A stretch of 64,000 bases of DNA from a virus. The translations under genes and the position numbers were made by a program. The stretch is taken from the IMG/VR virus record IMGVR_UViG_3300032215_000682, positions 32,001 through 96,000 of that record; one strand, given 5' to 3'. Below are positions 1 to 64,000 of the stretch, piece by piece. How positions within the stretch are numbered: the first letter of the stretch is position 1; every line of letters begins with the position of its first letter. The notes below the pieces were generated by a model that saw nothing but the letters and a program-made list of their open reading frames with translations, did not search any database and was not told the DNA's origin.

Positions 1-330
1 TTTTCCTAGTCCTATTTCTTTAGAAAATTCAGATATGCTAACTTCTTGTTTTTTAGAAATGTCTTTAGAAATAGAATTATTATTCAATTTATTAAACTCT
101 TCAGAATTAAATACAGCTTTTCCATCTTTTTCTGAAATTAAAGTATTAACATTTTTATTCTTAGACACAGCTTTATCTGTAAGCCATTTAACAGCATCAT
201 TAAAATCTATTGTATTAAGAATTGTAGTATTTTCATTAATAATTTCATGAGCTTTTAAGAAATTCTTTGTAGAATTTAAAGCATCATCTTTAATGAAAAC
301 ATATTTTTTATCACATTTTGGATTGAACAT
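1..330 (-). CDS. 5' part of a probable further large virion cargo protein (runs off the window)
   Basis: ATG at 330 lies 18 nt after the RNAP stop. The frame is open to position 1 (MFNPKCDKKYVFIKDDALNSTKNFLKAHE...). It is missing from the ORF track because it is truncated. Confidence 0.7.
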   Translation of the reverse strand, partial: MFNPKCDKKYVFIKDDALNSTKNFLKAHEIINENTTILNTIDFNDAVKWLTDKAVSKNKNVNTLISEKDGKAVFNSEEFNKLNNNSISKDISKKQEVSISEFSKEIGLGK

Positions 331-348
331 TATTTATTATTTTTTGGT

Positions 349-3300
349 TTAAAAAGGAACAACACATCCAGGATTTTCTTCCTCTTCTATATTTTCATTA
401 GTTTTCTCTTCTGGAAGAATATCTTCATTATTAGAAATATTTTCTTGGTCTATGTCATCTTCTATTTCTAAATTAGGAATTTTTGTTTTATCATTATCAT
501 ATTTACTATTTAATTCTTCAATTTTTACATCACTATCTTCAACTTTAAGAGAAGATATTACAATGGCAATATTTTTAGGTCTTGTTAAAGCTGTATAAAT
601 ACTTTCAGATTTTTCTTTATTGGAAATAGGCCCAACAGACATAATATCTTTTTCATCCACTACCACTATATCATAAGTACTACCTTGTGATTTGTGAGAA
701 GTGATGGCATATCCATAATCTATTTTAGCATATTTGTTTTTAAATCCCCAAGCTTCTTCTAAAGCATTTCTATATTCAGGAGAACCTTTTAAAGCAAAAG
801 CTCTTTTAAACTTCTGAGAAACTAATTCTGCATATTTTTCTTTATCTTTTGACATTATAACATCTATTTCTCTAGGTACATCTTCTAATAATATTATAGC
901 AGAAACATAAGAAAGGTCATATCCATCTCTTTTAGGTAAAGATACAGTACTTATTTGACTCTCAAAAGAATTTTCTATATCTCCATAAGCGTCATTAAAA
1001 ATTATAAGTTCATTAGGATTGTATTCAGGACTATTTACACCAAATATAGAATCATGAACAAATTTATTAATACTTTGTCTAGTATTATTTTTATATGTCA
1101 CTACTTTAATGTGATTTGGATTATTAGTGTTTATAGCTTCTTTAAAACTCTCTAAAACATCTTGTTTAATATCATTAAAACTATTAGTGAAGATTAAAGC
1201 TCCTTTATCAGAGATAATATTTTTTCTTTCTTTTGCAGGATTTTCATCTGGAGTGTTTTTTTGAGAATTTTCCCAAAAATGGTCTGCAAATGGAAGTATT
1301 GGAGAATCTTCTCCCTGTCTTACTCTTTCTAATAATTTACTCTTATTTTTCCCTTCAAAAACAGGAGACTTTTTACTAAGAAGTTCTTTTTTATCTTTAT
1401 AATAAGAATTTTCAACAGTTCTTATTGGAGGAAGTTGACCCACATCTCCTAAAAATATCACTTTACTATTCTTAGATTTTTTTTCAAATATAAGTTCCAT
1501 AGCTTGTTCATTAATCATAGAAGCTTCATCTATAATAATAATATCAGCATTTTCAATAGGAACAGATTTTCCTTTCTGAGGAGCTTCAAATATTCCATTT
1601 TCTAAATTCATAGATTGTCCTAATAAAGAAGCAATACTTTCAAATCTAGCAAATATTTTACTTTTTCTAAATTTTTCCCTAATAACAGATTTAGCTTTAT
1701 GAGAAAGAGCTGCTACATATGTTGCACTATTAGGAAATTCTCTCACTATTTGTTCAGCTATTGTAGTTTTACCTGTACCTGCTTTTCCTTCAATGACATA
1801 ATATTCTTTAGGATTTCCATTTTTAATAAAATCAATTGCTCCTTTTACAGCTATTTCTTGCTCTGGATTTAATTTTACATTATTAACAGGAGTAGCATTC
1901 TTAGTTTCTTCTATATATTTCTGTTCTTGAGATTTAATTTCTATTTTAACAGGAGTTTTAAGTCTATAAGCTTCATCAGGATAAGTGTGTACAGTAATCT
2001 TCTTACCATCTTGTGTTACAGTTTTAATAAGTCCCAACCCTCTTTTCACTTTAGGTTTGATTATCTGAGCATTATTAGGAACAAAATACTTATCATACCA
2101 TTCTTCTAAAGCTCCATTATTTTCAACAATTTCTTTCATTAATGGTAACACTTTCTCTATTTCATTAGAAATCTGTTCTGTAGGAAGAAGGTTAGTCATA
2201 TATAAAGGACTCTTTTGTAGTCCAGATTGTATAAAAGCAAATGATATGTAGTCTTTAAAGAATTCTCTTACCTCTAAATTATCATCAAGTAGTCCTTTTT
2301 TAATTTCATCAATAGCAAGATTGACATCATTAGTTTCTCTAATTTCTGATTTAAGTTTTAGATTTACAATATCTTTTCTTAATGTTGATGTATTTCCTAC
2401 AAGATTTTTTAAAATAGAATATTTTTTAATTAATTCTGGTTGATCCTTTAATAGAGTGTTAAGTCTATTTATCATCTCCCCATTAAATTGTGGTCTAATA
2501 GTTTGAAAACTATTACCAAAAGCATTATAAGCATATCCTATTAAATCATTCTTAAATCTGGATTCAAACACTTCTTTATTTCCAAAAGAAGCATCATTAA
2601 TTTTAGACAATAGAAATTCATTCACTTGAGGAAGTTCTACAAGTTTAAAAAACTTTGTAAAATTCTTCTTAACAAAATCATTCATATCTAACATAGAAAT
2701 AACAGAATCTTTTTTAATAGCTTCTATTCCTTCTTTATTAAATATATTTTTAGATAGCACTTGTTGATATAATTCTTCTTTTTCAAAAGCTGCAAACACA
2801 CTACTTAAATTAGCTGTATCAAAATCTAAAGCACTTGTTAATTCTCTCAATCCTTGTGCTTGTTGCTCAAGTTCTATATAATGTTCTAAATAAGCTCTTT
2901 GTGTCTTATTACTACTTTTAGAAATGTTTTCTTTTAATGTTTCTTCATTGTATATATCAGAAGATTGTACAATAGCTTCTTTAACAGGAAATTTAGCTTG
3001 TAATATTTCTTTAATTTTTTTGTCAGTAAAATTATTATTTTGATATAAGCTATTTAACAATTTACCCATTTGAAAATTCTTTAACTTCTTTAAAGCTAAA
3101 TATTCTCTAATAATAGACTGATTTACTAAATAAATAGCCTCTCTAATAGGAACACCTGCATGATTTAAATATAGCAATGTTGGTGTAGCTTCAAATGTAG
3201 CACCTAAATCAAACACCCAAGCATCTTTAGCAACATCCACAAAACCATTCATAAATTGTGAAATGATTTCAGATATTTTATATTCTCCATTAGCATCATA

Positions 3301-6300
3301 TTCTTTAGCTAGAGATATATTTTTATATGGGCCATTTTGTATAAAATTATGTTTTAATAATATTTTATTTTCTACTCTTCCATCTGCATATTTAAAAAAA
3401 TTATTTAAAAACACATTATGTTGTTTAAAAAGTTGACTAAATGTATTATTCTTAGCAGCTATTCCTAATGATTTTTTACCCACTAAATTAGCTTCAAATT
3501 GATTAATTTGTGTACTATAATCAAATAATGTAGAATAACCCACTTTTTCTCCTCTTCCTACAATTTTTTTTATTTCATCAGCTAATGGTTTTAGGACAGA
3601 TGTACTATTAGGAGTGATTAAAGATTCAAACATTTCAGGTTGCTCCAAACTTTCTGAAAGCAAACTTATCATTTCATTTTGAAGAATAGATTTTTTATTA
3701 GTACTTGGTAAATCTTTTGTATATTCTTCAATTCCTTTGTCTAACACTTGTTTTAAAGCTGTTATTTTAACATGTATTGCATCACTTTTATCTCTAATGC
3801 TGCTAAAATGTTCATAAAGTTCTATAATATATTTTTCTATTTGCTCATCTCTTTCTTTTTTATTTTCAGCAGACTCTAATATATCTCTTACATCTTGTCT
3901 AACAAATCCAGGAAAACTTTCCAACACTCTATCATTTATTTTTTCACCAGAGCTTTTTTTATTAAATCTTGGTAATTTTCCATCCTCTTTAAAATTAGGA
4001 ATGTACATTGACACTTTATCAATATCAAAGTCAGATCCTGCAATTGCTGTAATTTCGCTAGGAAAAACAATTAAAGAACCTGTAGAAGCTGGAAGAAATT
4101 CTTGAACAATACAATTAAGCATAGAGTTAGCTCCTTGTACAGGAATCCTAACACCCACCATTGTTAATTCAGCTTCATGTTCTTTCACCCATTCTTCATC
4201 TTTTAATAGTTGATTTAAAGCTATTAAAGCTTTTCCTTCATCTATCTCATCAACTAACTTTAATAAAGGTTTAAATTTATTAATGCTCACCTTCACTTGC
4301 ATTTTAGAGACATATTTCTCTCCATTTTCTCTTTCTTTTATTTCATAAAGCTTTAATGTACTATCTTTGTCCCATCCTGTAAATGCTGTTTGAACAAAAT
4401 TATCACCATTAAGTTTATTTTTTATCAGCCTATTATTTACAATAGAAAGAAGAATATTAGTGATTTGTTGTCTAGCTAATGATGAATCAAGAGAATACAC
4501 TAAATTACCTTCATTGTCTGTTCTAATGAAGTCTTGTATATTATCAGGAACATCTTTAGTTTTAAATTCTTTTTGTAATAAAGAAGCAAGAGCTTTAAAA
4601 TTAATTGGCTCATTTTCACCTCTTATTCCAAGTTCTTTTCTTACTTTTTTAAGTTCTATATCAACTAATTGTTGTCTAGCAGCATTATATTTAGCAGAAA
4701 TAGCACCAATCTTTTCAGAAATAGGCTTACCTTCAGCAAACATATCTACATTAAACAATTTATTAAACTGTGTAGCAAATATAATATTAGGTTTCACTTT
4801 AGGCTCAATATACACTTGCTCTTTAAGATAGTGAAAATACTTATCATTTGTTAAATATGGCACTTCTCTATTCTCAAAATTCTCATATTCTCCATTATTT
4901 TGTAAAGCAGCTTTTTTACTACCACTTTCAAATATTCCATATCCTATATTTTCTTTAACAAGTTTATCATTAAATCCTTCTAATGGTTTACCTTTAATAG
5001 CTGTAGGTATCATAGGAATAAGAGCAAATTTATCAAATGCATCTATTCTCATCTCTTGTCCAAAATGTTGCTCTGTATTAGCTATTGTGCCTGAATACTG
5101 AGCCTTAATAGGAACAAAGTAATACAATTCATCATTAGATAGTTCAATGCCCTTAGCAGCCTTTATATAAGCTTTTTCAGCAAGGTCATTCCATTGTCCA
5201 ATTATAATTTTAAAATTTCTATAAAAGTCTAATGTACACAAACCAAGAGCATCTGTTTCATTTACTTCTTTAAAAGCTTTTAATGTATTGAATATATTAA
5301 ATGGAGCATCTTTGAGAGCTTCTTTAGCTTCATCTATGTCCATATTAATTAATTCTTCAGCATTCAATTCTTTTCCAGAATTTTTAATAACAGTGTTTAA
5401 ATAATCTTTTAAATAATTAGAAATTATCTCTCTGTCTTTTAATACAACAGACTTATAGAATTCTTCTACTTGTGATTTTTTATTAAACAAATGTTGTTCT
5501 TGCTCTCTGCCTGTAGCATTTAAATAATATTTAATAATAGGAGACATTACACTAAAATCTCCTGTAGCAGAATCAGCACTAAGCCTTTTATGTACATCTT
5601 CTGGAGATTTAAATTGTGTTACATCACCATTTATAAACATCATTTGTTCATAATTGTAAATATAATTACTTACAACAAAAGCATTAAGAGCATCTGAATA
5701 AGAAAGTCCTTTAGTATCTTTAATACCTATTTCATCAGAAAGGAAATTTCCTTTATTTGTAATTCCTTGTCTAATTTTATCCTTTAATACTTCCACCCTA
5801 TCTTTAAAGAATTTTTCTAAATAAAGCTTAATATCAATATCTTTAAATATATCATCAACATTATTATTAATATTTTCTAATATTTGTTGTTTAATTTCTT
5901 CAGGAAGAATATCTGTAAACATTCTAAATCCATTTCCTGTTTTGTCATATTTAGCAATAGTTATTCCTTTTTCTTCTTTAGCTTTTAAATATATTTTATT
6001 ATACCTTTGAATTTCAAGAATTGTGCCTTTTAAATAATCTTCAAATATATATTGAACAGGAGAAGGTATTAATTCACCATCAAATTCACTAATAGCAACA
6101 GGGTAATTACTGTTAGTGGTGTTATACTTAATTTGTGTACCAAAAGCACTTCCTTTATCACCATATCTCATATGCTCTACAATATTATTTGCAAAGAATG
6201 AGTTTATGTCATAGAATATTTTATCTACACTAAATAAGTCTGTAGTTTTATTACCAACAGTGTCTCTATCAGTTTTAGTTTTAAATCCTCCAATATCTAT

Positions 6301-9300
6301 TAATTCAATTTCAGAATTTCTTCTTTTTCCAAATTCTTCACCTTTTATAATAGAACCATCTTCATTTCTTATTTGAAACAAGGAATTCATCCAAAGTGTA
6401 TAATATAATGTAGGAGAAGCTTCAACAGAATACTCTGGAAAAACTTTAATAAAATCATCTAAATGAGGATATTTTTCTTTATTATTAATTTCAGCATATA
6501 TAAGGCTAGTTTTACTAAATTGAGAATATTGTGATTTCATATCTCCACTAGGAAGCATAGCCATATCTTCTTGCCATTCATTTGTAGCATCTACTTCTAT
6601 TTGTAATAAAGCATCAATATTTGTAGCTTCTGATTTATATTTAAATTCTTTAATTACACTAGCTACACCACTAATATCTTTAATAGGAGATGTTATTTTT
6701 TCACCATAGCTATTAAGATGGTTCATTCCATTGAATATTTGATTCAATGTATCTCTATTATCTGTAATTAAATCATTAAAAGCTTTAGAATTAATTGTAA
6801 CATCACTAAGATCTATACCTAAAGATTTAATAAAAGCAATTCTTGTAGCCTTATCTTTCTTTAAATATGTAACACCATCTTTAACAACACCAAAATCTTT
6901 ATTAACAGAAGCAACATCAAGAACATTTTCTCCAATATTATTTTTAATTATATAAGAAGATTCTTCTATTGTTTTAAAATTAGCTGTATAATATGCTCCT
7001 AATTTATCAATAGCTTTTGTAGCAGATTTAGTGTTATAAAACCCAAACCCTCCTTTAGTGACATCATATACACCTTCATATAAATCAATTTTAGGTTTAG
7101 AAAAAGCTTGTATAAAGGATTGTAAAAGGCTTATTTGTTTAATATTAAAATCTGGATAATTTTCTAATTTAGGAAGTCTTTGTGTGCCATCTTTATCATT
7201 ATTAACCAATTGCTTATACTCTGGATATGTATTTCCAAGTTTAACAATAACATCATACATTTCAACAGGATCTGTTATTCCTTGTGTTTGAGATTGTAGT
7301 CTATACCATGTAGTGCTTAATGGAAGAAGCTTTGGAAATCCAAATTCATTTAATTCTCCTCTACTAAGAGTACTCATTAAAAATACAATTTGCTTAGAAG
7401 CTTGTTTAATTGCTGATTTTTTATTCTTTTCAGCCCATTCTACAGCACCATCTCTTGAAGTTATTTCTTCTTCATCTATTTCTTCCTCTGTTTTAATACC
7501 ACTAAATATTGATGAATTCTCAATATAAGTTTTCTCAAACCCAAGCTTACCATTAAAATTATCATATAGAAATTGTAATTTATCTTGTTGTTCTTGAGGA
7601 AGTGTTTTTGATTCTAGTTTTTCTTGAATGCTAAGCCTAGCTATTTCATATAAACCATCAAAGTTTTTCTTTTTATCTTTCTCATCTGCTGTAAATAAAA
7701 CAAACATCTTACCCCTTCTTTCTAAACCAGAAGTTATAATAGAATCAATTGTGTTAATATAATTATTTACATCTACACTACCTATAATAGTACCATCTTC
7801 AGCAGTGTAAGCTTTATTAAGCTTTCCAAATAATGCATTATCTAATGAAGGAACATTATTAAAATTTCCTTTATATAATTGTTTATAAACATTCTTAATA
7901 GCATCAGGACTTATTAATTCCTTAATGAAATTCCACATTTTTTGAAATATTGTCTGCTTAGACAAATCTTTATCAAAATACATTGTTCCATTAGAATCAG
8001 CATATTCCTCAAAATTATCACCTAGCACTTCCTCAGCTTCTCTATTTGTTAATTGAGAATATGATTTAGAAACTAAATTTCCAGATTCATTAATAACATC
8101 TACAACACCAGATTTCTTTCTTAATTCATTATATAAATTAGTTTTTTGTCTTTTTGTTAAGAATAATTGTGAAAATCCATGATAGGCTTCATGATATAAC
8201 ATTCTTGGTGTAGCAGTGTTATATAATGTAACAACATTATTAAAGAATGTTGCATGAGCACCGCTATTAACAATATTGATAAAGTGATTTAAATCAATGT
8301 ATTTAGAAAGAGGAGAATTACTCCACCAATTTTTTACATCATTCCATTCTGTTTTAGAAAATTTAGATTCTAGTTTTCTATCTTTATTTAAAGTATCAAA
8401 TATATCATCTATACTTTTCTCAGGTTTTTGTTTAATTTCTTGCTTAACCTCTTGTTTTGTTTCAGGAACAATGTTTGAATTATCCAACATCATGTAAGTG
8501 CCTGGAAAAGCTTGTACACCATTTTCAGCAAGTGTGTTAGAATCTTTATTATCATTTACATCCTGATAAATTTCTGTATTATCTATTATGAATTTCTCAT
8601 AATTTGCAGGTGTAAAACTAAGCTTTCCCTCTGTAAATATAGGAATATTAAAATTCTCAATATTTTCAGGAGATTTTATATTTAATTTCTTTTGTCCTAA
8701 AGCATGTTCTAAAGCTGTTTTAAATGCTTCAGAATTATTTTCAGAGATATTAAAATAATAAAAATCACCAACAGCTTTTACATTTTCTATATTAGAAACA
8801 GAATATCCATCAAAAAAACTTTTATTAATTTTAAAAGCTTCTCCATTTTTATTCTTAATTAGATTAATAGAAGCATCATCAAAATATACATATCTATCTA
8901 AATAAGCTTTTCTAGCTTCAAATGTATTTAATGTTTTACTAACATTATTTTCTGTTCCTATTTTAATAAGAGCATCAATAAAGCCTTGCAATTGAACATT
9001 AGCTAAATAAGGTCTTGAAATAGGGAAATTAAATCCATATTTACTATCTGTTAAATAAGATTGTCCTTCAACTCTATCAACAGAAGGTGTTGTACTAACA
9101 AATAATTTTAAATCAGGAAGTGTGTATTCAGCTTGTTCTAATTTTCCATTTAAATTTTTAATAAATGATGATGTAGAAATAGGCTCTGTTACAAACTTTG
9201 TAACAATTCCCATCCCCATTCTTTGAATACTAATAAGAGAAATAGGTGGATTTTTTCTCAAAGCCTCTAAATCTTCTAATGACTGTCTATATGTTGCAGC

Positions 9301-12300
9301 ATCTTCTTCTTTTTCATCAATATCTTTTCTTTTAAAACCTATTGTATTAGTTTTTTTATCATACACTTCTGTAGCAGATCCTGTTATTTTACCATTAGTA
9401 TCTTTATAAATTGTAGGAACATTGTGTATAGAGGGAATTCCTCCTTCTATAACAACATTTCCTTTTTCATTAAAATAAACAATTTGACCAGCATTATCTA
9501 CTAGAACAAGTTTAACATGAGTGTTTTTTTCTTCAATAGCATCTATTTCTTCTTTAGTTTTTGTATCATAACCATTTTCTTTCCAATAGTTATAATCATT
9601 TTCAAATAAGTCTTTAATAGCTTCAAGTCCTCCTAATCTTTCAATTAATTGAGAAGGTCTAAGCACTAACACTTTAAAATCATTAATAGTTTCTTTATTA
9701 ATTATCTGTTTTAAGCTATTCTGAGCTGTTTTAAATGCTTTGTCAACTGTTGTAGTGCCTTTTAGAAACAAATTGCCTACAGAGGTTCCTATGCTATGTA
9801 AAACAGAAGCAGGTACAGGTGGTGGTAATACTTTTTCAACATCATCAATATCAACATCAATTTCATTAGGAATATTTTCTGAATGTAATTCATTTATTCC
9901 TTTTTGTATTTCTATGTCATTATTTATTAATTCTTCAGCACTTACATCACCTTCTTCAGCTTTTGTATTAATATCTTCTATTTCTTTTTGAGAATACACT
10001 TTTTTAAATGGAGAAAGTTCTTTTACAGGTATATTATTTAATACATGTTCACCATCTACTAATGTTACAACATTATCAACAGGAAGAGAACCTAATTTAT
10101 AAGCATTTCCTTTATATTGAACATCATCATTTACTTTTAAGTTTTTAACAAACTCTTCTTTATTAATATTTCCTTCTAAAGGAATATCACTTCTTGATTC
10201 AATATTTTTAATAGCAGCTTCAATTTGAGCTTTTTGATGATCTTCTAATACTACACCAGATTCTCTTATTCTTTTTTCAAAATCTTCTAAAACTTGAATA
10301 GCATTGTCTTCCTTTTCTTGAGGTGTTCCTTCTTTAGCATAAATAGCCTCAGCTTGTTTAATAGCTTCATCAATATTTAAAGCAGCTTTTTTCTCTTGTT
10401 CTATTTCTAATTTTCTATTTTCTAATTTAGTTTTGATTTCATCTAAATTTTTTAAATACTCTTTAGAAATATTAGGAATATTACCTTCAGATTTTATAGC
10501 ATTTAATCCCTTGTCAAGTTCTGATGGGTCATTTATCTTTTTAATATTTGCATCAGAATATTCTTTATTAAATACTTCTAATGAAGATTTTGTATAATCA
10601 TTAGGAATTGTTTCTTCTTGAGCTTTTGCTATAGTTTCTTCAGAAGTGGGTATATTAGCAGCTTCTTCTTGATATTCTGCTTGTTTTTCTTCATTTTTAG
10701 TTAATAGAACAGCTTCACCAAGATTTTCTCTCTTGATTTCATTTTGAAATATCTCAAATTTTCTAGACTCTTTAACAGAATCAGAAAGATGTGGCATACT
10801 ATCTATTAAAGTATTCCAAGATTCATTTCTATCAAATATTTCTTTATATACATCCACTAATTTATTTCTTCTATCAGCTTCTTCTTTAGTTATAAAACCT
10901 TTTTCCACCATATCATCTATATTACTTTTATAAATGCTAGGAGACATTCCCACTCTATATTGACTATATTGAAGTTGTGTATTATTATTTTTCATTCCTA
11001 ATACACCTTCTAATGTAGATTGTGGAAGCATTGTTGCTATAGTTTGTAAAGCTGTATTAACAATGTTTTCTAATGTAAGAGGATCTGTATTTTGATAATC
11101 TTTTTTATAATTAGCTTGAGCATATTTAGTAGCAAAATGATTCATAAAAAGTCCCATTTCTTCTTCTAAAGTTTCTGCACCACTAGTTTTTAGAAATCCT
11201 TTTGCAAATTGTTTAAGAGCATCTCTATCTGTTTTATATAAAAATTTATATAATAGTGGAGCTGCTTCCTTACTTGTAATACTTTCTAATGTTCTTTCAA
11301 TAGCTTTTCTAAATACAGCATCATCTGTAAGTTTTATCAAATCATGTATCTCACCACCAGCAATAGCTAATTTAGTGTTTACTAAAGCATCTACACCTAT
11401 TCTTTCTGTAAGTCCTTCTATACCAGCTCTAACAGCTCCAAGCTTTGTAGATTGATTTAATGTAAGTCCTTTATCAAGTTCTTGTTTAATCATTTCAGGC
11501 CCAAATAAATATACAGAAGGAAGTATAAATCCTGTTGTTGTTCCTATAGCATATTTTGTAGCTTGTAATGTTCCAAGTTCTGCATATTGTGCAGCTTTAA
11601 CAAAAGCATTTGTACCTTCTTTAGCTAATAAACCTTCTTGATATTTTATTGTATTTCCTAATAAAGCTTCTTCAAGTCCTTCTCCTGCAAGTCCTGGTGT
11701 ACCTATTAACACCATATCAAGTCCTACATTACCTATTTGATATAACCAACCAGCAACATCTACTTTAGGCATCAATGTTCCAGCTTTCCATTTAACAGAT
11801 TCTAATTGAGAAAGATTAACTTTCTGACCATTTCTAGTAGTTTGGAGTTCTTGTGTATCTTCACCAGTATTCCATAATGATAATAATGCAGCTTCTTTAT
11901 AAGATGCTTTTCTACCATCATTTAATGTAATAGTGCCATCTTTACTAAAATCTGTAAAACCATTTGTTGCAGCAGCATAAGCTCCCCAAAATCCTGAATC
12001 TTTTTTTAGCATTAAAGCTTTACCTCCTAATAAAGAAAGAGCACCAAGTCCCACTTTACTAGCCCAATTAGAGTTTTCCCACATATTATTTAAATAATCT
12101 TGATGGGCTTCATAATGTGTTAAATCAGGAATTTCTTTTTTAATAACATCATCTACTCTTTTTATATATTTATTTTCTTCTTCAATTTTACTTTGAAGAT
12201 TTATTTTCATTTTAGTAAGGTCTGCATATTGTTGTTTACCTTCATCAGATAATTTGTTTACAGGATCTTTTAATAAAACATCAAACTGTTTTAATTGTTT

Positions 12301-13485
12301 ATTAATATCATCTAATATAGGTTGATCTTTATATTTTATTAAAGCTTGCAAACTCTGTTTATCATTTACAGCTCCATTATATAAATATCTTTGAACATCA
12401 ATAGACCCATCTTTCAATCCTGTTCCATGATTTGTTAATTGTAATTGAGCAAGAGCTTTTATTTCTCCATTCTCATTACCAGCATTTTGCACTTTAATTG
12501 CATTATCTATCCATTTATCTTTTAATGCTTCAGTGTTTAAAAGATTTGTATTCTTTAAAAATTTAACAGAGTTTTCTAAATCTTGATTAGTAGAAGTTAA
12601 ATCATTTAAATCTTGTATAGGATCTAACACTTTCTTACCATCTTCTGATTTAGTAGAAGAAATAGATTTATCTGTAGCAAGTTTAGTTTTTACATTTGTT
12701 AATAATTCATTTAAGGCTTTATAAGCTTTTTCTGAATTTTCTATTGTAGTAGCATTCTGTTTTTGTAAATTTTGTCTAATAACAGGATCTGATTCATCAG
12801 CTATTGCTAATTGTGCAGATGTAGAAGCAGTTTTATGTTTCCACATTTCATTTGTAATCTTAGCAGCCTCATCAGAAAGTTGCTTACTATCATAAACTGG
12901 AGTAGTTTCAGAATAAGTTTTCTTACCATCTTTGTTTACATCCACTTGATAACCTAAACCAGCAGTGTTTATATTATAATATTGTGAAGCATTTTCTAAT
13001 ACTTTTCCTAAATTATCAGAATATGTTGTAGCATCTATACTATTAGAAGGAAGATTAGAATTAGTTAAAAGTTTATTAGTTGTATTTCCTACATTAATAG
13101 TATTAGTAGTAGGTTTTAATAATGAAGTAAATTCATTAACATCTCCTTTGAATCCTTGTTGTTTATTATTTAAATAATGATCTACAATAAATCCAGAAGC
13201 TAATGGAACTGCTAAAGCACTAAATACCATTCCAGCCCAATCTGTCTTCTCTTCTTTTGGTGGAGCAGGTGTAAAAAATTCAGGAAATTTAGAATTAAGT
13301 TCTTCAGGAGTTTTATATTTTCCTGATGAAACTGTTGCTACATAATCATGAGCAGACTTTACTAAATTACTATCTCCATTAAATTCAGGAAATTTAGTAA
13401 GCAAATCTCCATCTGTTAAATATGGTTTTGCTTCTATTGTAGATTTAAAGTCATCTAATGTTTGTTGATTTATATTATTTGGCAT
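349..13485 (-). CDS. Giant virion-packaged RNA polymerase (crAss-like) with zincin HExxH motif and C-terminal SF1B Dda/RecD-like helicase
   Basis: Catalytic AGSDFDIDK (nt ~4018-4032), GVRIPVQGANSM, ETDALG and FMNGFVDVAKD are typical of crAss-like vRNAP. HEAYH lies at 8179-8193. Helicase motifs are GKAGTGKTT, IIDEASM, GDVGQLPP, YAITSHKSQGSTY and YTALTRP. Confidence 0.92.
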   Translation of the reverse strand: MPNNINQQTLDDFKSTIEAKPYLTDGDLLTKFPEFNGDSNLVKSAHDYVATVSSGKYKTPEELNSKFPEFFTPAPPKEEKTDWAGMVFSALAVPLASGFIVDHYLNNKQQGFKGDVNEFTSLLKPTTNTINVGNTTNKLLTNSNLPSNSIDATTYSDNLGKVLENASQYYNINTAGLGYQVDVNKDGKKTYSETTPVYDSKQLSDEAAKITNEMWKHKTASTSAQLAIADESDPVIRQNLQKQNATTIENSEKAYKALNELLTNVKTKLATDKSISSTKSEDGKKVLDPIQDLNDLTSTNQDLENSVKFLKNTNLLNTEALKDKWIDNAIKVQNAGNENGEIKALAQLQLTNHGTGLKDGSIDVQRYLYNGAVNDKQSLQALIKYKDQPILDDINKQLKQFDVLLKDPVNKLSDEGKQQYADLTKMKINLQSKIEEENKYIKRVDDVIKKEIPDLTHYEAHQDYLNNMWENSNWASKVGLGALSLLGGKALMLKKDSGFWGAYAAATNGFTDFSKDGTITLNDGRKASYKEAALLSLWNTGEDTQELQTTRNGQKVNLSQLESVKWKAGTLMPKVDVAGWLYQIGNVGLDMVLIGTPGLAGEGLEEALLGNTIKYQEGLLAKEGTNAFVKAAQYAELGTLQATKYAIGTTTGFILPSVYLFGPEMIKQELDKGLTLNQSTKLGAVRAGIEGLTERIGVDALVNTKLAIAGGEIHDLIKLTDDAVFRKAIERTLESITSKEAAPLLYKFLYKTDRDALKQFAKGFLKTSGAETLEEEMGLFMNHFATKYAQANYKKDYQNTDPLTLENIVNTALQTIATMLPQSTLEGVLGMKNNNTQLQYSQYRVGMSPSIYKSNIDDMVEKGFITKEEADRRNKLVDVYKEIFDRNESWNTLIDSMPHLSDSVKESRKFEIFQNEIKRENLGEAVLLTKNEEKQAEYQEEAANIPTSEETIAKAQEETIPNDYTKSSLEVFNKEYSDANIKKINDPSELDKGLNAIKSEGNIPNISKEYLKNLDEIKTKLENRKLEIEQEKKAALNIDEAIKQAEAIYAKEGTPQEKEDNAIQVLEDFEKRIRESGVVLEDHQKAQIEAAIKNIESRSDIPLEGNINKEEFVKNLKVNDDVQYKGNAYKLGSLPVDNVVTLVDGEHVLNNIPVKELSPFKKVYSQKEIEDINTKAEEGDVSAEELINNDIEIQKGINELHSENIPNEIDVDIDDVEKVLPPPVPASVLHSIGTSVGNLFLKGTTTVDKAFKTAQNSLKQIINKETINDFKVLVLRPSQLIERLGGLEAIKDLFENDYNYWKENGYDTKTKEEIDAIEEKNTHVKLVLVDNAGQIVYFNEKGNVVIEGGIPSIHNVPTIYKDTNGKITGSATEVYDKKTNTIGFKRKDIDEKEEDAATYRQSLEDLEALRKNPPISLISIQRMGMGIVTKFVTEPISTSSFIKNLNGKLEQAEYTLPDLKLFVSTTPSVDRVEGQSYLTDSKYGFNFPISRPYLANVQLQGFIDALIKIGTENNVSKTLNTFEARKAYLDRYVYFDDASINLIKNKNGEAFKINKSFFDGYSVSNIENVKAVGDFYYFNISENNSEAFKTALEHALGQKKLNIKSPENIENFNIPIFTEGKLSFTPANYEKFIIDNTEIYQDVNDNKDSNTLAENGVQAFPGTYMMLDNSNIVPETKQEVKQEIKQKPEKSIDDIFDTLNKDRKLESKFSKTEWNDVKNWWSNSPLSKYIDLNHFINIVNSGAHATFFNNVVTLYNTATPRMLYHEAYHGFSQLFLTKRQKTNLYNELRKKSGVVDVINESGNLVSKSYSQLTNREAEEVLGDNFEEYADSNGTMYFDKDLSKQTIFQKMWNFIKELISPDAIKNVYKQLYKGNFNNVPSLDNALFGKLNKAYTAEDGTIIGSVDVNNYINTIDSIITSGLERRGKMFVLFTADEKDKKKNFDGLYEIARLSIQEKLESKTLPQEQQDKLQFLYDNFNGKLGFEKTYIENSSIFSGIKTEEEIDEEEITSRDGAVEWAEKNKKSAIKQASKQIVFLMSTLSRGELNEFGFPKLLPLSTTWYRLQSQTQGITDPVEMYDVIVKLGNTYPEYKQLVNNDKDGTQRLPKLENYPDFNIKQISLLQSFIQAFSKPKIDLYEGVYDVTKGGFGFYNTKSATKAIDKLGAYYTANFKTIEESSYIIKNNIGENVLDVASVNKDFGVVKDGVTYLKKDKATRIAFIKSLGIDLSDVTINSKAFNDLITDNRDTLNQIFNGMNHLNSYGEKITSPIKDISGVASVIKEFKYKSEATNIDALLQIEVDATNEWQEDMAMLPSGDMKSQYSQFSKTSLIYAEINNKEKYPHLDDFIKVFPEYSVEASPTLYYTLWMNSLFQIRNEDGSIIKGEEFGKRRNSEIELIDIGGFKTKTDRDTVGNKTTDLFSVDKIFYDINSFFANNIVEHMRYGDKGSAFGTQIKYNTTNSNYPVAISEFDGELIPSPVQYIFEDYLKGTILEIQRYNKIYLKAKEEKGITIAKYDKTGNGFRMFTDILPEEIKQQILENINNNVDDIFKDIDIKLYLEKFFKDRVEVLKDKIRQGITNKGNFLSDEIGIKDTKGLSYSDALNAFVVSNYIYNYEQMMFINGDVTQFKSPEDVHKRLSADSATGDFSVMSPIIKYYLNATGREQEQHLFNKKSQVEEFYKSVVLKDREIISNYLKDYLNTVIKNSGKELNAEELINMDIDEAKEALKDAPFNIFNTLKAFKEVNETDALGLCTLDFYRNFKIIIGQWNDLAEKAYIKAAKGIELSNDELYYFVPIKAQYSGTIANTEQHFGQEMRIDAFDKFALIPMIPTAIKGKPLEGFNDKLVKENIGYGIFESGSKKAALQNNGEYENFENREVPYLTNDKYFHYLKEQVYIEPKVKPNIIFATQFNKLFNVDMFAEGKPISEKIGAISAKYNAARQQLVDIELKKVRKELGIRGENEPINFKALASLLQKEFKTKDVPDNIQDFIRTDNEGNLVYSLDSSLARQQITNILLSIVNNRLIKNKLNGDNFVQTAFTGWDKDSTLKLYEIKERENGEKYVSKMQVKVSINKFKPLLKLVDEIDEGKALIALNQLLKDEEWVKEHEAELTMVGVRIPVQGANSMLNCIVQEFLPASTGSLIVFPSEITAIAGSDFDIDKVSMYIPNFKEDGKLPRFNKKSSGEKINDRVLESFPGFVRQDVRDILESAENKKERDEQIEKYIIELYEHFSSIRDKSDAIHVKITALKQVLDKGIEEYTKDLPSTNKKSILQNEMISLLSESLEQPEMFESLITPNSTSVLKPLADEIKKIVGRGEKVGYSTLFDYSTQINQFEANLVGKKSLGIAAKNNTFSQLFKQHNVFLNNFFKYADGRVENKILLKHNFIQNGPYKNISLAKEYDANGEYKISEIISQFMNGFVDVAKDAWVFDLGATFEATPTLLYLNHAGVPIREAIYLVNQSIIREYLALKKLKNFQMGKLLNSLYQNNNFTDKKIKEILQAKFPVKEAIVQSSDIYNEETLKENISKSSNKTQRAYLEHYIELEQQAQGLRELTSALDFDTANLSSVFAAFEKEELYQQVLSKNIFNKEGIEAIKKDSVISMLDMNDFVKKNFTKFFKLVELPQVNEFLLSKINDASFGNKEVFESRFKNDLIGYAYNAFGNSFQTIRPQFNGEMINRLNTLLKDQPELIKKYSILKNLVGNTSTLRKDIVNLKLKSEIRETNDVNLAIDEIKKGLLDDNLEVREFFKDYISFAFIQSGLQKSPLYMTNLLPTEQISNEIEKVLPLMKEIVENNGALEEWYDKYFVPNNAQIIKPKVKRGLGLIKTVTQDGKKITVHTYPDEAYRLKTPVKIEIKSQEQKYIEETKNATPVNNVKLNPEQEIAVKGAIDFIKNGNPKEYYVIEGKAGTGKTTIAEQIVREFPNSATYVAALSHKAKSVIREKFRKSKIFARFESIASLLGQSMNLENGIFEAPQKGKSVPIENADIIIIDEASMINEQAMELIFEKKSKNSKVIFLGDVGQLPPIRTVENSYYKDKKELLSKKSPVFEGKNKSKLLERVRQGEDSPILPFADHFWENSQKNTPDENPAKERKNIISDKGALIFTNSFNDIKQDVLESFKEAINTNNPNHIKVVTYKNNTRQSINKFVHDSIFGVNSPEYNPNELIIFNDAYGDIENSFESQISTVSLPKRDGYDLSYVSAIILLEDVPREIDVIMSKDKEKYAELVSQKFKRAFALKGSPEYRNALEEAWGFKNKYAKIDYGYAITSHKSQGSTYDIVVVDEKDIMSVGPISNKEKSESIYTALTRPKNIAIVISSLKVEDSDVKIEELNSKYDNDKTKIPNLEIEDDIDQENISNNEDILPEEKTNENIEEEENPGCVVPF

Positions 13486-13486
13486 A

Positions 13487-15124
13487 TTATCTTACTGTTC
13501 CTTTATTTATTTGTGTATTATTAGAAGAAGCTGTTTTAGTTGCTGGTTTTAATCTATCTCCTATTGTAGCAGCAAAACTATTAATATCTATTGGAGTAGA
13601 AGCTTCAGTGTCCCATACATGTCCTTTAATACTATAAGTGATTTTATCTCCCTCAAGTTTTACTTTTGTCACTTCATCATCTTTTGGAATATTAAATTCT
13701 GCTTTATATTCAGGATCATTTAACCATTCTTGAATAGTTTTATTAACACTAGCTTGTACATCTGTAGATTTAGCACTAAGATTTTCAGCATTTTTTAATA
13801 GATTATTAAATTCTGCAACTTTTGGATTATTAGAAGTGTTAGCTAATTTTTTAATTTCAGCTTTAGTTTGTAATAGATTTTTCTGTCTTTGTTCTATTAT
13901 ATCTGAATGAGCTTGTGCTTTTTCTAATTCTAAATCATTAGTTCTTGTTGCAGCTTCTTGAGCAGCTTTTAGTCCTTTAGGTGTATGTATTCCATTAATA
14001 ATTAATGAAGGATCTGTAGCTTCACCAGTGGCAGGATTTAATGCTCCAGGTATAATTCTATCAGCCACTTGTTCTTGTATATGTTTACCAATAGCAAGTT
14101 TTTGCTCATAATCTTTTAGTCTATATGCTTCTTCTTTGTGAGATTTTAATGTAGAATAAGCATATGACTGAGCATTATCTAATGCATAATTATTCAATGT
14201 TTGTTCCATTAAATCATTTTTATATTTATTAACATCAGGATCTTTTGCCATTTTTGCCCATTGAGCATATTGAGCTTCAGCTTTTTGAGCATCTAAAATA
14301 TGTGTTTTATATCCCACCATATCATGCTTACTTGCAGCAATATTAGCAAGTCCATAAGCATTTTGAGCATTAGTACCAGCATCACTAGCCATTTTTCCAT
14401 AATCCATTCTAGCTGTGTTTTCCCAAGGTGTATTCTGATGTTCAAAATTAAATTTTCTTTGAAATTCAGCATAAGCTTGTGGGTCATTTTGAAACCTTCT
14501 TTTAATATTAGCTGCTAATGCTGCTTGATATTTAGTTTCAGTTTCATCAGTGTAGAGTCCACTGGCATCAGGTTTAAATTCATTAGTGGCATGTGTCTCT
14601 TTAGCTGCTTCATCTAATATTTTATTAAAATCAGCACTCTTATAAATATCTCCACTAAAATCATAATTTTTAATGTATTTTCCTTGTGCTATATAATTTT
14701 GATATTTTTGTAAAGGAAGAGCATTCCATGCACTAACAGTTTCACCTTTTTCTGTTAAATCATTATATTTTTTTAACTTTTGATGATAATCATTACCTCT
14801 TTGTACAACATTCTGAAAATCAGGATTTGATGTAATAGAATTAATATTTTGCTTAATTTGAGCTTGAACATTGCTGTTAGACAAATCATTAGAAGCTAGT
14901 CCATTAACACTTTCTGTTAATTTTTGTAAAGCTTGATTTTTAATATCAGTGTCAGCTCCAGGCAATGTAGGCATATTAGCTATATTATCTAATTGAGCTG
15001 TAAGATTATTAGCAGCTTTATCTGCCTGATCTTTTTGATGCATCACCCCATGAGCAAGAATATCTAAACTCACTGGAGGTACATATTGTGGAGAATTCTG
15101 TATTAGCTGACTTGAATAGTTCAT
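13487..15124 (-). CDS. Internal virion cargo/ejection protein
   Basis: Helical 545-aa protein with N-terminal YVPP motif, directly upstream of the vRNAP. This is the crAss-like cargo position. Confidence 0.6.
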   Translation of the reverse strand: MNYSSQLIQNSPQYVPPVSLDILAHGVMHQKDQADKAANNLTAQLDNIANMPTLPGADTDIKNQALQKLTESVNGLASNDLSNSNVQAQIKQNINSITSNPDFQNVVQRGNDYHQKLKKYNDLTEKGETVSAWNALPLQKYQNYIAQGKYIKNYDFSGDIYKSADFNKILDEAAKETHATNEFKPDASGLYTDETETKYQAALAANIKRRFQNDPQAYAEFQRKFNFEHQNTPWENTARMDYGKMASDAGTNAQNAYGLANIAASKHDMVGYKTHILDAQKAEAQYAQWAKMAKDPDVNKYKNDLMEQTLNNYALDNAQSYAYSTLKSHKEEAYRLKDYEQKLAIGKHIQEQVADRIIPGALNPATGEATDPSLIINGIHTPKGLKAAQEAATRTNDLELEKAQAHSDIIEQRQKNLLQTKAEIKKLANTSNNPKVAEFNNLLKNAENLSAKSTDVQASVNKTIQEWLNDPEYKAEFNIPKDDEVTKVKLEGDKITYSIKGHVWDTEASTPIDINSFAATIGDRLKPATKTASSNNTQINKGTVR

Positions 15125-15151
15125 AAATTTTTATATATATTATATATAACA

Positions 15152-15205
15152 CAAAGATAATAAAAATAAATGAATATTCCTAATATCTCAGTGTTTTATG
15201 TGAAT
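15152..15205 (-). promoter_or_regulatory. Bacteroidota sigma-A-type promoter plus upstream palindromic box
   Basis: Minus-strand TATCTTTG (15152-15159) and TTAGG at the -33 position. Box ctcagtgttttatgtgaat at 15187-15205. Confidence 0.65.
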
Positions 15206-15209
15206 TTAA

Positions 15210-18158
15210 TTATTTTTTTAATTTTTTCTTTAACATTCCACCATATTTCTTCTTTTCAACAGTTTTAGTACTCACTTCACCTTTAGCATTTCTACTAGTG
15301 GTGTTAGTTACATCTGCTGAAGCATTATATGGAGCTGTCATTCCTGGAGCCATCCATTGAAATGTAGAATTAGGAGAATTACCATAGACATCTTGAATAT
15401 ATTTAGCAGAAGCATTATAAGCATTAGCATTATACATATTCTGTGTAGAAGCATTAGCATCAAATCTTTTCTGACTATCAATAACACCTTTACCTTTATT
15501 AATTAAGTCCATAAATCTATTTCTTTCTTGTAAATTTTGTTGGTCTACAGCAGAAAGTTCTCTAGCATTGAATTCATCAACACCTATCTTACCTTGTTGT
15601 GCTCTATTAAAATTATCACTATATATTCCTTGTTTAGCTCTCCATGTATTAGCAAAAGATTGAGCACTATTAGCAAGTCCCATAGGGGATGTATCTAAAC
15701 CTTTAGTTGTAACTCTAAATCCTCTATTAGCTTCTGCAATAGCAGGTTCTATATCTGTAGGTCTATAATTAATTAAATGAGGATTTAGTTGACTAGTTTG
15801 TAATGGGTCTTCTTGATATGTGTTCATTACAGGAAAAGGAAGTCCATTAAAATTCATTCCATTAGATTTTTGTCCAGAAGTTCCTTTAATTTTATTTACA
15901 TTAAAATTAGCTTTATCATTTGGTGATACAGGTGTAGTAGGTGTAACAGTCTCATCTTTTAACTCATTAATATTAGGAAATCTATAATCCCAAAGACCAT
16001 CTTTAAATCCAGCAAGTTTTTGATTATCTGTATAATTACTTCCTATTGGATTTTTGTAATAAGGGTCATTAAATGCTTCTCCTTTAGCTCCATATAATTT
16101 AACACCAAAGTCTGTCATAGGTTGATGTCCCATATATTCAGCAGTTTGCTTAGGGTATGTAGAAGCCATCCAATTTTGTAATGATGCTATATCTTTAGCA
16201 CCTTTATAACCTTTAGCAATAGCATCTTGATATATATGATCTACATTTTCATAACTACCTGTAGGCCCAAATTGTCCTGTTATTGTTGGAAATAGTCTTT
16301 GAAATGGAGCTTCTACATTTACATTATTTGTTTCTTCAATATTAAAAGGATTTGTTGGAGAAACATTATTATTTACATTTAAATTATAAGGAATTATATT
16401 AGGATTTTGTCCATAATATGTACCATCATTATTTACTTCATTTCCTTTTAGTAATGTTTTTCCACCTTCTTTATATTTAGAAATAAAACCTCCAACAGCT
16501 TTTTTCATTCCTTTAAATTCTCCTATTCCATTATGCATTTTAAATGCTTGTTGAATATTATAAATATTGTCAACTTTTTCATTTTTTATTTTTAAATTTA
16601 AATTAGCTGTATTTCTTTCAATAGAGTCAGCATATTTATTATTTAAATTCTCAACATCACTTTCTGTAGAGTATTTTTTAGCTTCTTCTGCAAAAGATTT
16701 TTCTTTTTTATTAGGCATAAACTGAAATTTTAGTCTATCTGATAATACTTTTGTATTAGGAGCATTAACTGGTATACCACCTTGCTCATGTTTAGGGCCT
16801 TGCATATCATTTATAAGACCTTCTGGTGATTGAATAGTTTCTCCACCTTCTATTTCAGAATTACTATTTCTTCTAGTAGTTCTAAAATCATTTACATTAA
16901 ACATCTTTGGAAGTTTGTTTGTAATAGAAGGAAGTGTTTCTTCTGATAATTGTTCTTTTGGAATGCCATTTTCATTTTCTTCTATTTCTCCACCAGTGTC
17001 ATATTTTATTTTACCACCATTGTGAAACTGTAAAGGCTTTCCTGTCTTAGCATCAAAATACTCCATTTCTCCACTTTCACCATCTTGCTTAGGTCTTGAA
17101 AAGTATTTTGGATATTGAGGTTGCATTTTAGGTACTTCATACTTACCTAAGATTGGTTGCTGTGTATTATCTCCTTGTGGAAATGGTTGAGTTATAGATT
17201 GTATGTTATTTTGAGGTCTGTTTTGTTTTTTTACTAGTTCAGATGTATATGATTTTTCAAGAGTATTGTTTTTTAATCCATTATAAGAATTAGTAATAGT
17301 TGTATAAGAAGGCTCATATTTTTGTGGAGATTTATTATTTTGTACTAAATTATAAGTAGCAAAATGTTCTCCATTTTGGTCATATACTGGATGATTATAA
17401 ACATTTTTATTTATAGAACCATTATCAAAAGTTTGAGTATTACCACCATCTCCATATTTAATAGTTCCTCCATAAGCATTAAAAAGCCCTTGTTTCATTT
17501 CTCCATGTAAATCATTTGGTGTGAAATTGGAGAATCCATCTCTAAGACTACCATCTAATTGAGAAAATAATTGATTATTATCATAGTTTTTAGTATATCT
17601 ATTCTGCATTGTATCACCAACAGCTTTAGCTATTCCTTTAGTGAAATCCTTTCCAGCAGATATTCCTTGTCCTATTCCTTGTGCAGGTGTTTCAGCATTA
17701 ATAGAATTAATTGTATGCATTCCTGCTGTAGTAAAATAATCTCCATGTCCTGACATTGGAAGAGAATATATTCCTTTTCCATATGGAGATTTTGTATTAT
17801 TTTTCTGATTAATTAATCCTTGAAAATCTATATTAGGAGCTGGTAATGGTATTCCAGAATTATCCACTCTATTTGCAGGATTTGCAGGATCATCAGGGAG
17901 ATTGGAATAAGGATTATCATCTTCTCTTGGTAGAGGCATAAAACCACCTTCACCATATTTTTTAGCAAATTCTAATAGATGTTTATCATATATGGGATCA
18001 CCTGAAATAAGTCCTCCTTCTGCTTTTTTATGAAAACCATGATGTTTTTTCAAAGTTTTAGCTAATGCTTTCCTTTTAGGAGTACATGTTGATTTTGTCA
18101 TTGGGGTACAATATCCTTTATGTTTAGGATTTATACCCATAAATTCTTTCTTTGACAT
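15210..18158 (-). CDS. Internal virion cargo protein with repeated K(Y/F/A)xxGG motifs
   Basis: 982 aa, low complexity, about 9 xxGG motifs and a conserved-looking EIEGGE...GPKHEQGGIPV...VLSDRLK block. Located upstream of the vRNAP genes. Confidence 0.6.
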   Translation of the reverse strand: MSKKEFMGINPKHKGYCTPMTKSTCTPKRKALAKTLKKHHGFHKKAEGGLISGDPIYDKHLLEFAKKYGEGGFMPLPREDDNPYSNLPDDPANPANRVDNSGIPLPAPNIDFQGLINQKNNTKSPYGKGIYSLPMSGHGDYFTTAGMHTINSINAETPAQGIGQGISAGKDFTKGIAKAVGDTMQNRYTKNYDNNQLFSQLDGSLRDGFSNFTPNDLHGEMKQGLFNAYGGTIKYGDGGNTQTFDNGSINKNVYNHPVYDQNGEHFATYNLVQNNKSPQKYEPSYTTITNSYNGLKNNTLEKSYTSELVKKQNRPQNNIQSITQPFPQGDNTQQPILGKYEVPKMQPQYPKYFSRPKQDGESGEMEYFDAKTGKPLQFHNGGKIKYDTGGEIEENENGIPKEQLSEETLPSITNKLPKMFNVNDFRTTRRNSNSEIEGGETIQSPEGLINDMQGPKHEQGGIPVNAPNTKVLSDRLKFQFMPNKKEKSFAEEAKKYSTESDVENLNNKYADSIERNTANLNLKIKNEKVDNIYNIQQAFKMHNGIGEFKGMKKAVGGFISKYKEGGKTLLKGNEVNNDGTYYGQNPNIIPYNLNVNNNVSPTNPFNIEETNNVNVEAPFQRLFPTITGQFGPTGSYENVDHIYQDAIAKGYKGAKDIASLQNWMASTYPKQTAEYMGHQPMTDFGVKLYGAKGEAFNDPYYKNPIGSNYTDNQKLAGFKDGLWDYRFPNINELKDETVTPTTPVSPNDKANFNVNKIKGTSGQKSNGMNFNGLPFPVMNTYQEDPLQTSQLNPHLINYRPTDIEPAIAEANRGFRVTTKGLDTSPMGLANSAQSFANTWRAKQGIYSDNFNRAQQGKIGVDEFNARELSAVDQQNLQERNRFMDLINKGKGVIDSQKRFDANASTQNMYNANAYNASAKYIQDVYGNSPNSTFQWMAPGMTAPYNASADVTNTTSRNAKGEVSTKTVEKKKYGGMLKKKLKK

Positions 18159-18159
18159 T

Positions 18160-18777
18160 TTAATTATTTTTAATTATTTCTTGACAATAATATTTTAATT
18201 CATCTAAATTTAAATCACTTTTCATTTGATTTATTACCATACATACTAATTGGACATTATCTTTTAAATATCCTTTATTAGAATCTATTCTATCAACACT
18301 AACATTTGTATATATTCTACCTTTACCCATTAAATAGGTCATTTGTATTTTACTAATAGCACATAAACCTTTTTAAGATTCCCATAACTTTAATAAAAAA
18401 TCTTGTTTAAAATCTATTAAATGTCCAGATTTTTTTGCTCTTTCTCTCAATCCACAAAACCTTTCCAATAACATTCTTTGAAGATTATTTGGTCTATTTG
18501 AAATAAGTCTTTGTTTTCTTTGTAATTCTTTACAAATCTTACATCTTGTACTCCTATTATTTCTATAAGATTTTTTAGGATCTACACTAAAAAATTCTTC
18601 ATCTTTAGTTTCTCCACAACTTAAACATAATAATTTTCCATCACAATAATGTTTTTCTTTATTTCTAATTAAAGATCTACAATTATTACAAATTAAAGAA
18701 AATCCTCCTACACAATTTTTACATTTATAAAATTTTGAAAATTCTTTTTCTATATTACATTGACTACACACTTTCAT
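18160..18777 (-). pseudogene. HNH-like (His-Me finger) endonuclease interrupted by one in-frame TAA
   Basis: ORFs 18373-18777 and 18160-18342 are in the same frame: LWES-TAA(18373-18375)-KGLCAISKIQMTY...SVDRIDSNKGY..DNVQLVC..IN.MK. N-terminal CxxC zinc-finger repeats. Confidence 0.75.
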
Positions 18778-18801
18778 ATATGAATTTTATTTTTCATTAT
18801 T

Positions 18802-19203
18802 TTAGCTTAAAGAGAGTAAATATAAAGTTTCATTAATTAAATTCTCTACAGAATCTAACTCATTTTGAATAGGTGTATTATTTCTATCAAATACTATATA
18901 TCTTTGTACTTTGACATATTGCAATACTTCTTTTAAATATGTTAAAGGATTAGCATTTTCATACTGTGCTATAGGAAAATCTTTATATCCTGATAAATGT
19001 GCTCCTAACATTCCAGATGATTTTTCTGCTATACTATCTGTTAGTTCTAATATTTCATCATAAAAAGAATTCATGGCTTTATGAGTTGCAAAGCTATTAG
19101 TTTTTAAATGAAGTATGTGAGAGATTGTTCTACATGCAAATAAATAGCTAATAAACTCAGCTACTTTTGATGTATTCTTTTTTTCTATAAATTTGATTTC
19201 CAT
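18802..19203 (-). CDS. Ferritin/Dps-like four-helix protein
   Basis: HILHLKTNSFATHKAMNSFYDEILELTDSIAE matches the Dps-like H..H....H......D...E pattern. Confidence 0.7.
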   Translation of the reverse strand: MEIKFIEKKNTSKVAEFISYLFACRTISHILHLKTNSFATHKAMNSFYDEILELTDSIAEKSSGMLGAHLSGYKDFPIAQYENANPLTYLKEVLQYVKVQRYIVFDRNNTPIQNELDSVENLINETLYLLSLS

Positions 19204-19214
19204 TATTATTAATT

Positions 19215-19730
19215 TTAAAATTTAAATGAATTAATTCTTCTTAGCCAGCCCACTAAAAATTGATTTTGACTTGGGGTAGTTTTACATATATTATTTACAA
19301 ATGTTATTCTATCATTTTGTAAATCTTTAAATAATTGTTCTTGATTAGCAGAATTAATAGCTTTAATTGTATTAGGGCCTATTATACCATCTGCTGTTAA
19401 TTTTAAAATAGTTTGTAAATGTTTAATAGCATAATATCCACTATTATAAAACCAGTCACATATAAAATTTGCAATTGATTGATTTTGTATATCATCACAA
19501 TGTAAAACATCCCAATAATATTTTTTAAGAATAAAGACAAATTCTTTTTTTCCTAATAGTTTAATATCATCACAATTAATGATGTTATCACCATTCATAT
19601 CCCATCCAAATTTTTGCCATGTAGCAAGTGTTATACCTTCATTAGTACAACCACCTAAGTCTGATTTATTATTTACATATCCTCCTTCAAATTGCAAAAG
19701 CATATCTGAAAATTTGTTTACATCTGCCAT
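19215..19730 (-). CDS. Endolysin, glycoside hydrolase family 108 with peptidoglycan-binding C-terminus
   Basis: EGGYVN..SDLGGCTNEGIT catalytic motif, ADGIIGPNT, and C-terminal FLVGWLRRI. Confidence 0.88.
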   Translation of the reverse strand: MADVNKFSDMLLQFEGGYVNNKSDLGGCTNEGITLATWQKFGWDMNGDNIINCDDIKLLGKKEFVFILKKYYWDVLHCDDIQNQSIANFICDWFYNSGYYAIKHLQTILKLTADGIIGPNTIKAINSANQEQLFKDLQNDRITFVNNICKTTPSQNQFLVGWLRRINSFKF

Positions 19731-19732
19731 AA

Positions 19733-22700
19733 TTATGTTTTACTTATTGTTTGATTATTAATTTGAAATTTCATTATATATTTGTGTTGTGAATCATTAT
19801 TATTAGAAAGTCTAACAATAAAAGCATCACTTCTTAATTGTTTTGTTAAAAATTCTTCTTTATAATTTAATGCTTTAGTATTAATATTTTTATAAGGAAC
19901 TTCACATGTATAAGTCATTAAAGGTTGTCCTTTAACACTAACATCTGTTATTGAATTAAATCTCCAATTATTTTCTATATTATCTACTAAAATGTCTTTA
20001 GAAAAGTGATTAATTTTTGGATAGGCAATTGATTGTTGCATATCATCTTTTTTAGCTACAATTAAATTTAACTGTCCTGTAGTTTGATTTTGATTATAAA
20101 TTAAAACCCCATCTAATGTTCTATCATTTACAAAGAAATAATTTAACATGTCTTCATATCTTAAAACATCACATTGATATTCTATAAAATCTACAGTGTT
20201 ATTAATAAATTTATCTTGTGTAACATATTCTATTATAAAAGGAAACAATTCTTCATAAAACACTTGATATGATTTGTTTGTTAATAAATGACTCCAAAGT
20301 CCTGTGCTATTTCCTGATTGAAAATATGTATTATTAGAGATATAATAATTAGGAATAAAAGAATAAAAACTAATCCATTCACCATTAATAGGAGAATAAG
20401 CTAATGTCCATGATTTATTACAAAAATATCTCTTGTCTTTTAAATTTATTTCTTCTCCATTTAAATAAAAAGCATTATTTTTATATTCCACTTTTCCTTT
20501 ATATTGAGAATTTAAAGCATAATCAAGTTTGGTAATAAACATCCTATCATATTTATTATCCCATGTAGTTGCTATTCCTATTTTATTATAAGCATCATCA
20601 ATATTAACATCTGGAAAATCTTTTCTAATACTAAAAGGAAGATGTTCTCTAAACCATGCTCTCATTTTAGGTTTATCTTTTCCTCTTGTTATATCTATTA
20701 GCTGATTTCCTCCTAATTGAAAAATAGAAGGATTTTCACTATTAACATAAAAATGTCCAAATGGTGTACTTTCAAAACTTTGATGTGTAGAACCACCAAA
20801 ACCTAAATCAGATTTATAATATTCTTGAGGCTTTGTAGCAAACATATTGCCTATGCTCACTTGTTGTTGTTCTAATGATGTATTAATTGTTATATAAGCA
20901 TTAAATACTTTTGTAGAATTGGTTTGTCTACATACCACCTTATCTTGTTCTATTCCATTTAAAGCTATTAGAGCACCATCTTCTAATGGAAAATCATAAT
21001 AATCATTGGCAGAATAATTAAGCCAATTAGGAACACCTTTATTAGAATAAATTGCTCTATTAGGAAATTGATTTCTTATATAAGAAAGGGCATTTGTATA
21101 ATCATTTCTAAGAATGTAATAAGGATTTTCTAAATTTTGTTTAGAATAATCAGAATTATAAAAATAATAATTATCAAATGATATTGGGTTCAAATATTGT
21201 TGAGTCCATGTTACAATATCTCCTACATAAGGATAGAAATTCTTTTCTTGATAATTTTCCCCATGTCTCATATCCACATTATAATCACTTTCACAAGCAA
21301 AATATGGAATGCCATATGAATACATTGGAAAATATCCTCTCTGATAAAACACACTACTTTCATCAACTATTGCATGAAGTTCTGGTGGTGTAAAATTAAA
21401 AAAGGCTTGACTGCCACTAGGATCTACAGGAGCTGTATCCATATAATATTTACTAAAAGCAACATTGCTTAATAATGAATATTGGACATCTGTATTAGGC
21501 TGGTCATTTATTCTATCTTGAATAAAAAAAGGCATTTTTCTCTTTAGTCCAAAATTATTAATATATGTATCACCTCCAAATATTGTATCACATGAAGAAT
21601 CTTGTATATTATTCCAATCTATTATACCACAATACCCTGTATCTACCCACTCAATATTTTCTATTGTTCCATACTGATCTGGTACATAAATTTTATTAGA
21701 AGCATAATAACTAGCTATATTAGAATATACACCTGTTTGAAGTTGATTAGAAGCTGCTATATTATTAAAAGCATCTGTTCTACTTGTATCACCTGTTAAA
21801 TTTCCATTAACATCATATATTAATGCCCCATTATTTAATACCCAATCAACACATTGAAAAGCTTTAGCAGGAATAATAACATCAGGAGTTGTAGCATCAT
21901 AAGCTGGAATAGAAAAGAAAATAGAACTTTCTCTCTCAAAATTATTAATTCTTACACTGGAATAATTATCATTAATTTGTATATTTCCAGGATTTAAATA
22001 TATATTGTTACTAGTGACACTAATTTTTTTATAAGGCCCATTTTCTATAAAAGAAGAACTATTATATTTACCATCAGAAATATAATATATTGTAGGATTT
22101 CTAGGAATTCCAAGAGATTTAAATAAGTCTGTAAACTCTTTAGTATATTTACCTTGATTAGTAGCAAAACCAAATCCTATACCTATTGCAAGTTCTATAG
22201 CAAATCCTACTAATGGAGCACTTGTTCCAAATATTGTTATAGGAGCTGCTGCTGATGCTGCATTAAAAGCATCTATAACTATTTCAAGAGCTGCTAACAC
22301 TTCTGCAAATGTATAAGCTTGTTTAGTTAATAATGTATAAGGAGCATGTTTCACCACTTCTACATATTCACCTCTTGATATTCCATATTGAATAGATTCA
22401 AGTTTAATAATATTTCCTAAAAATGGTTTATTAAAACTTGTATTAGGAGAGTGAAATGTATATCTAGCATTAACATAATTATTATTTTTATAAGGGTGCT
22501 TAACATTGCTTCCTCCTCTTTTATCTAAAAGATAAACATCTGTATTTAAATCATTATAAGAATAAGATGGATAGTATATTTTTTCAAAGCTTTGACTACC
22601 ATCTAATGCTTTTATAGGCTCTCCTTTAGAATTTAAAGCATTTGATTTCCATACATCATATAAAAGCCCATTAGCTAAAATAGATTTATTGCTTCTTCTA

Positions 22701-25633
22701 TTACTTCTTTTAATTCCATAACCTACAATATTAAGCCTTTCTTCATTAGAAATTAATTTAGAAATCTCAGCATCTATTAATATTTCTTTTACACTTTCAA
22801 CATCTAAATTAACCCCTATAGGATAGAATTTATTTTTTATAGTATATTGTGTAGGTCTATTAGCTACACTTCTATCAGAAGCATTGTAAGCACTATTTTG
22901 AATGTTTGCCACCCTACAATCAGGAAATTTAAAATGTCTAATTGGTTGTGAACATAATTCAGCATAAACATCTTTATTATTTGGATAGGATTCACTACTT
23001 TTCCAATAGGCAAAATCACCTATATGATAGGTTTGTTTTTCACATTCAGCATTAACATATACTTGTGTAGGTGTAGGGACTAATGATTTATAAATACATT
23101 CAAATTCATAAATTCCAGGTATATCAATAATTTTACTTCCAATAACTGTAGGAGTGGTGATACAAATTGTAGCAAATCCCCATTTAGCTTGTCCAAAAAG
23201 TCCACTATTTTGATCCCAAGAAGGATTTGCATCATTTGTAATAGTAGTGGGATCTGGAGTAAATATTCTAAAATAGTATGTTTGCCCCACTGTTAAAGCA
23301 ATTTGACCATTTGCTACATCTCCTACTAGTAAATATATCCCTGTAGAAGAATCTTGTGGACTTGAACAAGCTATTGGACAACTTCCTAAACAATCTTGAA
23401 ATACTTCTAAACTAAATTTAGTATTAGTAAGACCAGAATTTATACCACTGAGTCCTAAATTAATAGCATGTGTTTTAGCTGTAGCTATAAATGAATACCA
23501 CACTTGATTATCTGTATAACATGTACCAAAACTATTACATGATTGACATCCTGCACATCCTGATGGATTATATAAATCTGTTGGTGATGACACTCTTGCT
23601 AAATAAGCATAATCATTAGGTTGATTAGTTGTAGGATTGAGTCTACATGCACCATTAGTACTTGGAGCTATTTGTAAAGCTGTTGCACATGTTTTATTAA
23701 TAGGAACAAATAAATCTGAGTTTAACACTTGACTGGCAGCATTACCTGTTCCTGCTCCAAAAGCATCTGCAAATGTTGTATTATATTTTGGACTATGTAT
23801 TAGATTAGTTTGAGTGTATGTTGAAACACTAGTGTTAATTTGTGGTGCTTGTAATGTTTTAAATATTATTGAATCTGCAATATTATTATAGCCACTAGGA
23901 ATTATACATCCACAATTTGTTAATAAAGTGTTATTAATATTATAAAATGTAATATTATCTGAGCTATATATCTTTGTATTAGGCTCAATACCACCAATAT
24001 TATTAATTTTTGAATAATAAAAAGGTGGTGTAGAAGATTGTGGATCATTAGTATATAAATCACTATTACAACTAAAGTATTTATATGTGTCTACTATTTG
24101 TACACCAGAAGCATTATAGGGACAATTTGGAGATTGTCCTTCATCTTGTGCTGTATTATATACTTGCCATAATTTATTAATTTCTTGTGAAGGACAACCT
24201 TGTGCTGTCAACTCATTGCCATCTGTAACAATATAATCAACATCTAAAACATCTGTTGTATTTATATAATTATCTATGGTGTCTTTCATTTTATAAGCAT
24301 CTTTATAATACTGCTTATCATTATTAGAAAGAATAAAATCTGCTGTTGTTCCTCCTCCTTTTAATTTAAAATATATACTAAAAGCATATACTTCATCTCT
24401 ATTATATCCTACATAATTAGCAGCATTATTACTATTAGAATAAAAATCAGATGGCACTTCTATTGTTTGCCATTTTAAATGTAATTTATTAACTACAGGT
24501 TGTAAATTTAACTCTCTTTGAGCTTCTAGTCCATACCAAAATAGAAAATCATTAGCTTTTGTTATTCCCTCAGCTTTATTATAAAGAGGTCTTCTTCTTA
24601 ATACATCATCAATAGTAAGTCTTGCTTCACTATCATATTCATTACCTGTAAATGTATAAATAAAATTATTAGAATTAATAGAAAATGTCCCTATTTGAAA
24701 TATAGATGTTGTGTTATTTACTGTTATTAGAACAATAATATTTATATAATTATATCTTTTAGCATCTAAATTACTAATAGAAAGTTTAATTGCTTGACTT
24801 GTTAAATAATCTGTATTAACTGTAATAGTGTTAGTGGTATCATAAATAGGAAATGGGTTGGATATTGTAAAATAATCTGTTAATTCTACACCAATACTAT
24901 TAGAATAGCTTACACTAAATTGATATGTTCCAGCTTTTAAACTTCCTCCAATAACATCTTCTATTGTATTTAAACAAGGAATATTAAAAGGTTCATTCAC
25001 TAATATTTTAGAACAATCTAATTGATTTGTATATATAATTTCTCCACAATCTCCTGTTGATTGTACAATATAAGGAATATGAGAAATATCTAAAAATCTC
25101 ATTCCATTATTATAGTCTGTAAAATAAATAACAATTGATTCATTATTAGGAAGATTATTATTAGGATTGTATCCAATACTAAAAGAACTTCTAATAGGAA
25201 AATTTATATTAAAATTAAGACATGGAGCATTAATTATTGTTTCATATTGACAAAGTTCTTTCTGTTCTATTAATTCTAATGGCTTTCCTTCAATATAAGA
25301 AGCATTACATGTAGAACAAAATACTTTTTCATCAGCAATGTCTTCATAATTAGAACTTCTAATCATTCCAATTTCTGAATCTTTTGTTGATTCATTTACT
25401 AGAAAGAATATAACAATATTTTTAATAGAAATATTTAATGTTCCTATTACAGAATATCCTTCTTTAAATCTTGTACATAGCAAATTACTAGGCTCATTAG
25501 AAATTCTAAATAAGTTTCCTGATACATCTTGTATATTAGCATTTACTGCAAGACTATAAGAGTTTGGAGACATGTTTGAGATATGAGAATCCATATCCAT
25601 CCCAACACTTGTCTGATTTATTTCTTGTGACAT
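19733..25633 (-). CDS. Tail muzzle/stabilisation protein (P22 gp10-like, crAss muzzle) with large insertions
   Basis: N-terminal GMDMD..SYSLAVNA, GYNRDEVYAFSI, IRHFKFP, FGGDTYI and C-terminal WTLAYSP..WISFYSFIPNYY. 1966 aa, in the expected tail position. Confidence 0.75.
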   Translation of the reverse strand: MSQEINQTSVGMDMDSHISNMSPNSYSLAVNANIQDVSGNLFRISNEPSNLLCTRFKEGYSVIGTLNISIKNIVIFFLVNESTKDSEIGMIRSSNYEDIADEKVFCSTCNASYIEGKPLELIEQKELCQYETIINAPCLNFNINFPIRSSFSIGYNPNNNLPNNESIVIYFTDYNNGMRFLDISHIPYIVQSTGDCGEIIYTNQLDCSKILVNEPFNIPCLNTIEDVIGGSLKAGTYQFSVSYSNSIGVELTDYFTISNPFPIYDTTNTITVNTDYLTSQAIKLSISNLDAKRYNYINIIVLITVNNTTSIFQIGTFSINSNNFIYTFTGNEYDSEARLTIDDVLRRRPLYNKAEGITKANDFLFWYGLEAQRELNLQPVVNKLHLKWQTIEVPSDFYSNSNNAANYVGYNRDEVYAFSIYFKLKGGGTTADFILSNNDKQYYKDAYKMKDTIDNYINTTDVLDVDYIVTDGNELTAQGCPSQEINKLWQVYNTAQDEGQSPNCPYNASGVQIVDTYKYFSCNSDLYTNDPQSSTPPFYYSKINNIGGIEPNTKIYSSDNITFYNINNTLLTNCGCIIPSGYNNIADSIIFKTLQAPQINTSVSTYTQTNLIHSPKYNTTFADAFGAGTGNAASQVLNSDLFVPINKTCATALQIAPSTNGACRLNPTTNQPNDYAYLARVSSPTDLYNPSGCAGCQSCNSFGTCYTDNQVWYSFIATAKTHAINLGLSGINSGLTNTKFSLEVFQDCLGSCPIACSSPQDSSTGIYLLVGDVANGQIALTVGQTYYFRIFTPDPTTITNDANPSWDQNSGLFGQAKWGFATICITTPTVIGSKIIDIPGIYEFECIYKSLVPTPTQVYVNAECEKQTYHIGDFAYWKSSESYPNNKDVYAELCSQPIRHFKFPDCRVANIQNSAYNASDRSVANRPTQYTIKNKFYPIGVNLDVESVKEILIDAEISKLISNEERLNIVGYGIKRSNRRSNKSILANGLLYDVWKSNALNSKGEPIKALDGSQSFEKIYYPSYSYNDLNTDVYLLDKRGGSNVKHPYKNNNYVNARYTFHSPNTSFNKPFLGNIIKLESIQYGISRGEYVEVVKHAPYTLLTKQAYTFAEVLAALEIVIDAFNAASAAAPITIFGTSAPLVGFAIELAIGIGFGFATNQGKYTKEFTDLFKSLGIPRNPTIYYISDGKYNSSSFIENGPYKKISVTSNNIYLNPGNIQINDNYSSVRINNFERESSIFFSIPAYDATTPDVIIPAKAFQCVDWVLNNGALIYDVNGNLTGDTSRTDAFNNIAASNQLQTGVYSNIASYYASNKIYVPDQYGTIENIEWVDTGYCGIIDWNNIQDSSCDTIFGGDTYINNFGLKRKMPFFIQDRINDQPNTDVQYSLLSNVAFSKYYMDTAPVDPSGSQAFFNFTPPELHAIVDESSVFYQRGYFPMYSYGIPYFACESDYNVDMRHGENYQEKNFYPYVGDIVTWTQQYLNPISFDNYYFYNSDYSKQNLENPYYILRNDYTNALSYIRNQFPNRAIYSNKGVPNWLNYSANDYYDFPLEDGALIALNGIEQDKVVCRQTNSTKVFNAYITINTSLEQQQVSIGNMFATKPQEYYKSDLGFGGSTHQSFESTPFGHFYVNSENPSIFQLGGNQLIDITRGKDKPKMRAWFREHLPFSIRKDFPDVNIDDAYNKIGIATTWDNKYDRMFITKLDYALNSQYKGKVEYKNNAFYLNGEEINLKDKRYFCNKSWTLAYSPINGEWISFYSFIPNYYISNNTYFQSGNSTGLWSHLLTNKSYQVFYEELFPFIIEYVTQDKFINNTVDFIEYQCDVLRYEDMLNYFFVNDRTLDGVLIYNQNQTTGQLNLIVAKKDDMQQSIAYPKINHFSKDILVDNIENNWRFNSITDVSVKGQPLMTYTCEVPYKNINTKALNYKEEFLTKQLRSDAFIVRLSNNNDSQHKYIMKFQINNQTISKT

Positions 25634-25642
25634 TATTATTTT

Positions 25643-26602
25643 TTAAAAGTGTCTTACATTCATTCTCTCATAGGAATAGTATTGATTCCTAAGCCTTCTG
25701 CTATCTTCAACAAGTTTATTAAAACTAGGTAATTTTGAAAGGAATCTTGCCTCAGCCATACTTTTAGCTGATTTTTCATTCCAATATTTTAATTTATTTT
25801 CTAAATTAACATCTTGACTATCAGACCACATAGCTTCAAAAAAGAATAATATTAAATAATCTCTAAGAGCTTGTAAGAGCACAGGATGATCTCCCACTAA
25901 TGGCAACCCTGTTTTTTCATCAAAAGGCCCTGAATAATATCTAATAAACATCATAGGGTGCTTTAAATTAGAAAAGACATAATAAGTGTTTCCTTGTTTT
26001 CTAATAGAAATATCATGTACACCACCTCCTTTAAAATTTTTACAATGTTTATGACAAAATGTTTCTGTTAATTTATTTCCAAGTTTTAAAAGTCTTGGTG
26101 TAAAATTCCATTCATAATTAGCATTAGCCCATGAATTTCCTTCAACATATTCTTTAATAGTCACTTTTTCTATTACATTTTCTGGAGCACAACCATTTAT
26201 ATAAACACCATAAGTGGGTTGATTACATATTCCTCCAGGCTGTTGTATCATTTCACAATCTTTATGTGTATAAACAACAATTTTATCTTGAAATTCTCTC
26301 CAATGAAAAGGCTTTATTTCTTTTCCATTATATGTTTCATTTTCTAATTCTCTATGATTTTCTTTACAAAGCCAAGCAGAATCTAACATCATAAAGTCAC
26401 AAGGAAGTTGTCCTTTGTGATCTGTAAGTGTTATCATAGTGTCTTTTCTTTCAAAGAGAGAAAGTCCTAAATTAGAATTAAACCAAGCTATTTGGTCATA
26501 AAATTTACCAACATCTAAAAGACCATTAGCTGAATAAGAAGCTAAATAGTCCTCTATATAGTTCATTGTGGAGTCACAACTTATTAAATTAAAATCACTC
26601 AT
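25643..26602 (-). CDS. Tail ring/tubular protein
   Basis: DHKGQLPCDF and YYSGPFDEKTGLPLVGD motifs. Located immediately upstream of the muzzle gene. Confidence 0.6.
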   Translation of the reverse strand: MSDFNLISCDSTMNYIEDYLASYSANGLLDVGKFYDQIAWFNSNLGLSLFERKDTMITLTDHKGQLPCDFMMLDSAWLCKENHRELENETYNGKEIKPFHWREFQDKIVVYTHKDCEMIQQPGGICNQPTYGVYINGCAPENVIEKVTIKEYVEGNSWANANYEWNFTPRLLKLGNKLTETFCHKHCKNFKGGGVHDISIRKQGNTYYVFSNLKHPMMFIRYYSGPFDEKTGLPLVGDHPVLLQALRDYLILFFFEAMWSDSQDVNLENKLKYWNEKSAKSMAEARFLSKLPSFNKLVEDSRRLRNQYYSYERMNVRHF

Positions 26603-27165
26603 TATATTATTTGATTAATTCTTCTTTTATAAAAATCTTGAAATTTATAAGAATAAAAATTAGCATCAGTTTTTACTTTCTTAGCTAATTGTTGTTTTAA
26701 TTGTTTTGTAGGTTCCCATCTATAAACATGTGCTTTTTTAGAAGTTGTATTCTTTCTATTAAACCACATAAATCTAAACCAATCTAAATAGTGTTCTAAA
26801 TTCATATATCTTTGTGGGTGAGAATATTTTTTTAGTCTTCTTTCTTTTAAATATTCTGAAAGATTAGAATTCTTTATTTTTTCTATTGTTTCTTCTTTAT
26901 TTTCTCTATGGTTAATAGGTGTATATTTAGACACCACTAATGTTCCCATATTTTTAAAAATATTAAAACCTTCAGGATTTTCTAATAGCCATTTACCTAT
27001 TTCTATATTAGAAAGCATTATCACTTGGTAAATATCTGAATTAGAAAGTTGCCTTCTATTCATCTTAAATCTCTTTCTGATTTTTTTACATAATTCATTA
27101 GAAAATACAGAAGTTTTTTCTCCATATTTTAGAATTCCTTTAGATGTTTCTATCTTTTGACTCAT
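26602..27165 (-). CDS. Basic IHF/HU-like protein of the crAss tail module
   Basis: Highly basic, GFNIFKNMGTLVVSK, FRFMW. Same position as the IHF-like gene between ring genes in crAss-like phages. Confidence 0.5.
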   Translation of the reverse strand: MSQKIETSKGILKYGEKTSVFSNELCKKIRKRFKMNRRQLSNSDIYQVIMLSNIEIGKWLLENPEGFNIFKNMGTLVVSKYTPINHRENKEETIEKIKNSNLSEYLKERRLKKYSHPQRYMNLEHYLDWFRFMWFNRKNTTSKKAHVYRWEPTKQLKQQLAKKVKTDANFYSYKFQDFYKRRINQII

Positions 27166-27881
27166 TCTTTTGGTTGTATTGGTTGTTTAGTTTTGATATT
27201 TGAATCAAGGTCAGGATTGGAATCTTTTACAAACTTGCCATAAACAGAAGCTAATTCTGTTATAAGTTGTTGTTTAACATTATGTAAAAGATATTCAGGA
27301 CATACAAATTCATAATCTAAAGGACTATCTATACAATCAGGCACATCACATGATTCACATTCATCTTGTATTAAACTATCTACAAGCCAAGGTTTTTTAA
27401 AATAAGCTTCTATTGTAATAGTTTCAACATCAGAATTAGGAATATAAATATATCCATCAATAAAAAAATAATATTTCTTTCTAAAATCAACATATTGTCT
27501 ATTTTGAATAGCTCTCCACTGTTTGGGAAATATAGGTTCATAATAAGTTTCTAAATTGACACTAGAGACATACTTTATTAGATTGCCATATCTTGTAGAA
27601 AATGTGCTTGGAAGCCTGTATTTAGTCCTCTGTAGCCTTTTACATACATAAGTGTCAAGAGCTTCACAACTTGTTATAGGTACATCTATAAGGTTTAAGC
27701 AATTAATAACTTTCCACCCCTCCTGTAATTTATACACCCTTCTGGAATCATTTTCCTTTTTAATGTAGTCTGCTGCTATATCAATAGCTTTACTAATTAC
27801 AAATTGTGGAGGAAGATAATCATCTACTGAAATTGCACGAAGATCATTCCATGTCTCACTAATTAATTGTCTGTTGGTCAT
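27162..27881 (-). CDS. Tail ring protein
   Basis: LQRTKYRLP, YYFFIDGYIYI, IEAYFKKP and C..PLDYEFVCPEYL motifs, plus synteny. Confidence 0.6.
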   Translation of the reverse strand: MTNRQLISETWNDLRAISVDDYLPPQFVISKAIDIAADYIKKENDSRRVYKLQEGWKVINCLNLIDVPITSCEALDTYVCKRLQRTKYRLPSTFSTRYGNLIKYVSSVNLETYYEPIFPKQWRAIQNRQYVDFRKKYYFFIDGYIYIPNSDVETITIEAYFKKPWLVDSLIQDECESCDVPDCIDSPLDYEFVCPEYLLHNVKQQLITELASVYGKFVKDSNPDLDSNIKTKQPIQPKE

Positions 27882-27888
27882 AATTGTG

Positions 27889-27942
27889 TAAATATACTAA
27901 TAATTATTGAATTTTCCTAATACCTCATAAAATTATGTGAAA
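27889..27942 (-). promoter_or_regulatory. Promoter (TATATTTA variant, TTAGG at -33) plus palindromic box
   Basis: Box ctcataaaattatgtgaaa at 27924-27942 is identical to 57321-57339 and has the same spacing to the -7 element. Confidence 0.6.
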
Positions 27943-27956
27943 TTAGTGAATATAAA

Positions 27957-27989
27957 TAAAAAACCCCTAGAGGATGTCTCTAAGGGCTT
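27957..27989 (-). terminator. Intrinsic terminator
   Basis: Minus strand reads aagcccttagag-acatc-ctctaggggtt followed by a T-run, just after the stop at 28000. Confidence 0.75.
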
Positions 27990-27999
27990 GTGTTAATTG

Positions 28000-28392
28000 T
28001 TAATTTAAGTATTCCAAACTAGAAGATAGCAATGTTTGGTTAATTTGCCCTAGAAGCTCTTCAGACATCTCTACAAGCTCTTCATCTCCTATGTCTATAC
28101 TCCAATCTAATAAGTCTTCTACAAAGCTTGCAAATGAATCTAATAGCATTTTATTTGATAAATCTTCATTTACATCTGCTGTAATAGTTTCTGGAATATG
28201 TTCATATTCTCTCATTACATGTTCTGGTATAGCTTCTGCATAAAAAAGTGTTATTTTATATAACTCTTCTAATGCTAGTCTTTCTGTAGCTCTTTCTGTA
28301 ATTGACATATTAAAAGTTAGTTGCTCAGGGAAAACTACAAAACCTAGAAATATATCTTCAATGGTAAATTCATCCTCTATTTTATTTTTCAT
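28000..28392 (-). CDS. Highly acidic small protein (possible DNA mimic)
   Basis: About 30 D/E versus 7 K/R in 130 aa. Confidence 0.6.
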   Translation of the reverse strand: MKNKIEDEFTIEDIFLGFVVFPEQLTFNMSITERATERLALEELYKITLFYAEAIPEHVMREYEHIPETITADVNEDLSNKMLLDSFASFVEDLLDWSIDIGDEELVEMSEELLGQINQTLLSSSLEYLN

Positions 28393-28529
28393 TTTATTAT
28401 TTCTACTTTTCTTACATTCATTCCTTCCACATCTTTTGCTAAAATATTAGCCATTTGTGATGTATAATTGCCTAAACAATTCATTATTCTGTATGTACCA
28501 TCAATACATTCTATTTTTATTTTAGTCAT
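28389..28529 (-). CDS. Small hypothetical protein (46 aa, MTKIKIECIDGTYRIMNCLG...)
   Basis: Fills the gap exactly. Overlaps the exonuclease stop and has an ATGA overlap with the 28392 start. Below the ORF-track cut-off. Confidence 0.6.
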   Translation of the reverse strand: MTKIKIECIDGTYRIMNCLGNYTSQMANILAKDVEGMNVRKVEIIK

Positions 28530-29298
28530 TTCTGAATTTTTTTATCTGACAATAATCTTGCAATTTCTGATATACTTTTTTAGTAATTATTACATCATTT
28601 TCACAGTAATCAATCATGTTTTTCAATGCTTCCTTATCTTTTTTAAGAATAACATCATTCCATAATTGTAAACCACCAGTTGATACTTTTTCACCAAGTC
28701 CAAGAAATTTAGCTATATAATCAAGTTTATTGTTATTAAAACTAAAACTATTTCTAGCCATTTTCAATGTATCAATTGTTTGAAGTTTAGCAGGAAATGG
28801 TATTCCATGATATATGCATCTTGTCCTAATAAAAGGAATGTCAAACCCATCAGAATTATGTCCTACTAGAATAACATCTTCATTTAAAAGTTTGCTAAAT
28901 TCTAATAGAAGTTTAGCATCACCATCACTATTCCAAGAAAGTGTTTGCACTTTATCACTATCATCCCAAGAATAACTAAGGCATATAATCTTTTTTTCTT
29001 CTATTATATTATCATGTGAAAGGTTAATTTTACTACCAATTCTCCATGAAGATACAATATTAAATGAAGACTCAATATCAATAAAAAGCTTTCTTTTAGG
29101 AGCTTTAACTTCTAAGACAGAATCATCATTTTTAATTCTAATCTTTCTAAACCTATTTCTGATATATTCACTGGACAAACCTTCACCTATCTCACTTGCC
29201 ACTAAGCTCCATCTAAATTGTGTGTCTTTAGTTCTCCAATCTTCAATAAATGCATAATTTTCTAATAGAAAAGCATCAACTTTTTGTTTTAAATTCAT
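28522..29298 (-). CDS. RNase H-like 3'-5' exonuclease (DnaQ/PolB proofreading-type DEDD)
   Basis: ExoI LFIDIESS, ExoII VGHNSDGFDIPFI, IDTLKMA, NKLDY and ExoIII YCENDV. Confidence 0.85.
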   Translation of the reverse strand: MNLKQKVDAFLLENYAFIEDWRTKDTQFRWSLVASEIGEGLSSEYIRNRFRKIRIKNDDSVLEVKAPKRKLFIDIESSFNIVSSWRIGSKINLSHDNIIEEKKIICLSYSWDDSDKVQTLSWNSDGDAKLLLEFSKLLNEDVILVGHNSDGFDIPFIRTRCIYHGIPFPAKLQTIDTLKMARNSFSFNNNKLDYIAKFLGLGEKVSTGGLQLWNDVILKKDKEALKNMIDYCENDVIITKKVYQKLQDYCQIKKFRND

Positions 29299-29328
29299 TA
29301 ATTATATTTAATTAAAATTTCAATAATA

Positions 29329-29360
29329 CAAAGATATGAATAATAATTCACAATTCCTAA
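29329..29360 (-). promoter_or_regulatory. Bacteroidota-type promoter for the exonuclease cassette
   Basis: TATCTTTG at 29329-29336 and TTAGG at 29356-29360. The palindromic box is absent here. Confidence 0.6.
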
Positions 29361-29373
29361 TTTTTAACAAAAA

Positions 29374-31488
29374 TTAATTATAAATTACATAATTTAACAA
29401 AGAGGTGTCTAAAGTGTTTATAACACCTGTAGGCCCAACAGCACTTATAGTAAGTGTATTAGCTGTACATACAGCAGTGTAATTAAATGTGTTAGTTAGT
29501 GTGCCTCCAACAGATACTAATTGTAAAAATGCTCTTGAAGATGTTGTAAGTCCTGTTATTGTTATTGCTTTTGTTCCTGCTACTAAAGCTATTTGACCTA
29601 ATCTACCTCCAGATCCTTCAGTGATTGTGATTTTATTACCTGCTGTTCCTAAAGTTAAATTTCCATTAGATGTCCAGTTTCCACTAGAATCACTTTGAAG
29701 TCTTATATGACCCTGACCATCAGCTAAAACAATATTATTGGCTAATGAGGAACTTAAACCAGTTATTTGACTGCCTATTACAGTATTATAAGAACCTGTT
29801 GTTATTCCCACTTGAGTTGTCCCAGCTCCTATAATTATATTATAAGAGCCACTTTGTATATTTTGGCTCATAGCATAACCTATACCAATATTTCCATCAC
29901 CAGTTGTATTAAATAATGCTGCATAACCTAATGATGTTCCATAGTATCCATTAACATAACTACCTCCTGCACCATAACCAACATGTGTGTGATATAAACC
30001 ATTTGTAATTAATGCTCCTGCTACTGATCCCACAGCAACAGAATTTGAACAAGATGTTGCTTTTTGAAGAGCTTGATACCCCAATGCTGTATTATTTCCA
30101 CCAGTTAAAGAAACACTACTTAAAGTACTAACTCCAATAGCTGTGTTTGTACTTATAGCCCCAACTCCCTTTCCTATAGTTAAACTATTTATTGTAGAAT
30201 CATTAGTACATGTAAATGTATTTGCAGTTAATGTAGTTCCATTAAATGTTAAATTTGCACTTTCACTCACTACACCACTATTATCATATAAAATTCTTGT
30301 AGAAGTTCCAGAAGTTATAGCTGTAGTTCCTATTGTAATTCCTCCTGATGCAATTGTTCCCCAAGAAGTATTAGTACCATCAGTGGTAAGATATTTACCT
30401 GAATTGCTTGTTTGTAAAGGTGCTAATGCATTAAAAGCTGCATTAGCTGTTGTTTGTCCTGTTCCACCATTAGCTATTGCTATAGATGTACCATTCCATG
30501 TTCCTGATGTTATAGTGCCCACTGTTGCTATATCACCTCCTACTAATTTACTTGAAGCAATACTACCTGCTAACATAGCATTTGTTACAGCACTAGCTGC
30601 TATAGTTGTTGTTATTGTTGTTGTACCTGAGCCAGTAACATTACCACTTAATGTTATTGTTTGATTACCTGTTATGTATGAATTAGAATCTAAACTTCCA
30701 TCAGCTTTTATAAATTGGCTTGATGTGCCAGTTATATAACTTAAAGTTCCTGCTGTAGATTTTATTATTCCTGTACCATTTAAAGCTGTTGTTAAATCTG
30801 CTGTTGCTATAGCTCTAAAAGTTGGGATACCATTAGAACCATTAGGAGCTAATAAACAATAATTTGCTGTTTGTGAAGGTATGCTAAATACACCAGTGGT
30901 ATTATTATAACTTAATGGAGCAGAAGCTGATAAACTTAACAAAGAAGATTTATTATTAAATGTAGACCAATCTGAGCTAGAAAGTAATCCTCTATTAGAA
31001 GCACTAGCTGTAGGAATATTAAAAGTATGTGTACTACCTGAAGAATTTATTGTAAAATCTGTACCACTACTCCCTGTTGTAAGAAGTTGTGCAGAAGAAG
31101 TGAGAGTGTTAATTGAATCTATTCCACTAGCTGTATTTGTTTGTATAATAGAGCCATTATTATTTAAATATAAAGTGCTATAAGCAGGGAGAGAGGCTGT
31201 AAATGAAACTAAATGAGCATTTGTTATTCCATTGACATAAAGTTTTATATTAGTGACAGCACTACTAGAATAATTAACAATATTAATATTAGAAATGTCT
31301 ATATTAACAGATAAACCTGTATTAACAGAAGAATAAGTGTATATTGTACTAACACTATTATTTAAAGTTATTTGAGCTAAAGGGGCATATAAATTTTCTG
31401 CTCCTACATTATACCACCCAAATAATGTACAAGTGACAGCAGCATCTGCATATCCTGAAAGAATGTCATTTTCTTTTAAAGTAATCAT
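29374..31488 (-). CDS. Tail fibre/spike protein
   Basis: Gly/Thr/Ser-rich fibre repeats (ASASNRGLLSSSDW, LSYNNTTGVFSI, IANGGTG) and NTAIG/NTALGY beta-helix-like repeats. Confidence 0.75.
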   Translation of the reverse strand: MITLKENDILSGYADAAVTCTLFGWYNVGAENLYAPLAQITLNNSVSTIYTYSSVNTGLSVNIDISNINIVNYSSSAVTNIKLYVNGITNAHLVSFTASLPAYSTLYLNNNGSIIQTNTASGIDSINTLTSSAQLLTTGSSGTDFTINSSGSTHTFNIPTASASNRGLLSSSDWSTFNNKSSLLSLSASAPLSYNNTTGVFSIPSQTANYCLLAPNGSNGIPTFRAIATADLTTALNGTGIIKSTAGTLSYITGTSSQFIKADGSLDSNSYITGNQTITLSGNVTGSGTTTITTTIAASAVTNAMLAGSIASSKLVGGDIATVGTITSGTWNGTSIAIANGGTGQTTANAAFNALAPLQTSNSGKYLTTDGTNTSWGTIASGGITIGTTAITSGTSTRILYDNSGVVSESANLTFNGTTLTANTFTCTNDSTINSLTIGKGVGAISTNTAIGVSTLSSVSLTGGNNTALGYQALQKATSCSNSVAVGSVAGALITNGLYHTHVGYGAGGSYVNGYYGTSLGYAALFNTTGDGNIGIGYAMSQNIQSGSYNIIIGAGTTQVGITTGSYNTVIGSQITGLSSSLANNIVLADGQGHIRLQSDSSGNWTSNGNLTLGTAGNKITITEGSGGRLGQIALVAGTKAITITGLTTSSRAFLQLVSVGGTLTNTFNYTAVCTANTLTISAVGPTGVINTLDTSLLNYVIYN

Positions 31489-32216
31489 TTATGAGTGTAT
31501 ACATAAAATAATGTTTCTACTAGTGTTGCTACACTAAACCCTATTACACCTCCTATTACAAAAGTTTTAATAGGCTTTTTAGAAATATTTTGTTTAACAA
31601 AAATATTTTTTGTATCAGATTGTTCTAAATATTTATTAGAATTTTTAATTTTAACAATTGACTCTGTTTTAAATAGTCCTTTTTTAACATCTCCTATAGT
31701 TATTTCCACCTTATTTGGAATGTTTAAATGTTCTATTACAAAACCATCTTCTGTTATAACTCCATACATTTGTAAATTAGAATCAATATTTTCTATTTTT
31801 ACTGGAAGTGGAAGACATTTAAATGAATCTATTTTTCCATTAATTGTATCTATTATTTCTACTAATTTAGTAGAATCTTTATATCTTATAGTATCATGTA
31901 CAACTTTTATAGATGTGTTATATTTAATTTGACCTATTAAAGAAGACATTTTATTTTCTTTCTCAATATGCTTCACTATCTCTTGATTTTTATTAGTTAA
32001 AAGCTGTTCTTGTGTGGTTATAAGCCCATCTTTTGTCTTCACTTGGAGTGTTCTCATAGAATCATTGTAAATAGCTGTAATGAGCTTATTTTCAAGTGTT
32101 CTATTATCTCCTAATGTTAGAATAGTTTTATAGCCAAATAAAACTAAAAGAAATAATAATATTATTATAATACTATTTTTGAGGAGGTTCTTCTCCTGTG
32201 GAGTTGGTTGTAACAT
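31485..32216 (-). CDS. Membrane-anchored protein, spanin-like
   Basis: N-terminal and C-terminal hydrophobic segments. Adjacent to holin-like genes. Confidence 0.45.
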   Translation of the reverse strand: MLQPTPQEKNLLKNSIIIILLFLLVLFGYKTILTLGDNRTLENKLITAIYNDSMRTLQVKTKDGLITTQEQLLTNKNQEIVKHIEKENKMSSLIGQIKYNTSIKVVHDTIRYKDSTKLVEIIDTINGKIDSFKCLPLPVKIENIDSNLQMYGVITEDGFVIEHLNIPNKVEITIGDVKKGLFKTESIVKIKNSNKYLEQSDTKNIFVKQNISKKPIKTFVIGGVIGFSVATLVETLFYVYTHK

Positions 32217-32454
32217 TTGTTGATTGGTTTTGTTTTGCTAATATTGCTGTATTGTAAGCCCCATAAGTCATCCACCCACCTATAACTATCATAAATGAAG
32301 TAGAGTCCATTTTGTCTATATTTTTATATACATAAACATATGTCATAAATAACATAGATAAAAAAGTAAGACATCTTTCTATTCTTTTAGAAGAAAGTAA
32401 TGTAGGCTGAGAAGAAAATGTAAGATATAATTCTTTTAAAAATGTTTTTATCAT
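32173..32454 (-). CDS. Holin-like two-TM protein
   Basis: 93 aa, SSKR followed by two hydrophobic helices. Confidence 0.55.
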   Translation of the reverse strand: MIKTFLKELYLTFSSQPTLLSSKRIERCLTFLSMLFMTYVYVYKNIDKMDSTSFMIVIGGWMTYGAYNTAILAKQNQSTNVTTNSTGEEPPQK

Positions 32455-32810
32455 TTTCCAAAATGTTTAAAAAATACAAAAAAGGCTGTACCTATAGCTG
32501 TTATTACACTTACAACACTTGCTACAATAGGTATAGAATCTTTAACACCATTTTGTGCAGCTTTAGTTCTTTCTAAAGCTTCTATTCTAATTTGTAATTT
32601 TTCTATTCTATCTATAGAGGCTTCTTCTAATTTCTTATGAAGCTCCATAGCTGTATCAGAAGTAAAATCTATCTTTTTTTCAAGATCAAAAACTTTATCA
32701 TTTAAACTTTTCAATTCATAAAAAGTTGCCAATTGAATTTGTTTTTCTGTTATTTCATCTTCTTTCCCCTCCATAATCCTTCTTACAATATCATCTAGAA
32801 ATGTTGTCAT
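32451..32810 (-). CDS. Coiled-coil protein with C-terminal TM helix (holin/antiholin-like)
   Basis: Coiled coil followed by IPIVASVVSVITAIGTAFFVFF. Confidence 0.45.
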   Translation of the reverse strand: MTTFLDDIVRRIMEGKEDEITEKQIQLATFYELKSLNDKVFDLEKKIDFTSDTAMELHKKLEEASIDRIEKLQIRIEALERTKAAQNGVKDSIPIVASVVSVITAIGTAFFVFFKHFGK

Positions 32811-32813
32811 GTT

Positions 32814-33338
32814 TTATATTGTTATTGTATTACTTAAAAATTCATTACCAAACATATCAAAACATCCAACTTGCACCACTGTTCCTGTAGAAAGTCCTGA
32901 CCAAGTATTTGTTCCTTGATTAGCCAATCCTGTAGTGTTTGAATCAAAATAAACAATATGATTATTTTTATATTGATTAAGTTGATAAAAACTATTTACT
33001 TGAATTATATCTACACTAGAACTTGTTTGATTTGTCAATGATACATTTGTAAAATTTGTAAGCCAAACATTTTGTATATTTGAAGATTCTCCTGTCACAT
33101 TGTCTACAATCCTAAGTTGAACAAAATCTCCTATTTGAGGATTTCCAGTGCCTCCTATAGGCCATGAAGGGGTTTCAAATCCTCCACTAGTAGGAAACCC
33201 AGATATTACAGGACTTATAGTATTCCATGTATTTGATTGCCATAGTTGAAAATAATATTCTCCAGAACAATTTTCTACTGTAACTATTGGAGTCATTGAT
33301 GTTAGACCTTGATCTAATCTAAAAGTTAAATTTATCAT
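32814..33338 (-). CDS. Beta-rich (Ig/FN3-like) structural protein
   Basis: Thr/Asn/Ser-rich beta pattern. Lies in the structural block. Confidence 0.4.
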   Translation of the reverse strand: MINLTFRLDQGLTSMTPIVTVENCSGEYYFQLWQSNTWNTISPVISGFPTSGGFETPSWPIGGTGNPQIGDFVQLRIVDNVTGESSNIQNVWLTNFTNVSLTNQTSSSVDIIQVNSFYQLNQYKNNHIVYFDSNTTGLANQGTNTWSGLSTGTVVQVGCFDMFGNEFLSNTITI

Positions 33339-33355
33339 TATTTTTATTTAATTTA

Positions 33356-34024
33356 TTAAACAACTCTTTTATAAACATTTGATGTTGAATTATAATAAGT
33401 ATTTCCTATTACAAGTCCTCCTGTTATAGCTGCTGCATTATTTGCATAGCTAGGTACATGAGATAATAAAGATTGAATATCATTAAATGTTAAATTACCA
33501 GCACCATCTGTAGTAAAAACACTTCCATTACTACCATCTGTTAGGGGGAGATTAAAAAATAGTGTATTAGTTGATCCCCAACCTATACCATTATTATCTA
33601 TTTTAAATCCTCTTGTAGAATTACTACTTTCAACTCTCCCAAAAAGACATGCATCATTGGTAATGCTTCCAAAAAAACCATTTGAATCTCCTACAAAAGA
33701 AAAACATACTATTTCTGTATTTAAATCAGAAGCAATTAACGTACTACCAAAAGAATTTCCTAGGTCTGTTAACACTCCTGTAGCTAAAACAGTTACTACA
33801 TTATTAGTAGGAGAAGCAGCTATTCTTGTACTTCCATCTCCTCCTGTATTTATATTATTTCTTGTAAAATATTCATCTGAAGTAATACCTGTTCCAGTGC
33901 CATAAACTACTTGTCCTAATGGTTGACCTCCATTATTCTTAGTATAACAACAAAAATTCTTATCAAGATTTGTTATTCTATTAGAAAGATTTCCAAATAT
34001 CTCTTCTGCTTTTCTATCAGTCAT
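33356..34024 (-). CDS. Fibre-like structural protein
   Basis: LPLTDGSNGSVFTTDGAGNLTF and YANNAAAITGGLVIGNTYY are fibre-type motifs. Confidence 0.55.
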   Translation of the reverse strand: MTDRKAEEIFGNLSNRITNLDKNFCCYTKNNGGQPLGQVVYGTGTGITSDEYFTRNNINTGGDGSTRIAASPTNNVVTVLATGVLTDLGNSFGSTLIASDLNTEIVCFSFVGDSNGFFGSITNDACLFGRVESSNSTRGFKIDNNGIGWGSTNTLFFNLPLTDGSNGSVFTTDGAGNLTFNDIQSLLSHVPSYANNAAAITGGLVIGNTYYNSTSNVYKRVV

Positions 34025-34110
34025 CTTTTAATTTTTAATTTGATTTGAAAAAAGAAAAGGGAATTTCTTCCCTCTTCATAAATATATAAAAAACCAATAA
34101 ATTATATATT

Positions 34111-35097
34111 TTATATTCTTTCTACTACTAATGAAACAAAACATTTTCCACCTGGAGTATTTTTTCTACCTCTAACACTTAATAAATAATAAGAACCAGT
34201 GGTAGCTGTACTATTTGTTAATGTACTAGAAACATTTGATTGGCTTGAATTTGTTGTTCCAGCAGCAATTGTTATACTTTGAAATGAGTTAGGCCCCATA
34301 ATATTACTTTCTATTTCTACAGTGGCATTATCTGTAGATTCTATGTTTTTTATTATAGATATTGTAACTTGTTTTATATTATAAGGATAACCTACAGGAG
34401 CTAATGAGAATGCTTGTTCACCACTCTCAAAACTTATTGGAACAGTTATTGTTTCTGTAAAGCCTGATAGAATATTTACCCTATCAATAGGAACTAGTAT
34501 ACCACCTCTGTTAATTAATAGTTGGTCATTTGATAGAGCAATATCTGTAACATTTCCAGAAGGATTTGTACATTTAATAGAAGCATCTGGGCCATGAGCA
34601 AGTTTACTATTTGTAACAGCATTTGCTATTATTTTTAATGTACTAACAGAATTTGTAGCTAAAATTGGTGTTGTAACACTACCATTTTGCAATTGATTAG
34701 TAGCAACACTATTTACAGCTATTGCTGAGTTAGTGACACTACTGTTAGTAAGATTTGCACTTGTAATAAATGCTTGTGTGCTATTAGGAATAATTTGTAC
34801 TACCCATTGTACTCCATCATAATATATTTGTGCTCTCCATTTAGTAGAAAGCAATGTTTGATTTATTGATGTACCAAAAACACTGAAAGTTGTACTATTT
34901 GTTGTAATATCAAGATTACCTTCATAATTAATTATGATTGTAGTGCCTTGAATTGGTGTTCCTGATGGAACTAAGGTATAATTACCAATAGCTATAACAG
35001 ATCCTTTTATAATATATTCATCAATAGATGCTGTTGTTACAAAAGCTGGAATTTCTGTTCCTGTACCATTAAGAGTGTATAATTGTGTAATTGGCAT
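34111..35097 (-). CDS. Fibre-like structural protein
   Basis: Repeating NSSVTNSAIA/NGSVTTPIL/NAVTNSKLA decapeptides typical of phage fibres. Confidence 0.6.
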   Translation of the reverse strand: MPITQLYTLNGTGTEIPAFVTTASIDEYIIKGSVIAIGNYTLVPSGTPIQGTTIIINYEGNLDITTNSTTFSVFGTSINQTLLSTKWRAQIYYDGVQWVVQIIPNSTQAFITSANLTNSSVTNSAIAVNSVATNQLQNGSVTTPILATNSVSTLKIIANAVTNSKLAHGPDASIKCTNPSGNVTDIALSNDQLLINRGGILVPIDRVNILSGFTETITVPISFESGEQAFSLAPVGYPYNIKQVTISIIKNIESTDNATVEIESNIMGPNSFQSITIAAGTTNSSQSNVSSTLTNSTATTGSYYLLSVRGRKNTPGGKCFVSLVVERI

Positions 35098-36089
35098 TAA
35101 TATTTTTTAATTATTTCTGATGTAAAACAATTTATTGTATTATATCCTGGAGCTGCATATCCACCATTACTCACTGTTTGAGCTATTTTTACATTTAAAG
35201 CTGTAAAATCTATATTAGAAATATTAGCTCCTAATACAGAAGCATTATTGCCTACAGATATAAGATTAGAAGCAATTGGATTAACACCAAGTTGTGTATA
35301 ATATGTTATTGTTGTTATACAATTTAATATTGCTGTTGTTGCTCCTGTTACAAAAAATGTCAACTCTGTAATAAAAGCTGTTTTAATAGCACTACCCCCT
35401 GTTATTGAAGATGTCTGTGTATCTAAAACAGTTGATCCATTATTAATTGTTAATGTAAATTCAGTGTTATTAGGAGAAGGAAAACTTGTTATTTGTCCTA
35501 ATATTCTATATTTAATTATATCACCAACATTAACATTTGATTTTGTTACAAAATTTTGTGTATTATTTATCATTAATGAATTAACAAAAGAATCATGAAC
35601 AACATAATCAGCATATGTAACACCTGAAAGATTTGTATTTCCAGCAGGAGCTTCTATGTTAAATGTATGAGGGCTTGGTGTTGTAATTGTTAATGAACTA
35701 GATGTTATATTTGTAACTGTATCTGTTAAAAAATTATTAATAGAAACAATATTATTTGTATTATTAGTAATATTATTAAGAATATTATTAGCAATCCCCA
35801 CTTGATAATTGGTATTAGAACCAATAGTACTAGGTGTCACAACAGTTTGACCACTAACATTACTAACAGAAGTTGTAAAGCCACTAGCAGGAGATATAGA
35901 GCATATTTTAGCATCTAAAGCCTGTACAATAGCTTCTAATGTACTTCCTGTAGGCATATTAGTGCATGTAAGTGTGTTTCCTTTATAAAATACACATTTA
36001 GAATCATAATTTTGTAAACATCCTAAACATGTGTTTTTACATGTACAAGTTTTATTAAAACAAGAAGGACAAGAATATTGATTTGTCAT
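35097..36089 (-). CDS. Fibre protein with Cys-rich N-terminal module
   Basis: N-terminal CPSC..C.C...C..C, SKCVFYKGNTLTC..., coiled coil, beta-rich C-terminus. Confidence 0.55.
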   Translation of the reverse strand: MTNQYSCPSCFNKTCTCKNTCLGCLQNYDSKCVFYKGNTLTCTNMPTGSTLEAIVQALDAKICSISPASGFTTSVSNVSGQTVVTPSTIGSNTNYQVGIANNILNNITNNTNNIVSINNFLTDTVTNITSSSLTITTPSPHTFNIEAPAGNTNLSGVTYADYVVHDSFVNSLMINNTQNFVTKSNVNVGDIIKYRILGQITSFPSPNNTEFTLTINNGSTVLDTQTSSITGGSAIKTAFITELTFFVTGATTAILNCITTITYYTQLGVNPIASNLISVGNNASVLGANISNIDFTALNVKIAQTVSNGGYAAPGYNTINCFTSEIIKKY

Positions 36090-36098
36090 TTATTTATT

Positions 36099-37067
36099 TT
36101 ATACACCAACAAACTCAAAAGAAAGAGAAATATTAGAACCACCTGTTGTTGTTGCTACACCTGTAGTATTAAATATTTTAATTGAATAAACATCTCCACT
36201 ATTTAAAGTGAGTCCTTTAATAACACAGCTTGAATAAGAAGTTGCTTGAGAAGTGCAATAAATTGTACCATAAGCAATTGCTTGTCCACAACCATTACAA
36301 GGACTACCAACTTTCACTAAAGCAGCTCTTATAAAACTTGGAGCATTTGTTGCTGAACCATTTAAAAGAAAGTTAGCTACTAAACCAATGTCATAAACAC
36401 CAGTTTTGTTTATTGTAAAAGCTCCTGATATATTAGTAGGAGCACCTGTTACAAATGTATTAGAAGGAGATGTCCATCCTGTTGTTAAAACAGTACCAGA
36501 TCCTATACCATCTCCACATGCACCATTTCCAGAAATTACTTGAGGAGCTGCTACAAATGTTATTTGTTGTCTAACAAATTTAATTTGCTGACCACTTGTT
36601 GTATCTAATAAAGGAGCAACAGCACCATTACCAGAAAATTTTCCTAGTAAATATCCACATGTATCACTAGAATTTACTTTATTTATATATTGTAAACATG
36701 TGTTAACAGGAATTTCTAAATTTAATTTATGATTGCCTGTAGCAGAAGTTTCTGTTATTGTTAATGTACTAGAAGTAATTTTATTTATTAAGTAATCACA
36801 TACAGAGTCTGTATTAGACACTTTAACATTACATGTTGTTGGTGTAATTATAGGAACATTATTACAAACATAATTTCTTATATTATTTATTTGTTCTTGT
36901 AAATTACTTCCATTAGTTATACAATCATCTTGAGGTTGTATAGACACACATGTAGCAGGCCATATATATGGACAAGTTATTTCTGTAGGACATGGAGATG
37001 TACACAAACTACTTGGTATACTAGATTTAGAGCCATTAAGAATTGTTGTACAACATGAATTATTCAT
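36099..37067 (-). CDS. Fibre protein with Cys-rich N-terminal module and C1q/BclA-like C-terminus
   Basis: ATCVSIQ..DCITNG, two VS..D..(G/D)YL..K repeats, FTINKTGVYDIG. Confidence 0.55.
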   Translation of the reverse strand: MNNSCCTTILNGSKSSIPSSLCTSPCPTEITCPYIWPATCVSIQPQDDCITNGSNLQEQINNIRNYVCNNVPIITPTTCNVKVSNTDSVCDYLINKITSSTLTITETSATGNHKLNLEIPVNTCLQYINKVNSSDTCGYLLGKFSGNGAVAPLLDTTSGQQIKFVRQQITFVAAPQVISGNGACGDGIGSGTVLTTGWTSPSNTFVTGAPTNISGAFTINKTGVYDIGLVANFLLNGSATNAPSFIRAALVKVGSPCNGCGQAIAYGTIYCTSQATSYSSCVIKGLTLNSGDVYSIKIFNTTGVATTTGGSNISLSFEFVGV

Positions 37068-37072
37068 TAATT

Positions 37073-37615
37073 TTATAAATTTATAATTTTATAAGAAATA
37101 TATAAGTCTAAAGTTCCATCTCCATTTGCAGGATTTCCTGTTGCAACATTTATGTTTATAGGAGAATTAATTTCTATATAATTATTTGTTAAATTATTAA
37201 GTGTTATTGAAGAAGAAGTATTAAATAAAATACTACCATCAAAAAATACTGTAAAAGAAGGACTACCATAATATATTTGTATAAATCTATTACCTGTATA
37301 TGCTGTAATGTTATAAATGTAATTAGAAACTATGTTAAAAATTAATATTATTTTATTTACTCCAGGAGCAGGTAGTAACTCTAATGGTGTTGTATGTAAA
37401 TTTAATATTTGTTCTGATGTTAATGAAATTTTTGTTGTTATTAAATCATTAACTGTTGTACAACATGTAGAACATATACCACTTAATGCCTGTGTTAATG
37501 TAGCTCCTCTTGTTAAATTAAGACATGACAAATCTTGTGTTAAATAAACACAATCTGATAGTGGTGTACTATCACATACACTATTAGAATATGGAGAACA
37601 ATTACAATTACACAT
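37073..37615 (-). CDS. Structural protein with Cys-rich N-terminal module
   Basis: SDCVYLTQDLSCLNLTRG, followed by an LTSEQILNLHTTPLELLPAPG domain seen in phage structural proteins. Confidence 0.55.
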   Translation of the reverse strand: MCNCNCSPYSNSVCDSTPLSDCVYLTQDLSCLNLTRGATLTQALSGICSTCCTTVNDLITTKISLTSEQILNLHTTPLELLPAPGVNKIILIFNIVSNYIYNITAYTGNRFIQIYYGSPSFTVFFDGSILFNTSSSITLNNLTNNYIEINSPININVATGNPANGDGTLDLYISYKIINL

Positions 37616-37625
37616 TATATTCTAT

Positions 37626-38279
37626 TTAATTACAAAGATTTCCTCCTTGTGCATTTAAACAATTTACTCTATCTTCTAATGTATTGAATAAACTTGTTAA
37701 TGTACTAAGAGAAGTTTGCTGTAGAATTAATTGACTTGCTAATGAGCCAGCATTAGAAGTGTTTGTTGTAGCATCTGTTAATGATGCTAAATTATTTTGA
37801 AGAACATTTATTTGGTCTTGTAATGTACTTATATTAGTAAATAATTGACATAAACATGTAATTATATTTTCAAAGGCTGTTGTTAAACTAACAGTTCCAT
37901 TAGTTACACAAGGATTTTGTGAACAACATTTAAAATCCACTGTTACATTAGGTTCTGTTGGAGTTTGTAAAGCTGTTATCTGAGCTTGTAAAACACACTC
38001 TTGTTCTAATAGAAAATTAACTAATGTAAATATTGTTTTATCTTCTTGACCAATATTCCATACAGTTTGTAAACATGTAGGAATAGTTATATTAGAAAGA
38101 TCTGTTGTATTTAATAATGCACAAATATTATTAGCAAAAATTAATTCTGCTGAACTAATAGGCATTCCATTACAAATATTAAGACAAGGAACATCTCCTG
38201 ATTGCCAACTAATACAAGTGTTAGGCCCTGAGATAGGACATACATCTGTTAAATAAGAAGCTGAAACACATGCTGGCAT
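37626..38279 (-). CDS. Cys-rich coiled-coil structural protein
   Basis: NTCISWQSGDVPCLNICNG module and heptad repeats. Confidence 0.5.
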   Translation of the reverse strand: MPACVSASYLTDVCPISGPNTCISWQSGDVPCLNICNGMPISSAELIFANNICALLNTTDLSNITIPTCLQTVWNIGQEDKTIFTLVNFLLEQECVLQAQITALQTPTEPNVTVDFKCCSQNPCVTNGTVSLTTAFENIITCLCQLFTNISTLQDQINVLQNNLASLTDATTNTSNAGSLASQLILQQTSLSTLTSLFNTLEDRVNCLNAQGGNLCN

Positions 38280-38497
38280 TATATTTTATTTATTGTACTT
38301 TTAATAGCAGAAGTTATTTCTTCTTCTGTAAAACTATTTAAACAATCATAACAAGGAACTTCTAGCATTTTTTTATAATTTATTAATTTAAGAAGGACAT
38401 CATCATCAGTTCTATATCCTAAATCAAACTTTCTGCTAGAATTTAATTTATTCACTCTTTTAGCTATTGCTTTATTTACATCTTCCAGAAGGGTCAT
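38279..38497 (-). CDS. Hypothetical protein
   Basis: Coupled to neighbours by overlaps. Confidence 0.55.
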   Translation of the reverse strand: MTLLEDVNKAIAKRVNKLNSSRKFDLGYRTDDDVLLKLINYKKMLEVPCYDCLNSFTEEEITSAIKSTINKI

Positions 38498-39035
38498 TTT
38501 GAAAACAATTTATTATTTTGTCTAATTCTTTATTTGCATAATTATAAAGCTCATTAGCTTTTCTAATATCATTGTTATAAGCATTAGCTTTAACACCTTC
38601 TATATACACTCTTATTGTTGCTAATTCTTCTGATAATTCTTTAGAATAACAACTAGAACAAGCATTTAAATCTAAATATAAAATAGCTTTATTGTATTTA
38701 CACTCTATTTTACAAGTTCTATATTCCACTTGTTCATACCAATTACTTTCATAAGGGCATACACTAATTTTAATTGTATATGCACCATCAGGCAAATCTT
38801 GTAAATATTGAACATCATCTACATTTGTTACATTTAAATTATTAGAATTTAATAATGTAATAGCAGATCTGTTATATGTTAATTCTACAATCTTTAAATA
38901 TCCTGGAACTTTTATTTGAAGTAGAGCACCTGATACTGTTGTAAGAGGATTATAATAGGAACTATCTAAAATGGCAAGAGTTTTGCAATTCTTAGTATCT
39001 ACTATATCAAAAGAAAGTGTTGTATTACTTAACAT
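38472..39035 (-). CDS. Structural (tail hub-like) protein
   Basis: LQIKVPGY and DLPDGAYTIKISVCP motifs. Lies in the structural block. Confidence 0.5.
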   Translation of the reverse strand: MLSNTTLSFDIVDTKNCKTLAILDSSYYNPLTTVSGALLQIKVPGYLKIVELTYNRSAITLLNSNNLNVTNVDDVQYLQDLPDGAYTIKISVCPYESNWYEQVEYRTCKIECKYNKAILYLDLNACSSCYSKELSEELATIRVYIEGVKANAYNNDIRKANELYNYANKELDKIINCFQNDPSGRCK

Positions 39036-39147
39036 TTTTTATTACTATTCTTTTTACTCCATTTTTTATACATTCTGAACAAAGTCCATTAGTTAATTGG
39101 CAACTACATCCATGAATTATTTTTTTACATCCTCTACAAGTTGACAT
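39025..39147 (-). CDS. 40-aa Cys-rich metal-binding peptide (MSTCRGCKKIIHGCSCQLTNGLCSECIK...)
   Basis: CxxC-x6-CxC-x6-CxxC. Fills the gap and overlaps the next start. Below the ORF-track cut-off. Confidence 0.65.
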   Translation of the reverse strand: MSTCRGCKKIIHGCSCQLTNGLCSECIKNGVKRIVIKNVK

Positions 39148-39173
39148 TGGTTATTATTTTTATGTTTTAAAAA

Positions 39174-39647
39174 TTAATCACAATTAGGCATACTAAGTGC
39201 TACAGGAACACTTTGATGTATTACATTATATCCATTAGCAATTAATGTCACTGTCACTGTTACAATAACAGGAGAAGGTTGAAAAGCACCTTCAAAAGAA
39301 GATTGCAAATTACCTGTCCACATACCATTTTTATCAAATGTTATTGTATTAATAACACCTGCATCAGGATATTCAGGAGCTGAAAAATACACTTGGCAGG
39401 TTTTTCCTGCTAAAGCTGTATCAATTATAATAACATTTGAAAATTTAATACCATAAACACCATCTGTTCCAGTACAAGAAAATGTACCAAAATCTACTGT
39501 TGGAATACAACAGGGTGCTAATAGTAATGCTATATCATTATATATACTAAATGACACCACTCTTTGAATAGTATTTAGAATGTTTGATCTACGCTGGCTA
39601 GTTAATTTTTGTGCCAGTTTACCTGAAGCCTGTTGATATATTGCCAT
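39174..39647 (-). CDS. Hypothetical structural protein
   Basis: Beta-rich with PCC motif. Lies in the structural block. Confidence 0.5.
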   Translation of the reverse strand: MAIYQQASGKLAQKLTSQRRSNILNTIQRVVSFSIYNDIALLLAPCCIPTVDFGTFSCTGTDGVYGIKFSNVIIIDTALAGKTCQVYFSAPEYPDAGVINTITFDKNGMWTGNLQSSFEGAFQPSPVIVTVTVTLIANGYNVIHQSVPVALSMPNCD

Positions 39648-39668
39648 TTTATATGTGTTTATTATATT

Positions 39669-39702
39669 AAAAAAGGAGAGCAGAGATTTTCTACTCTCCT
39701 TT
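39669..39702 (-). terminator. Intrinsic terminator after the auxiliary capsid gene
   Basis: aaaggagag...ctctccttt stem with an A-run on the plus strand (U-tail on the minus strand). Confidence 0.7.
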
Positions 39703-39727
39703 ATTTTAAGGACTCTTGAATTTTTAT

Positions 39728-41656
39728 TTAAAGAACAACTGGAGGCAATTGTATAGGGCTAGATTGAAGGTATGAATTAATTGCCACCTCAAATTGTTTA
39801 CCTGTAGTTTCAGGAAAGTAAAAATGATACTCAAATTTTTCATCTTTATGTCTAGCAAATGAACCATCAGGAGTTTCATAATCATAGTTCAATACATATT
39901 CATCATAATATTGATCTAAGTCAGTCATGAAATGCCAGATTTTCATATCTCTTTCAGCAGGATCAGCAGCCCAAGGGTCATTAAAATAACTTCTTGAAAG
40001 CCTTTCAAATTCTGCTACAAACCTACCATTACCTGAAGGATATTTTACTTCCTGTACAAGTGTTACAGGCCATGTATGACCACAAAGTTGTGTATAGTCA
40101 TTTATATCAGGATTTCTTTCTGAAATTTCTATGAACAATGGATCACTTTCATAAGGCACTGCATCAAAGAAACATTCTTGAGATTGTCTTGCAACATAAG
40201 CACTTTCAAATTTAACACCACAAACACAATTAGTACCATAAATATTACCATCAACTTCAGTCCACCTAATACCTTGGAAGGCAGCAGGAGCAGTGAATGT
40301 GTAATTTTGAATGTCACATGTATCACATGCTATATTATCAGAAACTCCTGTTATTTGATATACAGATGTACAATCAGAAGTGTTATTACTTACAAGAGTT
40401 ACACCATTTCCATATATTGATTGCAACACTGCAAGAGATGTACCACCACAAGCAGGATTTTCAAGAGTTATTTGGAAATATGTTTGAGCTTTAGTACATG
40501 TTCCTACATTAGTCCAAGCTGTTGTCAATCCAGGGCCTGTAAGACTACAAGTATTTTCTTGTACATCTATAAAAGCTACAACATCACCTGCTGTTACAGG
40601 ACTAAGTGTGCTAGTTGATTTATGTACTTCATAAATAGAAGAACCATATTGATATGCAAGTCTTATTGCTGTAGTGTCTGAATAATTTGATTTAAGAGTG
40701 GTAAGAGCACTTGCATTACCAGCATCAGTTCTTGTTACAGTGTAAATATACAAAGCAGCATTGTATGTATAACCAGAAGGACATGATGTACAATTTGGTA
40801 TAATACTAGAATCTAGAGATTGATAAGCTGCTGGAGCACTAGCAATAGCAGGTTGACTAAATTGATAAGTGCTATAAGCATCTATTCTATTTATTCTTGT
40901 TATTACAAGTCCTGGATATTGTGCTTGCACAGAAGCCAAAGCATCTGGTGTACCTGCATCAAGTACAGTGAGATTATAATTTGTGTAATTAGTAGTGGTA
41001 TATCCTGAAGGTGTACCACAATTAAGCAATTTAGTAGCTTTTACATATTTAGAAAGATATTGACCACCAACTGTCTTTCTACCATTTACCATTGTACCTG
41101 CAACTTTTCTACCATTTATTGCATTTATAATAGCATCAGCTACTACATTACAATCAGTAGTGGCAGCACAATTATCAACACAATCACTTGCACAAGGAAG
41201 TGTAATAGTTATTTCTTCTACTAAATATCTCCTTTGGTCAGGAAAAAAGTTAAGAATTGGTTGACCTGAAAGTTTTATCCAGAATGTATATACTTGTCCT
41301 GGATTTGCTGTCAATGTTTTTGAAGCATTAACACCATCATAACCAAGAGTAACAATTCTATTCTGTGGTCTTTGAGAAGCTTTACCCACCCAACTTTTAA
41401 TGAGTTTACCATTAATTACAGGTGTTTTATAGGTTTCATTACCTAAAGCTGCACCATCTGGTAGCATACTCCTATCTTCTGTTCCTTGAGCTATTACAAG
41501 CTTTGGAGAAACATTATAAGATGGAGCTGTTTGAGCTTGCCATGTTTTTGCATCAAATACACCTATCTGACCAACTGCTAAGTCTGTAGTAGTGCCTGAG
41601 CTAAGAAGAGTACCTGTAGTGGCTACAAAGCAATTTCTGTAGGATTTATATGCCAT
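39728..41656 (-). CDS. Auxiliary capsid/major structural protein (Cys-rich)
   Basis: TTDLAVGQIGVFD N-terminus. Third gene after the MCP, with a terminator directly downstream. Confidence 0.55.
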   Translation of the reverse strand: MAYKSYRNCFVATTGTLLSSGTTTDLAVGQIGVFDAKTWQAQTAPSYNVSPKLVIAQGTEDRSMLPDGAALGNETYKTPVINGKLIKSWVGKASQRPQNRIVTLGYDGVNASKTLTANPGQVYTFWIKLSGQPILNFFPDQRRYLVEEITITLPCASDCVDNCAATTDCNVVADAIINAINGRKVAGTMVNGRKTVGGQYLSKYVKATKLLNCGTPSGYTTTNYTNYNLTVLDAGTPDALASVQAQYPGLVITRINRIDAYSTYQFSQPAIASAPAAYQSLDSSIIPNCTSCPSGYTYNAALYIYTVTRTDAGNASALTTLKSNYSDTTAIRLAYQYGSSIYEVHKSTSTLSPVTAGDVVAFIDVQENTCSLTGPGLTTAWTNVGTCTKAQTYFQITLENPACGGTSLAVLQSIYGNGVTLVSNNTSDCTSVYQITGVSDNIACDTCDIQNYTFTAPAAFQGIRWTEVDGNIYGTNCVCGVKFESAYVARQSQECFFDAVPYESDPLFIEISERNPDINDYTQLCGHTWPVTLVQEVKYPSGNGRFVAEFERLSRSYFNDPWAADPAERDMKIWHFMTDLDQYYDEYVLNYDYETPDGSFARHKDEKFEYHFYFPETTGKQFEVAINSYLQSSPIQLPPVVL

Positions 41657-41668
41657 TTGTTTTTATTT

Positions 41669-42331
41669 TTATGATTCTGAATTTATTCTATCTTTTGCTA
41701 AAGCCACTCCTAATTGATTTTCATAATTTCTCATGAATTCCTCAGCAGCTCTACTTATTATTTGATCTACATATTGTTCTGAAAGTATAATTGGAGCATT
41801 AGTAGAAGCTGTTCCATCTATTTTTATATAACCTTCAATATCTAATGGAGGAATAAGTTTGAAATATTCAACATCCACTTTTAAAATTTCAAAGTCTGTT
41901 TTATAAACTCTTAATTTATTATTTTGAATTGTTAAAAAACTCCATTCCCATTCAAAACTTGGCTTATTAAATTCATCAAAATATACAATTTGTTTATTTG
42001 GATTTTTTATTTCTCTAAGCCTTATTGTTCTTTTACAATTTCCTTTTTTAGCTAAACATTTGGCATCTATGAATTCATAAAATTCATTTGTAAAACTAAA
42101 ATCAGAATATTCATCATAAACAGTAGGAGAAACAATTGAAACAGATTTAACAAGTTCTTGAATAGAATCTATTAGAATAGAATTCTTATTTTTTAACTGT
42201 TGATCTACCCATCTATTCTTTTGCTCATTAAATATAGTGATGAATCTTCCCTTATCACAAGTTCTATTAGCTCCTGTGTTATTCCTATTTATTTTTATTA
42301 GAAATTTTGAATAACATTCTTGTGGGGACAT
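41669..42331 (-). CDS. Ring (head-tail connector) protein
   Basis: FNKPSFEW motif and C-terminal ILSE..VDQIISRA. crAss capsid-module synteny. Confidence 0.55.
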   Translation of the reverse strand: MSPQECYSKFLIKINRNNTGANRTCDKGRFITIFNEQKNRWVDQQLKNKNSILIDSIQELVKSVSIVSPTVYDEYSDFSFTNEFYEFIDAKCLAKKGNCKRTIRLREIKNPNKQIVYFDEFNKPSFEWEWSFLTIQNNKLRVYKTDFEILKVDVEYFKLIPPLDIEGYIKIDGTASTNAPIILSEQYVDQIISRAAEEFMRNYENQLGVALAKDRINSES

Positions 42332-42374
42332 TTTCTATTTGTTTGTTTGTGTATGATTTAGTTATAAATCATCA

Positions 42375-43310
42375 TTAGCCAGCTATATTTTTTCTATTAG
42401 CTTCATGTTTTTTAACTTTTCCTATTAATTCAGCAAGTTCACCTGCCATATCTGGAGTTTTAAAATATTCAATACTTTCTTTTTCTGTACCTCTATAATT
42501 TAATCCACCTCTGTAGAAAAGTTTATCTGAACTATTATATTTTATAATACCATAAATAACAGCCCTTTTAAATGTGTTAGCTATTATAAGTTCTTCATTA
42601 GAAAGTTTACAAGCTTCAAAGAATGCTTCTAATGTATTTTCATATTTATTACCTTCTGTTGTATAAGTTTCTAAATCTTCTTCAAGTTTATCAAAACTTA
42701 TATTTTTCTTAGGTTTGAGTCCTAAATAGAAAGTTACATTCCAAGCTCTATCATATCCTGTTTGCTCATCTTCAAAAAGAGCAGTCATTTCAACACTTCT
42801 CTTTCTTTCCATCCTAATTTTAGTTTTGTTAAAAGACACTTCTTCTTCTTCAGAAGTAAGATAGAATTTAGCATTTCTAAATCTAGGGTCATGCATTTCT
42901 GATTTAGAGAAAGGTATATCACCCCTTCTCTTTAATACTATCAATGCAAGTTCATCCATTGGATTGGATTCAGGATGAAATTCTCTAACATTTCCTTTCA
43001 TATCTACTACAAAAGGTATGACATATCCATCCCAAAATTGAACATTTTTATATGACAAGTCATCTATACCAGTGAGAGCTTGAAGTTGTTCCCTCTTTTC
43101 TTTCACTTCTTTTTGTTTGGCTTCTCTTTCTTTCTTATCTTGTATTCTAAGAATTTGAGGATCATTTTCATCAAATCCTGTTAAATGTCTATTAAGATTG
43201 GAATCAAAAAGAGGACAAAGATAATCACCTGTGTTAGGATATTTAGACAAATTATACTGTCCTAACTGTTCATATTTATTTACTTTCTGATATGCTTTTG
43301 TTGCTAACAT
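42375..43310 (-). CDS. Conserved capsid-module protein
   Basis: Directly downstream of the MCP. HLTGFDE, FWD and NPMDEL motifs. Confidence 0.5.
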   Translation of the reverse strand: MLATKAYQKVNKYEQLGQYNLSKYPNTGDYLCPLFDSNLNRHLTGFDENDPQILRIQDKKEREAKQKEVKEKREQLQALTGIDDLSYKNVQFWDGYVIPFVVDMKGNVREFHPESNPMDELALIVLKRRGDIPFSKSEMHDPRFRNAKFYLTSEEEEVSFNKTKIRMERKRSVEMTALFEDEQTGYDRAWNVTFYLGLKPKKNISFDKLEEDLETYTTEGNKYENTLEAFFEACKLSNEELIIANTFKRAVIYGIIKYNSSDKLFYRGGLNYRGTEKESIEYFKTPDMAGELAELIGKVKKHEANRKNIAG

Positions 43311-43341
43311 TTTATTGGTTTTTGTTTGCGTTTATTTTAAA

Positions 43342-45003
43342 TTAATTATAGTTGTTTTGTATAGCATCCAACTCAACAAGTACACTGCGGGTAGGATCTT
43401 TTAACCATATAGAAGATTGACCTTCTGCTATCATTCTAAATCCATCTGTAGCACTTGATGCAACACCATATTTACCTGAATAAAGTCCATAAGGAGATGT
43501 TCTACCATTTATAATTGTAAATTTAGTGGCAGGCATTCCAGAGTTTCTCACCATGAAAACATTAGCATTCTTATTAGCACCATCCATAAATTCTATAGAA
43601 GAACTTGGTGTAGCTGCATTTGTAGATTCACCATCTGTAACATCAAATATTGCAGAAGTGTAAGAATATCTACCATAAGCTCCTATTAGAGGCTCATCTG
43701 CTTTCCTAGATGTTTGTGCATCAAAAGCTGGATTGTATTCAATTTCCACCCATCCTGTACCTGGAAGATACATTTTACTCACTTCAAAACCTGCACTAAG
43801 ATTCATTCTATCACCTGATACAATACCAAGAGATTTATTATCTAGCATCAAGCCAAATTGTGTAGCTGTTCTTTGAAGTTCTTCAGCAAAAATTCTTGTA
43901 TATTCATTCACTGCACCTCTACCACCTTGCACTTTAAAATGCCTATCTTTAGGAGCAATATCAGGTCTTGAATAGAACAATGAACCAAAAGCATTCATAA
44001 TAGCTTCTCTAGAATACCTAGGAATCCTATATCTATTACCTTTTTTCATTTGGTCATACAAACCACCATTAATAAACATCTTCATACCTCTTGCACCCAT
44101 AACCTCTCCAGGTTGTGCCCACATGAGTTCATTTTCTTCCATTCTAAGATATTCTTTAGCTATCATGATTTCCACCATTGAAGCCCAAGTAAGAGTACCT
44201 TTTTCTATTCCACCTTTTCCATCATTCTTACCAAACACAAGAGCAAACTCTTCTGATTGAGGAGACATCATAGAATTATATCTTTTTTCAAAATCTATAT
44301 TCTTAGGAAGTTTCAATCTACTTGCAGAACCTGTAATAGTGTATTCAACACCTCTCCAAGAACCAAGTTTATGAAGCAACTTCATCATTCCAGACTCTTC
44401 TACTATACCAGAGAATTGTTCTGAGAATTCATCTATTCTATTAGACACTTTGAAGAATTGTGTTCCTGGAGACAAATAATATTTATCAAACCAAGAATTC
44501 TTTTTATCTACAGCTACAAGTTCCACTGTATATACAAAACCTTCACCCAATTGATCTCCAACTTCTCTAATAAAGAGATTTTGACCATCCCTAAAATCAT
44601 ATGTTATTGTATCACCTTTTTGGAATGTAGGCATGTTAGAACCATCACCAAGCAATACATCAAATGTTTGACCATCTATACCTGGTTTAATGTTTGTAAC
44701 ATCAGTGATGTCTTCCATCACCCTTACACCTTCAAGCTTATAAGGCATTGAGAATGTAAATTCACCATCATCACCATTTACATATATGACATTCTTTTGA
44801 AGTTCTGTCATTTTTATCAAAGGTGTGCTTATAAGTTGCATTTGATTCCATACATCTATAACACCCAAATATGTTCTTGAAATATCTTCACCCCATATAT
44901 TGAATAAGTGGTTAGCATCTGAAAATATACCAGATGTTTTAAAAGCAGATTTCTTAACTACTAGGTTATTACCAAATGCACTAAAAGTAGGATATTGTGC
45001 CAT
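43342..45003 (-). CDS. Major capsid protein
   Basis: 553 aa with PGIDGQTF, ENELMW, GGLYDQM, YNPAFD and C-terminal IWLKDPTR. Order is terminase-portal-scaffold-MCP. Confidence 0.8.
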   Translation of the reverse strand: MAQYPTFSAFGNNLVVKKSAFKTSGIFSDANHLFNIWGEDISRTYLGVIDVWNQMQLISTPLIKMTELQKNVIYVNGDDGEFTFSMPYKLEGVRVMEDITDVTNIKPGIDGQTFDVLLGDGSNMPTFQKGDTITYDFRDGQNLFIREVGDQLGEGFVYTVELVAVDKKNSWFDKYYLSPGTQFFKVSNRIDEFSEQFSGIVEESGMMKLLHKLGSWRGVEYTITGSASRLKLPKNIDFEKRYNSMMSPQSEEFALVFGKNDGKGGIEKGTLTWASMVEIMIAKEYLRMEENELMWAQPGEVMGARGMKMFINGGLYDQMKKGNRYRIPRYSREAIMNAFGSLFYSRPDIAPKDRHFKVQGGRGAVNEYTRIFAEELQRTATQFGLMLDNKSLGIVSGDRMNLSAGFEVSKMYLPGTGWVEIEYNPAFDAQTSRKADEPLIGAYGRYSYTSAIFDVTDGESTNAATPSSSIEFMDGANKNANVFMVRNSGMPATKFTIINGRTSPYGLYSGKYGVASSATDGFRMIAEGQSSIWLKDPTRSVLVELDAIQNNYN

Positions 45004-45019
45004 TTTTTATTGTTTAATA

Positions 45020-46195
45020 TTAAATTGTAAAAGGATTCTTTTGTTTTGTTTTACTTGCAAATTCAGGAGCAAAAGTTGTTTTCTTTGTACCTTCACCTTG
45101 ACTTCTCCTTAAAAAATCAAATGTAGCTTTTTTCACTTCATTTGCTGTAACATTTTCATTTTCAAATTTATCAAAATCTTTTACAAATTTAACAAATTTA
45201 TAATATTTTTTAGGATCTTGTTGTATTTCTAAAAATTTAGCTCTAAAATCATTATTAACACCTTCTGGTGTATTTTTATATTCAAAGTAAAATTTTTCTA
45301 ATTCTTTTTTTTCTCTATCAGGAAGATTGTCAGAATGTATAAATTTCTTCATACTCTGATTAAATTGCTGTTCAGCAATCTTTCTTCTATTCTCATATTC
45401 TTTTTGAGCAGCTTGTGTAGCTTCTAATTCTTCTTTAACAGAATCTAATAGAAGAGTTTTATTTTCTGTAGCCTCATTCCTAAGAGCTTCATCACCTTCT
45501 TCTTTAAGAAAATTGATTTGTTTATCAGTCCAAGTTTTAGACTTACCAGCTCTTGTATAATATTCTCTAATTATTTCTTCACAACCTTCAGTTGTTTCAA
45601 TATCAATAGCAGAAATATCTCTTTCTTGTTCAAATATAGAAAGAATTTGTCTTGGATCACCATTATTAGCTTCAAACTCTACAAGTTGTTTAGCTACATC
45701 ACCAAGAGTGTTTATTTTTTCTGAGACAGCATCTTCAGCTTGAGCTTTCACTTGTGCTTTAAGAAGTTCTCCAAATGAATTCTTATCAAATTCAAAAGTA
45801 TCTCTACCATCAAAATCAATAAAAAGTCCTTCTTGAACTAAATAATCCACTGCTGACTTATAATCAATATCTAAAGACTCAGAAGATTTTTCTTCTTTTA
45901 CATCTTTAGACATTGGTTTTTTTTCTTTTTTAGCAGGAATTTCTGCTTTTTCTTCTGAGGATTTTTCCTCAATTTCTTCTTCCTCATCTTCTTCAAAAGC
46001 ATCTAAATCTTTGATTTCAAGCTTTTTATTAGAAAGAGAATTAACAGATTCTTTAGTGGATTCTGTTTTTTCAATAACTTTTCCCTCTTCAGAGGCTTTC
46101 AATATATCTTTCTCAGACACATCTGGGGAAAGCATATTATTTATTTCATCATCAGATAGGCTTTCTATCTGAATAGATCCTGGTGAATTGAACAT
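45020..46195 (-). CDS. Scaffold-like acidic protein
   Basis: E/K-rich coiled coil between portal and MCP. Confidence 0.65.
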   Translation of the reverse strand: MFNSPGSIQIESLSDDEINNMLSPDVSEKDILKASEEGKVIEKTESTKESVNSLSNKKLEIKDLDAFEEDEEEEIEEKSSEEKAEIPAKKEKKPMSKDVKEEKSSESLDIDYKSAVDYLVQEGLFIDFDGRDTFEFDKNSFGELLKAQVKAQAEDAVSEKINTLGDVAKQLVEFEANNGDPRQILSIFEQERDISAIDIETTEGCEEIIREYYTRAGKSKTWTDKQINFLKEEGDEALRNEATENKTLLLDSVKEELEATQAAQKEYENRRKIAEQQFNQSMKKFIHSDNLPDREKKELEKFYFEYKNTPEGVNNDFRAKFLEIQQDPKKYYKFVKFVKDFDKFENENVTANEVKKATFDFLRRSQGEGTKKTTFAPEFASKTKQKNPFTI

Positions 46196-46280
46196 ATGTG
46201 CTTATTGGTTTAATGTAAAAGTAATATTAATTTTTGATTAAAAAAATTTTTTAAAAAGTCTAATTATTTATATAGTATAT

Positions 46281-46455
46281 TTATAACCAAATGTATTCTT
46301 CTTGACTTATCCATACTTTAATTCTATTAGAATTAGACTCTTTTATTTTTTTTATAGTTTCTTCAGAATGCTTATACCATTTTCTATTTTCTACTATTAG
46401 ATTTTTAGTAACATCAGACATTTTTCTTCCTTTATTACCATGTTCTAATAATTTC
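46281..46455 (-). pseudogene. NUMOD3 repeat remnant of a homing endonuclease
   Basis: GNKGRKMSDVTKNLI and KHSEETIKKIKESN with no nuclease domain and no clear start. Confidence 0.5.
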
Positions 46456-49155
46456 TTATTTGGATGGCTTCCTTGCTTTTGCAATTTGTTTGTCTGCTTG
46501 TATTCTTTCTCTTTCAAGGGTGGCTTTAATTTTAGATTCTTTTTCTTTCAAATTAAGTTCTTTATCTTTTAGTTTGAGTTTGTCTCCTTCAAGTTTATTC
46601 TTCTTATTTTCAGCTTCTCTTTGTAAAGCAAGTTCTCTAATATGTTTAAGTTTTTCAAACTCTAATTTCTCAGCATCAAGAGATTGATTAGCAACATCTT
46701 GTATAAGAGCACCATCTTTAGTGTAGCCTGTAGCTTTTATTTCAGCTTCTCTAATTTTAGTTTCTCTATCAAGTTGCTTATTCATATTTTCATTTTCTCT
46801 AGCTTTTTCAGCCTCATCAGCAGCAACTTTCAATTGAGCATCTTGCATTTCTTTTTGTTGACTCTGCATAGCTTGTTCATTTTGATTAAGCTCACTTTCA
46901 GCTTGTTCTAACATCTTCTGAAGATCTTTAACACTATTTGCAGCCACCATAGAGACAAGTTTACTCATTGGAAGCTTAGTGGTATTATTATTTATTGCAA
47001 GTTGTCTAATAGCTTCTAATTGTCTCTGAGCCTCTTGTGAATTAATTATATTAACACCCAAGTCTCTAAGCATTAAATCTGTACCATTAACTTTAATAAA
47101 TGATTTACCAAGATCTGATGTAACATAAGACATTGTAATATCATCTTCTCTTAAAGCTACAAATTGAGCTATATCAAGATGCATTTTAAGCTTTCTTTTC
47201 TTATAATTATAGAATTTTTCAAAATAAGATTCTGTTTGAGCATAAGAGTTATTAACAGCTTGTGTTGTACCTGTAGCTGTTTCACTAGCTTGCACTTGTC
47301 CTGCTCTTTGTGGTGTAATTCCTATTTGCATATAAGCTTGTTGTTCTACAAGCATAGCAAGATTTATAAGAGCTTGTACTTTATCATGTTCTGACATATC
47401 CACTTGTTGAAAGTGTGCAAAGTTAGAACCTTGTGTATTTTGAGGTCTAGCATCTACAATACCAAGCCCTAATGATTTAGCAATAGTCATAAATTTTTGA
47501 GCACCTTCTTCACTTCCCCAATCTTTTAATGAAGGAATTATATTCACATCCATTAAAAAGAATTTACCAAGATTTTTTTGTGCTATTTCATATGCTTGAT
47601 TATAAAGCATATTATAAAAGATTTGATAGGGCTTGAGCAAATCTACTAAAGCCATACTCCTACCATTTCTATTATTAAATATTTGTCCACAAACAGGAAG
47701 TTTAGAATTAAAAGGATTGTAATCACCTTTAAATTGGAATTCATTAGGAGCTATATCTAAATATATAGCCATTCCTTTCCTCTTTTCTTGATCCATATTG
47801 TAATTAGCATTAATTTTAATGCCTTTCCAAGTTTGAGGTGCCCATGTCCAACATATTGTATTAGGCTCATCAGAATCTCTAAAAGATTTATCTACTATTT
47901 CTATATCAAATAATTTAGGATTGAAATTCTCATCTACTATATGTACTATAGGCTCTCCTGTTTGTTCATCTAATAGAATAAGCTTACCAATTTTTCTTTG
48001 AGATCTCCAATAAGCTTCTGTCACTTGAACTAAATCTCTTTGTGTAAAATAGTGATTAGAGCCATATAATAAATTATTTTCATTAGCTGCATCAAGAGAA
48101 GGAATACCTGCAAGAGGAAGTCCTGAATGTGGATCAAATCCTAATGTATTCACTTGACTAGCAAAATCTCTATACCCATCCCAAGGATACATTGTAGCAT
48201 TAAAAAATTCTGTATAAACATCTTCAGATGTACCTTTCTTATAATATTCTGGATAGAGGCTTTCTATTTCATCTTGAGTCATTTTCCATCCATATCTATC
48301 TATTATTTGAGCTTTAGATATAAAAAACACTCTTCCTATAAAATCTCCTTCTTCTAAATATCTTACTTCAGGACTATAATGAAAGAATGTATTTATTGGA
48401 TTCCAATTCTCAACATCATATCCTGTAGATGTTAAATAATAATGTGCAAAACATCTATCTGCCACTAAAACATCTTCAAATTGTTCTTGTTCTTTTTCTC
48501 TTATATAAAGCTTCTCTGTATCATTAAGAATAATACTCTCACCCCATGATTCAGCAGCACTTCTATAGTCATATCTCATGTATTTTTCAATAGACTTAGG
48601 TGTTAGCTCTTGTTCTTTCTGTTGTAAATCTTTTTGATAAGCATCTGCTTCTTCTTGACTTTGAAAGTCTTTTTTATTAACATCAACACCTTGTCTCTGA
48701 AGTTTCATCATCACTTCTTTATGCACTTCTCCTTGCATATAAGATTGTAACATTTCTGTTTTAGTTCTAAGGAATTCAGAATCTGCTTCATTGCCAGAAG
48801 CACTCACCCTAAATATATCAGGTCTTTTTATAAATTCTCCCACTAGAATATTAACAGCTTTAGATGTAATATCATAATGCTTTAAATATTTAGGAATGGA
48901 AAATTCTTGAGCAACAGTGCTAGACAAATCTGCTATATCTTCTTTATCAAAATAATGTTCAGCAATAAATCTGCCTTTGATTATTTCATAATTTTCTTTA
49001 AGAGCAAGATTTTGAACAAATTGTATTCTGCCTATGCTCTCTAATGAATCCATACAGTCTTTACCCCACTTTCCCTTGTCTTGTAACTTTCTTTTTAAAG
49101 GTACTTGTTGTGGCGGAAGTTGAGCGTTTATACTTTTGTTTATATTATTTAACAT
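46456..49155 (-). CDS. Portal protein
   Basis: LPPQQVP..K, KHYDI..KAVNILVGE, KLPVCG, LVDLLKPYQIFYN, GITPQRAG and a C-terminal coiled coil. Confidence 0.88.
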   Translation of the reverse strand: MLNNINKSINAQLPPQQVPLKRKLQDKGKWGKDCMDSLESIGRIQFVQNLALKENYEIIKGRFIAEHYFDKEDIADLSSTVAQEFSIPKYLKHYDITSKAVNILVGEFIKRPDIFRVSASGNEADSEFLRTKTEMLQSYMQGEVHKEVMMKLQRQGVDVNKKDFQSQEEADAYQKDLQQKEQELTPKSIEKYMRYDYRSAAESWGESIILNDTEKLYIREKEQEQFEDVLVADRCFAHYYLTSTGYDVENWNPINTFFHYSPEVRYLEEGDFIGRVFFISKAQIIDRYGWKMTQDEIESLYPEYYKKGTSEDVYTEFFNATMYPWDGYRDFASQVNTLGFDPHSGLPLAGIPSLDAANENNLLYGSNHYFTQRDLVQVTEAYWRSQRKIGKLILLDEQTGEPIVHIVDENFNPKLFDIEIVDKSFRDSDEPNTICWTWAPQTWKGIKINANYNMDQEKRKGMAIYLDIAPNEFQFKGDYNPFNSKLPVCGQIFNNRNGRSMALVDLLKPYQIFYNMLYNQAYEIAQKNLGKFFLMDVNIIPSLKDWGSEEGAQKFMTIAKSLGLGIVDARPQNTQGSNFAHFQQVDMSEHDKVQALINLAMLVEQQAYMQIGITPQRAGQVQASETATGTTQAVNNSYAQTESYFEKFYNYKKRKLKMHLDIAQFVALREDDITMSYVTSDLGKSFIKVNGTDLMLRDLGVNIINSQEAQRQLEAIRQLAINNNTTKLPMSKLVSMVAANSVKDLQKMLEQAESELNQNEQAMQSQQKEMQDAQLKVAADEAEKARENENMNKQLDRETKIREAEIKATGYTKDGALIQDVANQSLDAEKLEFEKLKHIRELALQREAENKKNKLEGDKLKLKDKELNLKEKESKIKATLERERIQADKQIAKARKPSK

Positions 49156-49162
49156 TTATTAT

Positions 49163-51256
49163 TTATTTTATTCCTGTAAAAGGAGAATTATTATATTTTC
49201 TTTTATTTTCACTAAAAGGATTATTTATTTTTTGACTTTCCATTCCTATAAATGGTGTTGTGATATGTCTTTTAGGAATATAAGTTTCACTTTTTCCAAT
49301 AGAAGCTACATCAAAATTTGTTAATGGTGTTGCTATATCTAAGTATCTTGCTGCTGTTAAACAATGCCCAAAACCAATGATTCTATCATAGTTTCCATCA
49401 TGCACACCTTTATTACTAGAAGATTTACCCTTATATTCTATCATTTCTTCAAGAAGCATTACATCTGGAATTCTACAACATCCCATTTTTATTACTTCTT
49501 CCCCATCTTTATCATACATGTATATTTCTTCTTTGGTGTATTCCACCATAATATTCATGTAATATTTTTGATTAACTGTTGTAGCAGCAAGTCCTTTATT
49601 TCTTTTAGCAAATGTTAGAGGATTTATTTGTTTAGCAAGTTCTTGGGATTCTAATAGAAGATGATCTTTATTTTTTAAATAAAAATATTGTATAAGAGTT
49701 TTATCTTCATTCTCTGGAAGTCCTAGAGCATTATAATATTCACATACATCTACACAAAGTCTATGAAAATCTTTCACTTCTTTACATCTTCCTGTAAAAG
49801 AACAAACAACACTATTTTGATATTCTCCAAGAGGTGTATACATTCTTTTAAAAACATATATACTTCCTAAAGAGTTTATTTTATCACTAGATTCATTTTC
49901 ATTATAAGGGTCAATTCCTACAACATAAGTTCCAAATGGTAGTCCTTCTATTGGATGCTCATATATAACTACAGGAGCTTCTTTAATATCTTTAGGGCCA
50001 ACAGGAAATTTTAATATTGGTTTTAAATTAGATTCTTTATATTCTACTTTATTATTTTCATCTCTATATAATTGTACACATAAAGGTTCATAGTGTTTTT
50101 CTAATTCATTTTTATGACCTTTAATAGCATCAACAGGAAAATTGTTATTAGAATCTGAAAGGAAAACATCATCTACTGTAAGTGGGTAGTACATCTTCCA
50201 CTTGTGGTACATTGCTGTATCATTAGAATTTAAAAATGCATCAAGTTCTTTTTTTATTGTTTCTCTAGCTAATACTTTATCAGATATTTTTATAGTGGTA
50301 ATCCATAATTCTGAATCTTTAGGTATTTCTAATAGAACACTAGTGTCAAGCAGGTGTTGAGCAAGTGTTGTTATATACTTACAATCACTTCTGTATTCTC
50401 CTGATAAAAATATACCTGTCACTCTACCATCTTCTTGTACTTCAGAAATTAGATTATGAGCATCTGGATTAAAGAATAATTGTTTAGCATCAAAAGCATT
50501 TTCAACATTACCTCCTGTACCCATTAGCATTGGAATACAAGTCCATCCAAATTCATTAAGCATTGCTGGTTTAGAACCTATAAATGCTGAAAGAAATTCT
50601 GCCTTACCTATTTCATCCCATATATTACATTTAAGTCTTGAAACACCAGCAGCCTTTTCTGTACTTTTACCTCCTGATGTATTTCTAATCACATATTGAG
50701 AATACACATCATTATCATTATTCTTTCTTTTAACTCCAAGTAACACCCTCTCATCACTCCAATCTCTTGTAATCCTTGGTATTCTAAATGGTTTAGAACA
50801 ATTTAATAGACCATAATCAAGAGAAGCTGTTAAGTTATTAAGGTCATCTTTACTTGTTCCCATTAAAAGATTTTGACCTCCTTTAAATAATATACCAGAT
50901 CTACCTGCATAAGAAGATTGTACTGTCGTCTTACTGAATTGTCTAAGGCCCATTATTCCTATACCTTTTCTTGTTCTTTCAGCTTCTAATAGAATGTCAT
51001 TAAACTTTAATTCATTATCTCTAAAAGTAGGTGTAATAGTAATGGGTACAGGTTCTCCCCAATCAGAAAGTTTAGAACCTTCTATCTTCCAATGATTAAG
51101 ATGCCAATAAAGCCATCCTGACATTTGCCATCCATCAATATTAATTCCTCTCTCTACTTTTCTTCTTTCTTCATTCCAGAATTCTTTATATCCAACATCA
51201 TCTGGATGCCAGGGAATTGTTTTCTCATCCATGTGGATGAACATTTGTACATTCAT
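49163..51256 (-). CDS. terL: Terminase large subunit
   Basis: ATPase motifs GLRQFSKTT, IWDEIGK and GTGG. RNase H nuclease motifs VVGIDPY, SLGSIYVF and NYDRI. Confidence 0.88.
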   Translation of the reverse strand: MNVQMFIHMDEKTIPWHPDDVGYKEFWNEERRKVERGINIDGWQMSGWLYWHLNHWKIEGSKLSDWGEPVPITITPTFRDNELKFNDILLEAERTRKGIGIMGLRQFSKTTVQSSYAGRSGILFKGGQNLLMGTSKDDLNNLTASLDYGLLNCSKPFRIPRITRDWSDERVLLGVKRKNNDNDVYSQYVIRNTSGGKSTEKAAGVSRLKCNIWDEIGKAEFLSAFIGSKPAMLNEFGWTCIPMLMGTGGNVENAFDAKQLFFNPDAHNLISEVQEDGRVTGIFLSGEYRSDCKYITTLAQHLLDTSVLLEIPKDSELWITTIKISDKVLARETIKKELDAFLNSNDTAMYHKWKMYYPLTVDDVFLSDSNNNFPVDAIKGHKNELEKHYEPLCVQLYRDENNKVEYKESNLKPILKFPVGPKDIKEAPVVIYEHPIEGLPFGTYVVGIDPYNENESSDKINSLGSIYVFKRMYTPLGEYQNSVVCSFTGRCKEVKDFHRLCVDVCEYYNALGLPENEDKTLIQYFYLKNKDHLLLESQELAKQINPLTFAKRNKGLAATTVNQKYYMNIMVEYTKEEIYMYDKDGEEVIKMGCCRIPDVMLLEEMIEYKGKSSSNKGVHDGNYDRIIGFGHCLTAARYLDIATPLTNFDVASIGKSETYIPKRHITTPFIGMESQKINNPFSENKRKYNNSPFTGIK

Positions 51257-51257
51257 A

Positions 51258-51575
51258 TTAATCTTCTTTCATCATAAATGACATTTCTACATCACCTTTA
51301 GTAGCAAGTTTTTTCTTATCTTCTTTCTCTCTTAATTCATCTAAAGCTGATAACATCTTAGGAAGTTTTTCCATAATAAATGCAACAGTTTTTAATTGAT
51401 CATTTTTTGAATTAATTATACCATTAACAACTCGCCCATTTGGTAATTCTTTAGGCCCATATTCATGTTGTAAATCATCTAAATTATAAGTATCAAGAGC
51501 TTTCCTCATTGATGCTATTTTATCTTCTAAATATTGTAATTCTAATGAAATATAATTTCCTTTATTTACTGCCAT
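51258..51575 (-). CDS. Hypothetical protein (possible terminase small subunit)
   Basis: Helical, immediately upstream of terL, ends ATKGD. Confidence 0.4.
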   Translation of the reverse strand: MAVNKGNYISLELQYLEDKIASMRKALDTYNLDDLQHEYGPKELPNGRVVNGIINSKNDQLKTVAFIMEKLPKMLSALDELREKEDKKKLATKGDVEMSFMMKED

Positions 51576-52254
51576 AATAATCTTTTTTAAATACCCATTT
51601 AAAATCTTTATAAATTTCTTTTGATTTAATTGCTTTACCTATCATTGGAGCACACATATTGATGCTCTTAGAAGCTTCTTTTACTGTACCAAATTCTTCT
51701 ACAATAATATTAGTTATAGGATTTAATTTTAAAACAGCTTTGGCTACATAACTATCTTTACCTTTTCTACCAATTAAATCTGTCCTTTTATAAATTAAAT
51801 CTTTCATCTTTTGTTTCTTAGATTCAGAACCTTTCATACCAGTTCTTATCTTAGAAAATTTTTTACTTAGTTCTTTAGAAATTTTATAACCTTTTCTTCC
51901 ATTTCCACTTTTACCACCTTCTGTAAAATTAACAAGTTCTCCTGTCTTTAATTTTCTTCTACCATAAAGTTTTATTAATTCTACCTCTCTAGCTAAACAT
52001 TCTTTTCTATTATCAAATTCTTCTATAATTTCTATATTATATCTATACTTATTAGCTACTCTTTTCCAATACCCACTTCTATTTTTAAAATTACAAGCTC
52101 TACCATAATATCCTTTATATTCACAAGTACCAATTCCTATGTAAAATATTCTATTAGTATCTGCTCTGGCATGTTGATAAAGATAATATTTTTTATTTAC
52201 AAAATCACAATTTATTATAATACTATCACAACTAGACTCACTATCAATTTCCAT
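51562..52254 (-). CDS. Free-standing GIY-YIG homing endonuclease with NUMOD DNA-binding repeats
   Basis: YYLYQH...IFYIGIG...R, E..LIKLYGR, LVNFTEGG and a C-terminal NUMOD1-like EFGTVKEASK. Confidence 0.8.
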   Translation of the reverse strand: MEIDSESSCDSIIINCDFVNKKYYLYQHARADTNRIFYIGIGTCEYKGYYGRACNFKNRSGYWKRVANKYRYNIEIIEEFDNRKECLAREVELIKLYGRRKLKTGELVNFTEGGKSGNGRKGYKISKELSKKFSKIRTGMKGSESKKQKMKDLIYKRTDLIGRKGKDSYVAKAVLKLNPITNIIVEEFGTVKEASKSINMCAPMIGKAIKSKEIYKDFKWVFKKDYYGSK

Positions 52255-52582
52255 TCTCTAATATTTTTTTAAGTTCAGAATAATATTCTATCTTTCCATC
52301 TTTAATTTCCACCATTCCTCCAAGAGCATACTGTAATGAGTCTAATTTAGCTTTCATTTCTACTGTTAACACTTCTTCTAAGACACTTTCACATTCTATT
52401 TGAAGAATACTACACACCACTTTAAATTCAGCCTCTAATGCCATTATTTTAGTTATTAGAGCACCGAGTTTAATTTTATCAGATTGTGTTTTAACATCAT
52501 TCTTTAATTTATCAATCTCAGGATTAATAATTCCAATATCATTTAGTATTTTTTCTAATCTTTTTATTAACTTTTCCTTCAT
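52244..52582 (-). CDS. Hypothetical protein
   Basis: ORF in the co-oriented operon. Confidence 0.55.
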   Translation of the reverse strand: MKEKLIKRLEKILNDIGIINPEIDKLKNDVKTQSDKIKLGALITKIMALEAEFKVVCSILQIECESVLEEVLTVEMKAKLDSLQYALGGMVEIKDGKIEYYSELKKILENGN

Positions 52583-52691
52583 ATATTAATTCTAATTTAC
52601 CTTTTATTTCTTTATAATAATTACCTGTTATTTTATCATAGAATACATTACCAAGTAATTCTTCTAATTCTTCTTTTTTAATATTTTCCAT
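52539..52691 (-). CDS. Small hypothetical protein (50 aa, MENIKKEELEELLGNVFYDK...)
   Basis: Fills the gap with overlaps on both sides. Below the ORF-track cut-off. Confidence 0.5.
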   Translation of the reverse strand: MENIKKEELEELLGNVFYDKITGNYYKEIKGKLELIYEGKVNKKIRKNTK

Positions 52692-52914
52692 TTATATTTT
52701 TTGCTATAAAATAAATTGCTTCAGTGGTATCTTCCAAATCAAATTCTTCTTTTATTTTATTCAAATAAACTTCTAATTTTTTAGATTTCTTTTTTAATTT
52801 TCTAGGCAATCTTTTAACAGTATAAGGAATACTAAAGGTCACACCACTTGGTTCTATCTCAGTCATTTTAAAAGGAGAGGTGTTAATTAAATTAATTTCA
52901 TTTATATCTATCAT
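52678..52914 (-). CDS. Hypothetical protein with RLPRKLKK motif
   Basis: ORF in the operon. Confidence 0.55.
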   Translation of the reverse strand: MIDINEINLINTSPFKMTEIEPSGVTFSIPYTVKRLPRKLKKKSKKLEVYLNKIKEEFDLEDTTEAIYFIAKNINGKY

Positions 52915-52928
52915 ATTTTAATATTTTT

Positions 52929-53357
52929 TCATTTCAATAATTCAAGTTCTTCTTGTTCTGAAAATGTACACACTGGATCTAAATTATTAAAAATTTTATC
53001 CATCTTTGTACATATAATGACTTTTCCTTCTTTATCTAAACTCAAATAAGTTTCATTAGAAAATTCAGTATTAAGTCTTGGTATACTATTACAACTTTCT
53101 ATTTTATTACCTTTACCTCCATAAGCTTTTGGATAATCAAAAGGATTAGCTCTTGTTGCTGTTAAATTAACACCCTTAATAATAGATATTTTAGGTAGAG
53201 TAAATAATTTCTTAAAATTATTATAACTTTTCCAAAATATATTTTTAAAAGATTGTGTATAATTAGGATTAATTATATAAAATTTTCCACTTCTAATTGG
53301 AATACTAATTGTAATTCTATTCCATTGAATATCTATTTTTTGTATCTTTTGTTCCAT
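52929..53357 (-). CDS. Hypothetical protein (probable start 53357, MEQKIQ)
   Basis: ATG lies 4 nt after the upstream stop. Confidence 0.5.
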   Translation of the reverse strand: MEQKIQKIDIQWNRITISIPIRSGKFYIINPNYTQSFKNIFWKSYNNFKKLFTLPKISIIKGVNLTATRANPFDYPKAYGGKGNKIESCNSIPRLNTEFSNETYLSLDKEGKVIICTKMDKIFNNLDPVCTFSEQEELELLK

Positions 53358-53361
53358 AATA

Positions 53362-53646
53362 TTAATATTTTCTAACATATTCAAAATCTTCTGAAAATTC
53401 TCCATCACCTAAATAAGATTGTTCTAATTCTCTTTCATATTCTTCTAGTCTTTTCATATACTTATCATTAGACCAATAATGAGGACTACTTCCATCACCT
53501 TTACTTCTAAGTATATTATTTCTATGTTGTGCAATAGGTATATCTGGATAGGTTTCTGCTATTGAAGCTTCTTTATTAATAATAGCACTTCTCAAATATC
53601 TTTCTGGTTTTGCTTCTTTAAATTCTCTTATTGTTTGTTCTTGCAT
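53362..53646 (-). CDS. Hypothetical protein
   Basis: ORF in the operon. Confidence 0.55.
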   Translation of the reverse strand: MQEQTIREFKEAKPERYLRSAIINKEASIAETYPDIPIAQHRNNILRSKGDGSSPHYWSNDKYMKRLEEYERELEQSYLGDGEFSEDFEYVRKY

Positions 53647-53652
53647 TTTGAT

Positions 53653-54336
53653 TTATTTATTAATTTTTAAATTATATTTACTCTTAATATCTCTATAATT
53701 ATTTTCTTTAAATAATGTATTATGTATTGTTGCAAATAAAATATTCAATTTTTTAGATATTTCTAATATTGAAAAATTTTCATTATACATTTTAAATATT
53801 TCTATAATTATTTCTTCTGAATATCTTCTTCTTATATTAGGTTTTCCTTTAGTACAATTTATTATTGATAATATTTGTTTTTCTGTTTTTGGTCTTTTAC
53901 CTAATTTCTTTCCATTTTCTATAACTAATTTAGAAGCTACTCTACCCTCTTTCCATTTAATACCCTTTTTTGTACTACTCATTTTTTCTCTAACTTCTTT
54001 AATAGGTGAATATGTACCTTTTCCACCATTATTACTATTTACGAGTTTAGCTCCTAGAGATTTAAAAAGTAATATAGTTTCTATTTCACATTCATTTATA
54101 CTTTCTAATTTTACACATCTTAATATTTCCATATTAATAGTATTACCTTTAAGTAATTCAAATTGAATCCATTTATGCTTATAATATTTTAATCTCTTAC
54201 TCTCACAAATATGACTTCTTAATCTTGCTTTAGGATTTTTTGAATACCCTATATATCTAATAATATTATTACTAGAAGATTTTAATCCATAAATATAACT
54301 AATTTCAGTGTAATTATTCATATTACCATTTGCCAA
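53653..54336 (-). CDS. Free-standing GIY-YIG homing endonuclease
   Basis: YIYGL...RYIGYSK.P..RL..H, E, LVNSNNGG, NUMOD3-like repeats and a C-terminal HTH. Confidence 0.8.
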   Translation of the reverse strand: MANGNMNNYTEISYIYGLKSSSNNIIRYIGYSKNPKARLRSHICESKRLKYYKHKWIQFELLKGNTINMEILRCVKLESINECEIETILLFKSLGAKLVNSNNGGKGTYSPIKEVREKMSSTKKGIKWKEGRVASKLVIENGKKLGKRPKTEKQILSIINCTKGKPNIRRRYSEEIIIEIFKMYNENFSILEISKKLNILFATIHNTLFKENNYRDIKSKYNLKINK

Positions 54337-54535
54337 GAGGGCAACTTATTTTTTCTTTACTTTCAACATTACTCATTGACTTCATTAAAAGTGGACATTG
54401 ACATATACCACATTTATCATCTTCAACATCTTTATCCCAATCAAAAGTTTCACTATTATAAGACTGTCTATTAGGACATGTCTTACATATCTCAAGTCTA
54501 GCTTTTGATATTTTTTCTATTTCTTCTATTTTCAT
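54323..54535 (-). CDS. Small zinc-finger protein (RLEICKTCP...CGICQCPL...CPLGKW)
   Basis: Conserved phage Cys pattern ending in CPxxKW. Confidence 0.65.
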   Translation of the reverse strand: MKIEEIEKISKARLEICKTCPNRQSYNSETFDWDKDVEDDKCGICQCPLLMKSMSNVESKEKISCPLGKW

Positions 54536-54903
54536 TACTCTGCTATTTGTATTATTTTAAGCATTGAATACTGTACATCATTTATAGTAAAGTCATAACA
54601 GCACCAAGGTAATCCTCCTAATATAACTTGATTCATTTCTCTACTTCCTTTATTACTATCTAAATTCTTATCATATTGGATTTTAAACTTTCCTTTTGGA
54701 GTTAGATAATAAAATTCTTCATAATTTGGTATTGTTATATTACCATTATTTTGAACTAAATTTACAAATTTAGGGAATATCTCTTCTATAAATATTCTAG
54801 TTAATTCACTAGTTGCTCCTCTTCCTGTTTTAATAATAACATCTCCTTCTGGTAGAATATCTATTATTTCTTCTTTATTTTTACTTATTATTTCAAATTT
54901 CAT
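54535..54903 (-). CDS. Hypothetical protein
   Basis: ORF in the operon. Confidence 0.55.
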   Translation of the reverse strand: MKFEIISKNKEEIIDILPEGDVIIKTGRGATSELTRIFIEEIFPKFVNLVQNNGNITIPNYEEFYYLTPKGKFKIQYDKNLDSNKGSREMNQVILGGLPWCCYDFTINDVQYSMLKIIQIAE

Positions 54904-55148
54904 GTTTTCGATTTATTTTTTTGTTCAAACTTTTTAAATTTAGTTTTACTACACACTGTAAATAATACATTTGTAAAACTAACATCATCTATTATAAAAC
55001 CATCTTCTCCAAAATGTTCTTCTATAAAATTAGTAAGTTTTTCTTTTTAAATTTTTGTTAATCTTATTTGCATATCTATCGCAACTTTTCCTATATTGTA
55101 TTTATGATTAGTTATTTTTTTAAATAAAAATTGTCCTATTCTTTTCAT
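54900..55148 (-). pseudogene. 82-codon gene with one internal TAA (55047-55049)
   Basis: MKRIGQF...IRLTKI-TAA-KEKLTNFIEEHFG...KSKT-TGA. Ends in an ATGA overlap with the 54903 start. Confidence 0.55.
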
Positions 55149-55267
55149 TTTAATATTTTATATATTTTCCATAATTTATTTTAGTAGTTTATATATCTTC
55201 CATCTAATAAAATTAGTCCATCCTTCTATTATTTCTTTTCTATGTTTCCAAATGTATATTATTCTTT

Positions 55268-55615
55268 TCATTTTTCTTCTTCATATTTATTTACTAAATC
55301 TAATAGATATTCCATAAACTTTTCTTTTGTTTTCTTATCTATATCTTGTAAAGAATTCCAACACCAAACACAATCATAGTCTGTAGCTCTATCATAAACA
55401 AATTTACCTGCTATAGGAAATACTAAATAAACTCCAAAATCTTCATAAAAACTTTTTTGAAAAAGAAACACATCTTTTAATTGTCCTAAATCACTAAAAG
55501 TATTACTAATACTATCCTTAAAGTTATCAAATTCAGAATTATAAATAAGAGTATTATTTTGGAAATTATCCCAGTCTTTACTCTTTATATACTCACTTAA
55601 TATTATTTCTTCCAT
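55268..55615 (-). CDS. Hypothetical protein
   Basis: ORF in the operon. Confidence 0.55.
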   Translation of the reverse strand: MEEIILSEYIKSKDWDNFQNNTLIYNSEFDNFKDSISNTFSDLGQLKDVFLFQKSFYEDFGVYLVFPIAGKFVYDRATDYDCVWCWNSLQDIDKKTKEKFMEYLLDLVNKYEEEK

Positions 55616-55982
55616 ATTTTTCTTTTCTTGCTAAATAAACATGTCTTAATGATTCTAATTGTTTCCAACATGCTCTTAATTTCAATGTAACATCAGTTTC
55701 CATATTTACTATTTGTGGATAGCCAAGTCTATATCTTTCTGATTTTCTTAACCTTCTTGCTATATTAATTAAATCTCTTGTGTATTTTCTAAGAGAAGAA
55801 TTATTAGTATAGAATATTCCAAGATGCTTAACTTCTAAAACAGGAAAAGATGAAGTGTCTATTTGTTTTTTAAACTCCCTCCAAAACATTTCATTGATAA
55901 TTTCTATCTTTTCAAAATCTTTAATAGGACATTTATCATTCTTTGCTACTTTATGATTTATATAAGCTAAGTTTCCTAACAT
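55593..55982 (-). CDS. HU/IHF-like basic protein (probable start 55982)
   Basis: VLEVKHLGIFY resembles the HU beta-arm. The ATG follows the upstream stop by 1 nt. Confidence 0.45.
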   Translation of the reverse strand: MLGNLAYINHKVAKNDKCPIKDFEKIEIINEMFWREFKKQIDTSSFPVLEVKHLGIFYTNNSSLRKYTRDLINIARRLRKSERYRLGYPQIVNMETDVTLKLRACWKQLESLRHVYLARKEKYGRNNIK

Positions 55983-55983
55983 A

Positions 55984-56325
55984 TTAACGATTGTCAAGTA
56001 ATATTTTAAACAAAGCCACATCACTTAAAGGAAAATTTAAATCATCACAAAGACATTCTCCAAATCCTTTATTCTTAATCATTCCCACTTTTCTTAATTT
56101 AGAAACAGTGTTATCTAATGCTGCTTTATTCTTTAATATTTTATTTTCAATTAGTTGTTCTTTAGTGTATTGATTATATCCTTGTCCTAGGAAATGAGAC
56201 AACACTAATATCTCACTCTTTGATAATGTAATGTTTTTTGTTAATGCTACAATACAAACTAATATTCTTGCCATATCAATTTTGTTATTGGTTTTTAACA
56301 CTGTCTTTAATTGTATTGGTTCCAT
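55984..56325 (-). CDS. Winged-helix-like DNA-binding protein
   Basis: LSKSEILVL...LDNTVSKLRKVGMI wHTH-like pattern. Confidence 0.45.
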   Translation of the reverse strand: MEPIQLKTVLKTNNKIDMARILVCIVALTKNITLSKSEILVLSHFLGQGYNQYTKEQLIENKILKNKAALDNTVSKLRKVGMIKNKGFGECLCDDLNFPLSDVALFKILLDNR

Positions 56326-56355
56326 TCTTTATTTTTATTCTTGAAATAGTATATT

Positions 56356-56628
56356 TCAAATTTCTTTCAATACCACTCTCTTCCTAATCCATGTTTTAGG
56401 TATTTTAATACATCCATCTAAATTTTTTATTCCATGTTCTTGAGGATTTATTCTAGAAGCTATTAACATGTATTCTTTAGTTTCTTTAATTAAAAATCCT
56501 GTTTGTTGAATTACCCAATCTGTTGTATCTGTCCATTTTAATATTTCTTCTTCTGAAAGCCATGATGTATTATTACTAATAGCATCTATCCATTCTATGT
56601 ATATTAAAGGAAATGTTTTATCTTTCAT
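56356..56628 (-). CDS. Hypothetical phage protein (IEWIDA...TGFL...IPK.WI)
   Basis: Motif pattern common to small phage proteins. Confidence 0.6.
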   Translation of the reverse strand: MKDKTFPLIYIEWIDAISNNTSWLSEEEILKWTDTTDWVIQQTGFLIKETKEYMLIASRINPQEHGIKNLDGCIKIPKTWIRKRVVLKEI

Positions 56629-56891
56629 TCTTTATTTTTAAATATTTCTAATGTATAAATAGTATCTCCACCTCCCATCATATCTTGATAATAAATAGCT
56701 GTAATAGTTTTACAATTATAACATTCATAACATCCAGTCCAAGATAAAGATGGTAAATGATTTACATAACATCCACATTTATAACAACCTTTTTTATTCT
56801 TTTTAACATCAATTGTTTCTATTAATTTAAAGTTTTTCTGTAAATCTTTATAATCAATTAGTTTACTATCTGTATATTCTTTAATAGTCAT
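56625..56891 (-). CDS. Small zinc-ribbon protein
   Basis: CYKCG...CYECYNC. First gene of the minus-strand block. Confidence 0.55.
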   Translation of the reverse strand: MTIKEYTDSKLIDYKDLQKNFKLIETIDVKKNKKGCYKCGCYVNHLPSLSWTGCYECYNCKTITAIYYQDMMGGGDTIYTLEIFKNKE

Positions 56892-56904
56892 TTAAAATAT
56901 ATTT

Positions 56905-57210
56905 TGTATTTTCAATTAGACATAAGAAGCCCTTACACATTTAAGTGCTTTTTGTTTTTAATTTAGATTTTCATACTACCAGGTGTCTTACTTATAACCA
57001 CATTTGCATGTTTTCCTTTCTGTCCACTTATTGCTTCTTGCTTTTAAAAGAAGTAGGAAATCCTGTTTCTTATATCTAAACCATTTTTGTCACTATTGGA
57101 GAAAATCAATTTCAACTATATTTCTATGTCTACTCTCCCAATCCAACTTCTGAGCTACTATTTAATAGCTGATAGAAATTATTCCTAAAGTCAAAATAAT
57201 TATCTGTGAC
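56905..57210 (-). ncRNA. Candidate structured RNA/5' leader (~300 nt)
   Basis: No ORF. Starts right after a TATCTTTG promoter and contains several hairpins and long-range complementary segments. Confidence 0.4.
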
Positions 57211-57214
57211 TATA

Positions 57215-57339
57215 CAAAGATAATATATGTTTTTGACATTTGCAAGTTTTTTACAAACTTTAACATATTATTATTTTAGTGTCTGCAAATATAAACTATT
57301 AATTTGACATTTCCAAATGTCTCATAAAATTATGTGAAA
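57215..57339 (-). promoter_or_regulatory. Two tandem Bacteroidota-type promoters for the late block, the distal one with the palindromic box
   Basis: TATCTTTG (57215-57222) with TTG at -33. TATATTTG (57286-57293) with TTTG at -33. Box at 57321-57339. Confidence 0.7.
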
Positions 57340-57528
57340 ACACTGAAAACTCTCTTTTATCTATTTAACAAATTTTATGTTAATTTATTTTAACATTAGA
57401 GCAAAATATTTTTGTTTATATAGTATATTTTTGACCAGAGGATTTTTAATTTTTATTAATTCTAAAATCTAAATAGAACTTCCCCAAGGTGAAAAGTTTC
57501 TTTGAACAGAGGAAACTTGTTTACTCAA

Positions 57529-57555
57529 TCTATTATGTATATAATACATAATAGA
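57529..57555. repeat. Perfect 12-bp inverted repeat in the strand-switch region
   Basis: tctattatgtat-ata-atacataataga. Confidence 0.85.
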
Positions 57556-57776
57556 GAATATGATAGGTGAGTTTAAAAATAACCCATTAGAGACACTTTT
57601 ATTTAAAATACACCCTCCTATACCACTTAGCCTATATTAAGCCCCCTATACTAGCTTAAAATTTGTTTTATGTGTGTTTTATAGTAAACCCAGATCCAAA
57701 AAAGACCCACACCAAATCTTGAGGAGCATCTATGCCCCCTCTATCTATTATTCATTCATAAAAAATTCAGACAAAA

Positions 57777-58169
57777 ATGAAAAGAACATCTATCAAAAGT
57801 CTTGTAATATCTAAGACTATCAACTCAATATCTTCATTGAGAACAAACACTTCAGGATATTTCTATGTCACTATGCTTAGTGGCACTAAGAGCAGCAATC
57901 TGTATCTAAGTAAAACTGCTACAGCAACTGCTAATGCATTAGGCTTGATGGCTGATGACAAAATACCTGCTGAACTTTTGAAGAACTCTGAAGTAGTTGA
58001 GACTACTAATGAGGCTAAAGAAGTGAGATATAAACTCTCATTTGGTAATTCAGGTGTCTATGCTTCATCAACAGAGCTGAATGACATCTTTGGTATTGAA
58101 GAGCAAATGGGTGATTTTGATGTTGTAGCATTCAAAGCTACATTCACTGAAAAGCCTGTTGCTGCTTAA
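57777..58169 (+). CDS. First plus-strand (early-type) hypothetical protein
   Basis: 130 aa, A-rich leader, locally higher GC. Confidence 0.7.
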   Translation: MKRTSIKSLVISKTINSISSLRTNTSGYFYVTMLSGTKSSNLYLSKTATATANALGLMADDKIPAELLKNSEVVETTNEAKEVRYKLSFGNSGVYASSTELNDIFGIEEQMGDFDVVAFKATFTEKPVAA

Positions 58170-58249
58170 ATTAATAGAATAGATTGGTGCTAATAACACC
58201 TTTCTATTCTTATTTGTAAAACATTTAAAATCAATTAAAATTTAACAAA

Positions 58250-58675
58250 ATGAACAAAATCATCCAACAATTACTTGTCAAGACATTTCCTACTATGGAC
58301 ATTACTTCTCTTATGGAAGTAATAAATGCTACAGATAAACCTGAAATAGCTACTGAAATACTTTGTGGTATTTATGTAGCTCCTGAAACTGGTGCTACTA
58401 TCAGAACTCATGAAGGTAGAGGAACTGTAGAGTTCAAAGGTTATGATAAATGGAAAGATGAAATATCTTGCACATATCAAGAACCTGTAACAAAGAGTGG
58501 TTATTTTCCTAAAGAGACAGATAGAGGTATAATAACTCTGGAGAATTTTGATACTCTCAAAGTTCCTTATTCTTCTAATACTATTAGTGTTTCTATCAAA
58601 ACAGAAGAATTCAGATTAGCAAAATATACATGTTCTTTAGAAACTTGGCTTCAGCTTCCAGTATTAGCTGTATAA
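58250..58675 (+). CDS. Hypothetical early protein
   Basis: 141 aa, aacaaaATG start. Confidence 0.7.
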   Translation: MNKIIQQLLVKTFPTMDITSLMEVINATDKPEIATEILCGIYVAPETGATIRTHEGRGTVEFKGYDKWKDEISCTYQEPVTKSGYFPKETDRGIITLENFDTLKVPYSSNTISVSIKTEEFRLAKYTCSLETWLQLPVLAV

Positions 58676-58684
58676 GACTTTAAT

Positions 58685-58728
58685 GGTTCAGAGGAGATAA
58701 CTTCAAATCTGAACCTTTCCTTTTTTTT
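58685..58728 (+). terminator. Intrinsic terminator
   Basis: ggttcaga...tctgaacc stem followed by tttcc and T8. Confidence 0.6.
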
Positions 58729-58749
58729 ACTCAAAATTAAAATCCATAA

Positions 58750-58941
58750 ATGTGTATGCAAGAATTTGATATAGAAGAATCTATAGGAAGCTTATCAATG
58801 CTCTATTATAGTTGTTACACTCTTAAAAAGGAAAAAGACATCAAAGAAACAAACAAAGCTATAGAACTTATTGAAAATAATATCATAGCTCAGTTTAAAA
58901 AATTAAAAAAACAATTAAATAAACAATTATGTACACAATAA
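58750..58941 (+). CDS. Small hypothetical protein
   Basis: ORF with A-rich leader. Confidence 0.45.
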   Translation: MCMQEFDIEESIGSLSMLYYSCYTLKKEKDIKETNKAIELIENNIIAQFKKLKKQLNKQLCTQ

Positions 58942-59057
58942 CAGTGTTTGGTCAAGTGGTTTATTCTACTATTGATAATTTAACAGAACTATTTAATATA
59001 TTTTTTCTATTAAAATCATCAGAATGGAAGAATAGTGTACAAATGAGAATATCATAA
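58929..59057 (+). CDS. Small hypothetical protein (42 aa, MYTITVFGQVVYSTID...)
   Basis: Overlaps the previous stop. Below the ORF-track cut-off. Confidence 0.45.
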   Translation: MYTITVFGQVVYSTIDNLTELFNIFFLLKSSEWKNSVQMRIS

Positions 59058-59277
59058 CCTTTTGATTATCATTTGTTTCAAATGACATCAATTTAATAGA
59101 GAAGATTTGTTGTAGTAGTGGGTACTCATGTAATATTGAGACTAGTCTAACCATAAACAGCAATGTGTGTAACTACAACATTTCTTCTCTTATTATTTTC
59201 TTGATTAACACATTTGAGGAGCACAGAACTCTATACAATATGAATCACTCTGAACATTGTATTCTTAAGCAAGTGTG

Positions 59278-59802
59278 TTAATCTTTTATCTCACCATCCT
59301 TAGTAATATCTCTAAAGAACATACTAAGTTCACAATTAATAGTCTTTCTTTTCCTTGCTATATAAGGATTAAGCATATAAATCTTTTGTACATAACCAGA
59401 AGGTGCACATACACAATAAGATAGAACATTCTTATTAAACAGTCTTTTGACCATTTTATAAAACTCATCAATACTCATATTAAGTTTAACTGCAAGAGTA
59501 TCAGATGTATGTGGATGATTATTATTTTGTGATATAACAGAACAATCTCCTTTTAACATATTTCCCATTTTAAATACTCTTGCTATATCTACATTAGAAA
59601 ACTCTTTAGCAAGATATATCATAGCTTCAGAGCTGAATGTTACATACTCATCTGAGTTGATAATGAATTGATTAGTTCCTTCTTTCATAGTGATAGTAAT
59701 GTTATTCTTCACTTCAGAAGATAATAGTTCACCTGTTTCAATATTAACATATTGATCAGGTATTAATTTGGAATTCTTTTTAATTTTTGTAATTGTATTC
59801 AT
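59278..59802 (-). CDS. RepL-like (plasmid replication initiator-type wHTH) protein
   Basis: YVNIETGE N-terminus, HTH LAVKLNMS..EFYKMVKRL and YMLNPYIARK C-terminal motif. Has its own promoter. Confidence 0.65.
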   Translation of the reverse strand: MNTITKIKKNSKLIPDQYVNIETGELLSSEVKNNITITMKEGTNQFIINSDEYVTFSSEAMIYLAKEFSNVDIARVFKMGNMLKGDCSVISQNNNHPHTSDTLAVKLNMSIDEFYKMVKRLFNKNVLSYCVCAPSGYVQKIYMLNPYIARKRKTINCELSMFFRDITKDGEIKD

Positions 59803-59957
59803 ATATTTGTATTTTAAATCCTGAAAGTAGTGGTTTTTCTCTACTAATAACCTAAAAAGTAGTGATTTTCCACTAGTCTTATAATCTTTTGTAATTTATA
59901 CTAGTATTAAGTTAGAGAATGATTTTAATTAGTTTCCTTCTTATTATTATTTGAATA

Positions 59958-60011
59958 CAAATATACAAAGAATATTCCAATAAAACAAATCTCTCACATA
60001 ATTATGTGAAT
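59958..60011 (-). promoter_or_regulatory. Promoter of the RepL-like gene with perfect palindrome TCACATAATTATGTGA
   Basis: TATATTTG at 59958-59965, TTTG at 59986-59989, palindrome at 59994-60009. Confidence 0.7.
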
Positions 60012-60026
60012 TTATATAAAACTTAT

Positions 60027-60111
60027 GCCTCCATGATGAAAAGGTAGACATGAAAGATTTAAAATCTTTTTTCCCTAAAAGGAAGTGTTGGTTCAAATCC
60101 AACTGGAGGTA
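60027..60111 (+). tRNA. tRNA-Leu(TAA)
   Basis: Acceptor GCCTCCA/TGGAGGT, D-loop GG, anticodon arm AAAGA-TTTAAAA-TCTTT, long variable arm, GTTGG-TTCAAAT-CCAAC. Confidence 0.85.
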
Positions 60112-60139
60112 CTATTAATTAATTTAAAAACAAAATAAC

Positions 60140-60310
60140 ATGTTTAATATAAAAGAAAAACTTGCAGTAGTGTCTATTATTAGCAATGTGTCTCCTGAAT
60201 CTAAAAAAATTCAACAAGAAATCATTGATGAATTTGAAAGAATTCAAAAAGAAAATGAGAAATTAAAAATTTTAATTGATTTATCTAATATATTTTGGAT
60301 AACTAATTGA
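60140..60310 (+). CDS. Small hypothetical protein (56 aa, MFNIKEKLAVVSII...)
   Basis: A-rich leader. Below the ORF-track cut-off. Confidence 0.5.
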   Translation: MFNIKEKLAVVSIISNVSPESKKIQQEIIDEFERIQKENEKLKILIDLSNIFWITN

Positions 60311-60468
60311 TTTTCATTAAATTATTAATAGAAATTAGTGTTGATTGATGTACATAAATTACATTCCATCAATAAAACTCTTACAAAATTTCTATTTAAC
60401 ATAATATTATTTACAGAACACTCTAATAACAAATTAATTTGTTAAAAAATTGTTAAAATATACAAATC

Positions 60469-60621
60469 ATGCTACAAACCATCTTACTAATATCTCTAAT
60501 TTGTAATGGAATATTTATTTCTTTTAATGAAGAAGGTATGATATTTTACAAAATTGGAAAATATTTAGAACAACATACAATAAACATATTGAGAGAGTAT
60601 AATGAGGGAAGGGTAGCTTAA
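60469..60621 (+). CDS. Small membrane-anchored hypothetical protein (50 aa)
   Basis: MLQTILLISLICNGIFISF hydrophobic N-terminus. Confidence 0.4.
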   Translation: MLQTILLISLICNGIFISFNEEGMIFYKIGKYLEQHTINILREYNEGRVA

Positions 60622-60876
60622 ATTCTATAATAATAGCTATTTAGGAAATATCATATATATTAGTAATTATATTTTCTCATATCTTATTCTTGCAAGATAA
60701 AAAGTTAAGCCTGATCAGCTTAATAGAACAGATTTTTATTGAAATTAGCAGGCAAAACTTATAGCACTAACTATAATACCTAGCTGTAGGGTGTATTCCA
60801 ATGATACAATCTAATACATAGTTTTTATGTTCATTTTTTAATTAATTGTCTCATTCATTATAAATGCCTCATTTAT

Positions 60877-60950
60877 TACTTCTTAGTTCAATTGATTAGA
60901 GCATCTGACTGTTAATCAGAAGATTATTGGTTCAAATCCAATAAAAATAG
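60877..60950 (+). tRNA. Degenerate tRNA-Asn(GTT), probable pseudogene
   Basis: TCTGA-CTGTTAA-TCAGA and ATTGG-TTCAAAT-CCAAT are intact. The acceptor TACTTCT/AAAAATA has two C-A mismatches and the D-loop lacks GG. Confidence 0.7.
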
Positions 60951-60981
60951 CATTATTTATTAACACACAAAAAACACATTT

Positions 60982-61272
60982 ATGAATAGAAAACAAATTC
61001 TCAAACAAGCTTTAATAGCATTTATTTGTAAGTTAAATTATACAGATAAAGGATTGTGCTCTTATTTTTATAATATGGGGCATATGAAAATTCATGAGCT
61101 TGAAATATTATTTCCTGAAATTTCTATTTATAAACCTATTAATAATGATAGAATAATAACAACAAATTATTGGTGGGCAAATACTATTCAAAAAGATAAG
61201 TCTTTGACAAATCCTTTAAATAGAGAACAAAGAATCAAAATATTAAAACAATTATATTGTTCTATTAAATAA
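60982..61272 (+). CDS. Hypothetical protein (GLC...YWW...R motif)
   Basis: ORF with acacac/A-rich leader. Confidence 0.6.
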   Translation: MNRKQILKQALIAFICKLNYTDKGLCSYFYNMGHMKIHELEILFPEISIYKPINNDRIITTNYWWANTIQKDKSLTNPLNREQRIKILKQLYCSIK

Positions 61273-61370
61273 TTAAAAACATACACAAATGAAAAAAACA
61301 ATAACACTTACAATTGAAGAAGCTAGAAATTTGTATAAAAATGCAAATTTTAACTTTAAAACTAAAATAT

Positions 61371-61547
61371 ATGTTTACAGATATAATAACTTGTATATTT
61401 CTTTATATCATTAATTATGTAATTAGCCTCATAATTACAGCAGGGGATTTCATAAAATCTATATTTTGGTTCATTTTACTTATAAAACAGATAATCAAGA
61501 TATTAACTAATCTTCTTTTTGTATTTATTAAGATAATTTTTGAGTAA
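61371..61547 (+). CDS. Small membrane protein (probable start 61371, MFTDIITC)
   Basis: Hydrophobic ORF. Confidence 0.45.
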   Translation: MFTDIITCIFLYIINYVISLIITAGDFIKSIFWFILLIKQIIKILTNLLFVFIKIIFE

Positions 61548-61830
61548 ATTCTTTAGAATAGATTGTGTTACTTAAATTCTCAGTGTAACATCTGCAAAAA
61601 ATTTAATACTTTCTATTCTAATCTTATAAAACCCTAACTAAACATCAAATTAATAGTAAAAAAATTAGATTTATCACCAAATTTTAAACATATGTTCAGT
61701 GAATTTAGAGTTGTAACTACCAACTTAGAAGTAGTGAGGGTTTTACTTTATATTTTAGAAATGACAAAAGCAGAATAATAACAAATAGTATTGAGGATTT
61801 AATTAAAGAATTAGAAATAAAACTAAAACA

Positions 61831-62043
61831 ATGAACATATTTTATTTACAACTGTTATCTAGTTTATTATCAATAGGATTGATAATTTACAATGGAAATA
61901 TAGAAGATTTTATAGCTAAAAGAAATTATAATTATTTAATAATAGATATTCTATTTAAAATATTAGCATGGCAAATAGCTTCTTTAATAATTTCTATTAT
62001 AATCTATTTACTATATTATTCAATAACACATTTAATTAACTAA
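61831..62043 (+). CDS. Small two-TM membrane protein
   Basis: Two hydrophobic segments. Confidence 0.5.
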   Translation: MNIFYLQLLSSLLSIGLIIYNGNIEDFIAKRNYNYLIIDILFKILAWQIASLIISIIIYLLYYSITHLIN

Positions 62044-62312
62044 ACAATGAAACAACAACCAACATATACATTTCTATTAGCTGTTACAATATATTTTTAT
62101 ACTATAGCTTTAGGATGTATGTATATTTTTTAATAAAAATTTAAAACACACAAAATGAAATCAAGAGTAAAAAAGAATTTGTACACAGGAAGTTTCAATC
62201 TATCTCCTAAAACACCTGAAATACTATTACCTAAAAAAACTAAAAGAGATGAATATTCTTATTCTAATAAAGGAATAATGGAATTTTTAGGATTTAATAA
62301 ATAATTATTTCT

Positions 62313-62388
62313 CTTTCCATAGTTCAATTGGATAGAATATATTACTTCTAATAATATGATGGAGATTCAAATTCTCCTGGAAAGACCA
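62313..62388 (+). tRNA. tRNA-Arg(TCT) with encoded CCA
   Basis: CTTTCCA/TGGAAAG acceptor, TATTA-CTTCTAA-TAATA, GGAGA-TTCAAAT-TCTCC, ends ACCA. 76 nt. Confidence 0.85.
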
Positions 62389-62415
62389 TTAAAATTAACA
62401 CACAAAACAAAAAAA

Positions 62416-63177
62416 ATGAAAAAATTACTAGAAGCTTTAAAAAATCAAAAATTTATTTCTCCTGATTCTAAACAAAAATTTTATTTTATGTCAGGAATTA
62501 ATAGAGAAATAAATCCAGGACATGTAACTAAAATGGTAAGTTCTATACAAAAAATGGGTGTGATAAGACCTGTAGTATGTGTAATGACATCTTGTATAGA
62601 AAATATAAAGAAACTTTATATAATAGATGGACAACATCTTTTTACAGGATGTATAAGAATAGGTTGTGAAATACCTATTATAACACTTTATAGTGAATCT
62701 AAAGAAGAAATAATAGAATGGATGGCAGCACTTAATAATTCTTCAAAATCATGGTGTTTATTAGATTATATAAAAGTGTGGAAATGTCTTGATGGTAAAG
62801 AAGATTATAATGTTCTATTAAACTCTTTTAACACTTATGATTTAGAAATAAATATTATAGCTTGTTGTTATAATAATATTCAAATAGGATGTTCTCAATC
62901 TAAAATTATTAAAAAGGGAGAATTTAAAATATTAGATAGAAAAAAAGGTGATGAAATATTAAAGGATGGTTCTGATTTGTTTTCTGTTTTAAAAGGAAAT
63001 AGAGAAAGCAGAGATGTTATTAAATATTTTATGACTGCTTATGTTAAATGGAGATATTCAACATCTTCATATAATCATAGTAAATTTTTAGAATTTCTTA
63101 ATAAAAATAAGAATGTTTTTGAAAGTTTAGTCAATTCTCCTAAAGAAACAAATGATTTTTTAAATAAATTTAAATAA
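62416..63177 (+). CDS. ParB/Srx-like (DGQH) domain protein; real start probably 62416
   Basis: NREINPGHV..M..SI...G.IRPVV and YIIDGQH. The upstream ATG of the ORF track lies inside tRNA-Arg. Confidence 0.7.
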   Translation: MKKLLEALKNQKFISPDSKQKFYFMSGINREINPGHVTKMVSSIQKMGVIRPVVCVMTSCIENIKKLYIIDGQHLFTGCIRIGCEIPIITLYSESKEEIIEWMAALNNSSKSWCLLDYIKVWKCLDGKEDYNVLLNSFNTYDLEINIIACCYNNIQIGCSQSKIIKKGEFKILDRKKGDEILKDGSDLFSVLKGNRESRDVIKYFMTAYVKWRYSTSSYNHSKFLEFLNKNKNVFESLVNSPKETNDFLNKFK

Positions 63178-63184
63178 AAAATTT

Positions 63185-63313
63185 ATGAATGATGATTATA
63201 TAGATGAATTAGCAGATGGTTTTTTATTATTTGGAGATAATAGTCCTGGTGGGATAGTTATTTTTATTATAATATTAATAATCTTTTGTATTTATGAATA
63301 CACTAAAAATTAA
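63185..63313 (+). CDS. Small single-TM protein (42 aa)
   Basis: MNDDYIDELADG...IVIFIIILIIFCIY. Confidence 0.4.
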   Translation: MNDDYIDELADGFLLFGDNSPGGIVIFIIILIIFCIYEYTKN

Positions 63314-63568
63314 ATAACACACTACTATTAGTTAGATAATATAGTGGAAGTATAGCGAAAGTTGGGGAATGTTCAAATCATTCCAATAATGTATAACATA
63401 TTATGAGAAAACAGAAACAATGGTTATATGAATATATAGGAACCCTCATAGATATGAGATAAGTGGTGTGTTAATGCCTTTTGATAGTTTTGGAACATTA
63501 ATTTGTTTATGGGGAGGTGATTTAATTTCACCAAAAAACTATTATTTTTAAAAATTTAAATAAATATT

Positions 63569-63817
63569 ATGAATACTTTAGAAGAAGGAATAAAAATTTT
63601 AGAAGATTTACCAATTGGAACTTATAAGTGTTATGATAAAAATAATGAATTATTTATTTTTATGAAAGTAAAAAGTCCTCATGATAATGATGAAAGTTTA
63701 GATATTTATGCAATAGGTTCAGATGAGCCATATACTGCTAAAGAAATTTTAAAATTTAATATAATTAATTCAAATTCTGAATTTCATAAATATTTTAATA
63801 TTGAATTAATAAAATAA
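63569..63817 (+). CDS. Hypothetical protein
   Basis: ORF with A-rich leader. Confidence 0.55.
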   Translation: MNTLEEGIKILEDLPIGTYKCYDKNNELFIFMKVKSPHDNDESLDIYAIGSDEPYTAKEILKFNIINSNSEFHKYFNIELIK

Positions 63818-64000
63818 ATTATTTATAAAGTTAAAAAATTTTTTTAAAAATTTTAAAATGGGGGGTGAGAAGAATAGATTAGATTGATTAGTTAAATAAT
63901 TAAGCAAGTGAATGATATTTTACACTTTAAAAATTAATATCAAACAATAAATGCAACAGAATTGTCTGCCTTTACCTTTGATGATGCAATGAATTTTGTA

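Follow-up and report, generated by a model that had tools for sequence, protein, structure and literature searches.

A crAss-like phage genome nearly devoid of the CG dinucleotide, and recurrence of this purge among virulent phages of Bacteroidota

We found a crAss-like phage that lacks about 97% of its expected CG dinucleotides, in genes, in spacers and in tRNA genes. The same purge recurs among independent virulent phages of Bacteroidota and is absent from the resident DNA of their hosts. We consider it probable (roughly 0.6) that purifying selection on the DNA keeps the genome near CG-free, as new CGs would expose the phage DNA to a CG-reading host activity.

The crAss-like phage and the extent of its CG depletion

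The analyzed stretch of 64,000 nucleotides, hereafter the window, is part of a genome of 115,636 bp with 26.9% G+C and a terminal repeat of 123 bp. In total, 18 CGs were counted in the window compared to about 1,210 expected from base composition (observed/expected ratio, o/e, of 0.015), and 53 compared to 2,096 in the full genome (o/e 0.025). GC, which has the same composition as CG, reached an o/e of 1.22 in the window. The computed count recovered exactly the 18 positions listed in a first-pass annotation of the window, bore out its rough expectation of the order of a thousand CGs, and confirmed the absence of CG between about 8.3 and 27.8 kb, where 19,576 bases (8262 to 27838) form a CG-free run. 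The remark that GC and GATC are common held for GC only; GATC is present yet under-represented (108 vs. 234 by Markov expectation).

The depletion is 20- to 60-fold across codon positions, intergenic DNA, the 885-bp promoter spacer and tRNA genes. CG o/e amounted to 0.027 at codon positions 1–2, 0.016 at positions 2–3 and 0.067 across codon boundaries (28 vs. 418 expected); intergenic DNA of the whole genome contained 4 CGs vs. 100 expected, and the four tRNA genes, three of which lie inside the window, contained none. Depletion in all of these classes indicates that the target of the purge is DNA rather than codon choice, as the first-pass annotation had proposed in speaking of an entire purged dinucleotide, and the CG-free spacer (Table 1) extends it to non-coding DNA containing regional promoters. 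Several single observations made there were reproduced as well: arginine is nearly always encoded by AGA or AGG (1,025 AGR codons vs. 14 CGN codons), a tRNA-Arg(TCT) is carried by the phage, the T-loops of the three window tRNAs read TTCAAAT, and the homing endonuclease gene, of the GIY-YIG type, is depleted too. Residual CGs share no common flanking motif, and every NCGN class is purged. Orphan genes, i.e., those without a homologue in relatives, show a CG o/e of 0.028 vs. 0.024 for core genes, and throughout the studied phage and its relatives the purge level is uniform within each genome, differing from genome to genome. By computation, CG alone among the dinucleotides can disappear from both strands of coding DNA while every amino acid and amino-acid pair stays encodable. 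A tmRNA was not detected near the window end (ARAGORN; Rfam at gathering thresholds).

Table 1. Features of the window and their CG content
Feature	Position	Strand	Observation
Whole window	1..64000	.	18 CG, o/e 0.015; part of 115,636-bp genome
4,378-aa ORF, crAss-type giant virion protein	349..13485	-	3 CG in 13.1 kb
Longest CG-free run, 19.6 kb	8263..27837	.	Spans part of the giant virion protein gene and tail/cargo genes
Upstream region of late operon	15125..15209	-	Bacteroidota-type -7 box TATCTTTG, preceded by a GGAATATT-type box
Upstream region	29299..29373	-	Bacteroidota-type -7 box TATCTTTG
Portal gene, phrog_6547	46456..49155	-	2 CG; marker for relative search and tree
Terminase large subunit gene, phrog_6681	49163..51256	-	1 CG
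GIY-YIG homing endonuclease gene	53653..54336	-	1 CG; purged like its neighbours
885-bp spacer between divergent gene blocks	56892..57776	.	0 CG vs. 15 expected; 15 GC
tRNA-Leu(TAA)	60027..60112	+	No CG; T-loop GGTTCAAATCC
tRNA-Asn(GTT)	60877..60951	+	No CG; T-loop GGTTCAAATCC
tRNA-Arg(TCT)	62313..62388	+	No CG; reads AGA, the codon taking the place of CGN

Judged by its marker proteins, the phage is crAss-like and belongs to Crassvirales in the broad sense: the terminase matches phrog_6681 (E = 2e-65), the portal protein matches phrog_6547 (E = 3e-122), and a tblastn search with the portal matched 157 phage records, including named Crassvirales and crAss-like phages. The late block comprises ORFs of 4,378 aa and 3,212 aa, both with homologues in relatives. 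On a portal tree obtained by a quick tree search, the lake clade of the phage groups with Lbo-JY46, phi17:2 and csAssE-Sib (in GenBank unclassified Caudoviricetes or Lightbulbvirus) and lies outside Steigviridae, Suoliviridae and Intestiviridae, i.e., without placement in an ICTV family of Crassvirales. The phage genes use no Shine–Dalgarno sites, and promoters are of the TAnnTTTG type. Both features indicate a Bacteroidota host, which the first-pass annotation had assumed and which is probable on this promoter and ribosome-binding evidence. The phage collection, searched at the DNA level, yielded no near relative, scanning 185,579 prokaryote genomes for the portal revealed no prophage or binned copy, and no integrase was present among about 50 scanned ORFs of the phage.

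Recurrence in other phages and absence from host DNA

All eight lake relatives are purged (CG o/e 0.06–0.33). Among cultured crAss-like phages, this applies to ΦcrAss001 (0.03), DAC15 (0.009) and Flavobacterium phage FPSV-D27 (0.088), and likewise to Kolpuevirus ‘frurule’ and cr85_1 (computed from GenBank records; 0.009–0.13 for the cultured set). Furthermore, the 178-kb B. thetaiotaomicron phages DAC16 and DAC22, which are unrelated, have a CG o/e of 0.11–0.15 (DAC16 0.11). CG is kept by crAss002 (0.77), B40-8 (1.16) and p-crAssphage. The system had been called unusual in the first-pass annotation, which is apt in that the purge is not standard among related phages, but not in that it recurs in ΦcrAss001, DAC15, ‘frurule’, FPSV-D27 and DAC16. 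Neither codon usage nor host composition explains the purge. In B. thetaiotaomicron, plasmid p5482 has a CG o/e of 1.17, in contrast to the values of the virulent phages DAC15, DAC16 and DAC22, and in F. psychrophilum the temperate phage 6H (1.05) contrasts with FPSV-D27. The rpoB regions of 70 evenly sampled Bacteroidota genomes ranged from 0.85 to 1.56, and the minimum among 67 rRNA-bearing loci was 0.74.

The quick portal tree points to at least three origins of the purge. Polymerase type was considered as its cause and rejected, as the purged relatives include carriers of both PolB-like and PolA polymerases and are purged equally. In the 50 kb of ΦcrAss001 that were examined, 22 of the 44 residual CGs fall inside a 4-kb tRNA array, a concentration attributable to functional constraint on the sequence there. 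The searched literature yielded no account of CG or dinucleotide bias in crAss-like phages, and the CG purge goes unmentioned in the Crassvirales review and in Yutin et al. 2021. The window is an independent, non-gut instance of a CG purge undescribed in the searched literature.

Candidate causes of the CG purge

Mutation and selection were compared in one pair of relatives, L060 and L061 (6.1% divergence), on the basis of unpolarised differences. Synonymous C/T differences before G numbered 10 compared to about 38 expected (Poisson P = 7e-8), an expectation that is the same under CG hypermutability and under a stopped process. New synonymous CGs were about fourfold rarer than expected, and A/G differences after C amounted to 2.8% vs. 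about 10%. Synonymous CGs were retained at 19 of about 24 sites, where hypermutability predicts 21%, and overall CG retention (0.68–0.80) compares with 0.69–0.81 for C in other contexts. In this pair, CG creation is thus suppressed while existing CGs are not hypermutable, a pattern that favours purifying selection as the cause rather than methylation with deamination. A uniform weak-selection model over-predicts the differences (21.9 expected vs. 10 observed, P = 0.004), so that heterogeneity among sites must be assumed. The pair G002/G003 was useless for a polymorphism test, as G002 matches part of G003 at 100% identity, and the pairs L013/14, L015/16 and L017/18, used as controls, differed too little to be informative.

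These data bear on the proposal that CG decays to TG and CA without selection, be it through host CpG methylation of the M.SssI or M.MpeI type or through a CG-preferring deaminase. The TG/CA o/e of the studied genome (1.12) comes near the 1.18 expected if all lost CGs had become TG or CA, the purge level is uniform per genome with orphan genes included, and there is a precedent in Mycoplasma penetrans with M.MpeI, whose CpG depletion has been tied to its CpG methyltransferase (Wojciechowski et al. 2013, as cited in PMC11282364). We nevertheless regard such decay, which the first-pass annotation had listed as a possible cause, as unlikely. Existing synonymous CGs in L060/L061 are kept like other C sites, CG creation being suppressed instead, and the TG/CA excess is small and inconsistent, with values of 0.96–0.99 in the equally purged G002 and G003 and of 0.93–1.19 in unpurged relatives, which renders it non-diagnostic. 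CGN arginine codons cannot be lost synonymously by deamination, yet they make up only 14 of 1,039, and resident plasmid and temperate phage DNA of the same host species keep CG. A search of the phage for methyltransferase genes detected none, PF00145 (C5) and PF01555 (N4/N6) both being absent from the studied genome; PF00145 is also absent from the relatives G001, G002, G004 and G005. C5 methyltransferases in G003 were dropped as a lead to CpG methylation because they are confined to a foreign segment of 43.5 kb that represents another phage, with a separate terminase and a CG o/e of 0.5, joined to the crAss-like genome. A phage base modification that CG cannot carry or tolerate, also raised in the first-pass annotation, appears extremely improbable. 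The genome does encode a cluster of ATP-grasp, amidotransferase and amidoligase genes, a COOH-NH2 ligase and several glycosyltransferases, all with unassigned substrates; however, it contains neither a ThyA-like hydroxymethylase gene nor a methyltransferase, the ligase cluster is missing from the equally purged G003 lineage, and known hypermodifications replace a base genome-wide, not in a single dinucleotide context.

Phages tend towards the dinucleotide composition of their hosts, and no bacterial dinucleotide varies more widely than CpG (PMC11282364). Copying of the signature of an unsampled, nearly CG-free host is conceivable, but very unlikely in view of the rpoB and rRNA-locus minima given above and of the CG retained in the resident DNA of hosts of cultured purged phages (p5482, 6H). 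Bacteria are not known to fall below a CG o/e of about 0.3, let alone to come near 0.02. Alternatively, the cause could lie in the phage itself, either its own CG-acting nuclease or a CG-containing replication, packaging or transcription signal forcing self-sparing avoidance. This would agree with the lineage-specific occurrence within phages of one host genus (crAss002 and B40-8 vs. ΦcrAss001), with the multiple origins on the portal tree, and with the HNH, PD-(D/E)XK, GIY-YIG and Metallophos proteins and the stand-alone exonuclease encoded by the genome. The purge of the unrelated DAC16 and DAC22, which indicates the host rather than crAss machinery, and the equal purge in relatives with different polymerases make it improbable, and no gene specific to the purged lineages was identified. 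Selection on RNA, by an RNase or RNA sensor attacking CG in transcripts like vertebrate ZAP, has in its favour that coding sequence makes up about 93% of the genome, nearly all of which is transcribed, and strand tests cannot tell it from selection on DNA, since CG is identical on both strands. It is nonetheless quite unlikely: the divergent spacer and intergenic DNA are purged like coding DNA, and GATATC, CAGCTG and GATC are purged alongside, which is typical of DNA-level restriction avoidance.

In the studied phage, GATATC (0 vs. 28.4) and CAGCTG (0 vs. 17.4) are avoided in addition to GATC (Markov expectation), and relatives purge different palindrome sets, e.g., GATC, CTAG and GGCC in ΦcrAss001. 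Motif avoidance is therefore a working strategy in the group. Across 28 phages, however, CG o/e and the avoidance of palindromes without CG were uncorrelated (Spearman rho about 0), and crAss002, p-crAssphage and B40-8 combine strong palindrome avoidance with retained CG, so that general restriction pressure alone cannot predict which phages purge CG. To our knowledge, no restriction enzyme reads bare CG. Bacteroides and Flavobacterium possess very large and rapidly changing restriction repertoires in which many motifs contain CG (PMC10333322 and its Supplementary Data 11; PMC11837570), and hosts of the purged cultured phages carry CG-containing specificities, e.g., CCGG and GCSGC (PMC11837570; PMC10333322). 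CG-containing motifs showed no visible over-representation among the Bacteroides methylation motifs of PMC10333322 that were examined.

Of the three causes proposed in the first-pass annotation, CG-directed restriction or defence fits best, although no agent was found and CG loss does not correlate with palindrome avoidance. A reading as selection is supported, among other evidence, by the purge of virulent phages alongside unpurged resident or temperate DNA of the same hosts. Under such selection, a host activity would read CG or CG-containing words in incoming or replicating phage DNA, and variants exposed to it by new CGs would be removed. Restriction-site avoidance would then have widened from defined sites to a whole dinucleotide, a step that is affordable for CG alone, as no amino acid or amino-acid pair is forbidden. 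As the agent we would expect a defence of the host that targets DNA: a single reader of bare CG, or else many changing restriction specificities that contain CG and add up in their effect. More tentatively, it is possible, if rather doubtful, that some Bacteroidota (e.g., the host of the studied phage, B. thetaiotaomicron, B. intestinalis and F. psychrophilum) carry an undescribed defence recognising bare CG in DNA that enters the cell, a bacterial equivalent of CpG sensing, from which virulent phages belonging to several unrelated families escaped by CG-free rewriting of entire genomes.

Implications and comparison with known systems

A CG-reading activity, should Bacteroidota possess one, would represent a new class of anti-phage defence and a major unrecognised determinant of phage success in gut and lakes. 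Cultured phage–host pairs are available in DAC15 or DAC16 with B. thetaiotaomicron, ΦcrAss001 with B. intestinalis, and the FPSV phages with F. psychrophilum. Even if there is no single reader, the finding shows that the loss of one protein-neutral dinucleotide lets phages forestall an entire class of restriction specificities. CG-free design may matter for delivering DNA to Bacteroidota, and CG o/e provides a cheap virome marker of the purged lifestyle. Conversely, host prediction and binning by composition will misplace CG-purged phages.

Among known systems, restriction-site avoidance by non-temperate dsDNA phages (Rusinov et al. 2018, PMC6286503) resembles the present case in the elimination of short words by a virulent, unmodified phage, which the studied phage presumably is. 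The purge in the studied phage and its relatives extends to classical palindromes, and temperate phages of the same host show no purge. The known cases concern orthodox Type II sites of 4–8 bp, whereas here a 2-bp word is lost in any flank, and CG purging does not follow palindrome avoidance across phages; dinucleotides go unmentioned in that study. Depletion by methylation and deamination, as in vertebrates and M. penetrans, shares the specific under-representation of CG and, for the studied genome, some TG/CA excess. It differs in that depletion in the studied phage is about tenfold deeper and hits arginine codons and tRNA genes equally, that this phage encodes no methyltransferase, and that its relatives show no CG hypermutability.

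We know of no bacterial counterpart of the CpG sensors ZAP and TLR9. In functional terms, the proposed explanation comes closest to the CpG suppression of vertebrate viruses that escape them (Takata et al. 2017, as cited in PMC11282364), with CG as a non-self mark; however, these sensors are vertebrate proteins, while the target in the studied phage appears to be DNA within a bacterial cell, and the purge of non-gut relatives argues against an animal sensor as the common cause. The cultured purged crAss-like phages match the studied phage in the magnitude of the purge, are all virulent, podovirus-like and Bacteroidota-infecting, and show no signs of modification in the genome pieces examined. 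They are distant from it, with portal proteins 22–25% identical to its own and unpurged lineages in between, and are mostly gut or fish-pathogen phages, whereas the relatives in the studied clade are environmental metagenome contigs.

Extent of CG loss in the genome

Across the window, we counted 18 CG dinucleotides where about 1,210 were expected, an observed/expected ratio (o/e) of 0.015 that is far from the value for GC (1.22), which has the same base composition. The first-pass annotation had listed 18 sites, set against an expectation on the order of a thousand, and had described GC as common; its count and all 18 positions were exact. The window corresponds to bases 32,001–96,000 of a single IMG/VR virus record. 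That record, 115,636 bp long, has a G+C content of 26.9% and a terminal repeat of 123 bp; as a whole, it contained 53 CGs vs. 2,096 expected (o/e 0.025), and its longest CG-free stretch was 19.6 kb. We called 135 ORFs, covering 93% of the genome. Every class of sequence was depleted: o/e was 0.027 for codon positions 1–2, 0.016 for positions 2–3 and 0.067 at codon boundaries (28 vs. 418 expected), and intergenic DNA contained 4 CGs vs. 100 expected. Arginine is indeed encoded almost always by AGA or AGG (1,025 AGR vs. 14 CGN codons), and TCG, CCG, ACG and GCG codons occurred eight times in total. CG was also absent from a spacer of 885 bp that separates divergent gene blocks (0 vs. 15 expected; 15 GC) and from all four tRNA genes. 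Since the loss extends over all codon positions, intergenic DNA, the spacer and the tRNA genes, it is a property of the DNA itself and not of codon preference. This near-complete loss, hereafter the purge, is real and extreme and acts at the DNA level.

Gene content and probable host

Terminase and portal matched crAss-type PHROGs. By portal identity, the nearest cultured phage was 'Leptolyngbya phage' Lbo-JY46 (41%), followed by the Cellulophaga phages phi17:2 and phi4:1 (28%) and Crassvirales (22–25%). Shine–Dalgarno motifs were found at 5% of genes vs. 11% background in this genome, and the Bacteroidota −7 box TAnnTTTG was enriched upstream of genes in sense orientation (10 vs. 2.8 ± 1.7), resembling ΦcrAss001, B40-8, FPSV-D27 and phi17:2. 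Together, both signals make the Bacteroidota host proposed in the first-pass annotation likely, though not proven. Lbo-JY46 (PP438436, 92,305–125,312), nearest among cultured relatives, carries a cyanophage label; it lacked Shine–Dalgarno sites and showed the TAnnTTTG box upstream of genes 8 times vs. 1.0 expected, and it may in fact infect a Bacteroidota member of the culture. In several minus-strand operons of the present genome, a second box lies immediately upstream of the TAnnTTTG promoter box (see table).

No C5 methyltransferase, N4/N6 methyltransferase or ThyA-like enzyme was found encoded in this genome. It does encode a MazG-like protein, glycosyltransferases, several nucleases and a divergent, PolB-like polymerase; matches to the class II ribonucleotide reductase insertion domain (PF21995, E = 6e-4) and to the UDG superfamily were weak, the former below cutoff and the latter under Pfam's cutoff. 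An ATP-grasp / amidotransferase / amidoligase cluster is encoded as well; the proteins of this kind common to this genome and its closest relative G001, and absent from the relative G003, are an ATP-grasp-like protein, two Peptidase_C26/GATase proteins, a class II amidotransferase, an Amidoligase_2 protein and a phiEco32-type COOH-NH2 ligase. A stand-alone exonuclease gene is placed in the late structural block, distant from the polymerase gene. A tmRNA at window positions 63861–64000 and beyond was detected neither by ARAGORN nor by Rfam at gathering thresholds.

Coordinates of selected features in the window and in the whole record
Feature	Window	Genome	Remark
GGAATATT / AATATTCC-type box with TAnnTTTG box	15125–15209, 27882–27999, 29299–29373	22,595–22,691	
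3'-5' exonuclease (RNase_H_2 / PolB-exo-like)	28522–29298 (−)		258 aa
ATP-grasp, amidotransferase, amidoligase and COOH-NH2 ligase genes		520–6268 and 98,254–100,862	outside window
tRNA-His(GTG)		98,164–98,235	

Distribution of the purge among phages and hosts

Portal-based scans of IMG/VR and JGI metagenomes yielded eight further non-identical contigs, which form a lake clade with this genome. All eight were purged, each to its own degree: o/e was about 0.05–0.06 in the crAss part of G003, 0.08 in L062, 0.12 in G001 (portal identity 70%) as well as in G005 and L059, 0.17–0.19 in L061 and L060, and 0.33 in G004. Sister lineages were not purged in this manner (Lbo-JY46 0.48, phi17:2 0.43, csAssE-Sib 0.92). 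The CG level was uniform within each genome, and genes for which no relative had a homologue were purged like core genes (0.028 vs. 0.024 in this genome, 0.13 vs. 0.10 in G001, 0.068 vs. 0.050 in G003). Polymerase type varies among purged genomes, being PolB-like in this genome and G001 and PolA in G003. The latter, a 168.9-kb 'DTR' record of IMG/VR, consists of a ~125-kb crAss-like genome (o/e about 0.05) and a 43.5-kb unrelated phage (bases 1–43,800; own Terminase_3 gene, SNF2 helicase, C5 and N4/N6 methyltransferases, o/e about 0.5). Its composition changes sharply near 43.8 kb; the record is a chimeric assembly, or else it holds a nested element. G002, which comes from another metagenome, is a contig of 66,660 bp and matches G003:48,915–115,574 with 100% identity; one phage genotype was thus recovered unchanged in two samples.

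For cultured phages, o/e was computed from GenBank records. Comparison with other Crassvirales, suggested in the first-pass annotation, gave a divided picture: the purge recurs in ΦcrAss001 (0.03 over 50 kb), DAC15 (0.009 over 35 kb), Kolpuevirus 'frurule' (0.04) and cr85_1 (0.13), yet crAss002 (0.77), p-crAssphage (0.65) and three Suoliviridae (0.60–0.88) are unpurged. Flavobacterium phage FPSV-D27 was purged as well (0.09); phi14:2 (0.57), Azobacteroides phage ProJPt-Bp1 (0.59), B40-8 (1.16) and B124-14 (1.19) were not. In a quick portal tree, purged genomes formed three separate groups (the lake clade, Bacteroides-infecting Asinivirinae and Fipvunavirus) with unpurged lineages between them. 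The phenomenon is independent in this phage and visible in published cultured phages too. DAC16 (MT074137) and DAC22 (MT074141), 178-kb B. thetaiotaomicron phages with 21–23% G+C, had an o/e of 0.11–0.15 and almost no GATC; the pieces read shared no detectable protein with this genome and were not of crAss-like type, so that CG purging crosses phage families on this host. Host-resident DNA retains CG, as in B. thetaiotaomicron plasmid p5482 (1.17) and the temperate F. psychrophilum phage 6H (1.05). In the rpoB regions of 70 genomes drawn evenly from Bacteroidota, o/e was 0.85–1.56.

Maintenance and possible cause of the purge

L060 and L061, a close pair within the lake clade, show 6.1% divergence across 14.5 kb. 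Synonymous third-position C/T differences affected 9–14% of sites before A, C or T and 2.0% (10/499) before G; fourfold-site A/G differences affected about 10% after G or T and 2.8% after C. A two-state model fitted to the non-CG contexts predicted ~38 differences before G under CG hypermutability at equilibrium, vs. 10 observed (P = 7e-8), and about the same number if purging had stopped. Synonymous CGs were kept in both genomes at 19 of ~24 sites, like C elsewhere (0.69–0.81), where hypermutability would leave 21%. CG is thus not decaying fast; its creation is what is missing. In this one pair of relatives, with unpolarised differences, suppressed CG creation favours purifying selection maintaining the purge. 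A uniform weak-selection coefficient over-predicted too (21.9 vs. 10, P = 0.004), which argues for strong selection at most sites and a tolerated or constrained minority; the residual CGs of ΦcrAss001, half of them in its tRNA array (50 kb read), are consistent with such constraint. Methylation with deamination, one cause offered in the first-pass annotation, is disfavoured by this retention and by the lack of a methyltransferase gene in this genome; such decay fails both features that could be tested, and shares with other causes the probability left by the reading we prefer.

That reading, to which we assign a probability of about 0.6, is defence evasion by word avoidance: a host defence would penalise CG words, and the phage would evade it by erasing the whole dinucleotide. 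Word avoidance itself is demonstrable. This genome lacks GATATC (0 vs. 28 expected) and CAGCTG (0 vs. 17), and GATC, previously taken for common, is under-represented (108 vs. 234); ΦcrAss001 lacks GATC (0 vs. 148) and GGCC (0 vs. 25) and has almost no CTAG; and GGCC and GATATC are purged in G003, CAGCTG in G004 and CTGCAG in G005. When each dinucleotide and its reverse complement were banned in turn, CG was the only one whose ban made no amino acid or amino-acid pair unencodable, so a phage can erase it on both strands at no protein cost. Residual CGs shared no context and every NCGN class was purged; we know of no enzyme set that explains this. Among 28 phages, CG o/e showed no correlation with how strongly non-CG palindromes were avoided, and crAss002 and B40-8 purge palindromes yet keep CG. 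Both findings speak against general restriction pressure being enough as a cause. Of the causes named in the first-pass annotation, CG-directed restriction or defence accounts best for the data. Unrelated virulent B. thetaiotaomicron phages are purged, unlike resident DNA, which makes an activity of certain hosts that is specific for CG a real possibility, but within the preferred reading we hold a dedicated CG reader to be rather unlikely. Bacteroides carry hundreds of methylation motifs, differing between isolates and many containing CG (PMC10333322), and the main barriers of F. psychrophilum include CCGG and GCSGC (PMC11837570); with word avoidance, this supports restriction avoidance generalised to a dinucleotide.

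Neither the 2023 Crassvirales review nor Yutin et al. 2021 mentions CpG, dinucleotides or restriction, and full-text literature searches found no report of a CG purge. Methylation-driven CpG decay is known in vertebrates and M. penetrans. Here, the phage is probably virulent, the purge most likely maintained by selection and the host probably a member of Bacteroidota. Viral CpG suppression against ZAP and TLR9 is the nearest functional analogy, but relies on vertebrate sensors. Most similar among described phenomena is the way in which non-temperate phages avoid Type II recognition sites; the study of it dealt with defined host-enzyme sites and did not consider dinucleotides (PMC6286503), whereas here a whole dinucleotide is avoided.

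Follow-up and report, generated by a model that had tools for sequence, protein, structure and literature searches.

The closest described systems are the virion RNA polymerases (vRNAPs) of crAss-like phages. In phage phi14:2, the proteins gp65, gp66 and gp67 belong to the virion, and gp66 transcribes efficiently from single-stranded or denatured templates but poorly from duplex DNA (bioRxiv 10.1101/2020.03.07.982082). The same work reported that QDE-1, a eukaryotic relative of gp66, needs the helicase QDE-3 together with RPA, and already mentioned vRNAP fusions that form a 'single huge polyprotein' (bioRxiv 10.1101/2020.03.07.982082). In crAss001, mass spectrometry identified the proteins associated with the RNA polymerase as virion cargo, for which ejection from the N- to the C-terminus was proposed. 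The idea of a zincin near a vRNAP has likewise been published, for gp65 (bioRxiv 10.1101/2020.03.07.982082) and, in the portions of the survey on which we draw, for N4 (PMC5512222). Here we describe a giant phage protein, P0001, in which a polymerase region related to gp66 is followed in the same chain by a Dda-like SF1B helicase, and we compare it with a close relative in which the helicase is absent.

The giant reading frame and its modules

The window, that is the whole stretch of 64,000 nucleotides that was analysed, covers bases 32001-96000 of a single viral contig of 115,636 bp with direct terminal repeats of 123 bp. The features discussed below are the following (window positions, strand, description and basis):

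1-330, minus strand: start of the neighbouring gene (genome 22692-32330), whose 3,212-aa gp65-like product also has an HExxH motif, HEILH (alignment of the HEILH to gp65)
349-13485, minus strand: giant ORF P0001, 4,378 aa, vRNAP-bearing presumed cargo protein (ORF and translation, TAA stop)
352-549, minus strand: acidic C-terminal tail, aa 4313-4378, ending ...EEEENPGCVVPF and holding Cys4374 (composition)
550-1884, minus strand: Dda/RecD-like SF1B helicase, aa 3868-4312, all motifs intact (profile, motif and fold matches)
1885-2145, minus strand: linker between the RNAP region and the helicase, aa 3781-3867 (collinearity with the helicase-less protein P0241 stops at aa 3877)
2146-5697, minus strand: crAss-type virion RNAP module, aa ~2597-3780, catalytic DFDID at 4018-4032 (gp66 homology)
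7084-8337, minus strand: conserved zincin-like HExxH region, aa ~1717-2134, HEAYH at 8179-8193 and EE ~50 aa downstream (conservation)
13183-13239, minus strand: single strongly hydrophobic, TM-like segment, aa 83-101, WAGMVFSALAVPLASGFIV (Kyte-Doolittle scan)
13487-18158, minus strand: two upstream ORFs (545 aa, 982 aa), placed as the genes of cargo proteins C2 and C1 are in crAss001 (synteny only)

Translation of the minus strand confirmed the single uninterrupted ORF of 4,378 codons claimed in an earlier note on this DNA: the frame begins with ATG, ends with TAA and has zero internal stops, and every motif quoted in that note lies where it had been placed. HEAYH is found at residue 1765 and DFDID at residue 3152, for which the composition of P0001 predicts by chance 0.03 HExxH and 0.05 DFDxD per protein; homologues conserve both motifs. 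The helicase motifs span residues 3872-4303 (~DNA 540-1875) and comprise, on the N side, LNPEQ at 3872, the Walker A GKAGTGKTT at 3900, AALSHKA at 3925 and the Walker B IIDEASM at 3984 and, on the C side, GDVGQLPP at 4013, ERVRQ at 4053, YAITSHKSQGSTY at 4259 and YTALTRP at 4297. Past the TAA stop, two further in-frame TAA codons precede the ATG of the next gene; a 7,599-aa open frame was rejected as a read-through, the two giant genes being divided by these three in-frame TAA codons. No match to the P0001 gene was obtained by megablast against phage records.

The relationship with gp66 was established by blastp, in which residues 2597-3461 of P0001 aligned with residues 857-1656 of phi14:2 gp66 at 24% identity over 909 aa (E 6e-28), DFDID included. 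When 16 giants were aligned, GSDFDIDK and some 20 further positions of the core proved invariant. The P0001 RNAP retrieved 87 crAss-like records by tblastn, and 2,096 homologues of the module are present in a 50%-identity representative library of 1.84 billion proteins. Outside the helicase, P0001 gave no Pfam match when searched in 600-aa slices and no PHROG match, and the whole protein compared with the PDB by phmmer matched helicases alone and no gp66 chain. On sequence grounds, the RNAP region is a gp66-family homologue, presumably of the two-barrel type.

The HExxH region has a homologue in the HESFH region of cr108_1 gp054, and the pattern Y-H-E-x-x-H followed by EE ~50 aa downstream is invariant in four lineages, including the latter. 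This HExxH with a downstream Glu fits what would be expected of a gluzincin. The region had no Pfam match (E up to 1) and no PDB profile match, and the AF2 model of aa 1690-2000 was too poor for a structure search (pLDDT 44.8). The zincin, and the polyprotein processing proposed for it in the earlier note, stay putative. The nearest clusters of the region in feature space carry the LPD1, LPD23, MuF_C and ART-PolyVal families, which we take as a lead only. As for the hydrophobic segment at aa 83-101, a comparable TM helix is predicted for gp45, a cargo protein of crAss001, and a membrane role of this segment may be envisaged.

The helicase is the most conserved part of the 16 aligned giants, with all ATPase and DNA-binding motifs invariant, and its motifs are also invariant across 20 helicase domains. 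In P0001, Walker A, Walker B and motifs Ia, III, IV, V and VI are all intact; the profile matches are phrog_325 (Dda-like, E 9.9e-72), AAA_30 (5e-16) and UvrD_C_2 (8e-7), and the PDB entries matched by phmmer in this region are Dda-type helicases. An AF2 model from 20 sequences (pLDDT 90, pTM 0.88) gave as top Foldseek matches DSH9 (8jx6) and T4 Dda (3upu), with E 1e-25, TM 0.71-0.76 and ~470 columns, followed by RecD2, RecD and Pif1. According to this model the Dda-like fold, including its accessory domains, is present in P0001, and the intact motifs make the enzyme apparently catalytically competent. Three further assignments of the earlier note hold: an RNAP with DFDID, by the gp66 homology; a full Dda/RecD-like SF1B helicase, by the PHROG match, the motifs and the AF2 fold; and a zincin motif, at the motif level.

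Behind the helicase, the last 67 residues of P0001 contain 33% D/E. P0001 has 3 Cys in 4,378 residues, and Cys4374 is the fifth residue from the C-terminus. A Cys within the last 10 residues is present in 117 of the 120 helicase-bearing giants listed (22 of ~25 distinct tails), whose overall Cys frequency is 0.3%, in 141 of the 150 nearest vRNAP representatives, and also near the C-terminus of phi14:2 gp66 and gp67, cr108_1 gp053 and cr118_1 gp14. The gp66 preprint does not mention this residue (bioRxiv 10.1101/2020.03.07.982082), which may serve as a signal for packaging, anchoring or modification.

The gene of P0001 occupies the end of a late block on the minus strand, in which TerL, the portal and virion proteins are also encoded. 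The nearest TerL sequences are those of Leptolyngbya phage Lbo-JY46 (38%), csAssE-Sib (35%) and Cellulophaga phi17:2 and phi4:1 (28%), against about 23-26% for classified Crassvirales, an order of similarity which argues that the phage is a divergent member of the wider crAss-like assemblage. In Lbo-JY46, its closest cultured relative by TerL, no RNAP or helicase homologue was detectable. The HEILH of the 3,212-aa neighbour (residue 1619) aligns with the HEIMH region of phi14:2 gp65 at 35% identity (E 1e-5), and the 545-aa and 982-aa upstream ORFs had no match in Pfam and PHROG searches. A 1,966-aa ORF (phrog_37948) was considered as the real vRNAP and rejected, as it lacks DFDxD and its matches are to structural proteins of phi17:2, phi4:1 and Lbo-JY46. 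The genome also encodes PolA, a DnaG-like primase, an ExoVIII-like nuclease and an AAA ATPase; searches for DnaB and SNF2 gave no match in it, and the fused helicase is its sole phrog_325 match. The same is true of the fused copy in four IMG/VR genomes that are at least 93% complete and contain RNAP and helicase together (G004, G005, G007 and G008). P0001 is best explained as the RNA polymerase protein that a divergent crAss-like phage carries in its virion as cargo; its packaging and injection would follow from homology and synteny with phi14:2 and crAss001.

Occurrence of the helicase among related giant proteins

Searching with the helicase region among proteins of 2,407-7,662 aa gave 1,173 scored matches. 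Among the 120 matches listed, the helicases are 42-62% identical and most come from contigs of ~100 kb; most of these giants present the same order and spacing of HExxH, DFDxD and Walker A, and a larger sister group has DUF7831 and NADAR modules after the helicase. In IMG/VR, an alignment-based scan (a single helicase sequence used as query found none) gave 13 loci with the RNAP followed by the helicase and, in the opposite order, L026 and L029, an order found also in the protein P0040. The scan also gave free helicases of ~470 aa in DNA-metabolism surroundings (SbcCD-like, DnaC-like, RNA ligase); free homologues with SbcCD-like and DnaC-like neighbours are 38-53% identical to the P0001 helicase. 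The L027 helicase had no match by tblastn against phages. In RefSeq, the crassvirus cr118_1 (Suoliviridae, NC_055872), reached by tblastn with P0335, encodes in the 4,946-aa gp14 a HEAFH at 1734, DFDID at 3209, Walker A at 4471 and motif V at 4862. This protein is annotated "exonuclease V"/"DNA helicase", a database label that hides both the polymerase and the fusion. Since the same join is found on many independent contigs, from which the continuity of the junction was judged, and in RefSeq, the fusion is not an assembly artefact, and the error joining two genes that had been set beforehand as an alternative is ruled out.

The helicase is nevertheless a minority feature: asked earlier whether crAss-like vRNAPs carry C-terminal SF1B domains, we find that they do so recurrently and in two orders, but in only 10 of the best 150 of the 2,096 homologues. 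By phrog_325, phi14:2, cr108_1, cr85_1 and cr6_1 gave no helicase match. The most informative case is the closest relative of P0001, the protein P0241, which is 48% identical and collinear with residues 132-3877 (~3,750 residues) and has no helicase. Collinearity ends a few residues inside the helicase part, whose LNPEQ is at 3872, and directly past it P0241 ends with a 46-residue acidic tail with a cysteine. Its genome (129.8 kb, CheckV 100%) gave no match to phrog_325 (SF1B), AAA_30, DnaB_C or SNF2. As this helicase-less sister shows, polymerases of this family can do without the helicase.

Similarities of the two modules follow different lines. Giants whose helicase is 57-63% identical to that of P0001 have RNAP modules that are mostly just 22-24% identical, except for P0009 (34% over 394 aa) and P0005 (a 53-aa RNAP match), and the RNAP relatives at 30-58% identity are without helicase. 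When 87 helicase domains were placed on a tree, the fused forms were interleaved with the free ones, with at least 7 changes of state; this number carries the caveat that, where contigs are short, a "free" protein may in some cases be a fragment. As judged from these comparisons, the helicase is a self-contained, accessory and mobile cassette, inserted between the RNAP region and the tail, and that of P0001 is best explained as gained by exchange with other vRNAP giants and not inherited along with the RNAP. More generally, the cassette shows that giant cargo proteins of this kind evolve through the swapping of C-terminal modules. Because sister proteins with and without the cassette are directly comparable, P0001 and P0241 constitute a natural experiment on how a crAss-type vRNAP gets its single-stranded template.

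Possible roles of the tethered helicase

We favour a reading, to which we give about an even chance, in which the tethered helicase opens the entering double-stranded DNA and so provides the polymerase with single strands, the template preferred by its family, as a helper and not as a requirement. After ejection, the helicase would load on the non-template strand and move 5'-3', the polymerase would move 3'-5' along the template strand, and both enzymes would head the same way on the duplex, in a paired movement like that of RecD and RecB in RecBCD. With opposite polarities on opposite strands, a tethered pair could melt the duplex as it enters and transcribe it; in this mechanism we infer both the argument from polarity and when and where the pair would act. 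A joint function is favoured by the repetition of the fusion in two orders together with the strong conservation of the helicase. The "unwind-and-transcribe" device of the earlier note is thus retained as plausible, given a fusion that recurs in more than one order, but not as an obligatory one, the sister P0241 having no helicase. Several observations speak against our preferred reading: P0241, phi14:2 and most of the nearest vRNAP representatives gave no helicase, the DUF7831 and NADAR modules placed after the helicase in the larger sister group look like a train of injected effectors, not a transcription device, and the free homologues occupy ordinary contexts of DNA metabolism.

A different proposal is that a DNA-metabolism enzyme is co-delivered by riding on the injected giant, has no role in transcription, and performs Dda-like tasks such as replication initiation, recombination-dependent replication or end processing. 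It would account for the fused copy being the sole recognisable helicase of a DTR-bounded 115.6-kb genome with PolA, primase, nuclease and AAA ATPase, and for the SbcCD-like, DnaC-like and RNA-ligase genes that adjoin the nearest free homologues. We nevertheless think it unlikely: the sister phage replicates with no match to the four helicase families searched, which argues that replication in this lineage does not depend on a helicase of the phage's own, the cassette repeatedly adjoins the RNAP module, in two orders, and the gene of P0001 lies within the late structural block. The sporadic, cassette-like distribution, with incongruent similarities of helicase and RNAP, would also suit an interchangeable effector of a 'polyvalent' injected protein, stripping host DNA-binding or defence proteins or shielding DNA ends independently of the RNAP. 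Related giants do append DUF7831 and NADAR past the helicase, the neighbouring clusters of the HExxH region include LPD1, LPD23, MuF_C and ART-PolyVal (again as a lead only), and polyvalent proteins are known, from the portions of the survey used here, to combine zincin, helicase and RNAP modules (PMC5512222). The helicases described in those same portions are, however, SNF2/SF2 enzymes accompanied by methylases, rarely UvrD-like, and not Dda-like SF1B (PMC5512222), and P0001 has no other effector domain and no known defence target. We consider such an effector rather improbable.

T7 and N4 are known to use enzymes to drive genome entry; the helicase could similarly be an ATP-driven translocase that internalises the genome while the TM-like segment near the N-terminus (aa 83-101) anchors it in the membrane. 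Because crAss001 cargo is proposed to leave from N to C before the DNA, a C-terminal helicase would exit last, beside the leading DNA end. SF1B enzymes, however, track single-stranded DNA and not duplex and need a 5' single-stranded loading site, and the helicase-less sister phage must inject its genome without such a helicase; we hold the translocase to be very improbable. We attach practically no credence to an artefact of assembly or gene calling, or to a decayed helicase kept as structural filler, for which nothing speaks beyond the general rarity of ORFs so large: hundreds of independent contigs as well as RefSeq show the same architecture, none of the catalytic motifs varies, and a confident model matches the full Dda fold. 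Returning to the reading in which the helicase helps the polymerase, one may push it further and imagine that the two-barrel RNAP and the SF1B helicase form a RecBCD-like bipolar pair that opens, transcribes and perhaps reels in the genome without host factors, as an exchanged cassette gained where the host cannot provide template melting, with the C-terminal Cys as a packaging or anchoring signal behind the cassette. Taken as a whole, this extended scenario is speculative and we hold it to be doubtful.

Comparison with known systems

The gp67-gp66-gp65 block of phi14:2 resembles the present locus by its DFDID and 24% identity over about 900 aa to gp66, by the HExxH gp65-like gene downstream and by its location in the structural block. 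It differs in that no Dda-like helicase match was found anywhere in the phi14:2 genome, and in that the upstream region of P0001, with its own HExxH, is fused to the RNAP, the gp65-like part being still a separate gene. The gp14 of cr118_1 has the identical order of HExxH, DFDID and helicase and a Cys-bearing tail, but shows 26-27% identity per module, its helicase belongs to a different clade and its RNAP is unannotated in the record. Compared with T4 Dda, DSH9, RecD2, RecD and Pif1, the P0001 helicase has the complete motif set and a predicted fold over the whole length of Dda; those enzymes stand alone or belong to repair complexes, whereas that of P0001 lies near the C-terminus of a presumed virion protein of 4,378 aa.

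The hairpin promoters of N4 are opened with host gyrase and SSB. The N4 vRNAP gp50 and the polyvalent proteins, as described in the portions of the survey used here, share with P0001 a giant polymerase, an HExxH zincin-like region and modular add-ons; the N4 enzyme is a T7-like single-subunit RNAP and not of the two-barrel type, and those portions mention no helicase among the fusion partners of N4-like RNAPs (PMC5512222). P0001 itself, in the manner of a polyvalent protein, unites an RNAP, a helicase and an HExxH region in one chain encoded within a structural block, and would presumably be injected. The QDE-1 of Neurospora, a polymerase relative of gp66, shares its preference for single-stranded DNA; QDE-1 needs a separate helicase and a single-stranded DNA-binding protein. 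QDE-3 is a RecQ-type helicase and, unlike the P0001 helicase, acts in trans and in a eukaryote. A literature search found no publication on a Dda-like helicase fused to a crAss vRNAP. Giant fused vRNAP polyproteins, a zincin-like partner, vRNAP-zincin fusions of the N4 type and helicases in polyvalent proteins were already known, and the architecture itself stands unremarked in a RefSeq genome; the present window adds the clean pair with and without the helicase, P0001 and P0241, together with the evidence of cassette exchange.

The C-terminal end of the giant proteins

The tails of the giant proteins bearing a virion RNA polymerase (vRNAP) could not be aligned with one another, apart from a cysteine near the C-terminal which is almost universal among them. 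In the vRNAP-helicase giant of this genome (P0001), the features concerned are, in window coordinates:

352-549, minus strand: acidic tail (final 67 residues, 33% D/E)
364-366, minus strand: near-C-terminal Cys4374

Of 120 helicase-bearing giants, in which Cys represents only about 0.3% of residues, 117 have a cysteine among their final 10 residues, and so do 141 of the 150 vRNAP representatives (the best 150 of 2,096 homologues). Such a cysteine is also present in gp66 and gp67 of phage phi14:2 and in gp14 of cr118_1, and for phi14:2 gp67 the final residue is the sole cysteine of the protein. This residue, which is not mentioned in the preprint on gp66 (Drobysheva et al., bioRxiv 10.1101/2020.03.07.982082), may constitute a signal for packaging, anchoring or modification.

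The tail of P0001 ends in ...CVVPF, that of another helicase-bearing giant (P0014) in ...CFVPF and that of a vRNAP representative (P0355) in ...CAIPF. SSB and T7 gp2.5 possess acidic tails with an aromatic end, through which partner proteins are docked, and tails of the P0001 type may be comparable to them.

Gene organization in the block and in relatives

The gene of P0001 is directly followed, in the same frame and after the stops TAA..TAATAA, by a second giant gene:

window 1-330 plus genome 22692-32330 (L038:2692-12330, a stretch of the same genome), minus strand: gp65-like gene of 3,212 aa with its own HEILH motif

The block thus contains two HExxH regions. The long minus-strand block ends near 58-62 kb of the window, where the GC skew changes sign; GC content is low (22-24%) at 52000-56000 and 60000-64000.

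In cr108_1 (RefSeq, L003 13380-13671), the RNAP gene is broken exactly where the DFDxD motif starts: the last residue of gp054 aligns with position 3152 of P0001 and gp053 restarts at 3153, after a gap of 290 nt, which looks like an intron or an annotation break within the catalytic motif. In five IMG/VR relatives (G005, G008, G009, G011 and G023), 10 to 15 in-frame TAG codons lie within the helicase match, so that TAG apparently codes for an amino acid there. RNAP and helicase matches occur together at four of the corresponding loci (L008, L011, L013 and L015), and at L023 the helicase match is present and no RNAP match was found.

Gene content and known relatives

No match to DnaB or SNF2 was found in the whole genome, of which the fused SF1B is the only recognizable helicase. 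Other products of the genome resemble a glutamine amidotransferase and an amidoligase, and two more resemble glycosyltransferases; these might be a sign that DNA or surface structures are modified. Two window genes bear on the known relatives:

19733-25633: virion protein of 1,966 aa
49163-51256: TerL

Both are nearest to Leptolyngbya phage Lbo-JY46, whose host is cyanobacterial, csAssE-Sib and Cellulophaga phi17:2/phi4:1, and not to classified Crassvirales. No vRNAP or helicase homologue was detectable in Lbo-JY46, whose 1,552-aa protein at the equivalent position ends in ...VEVNC, likewise with a terminal cysteine.
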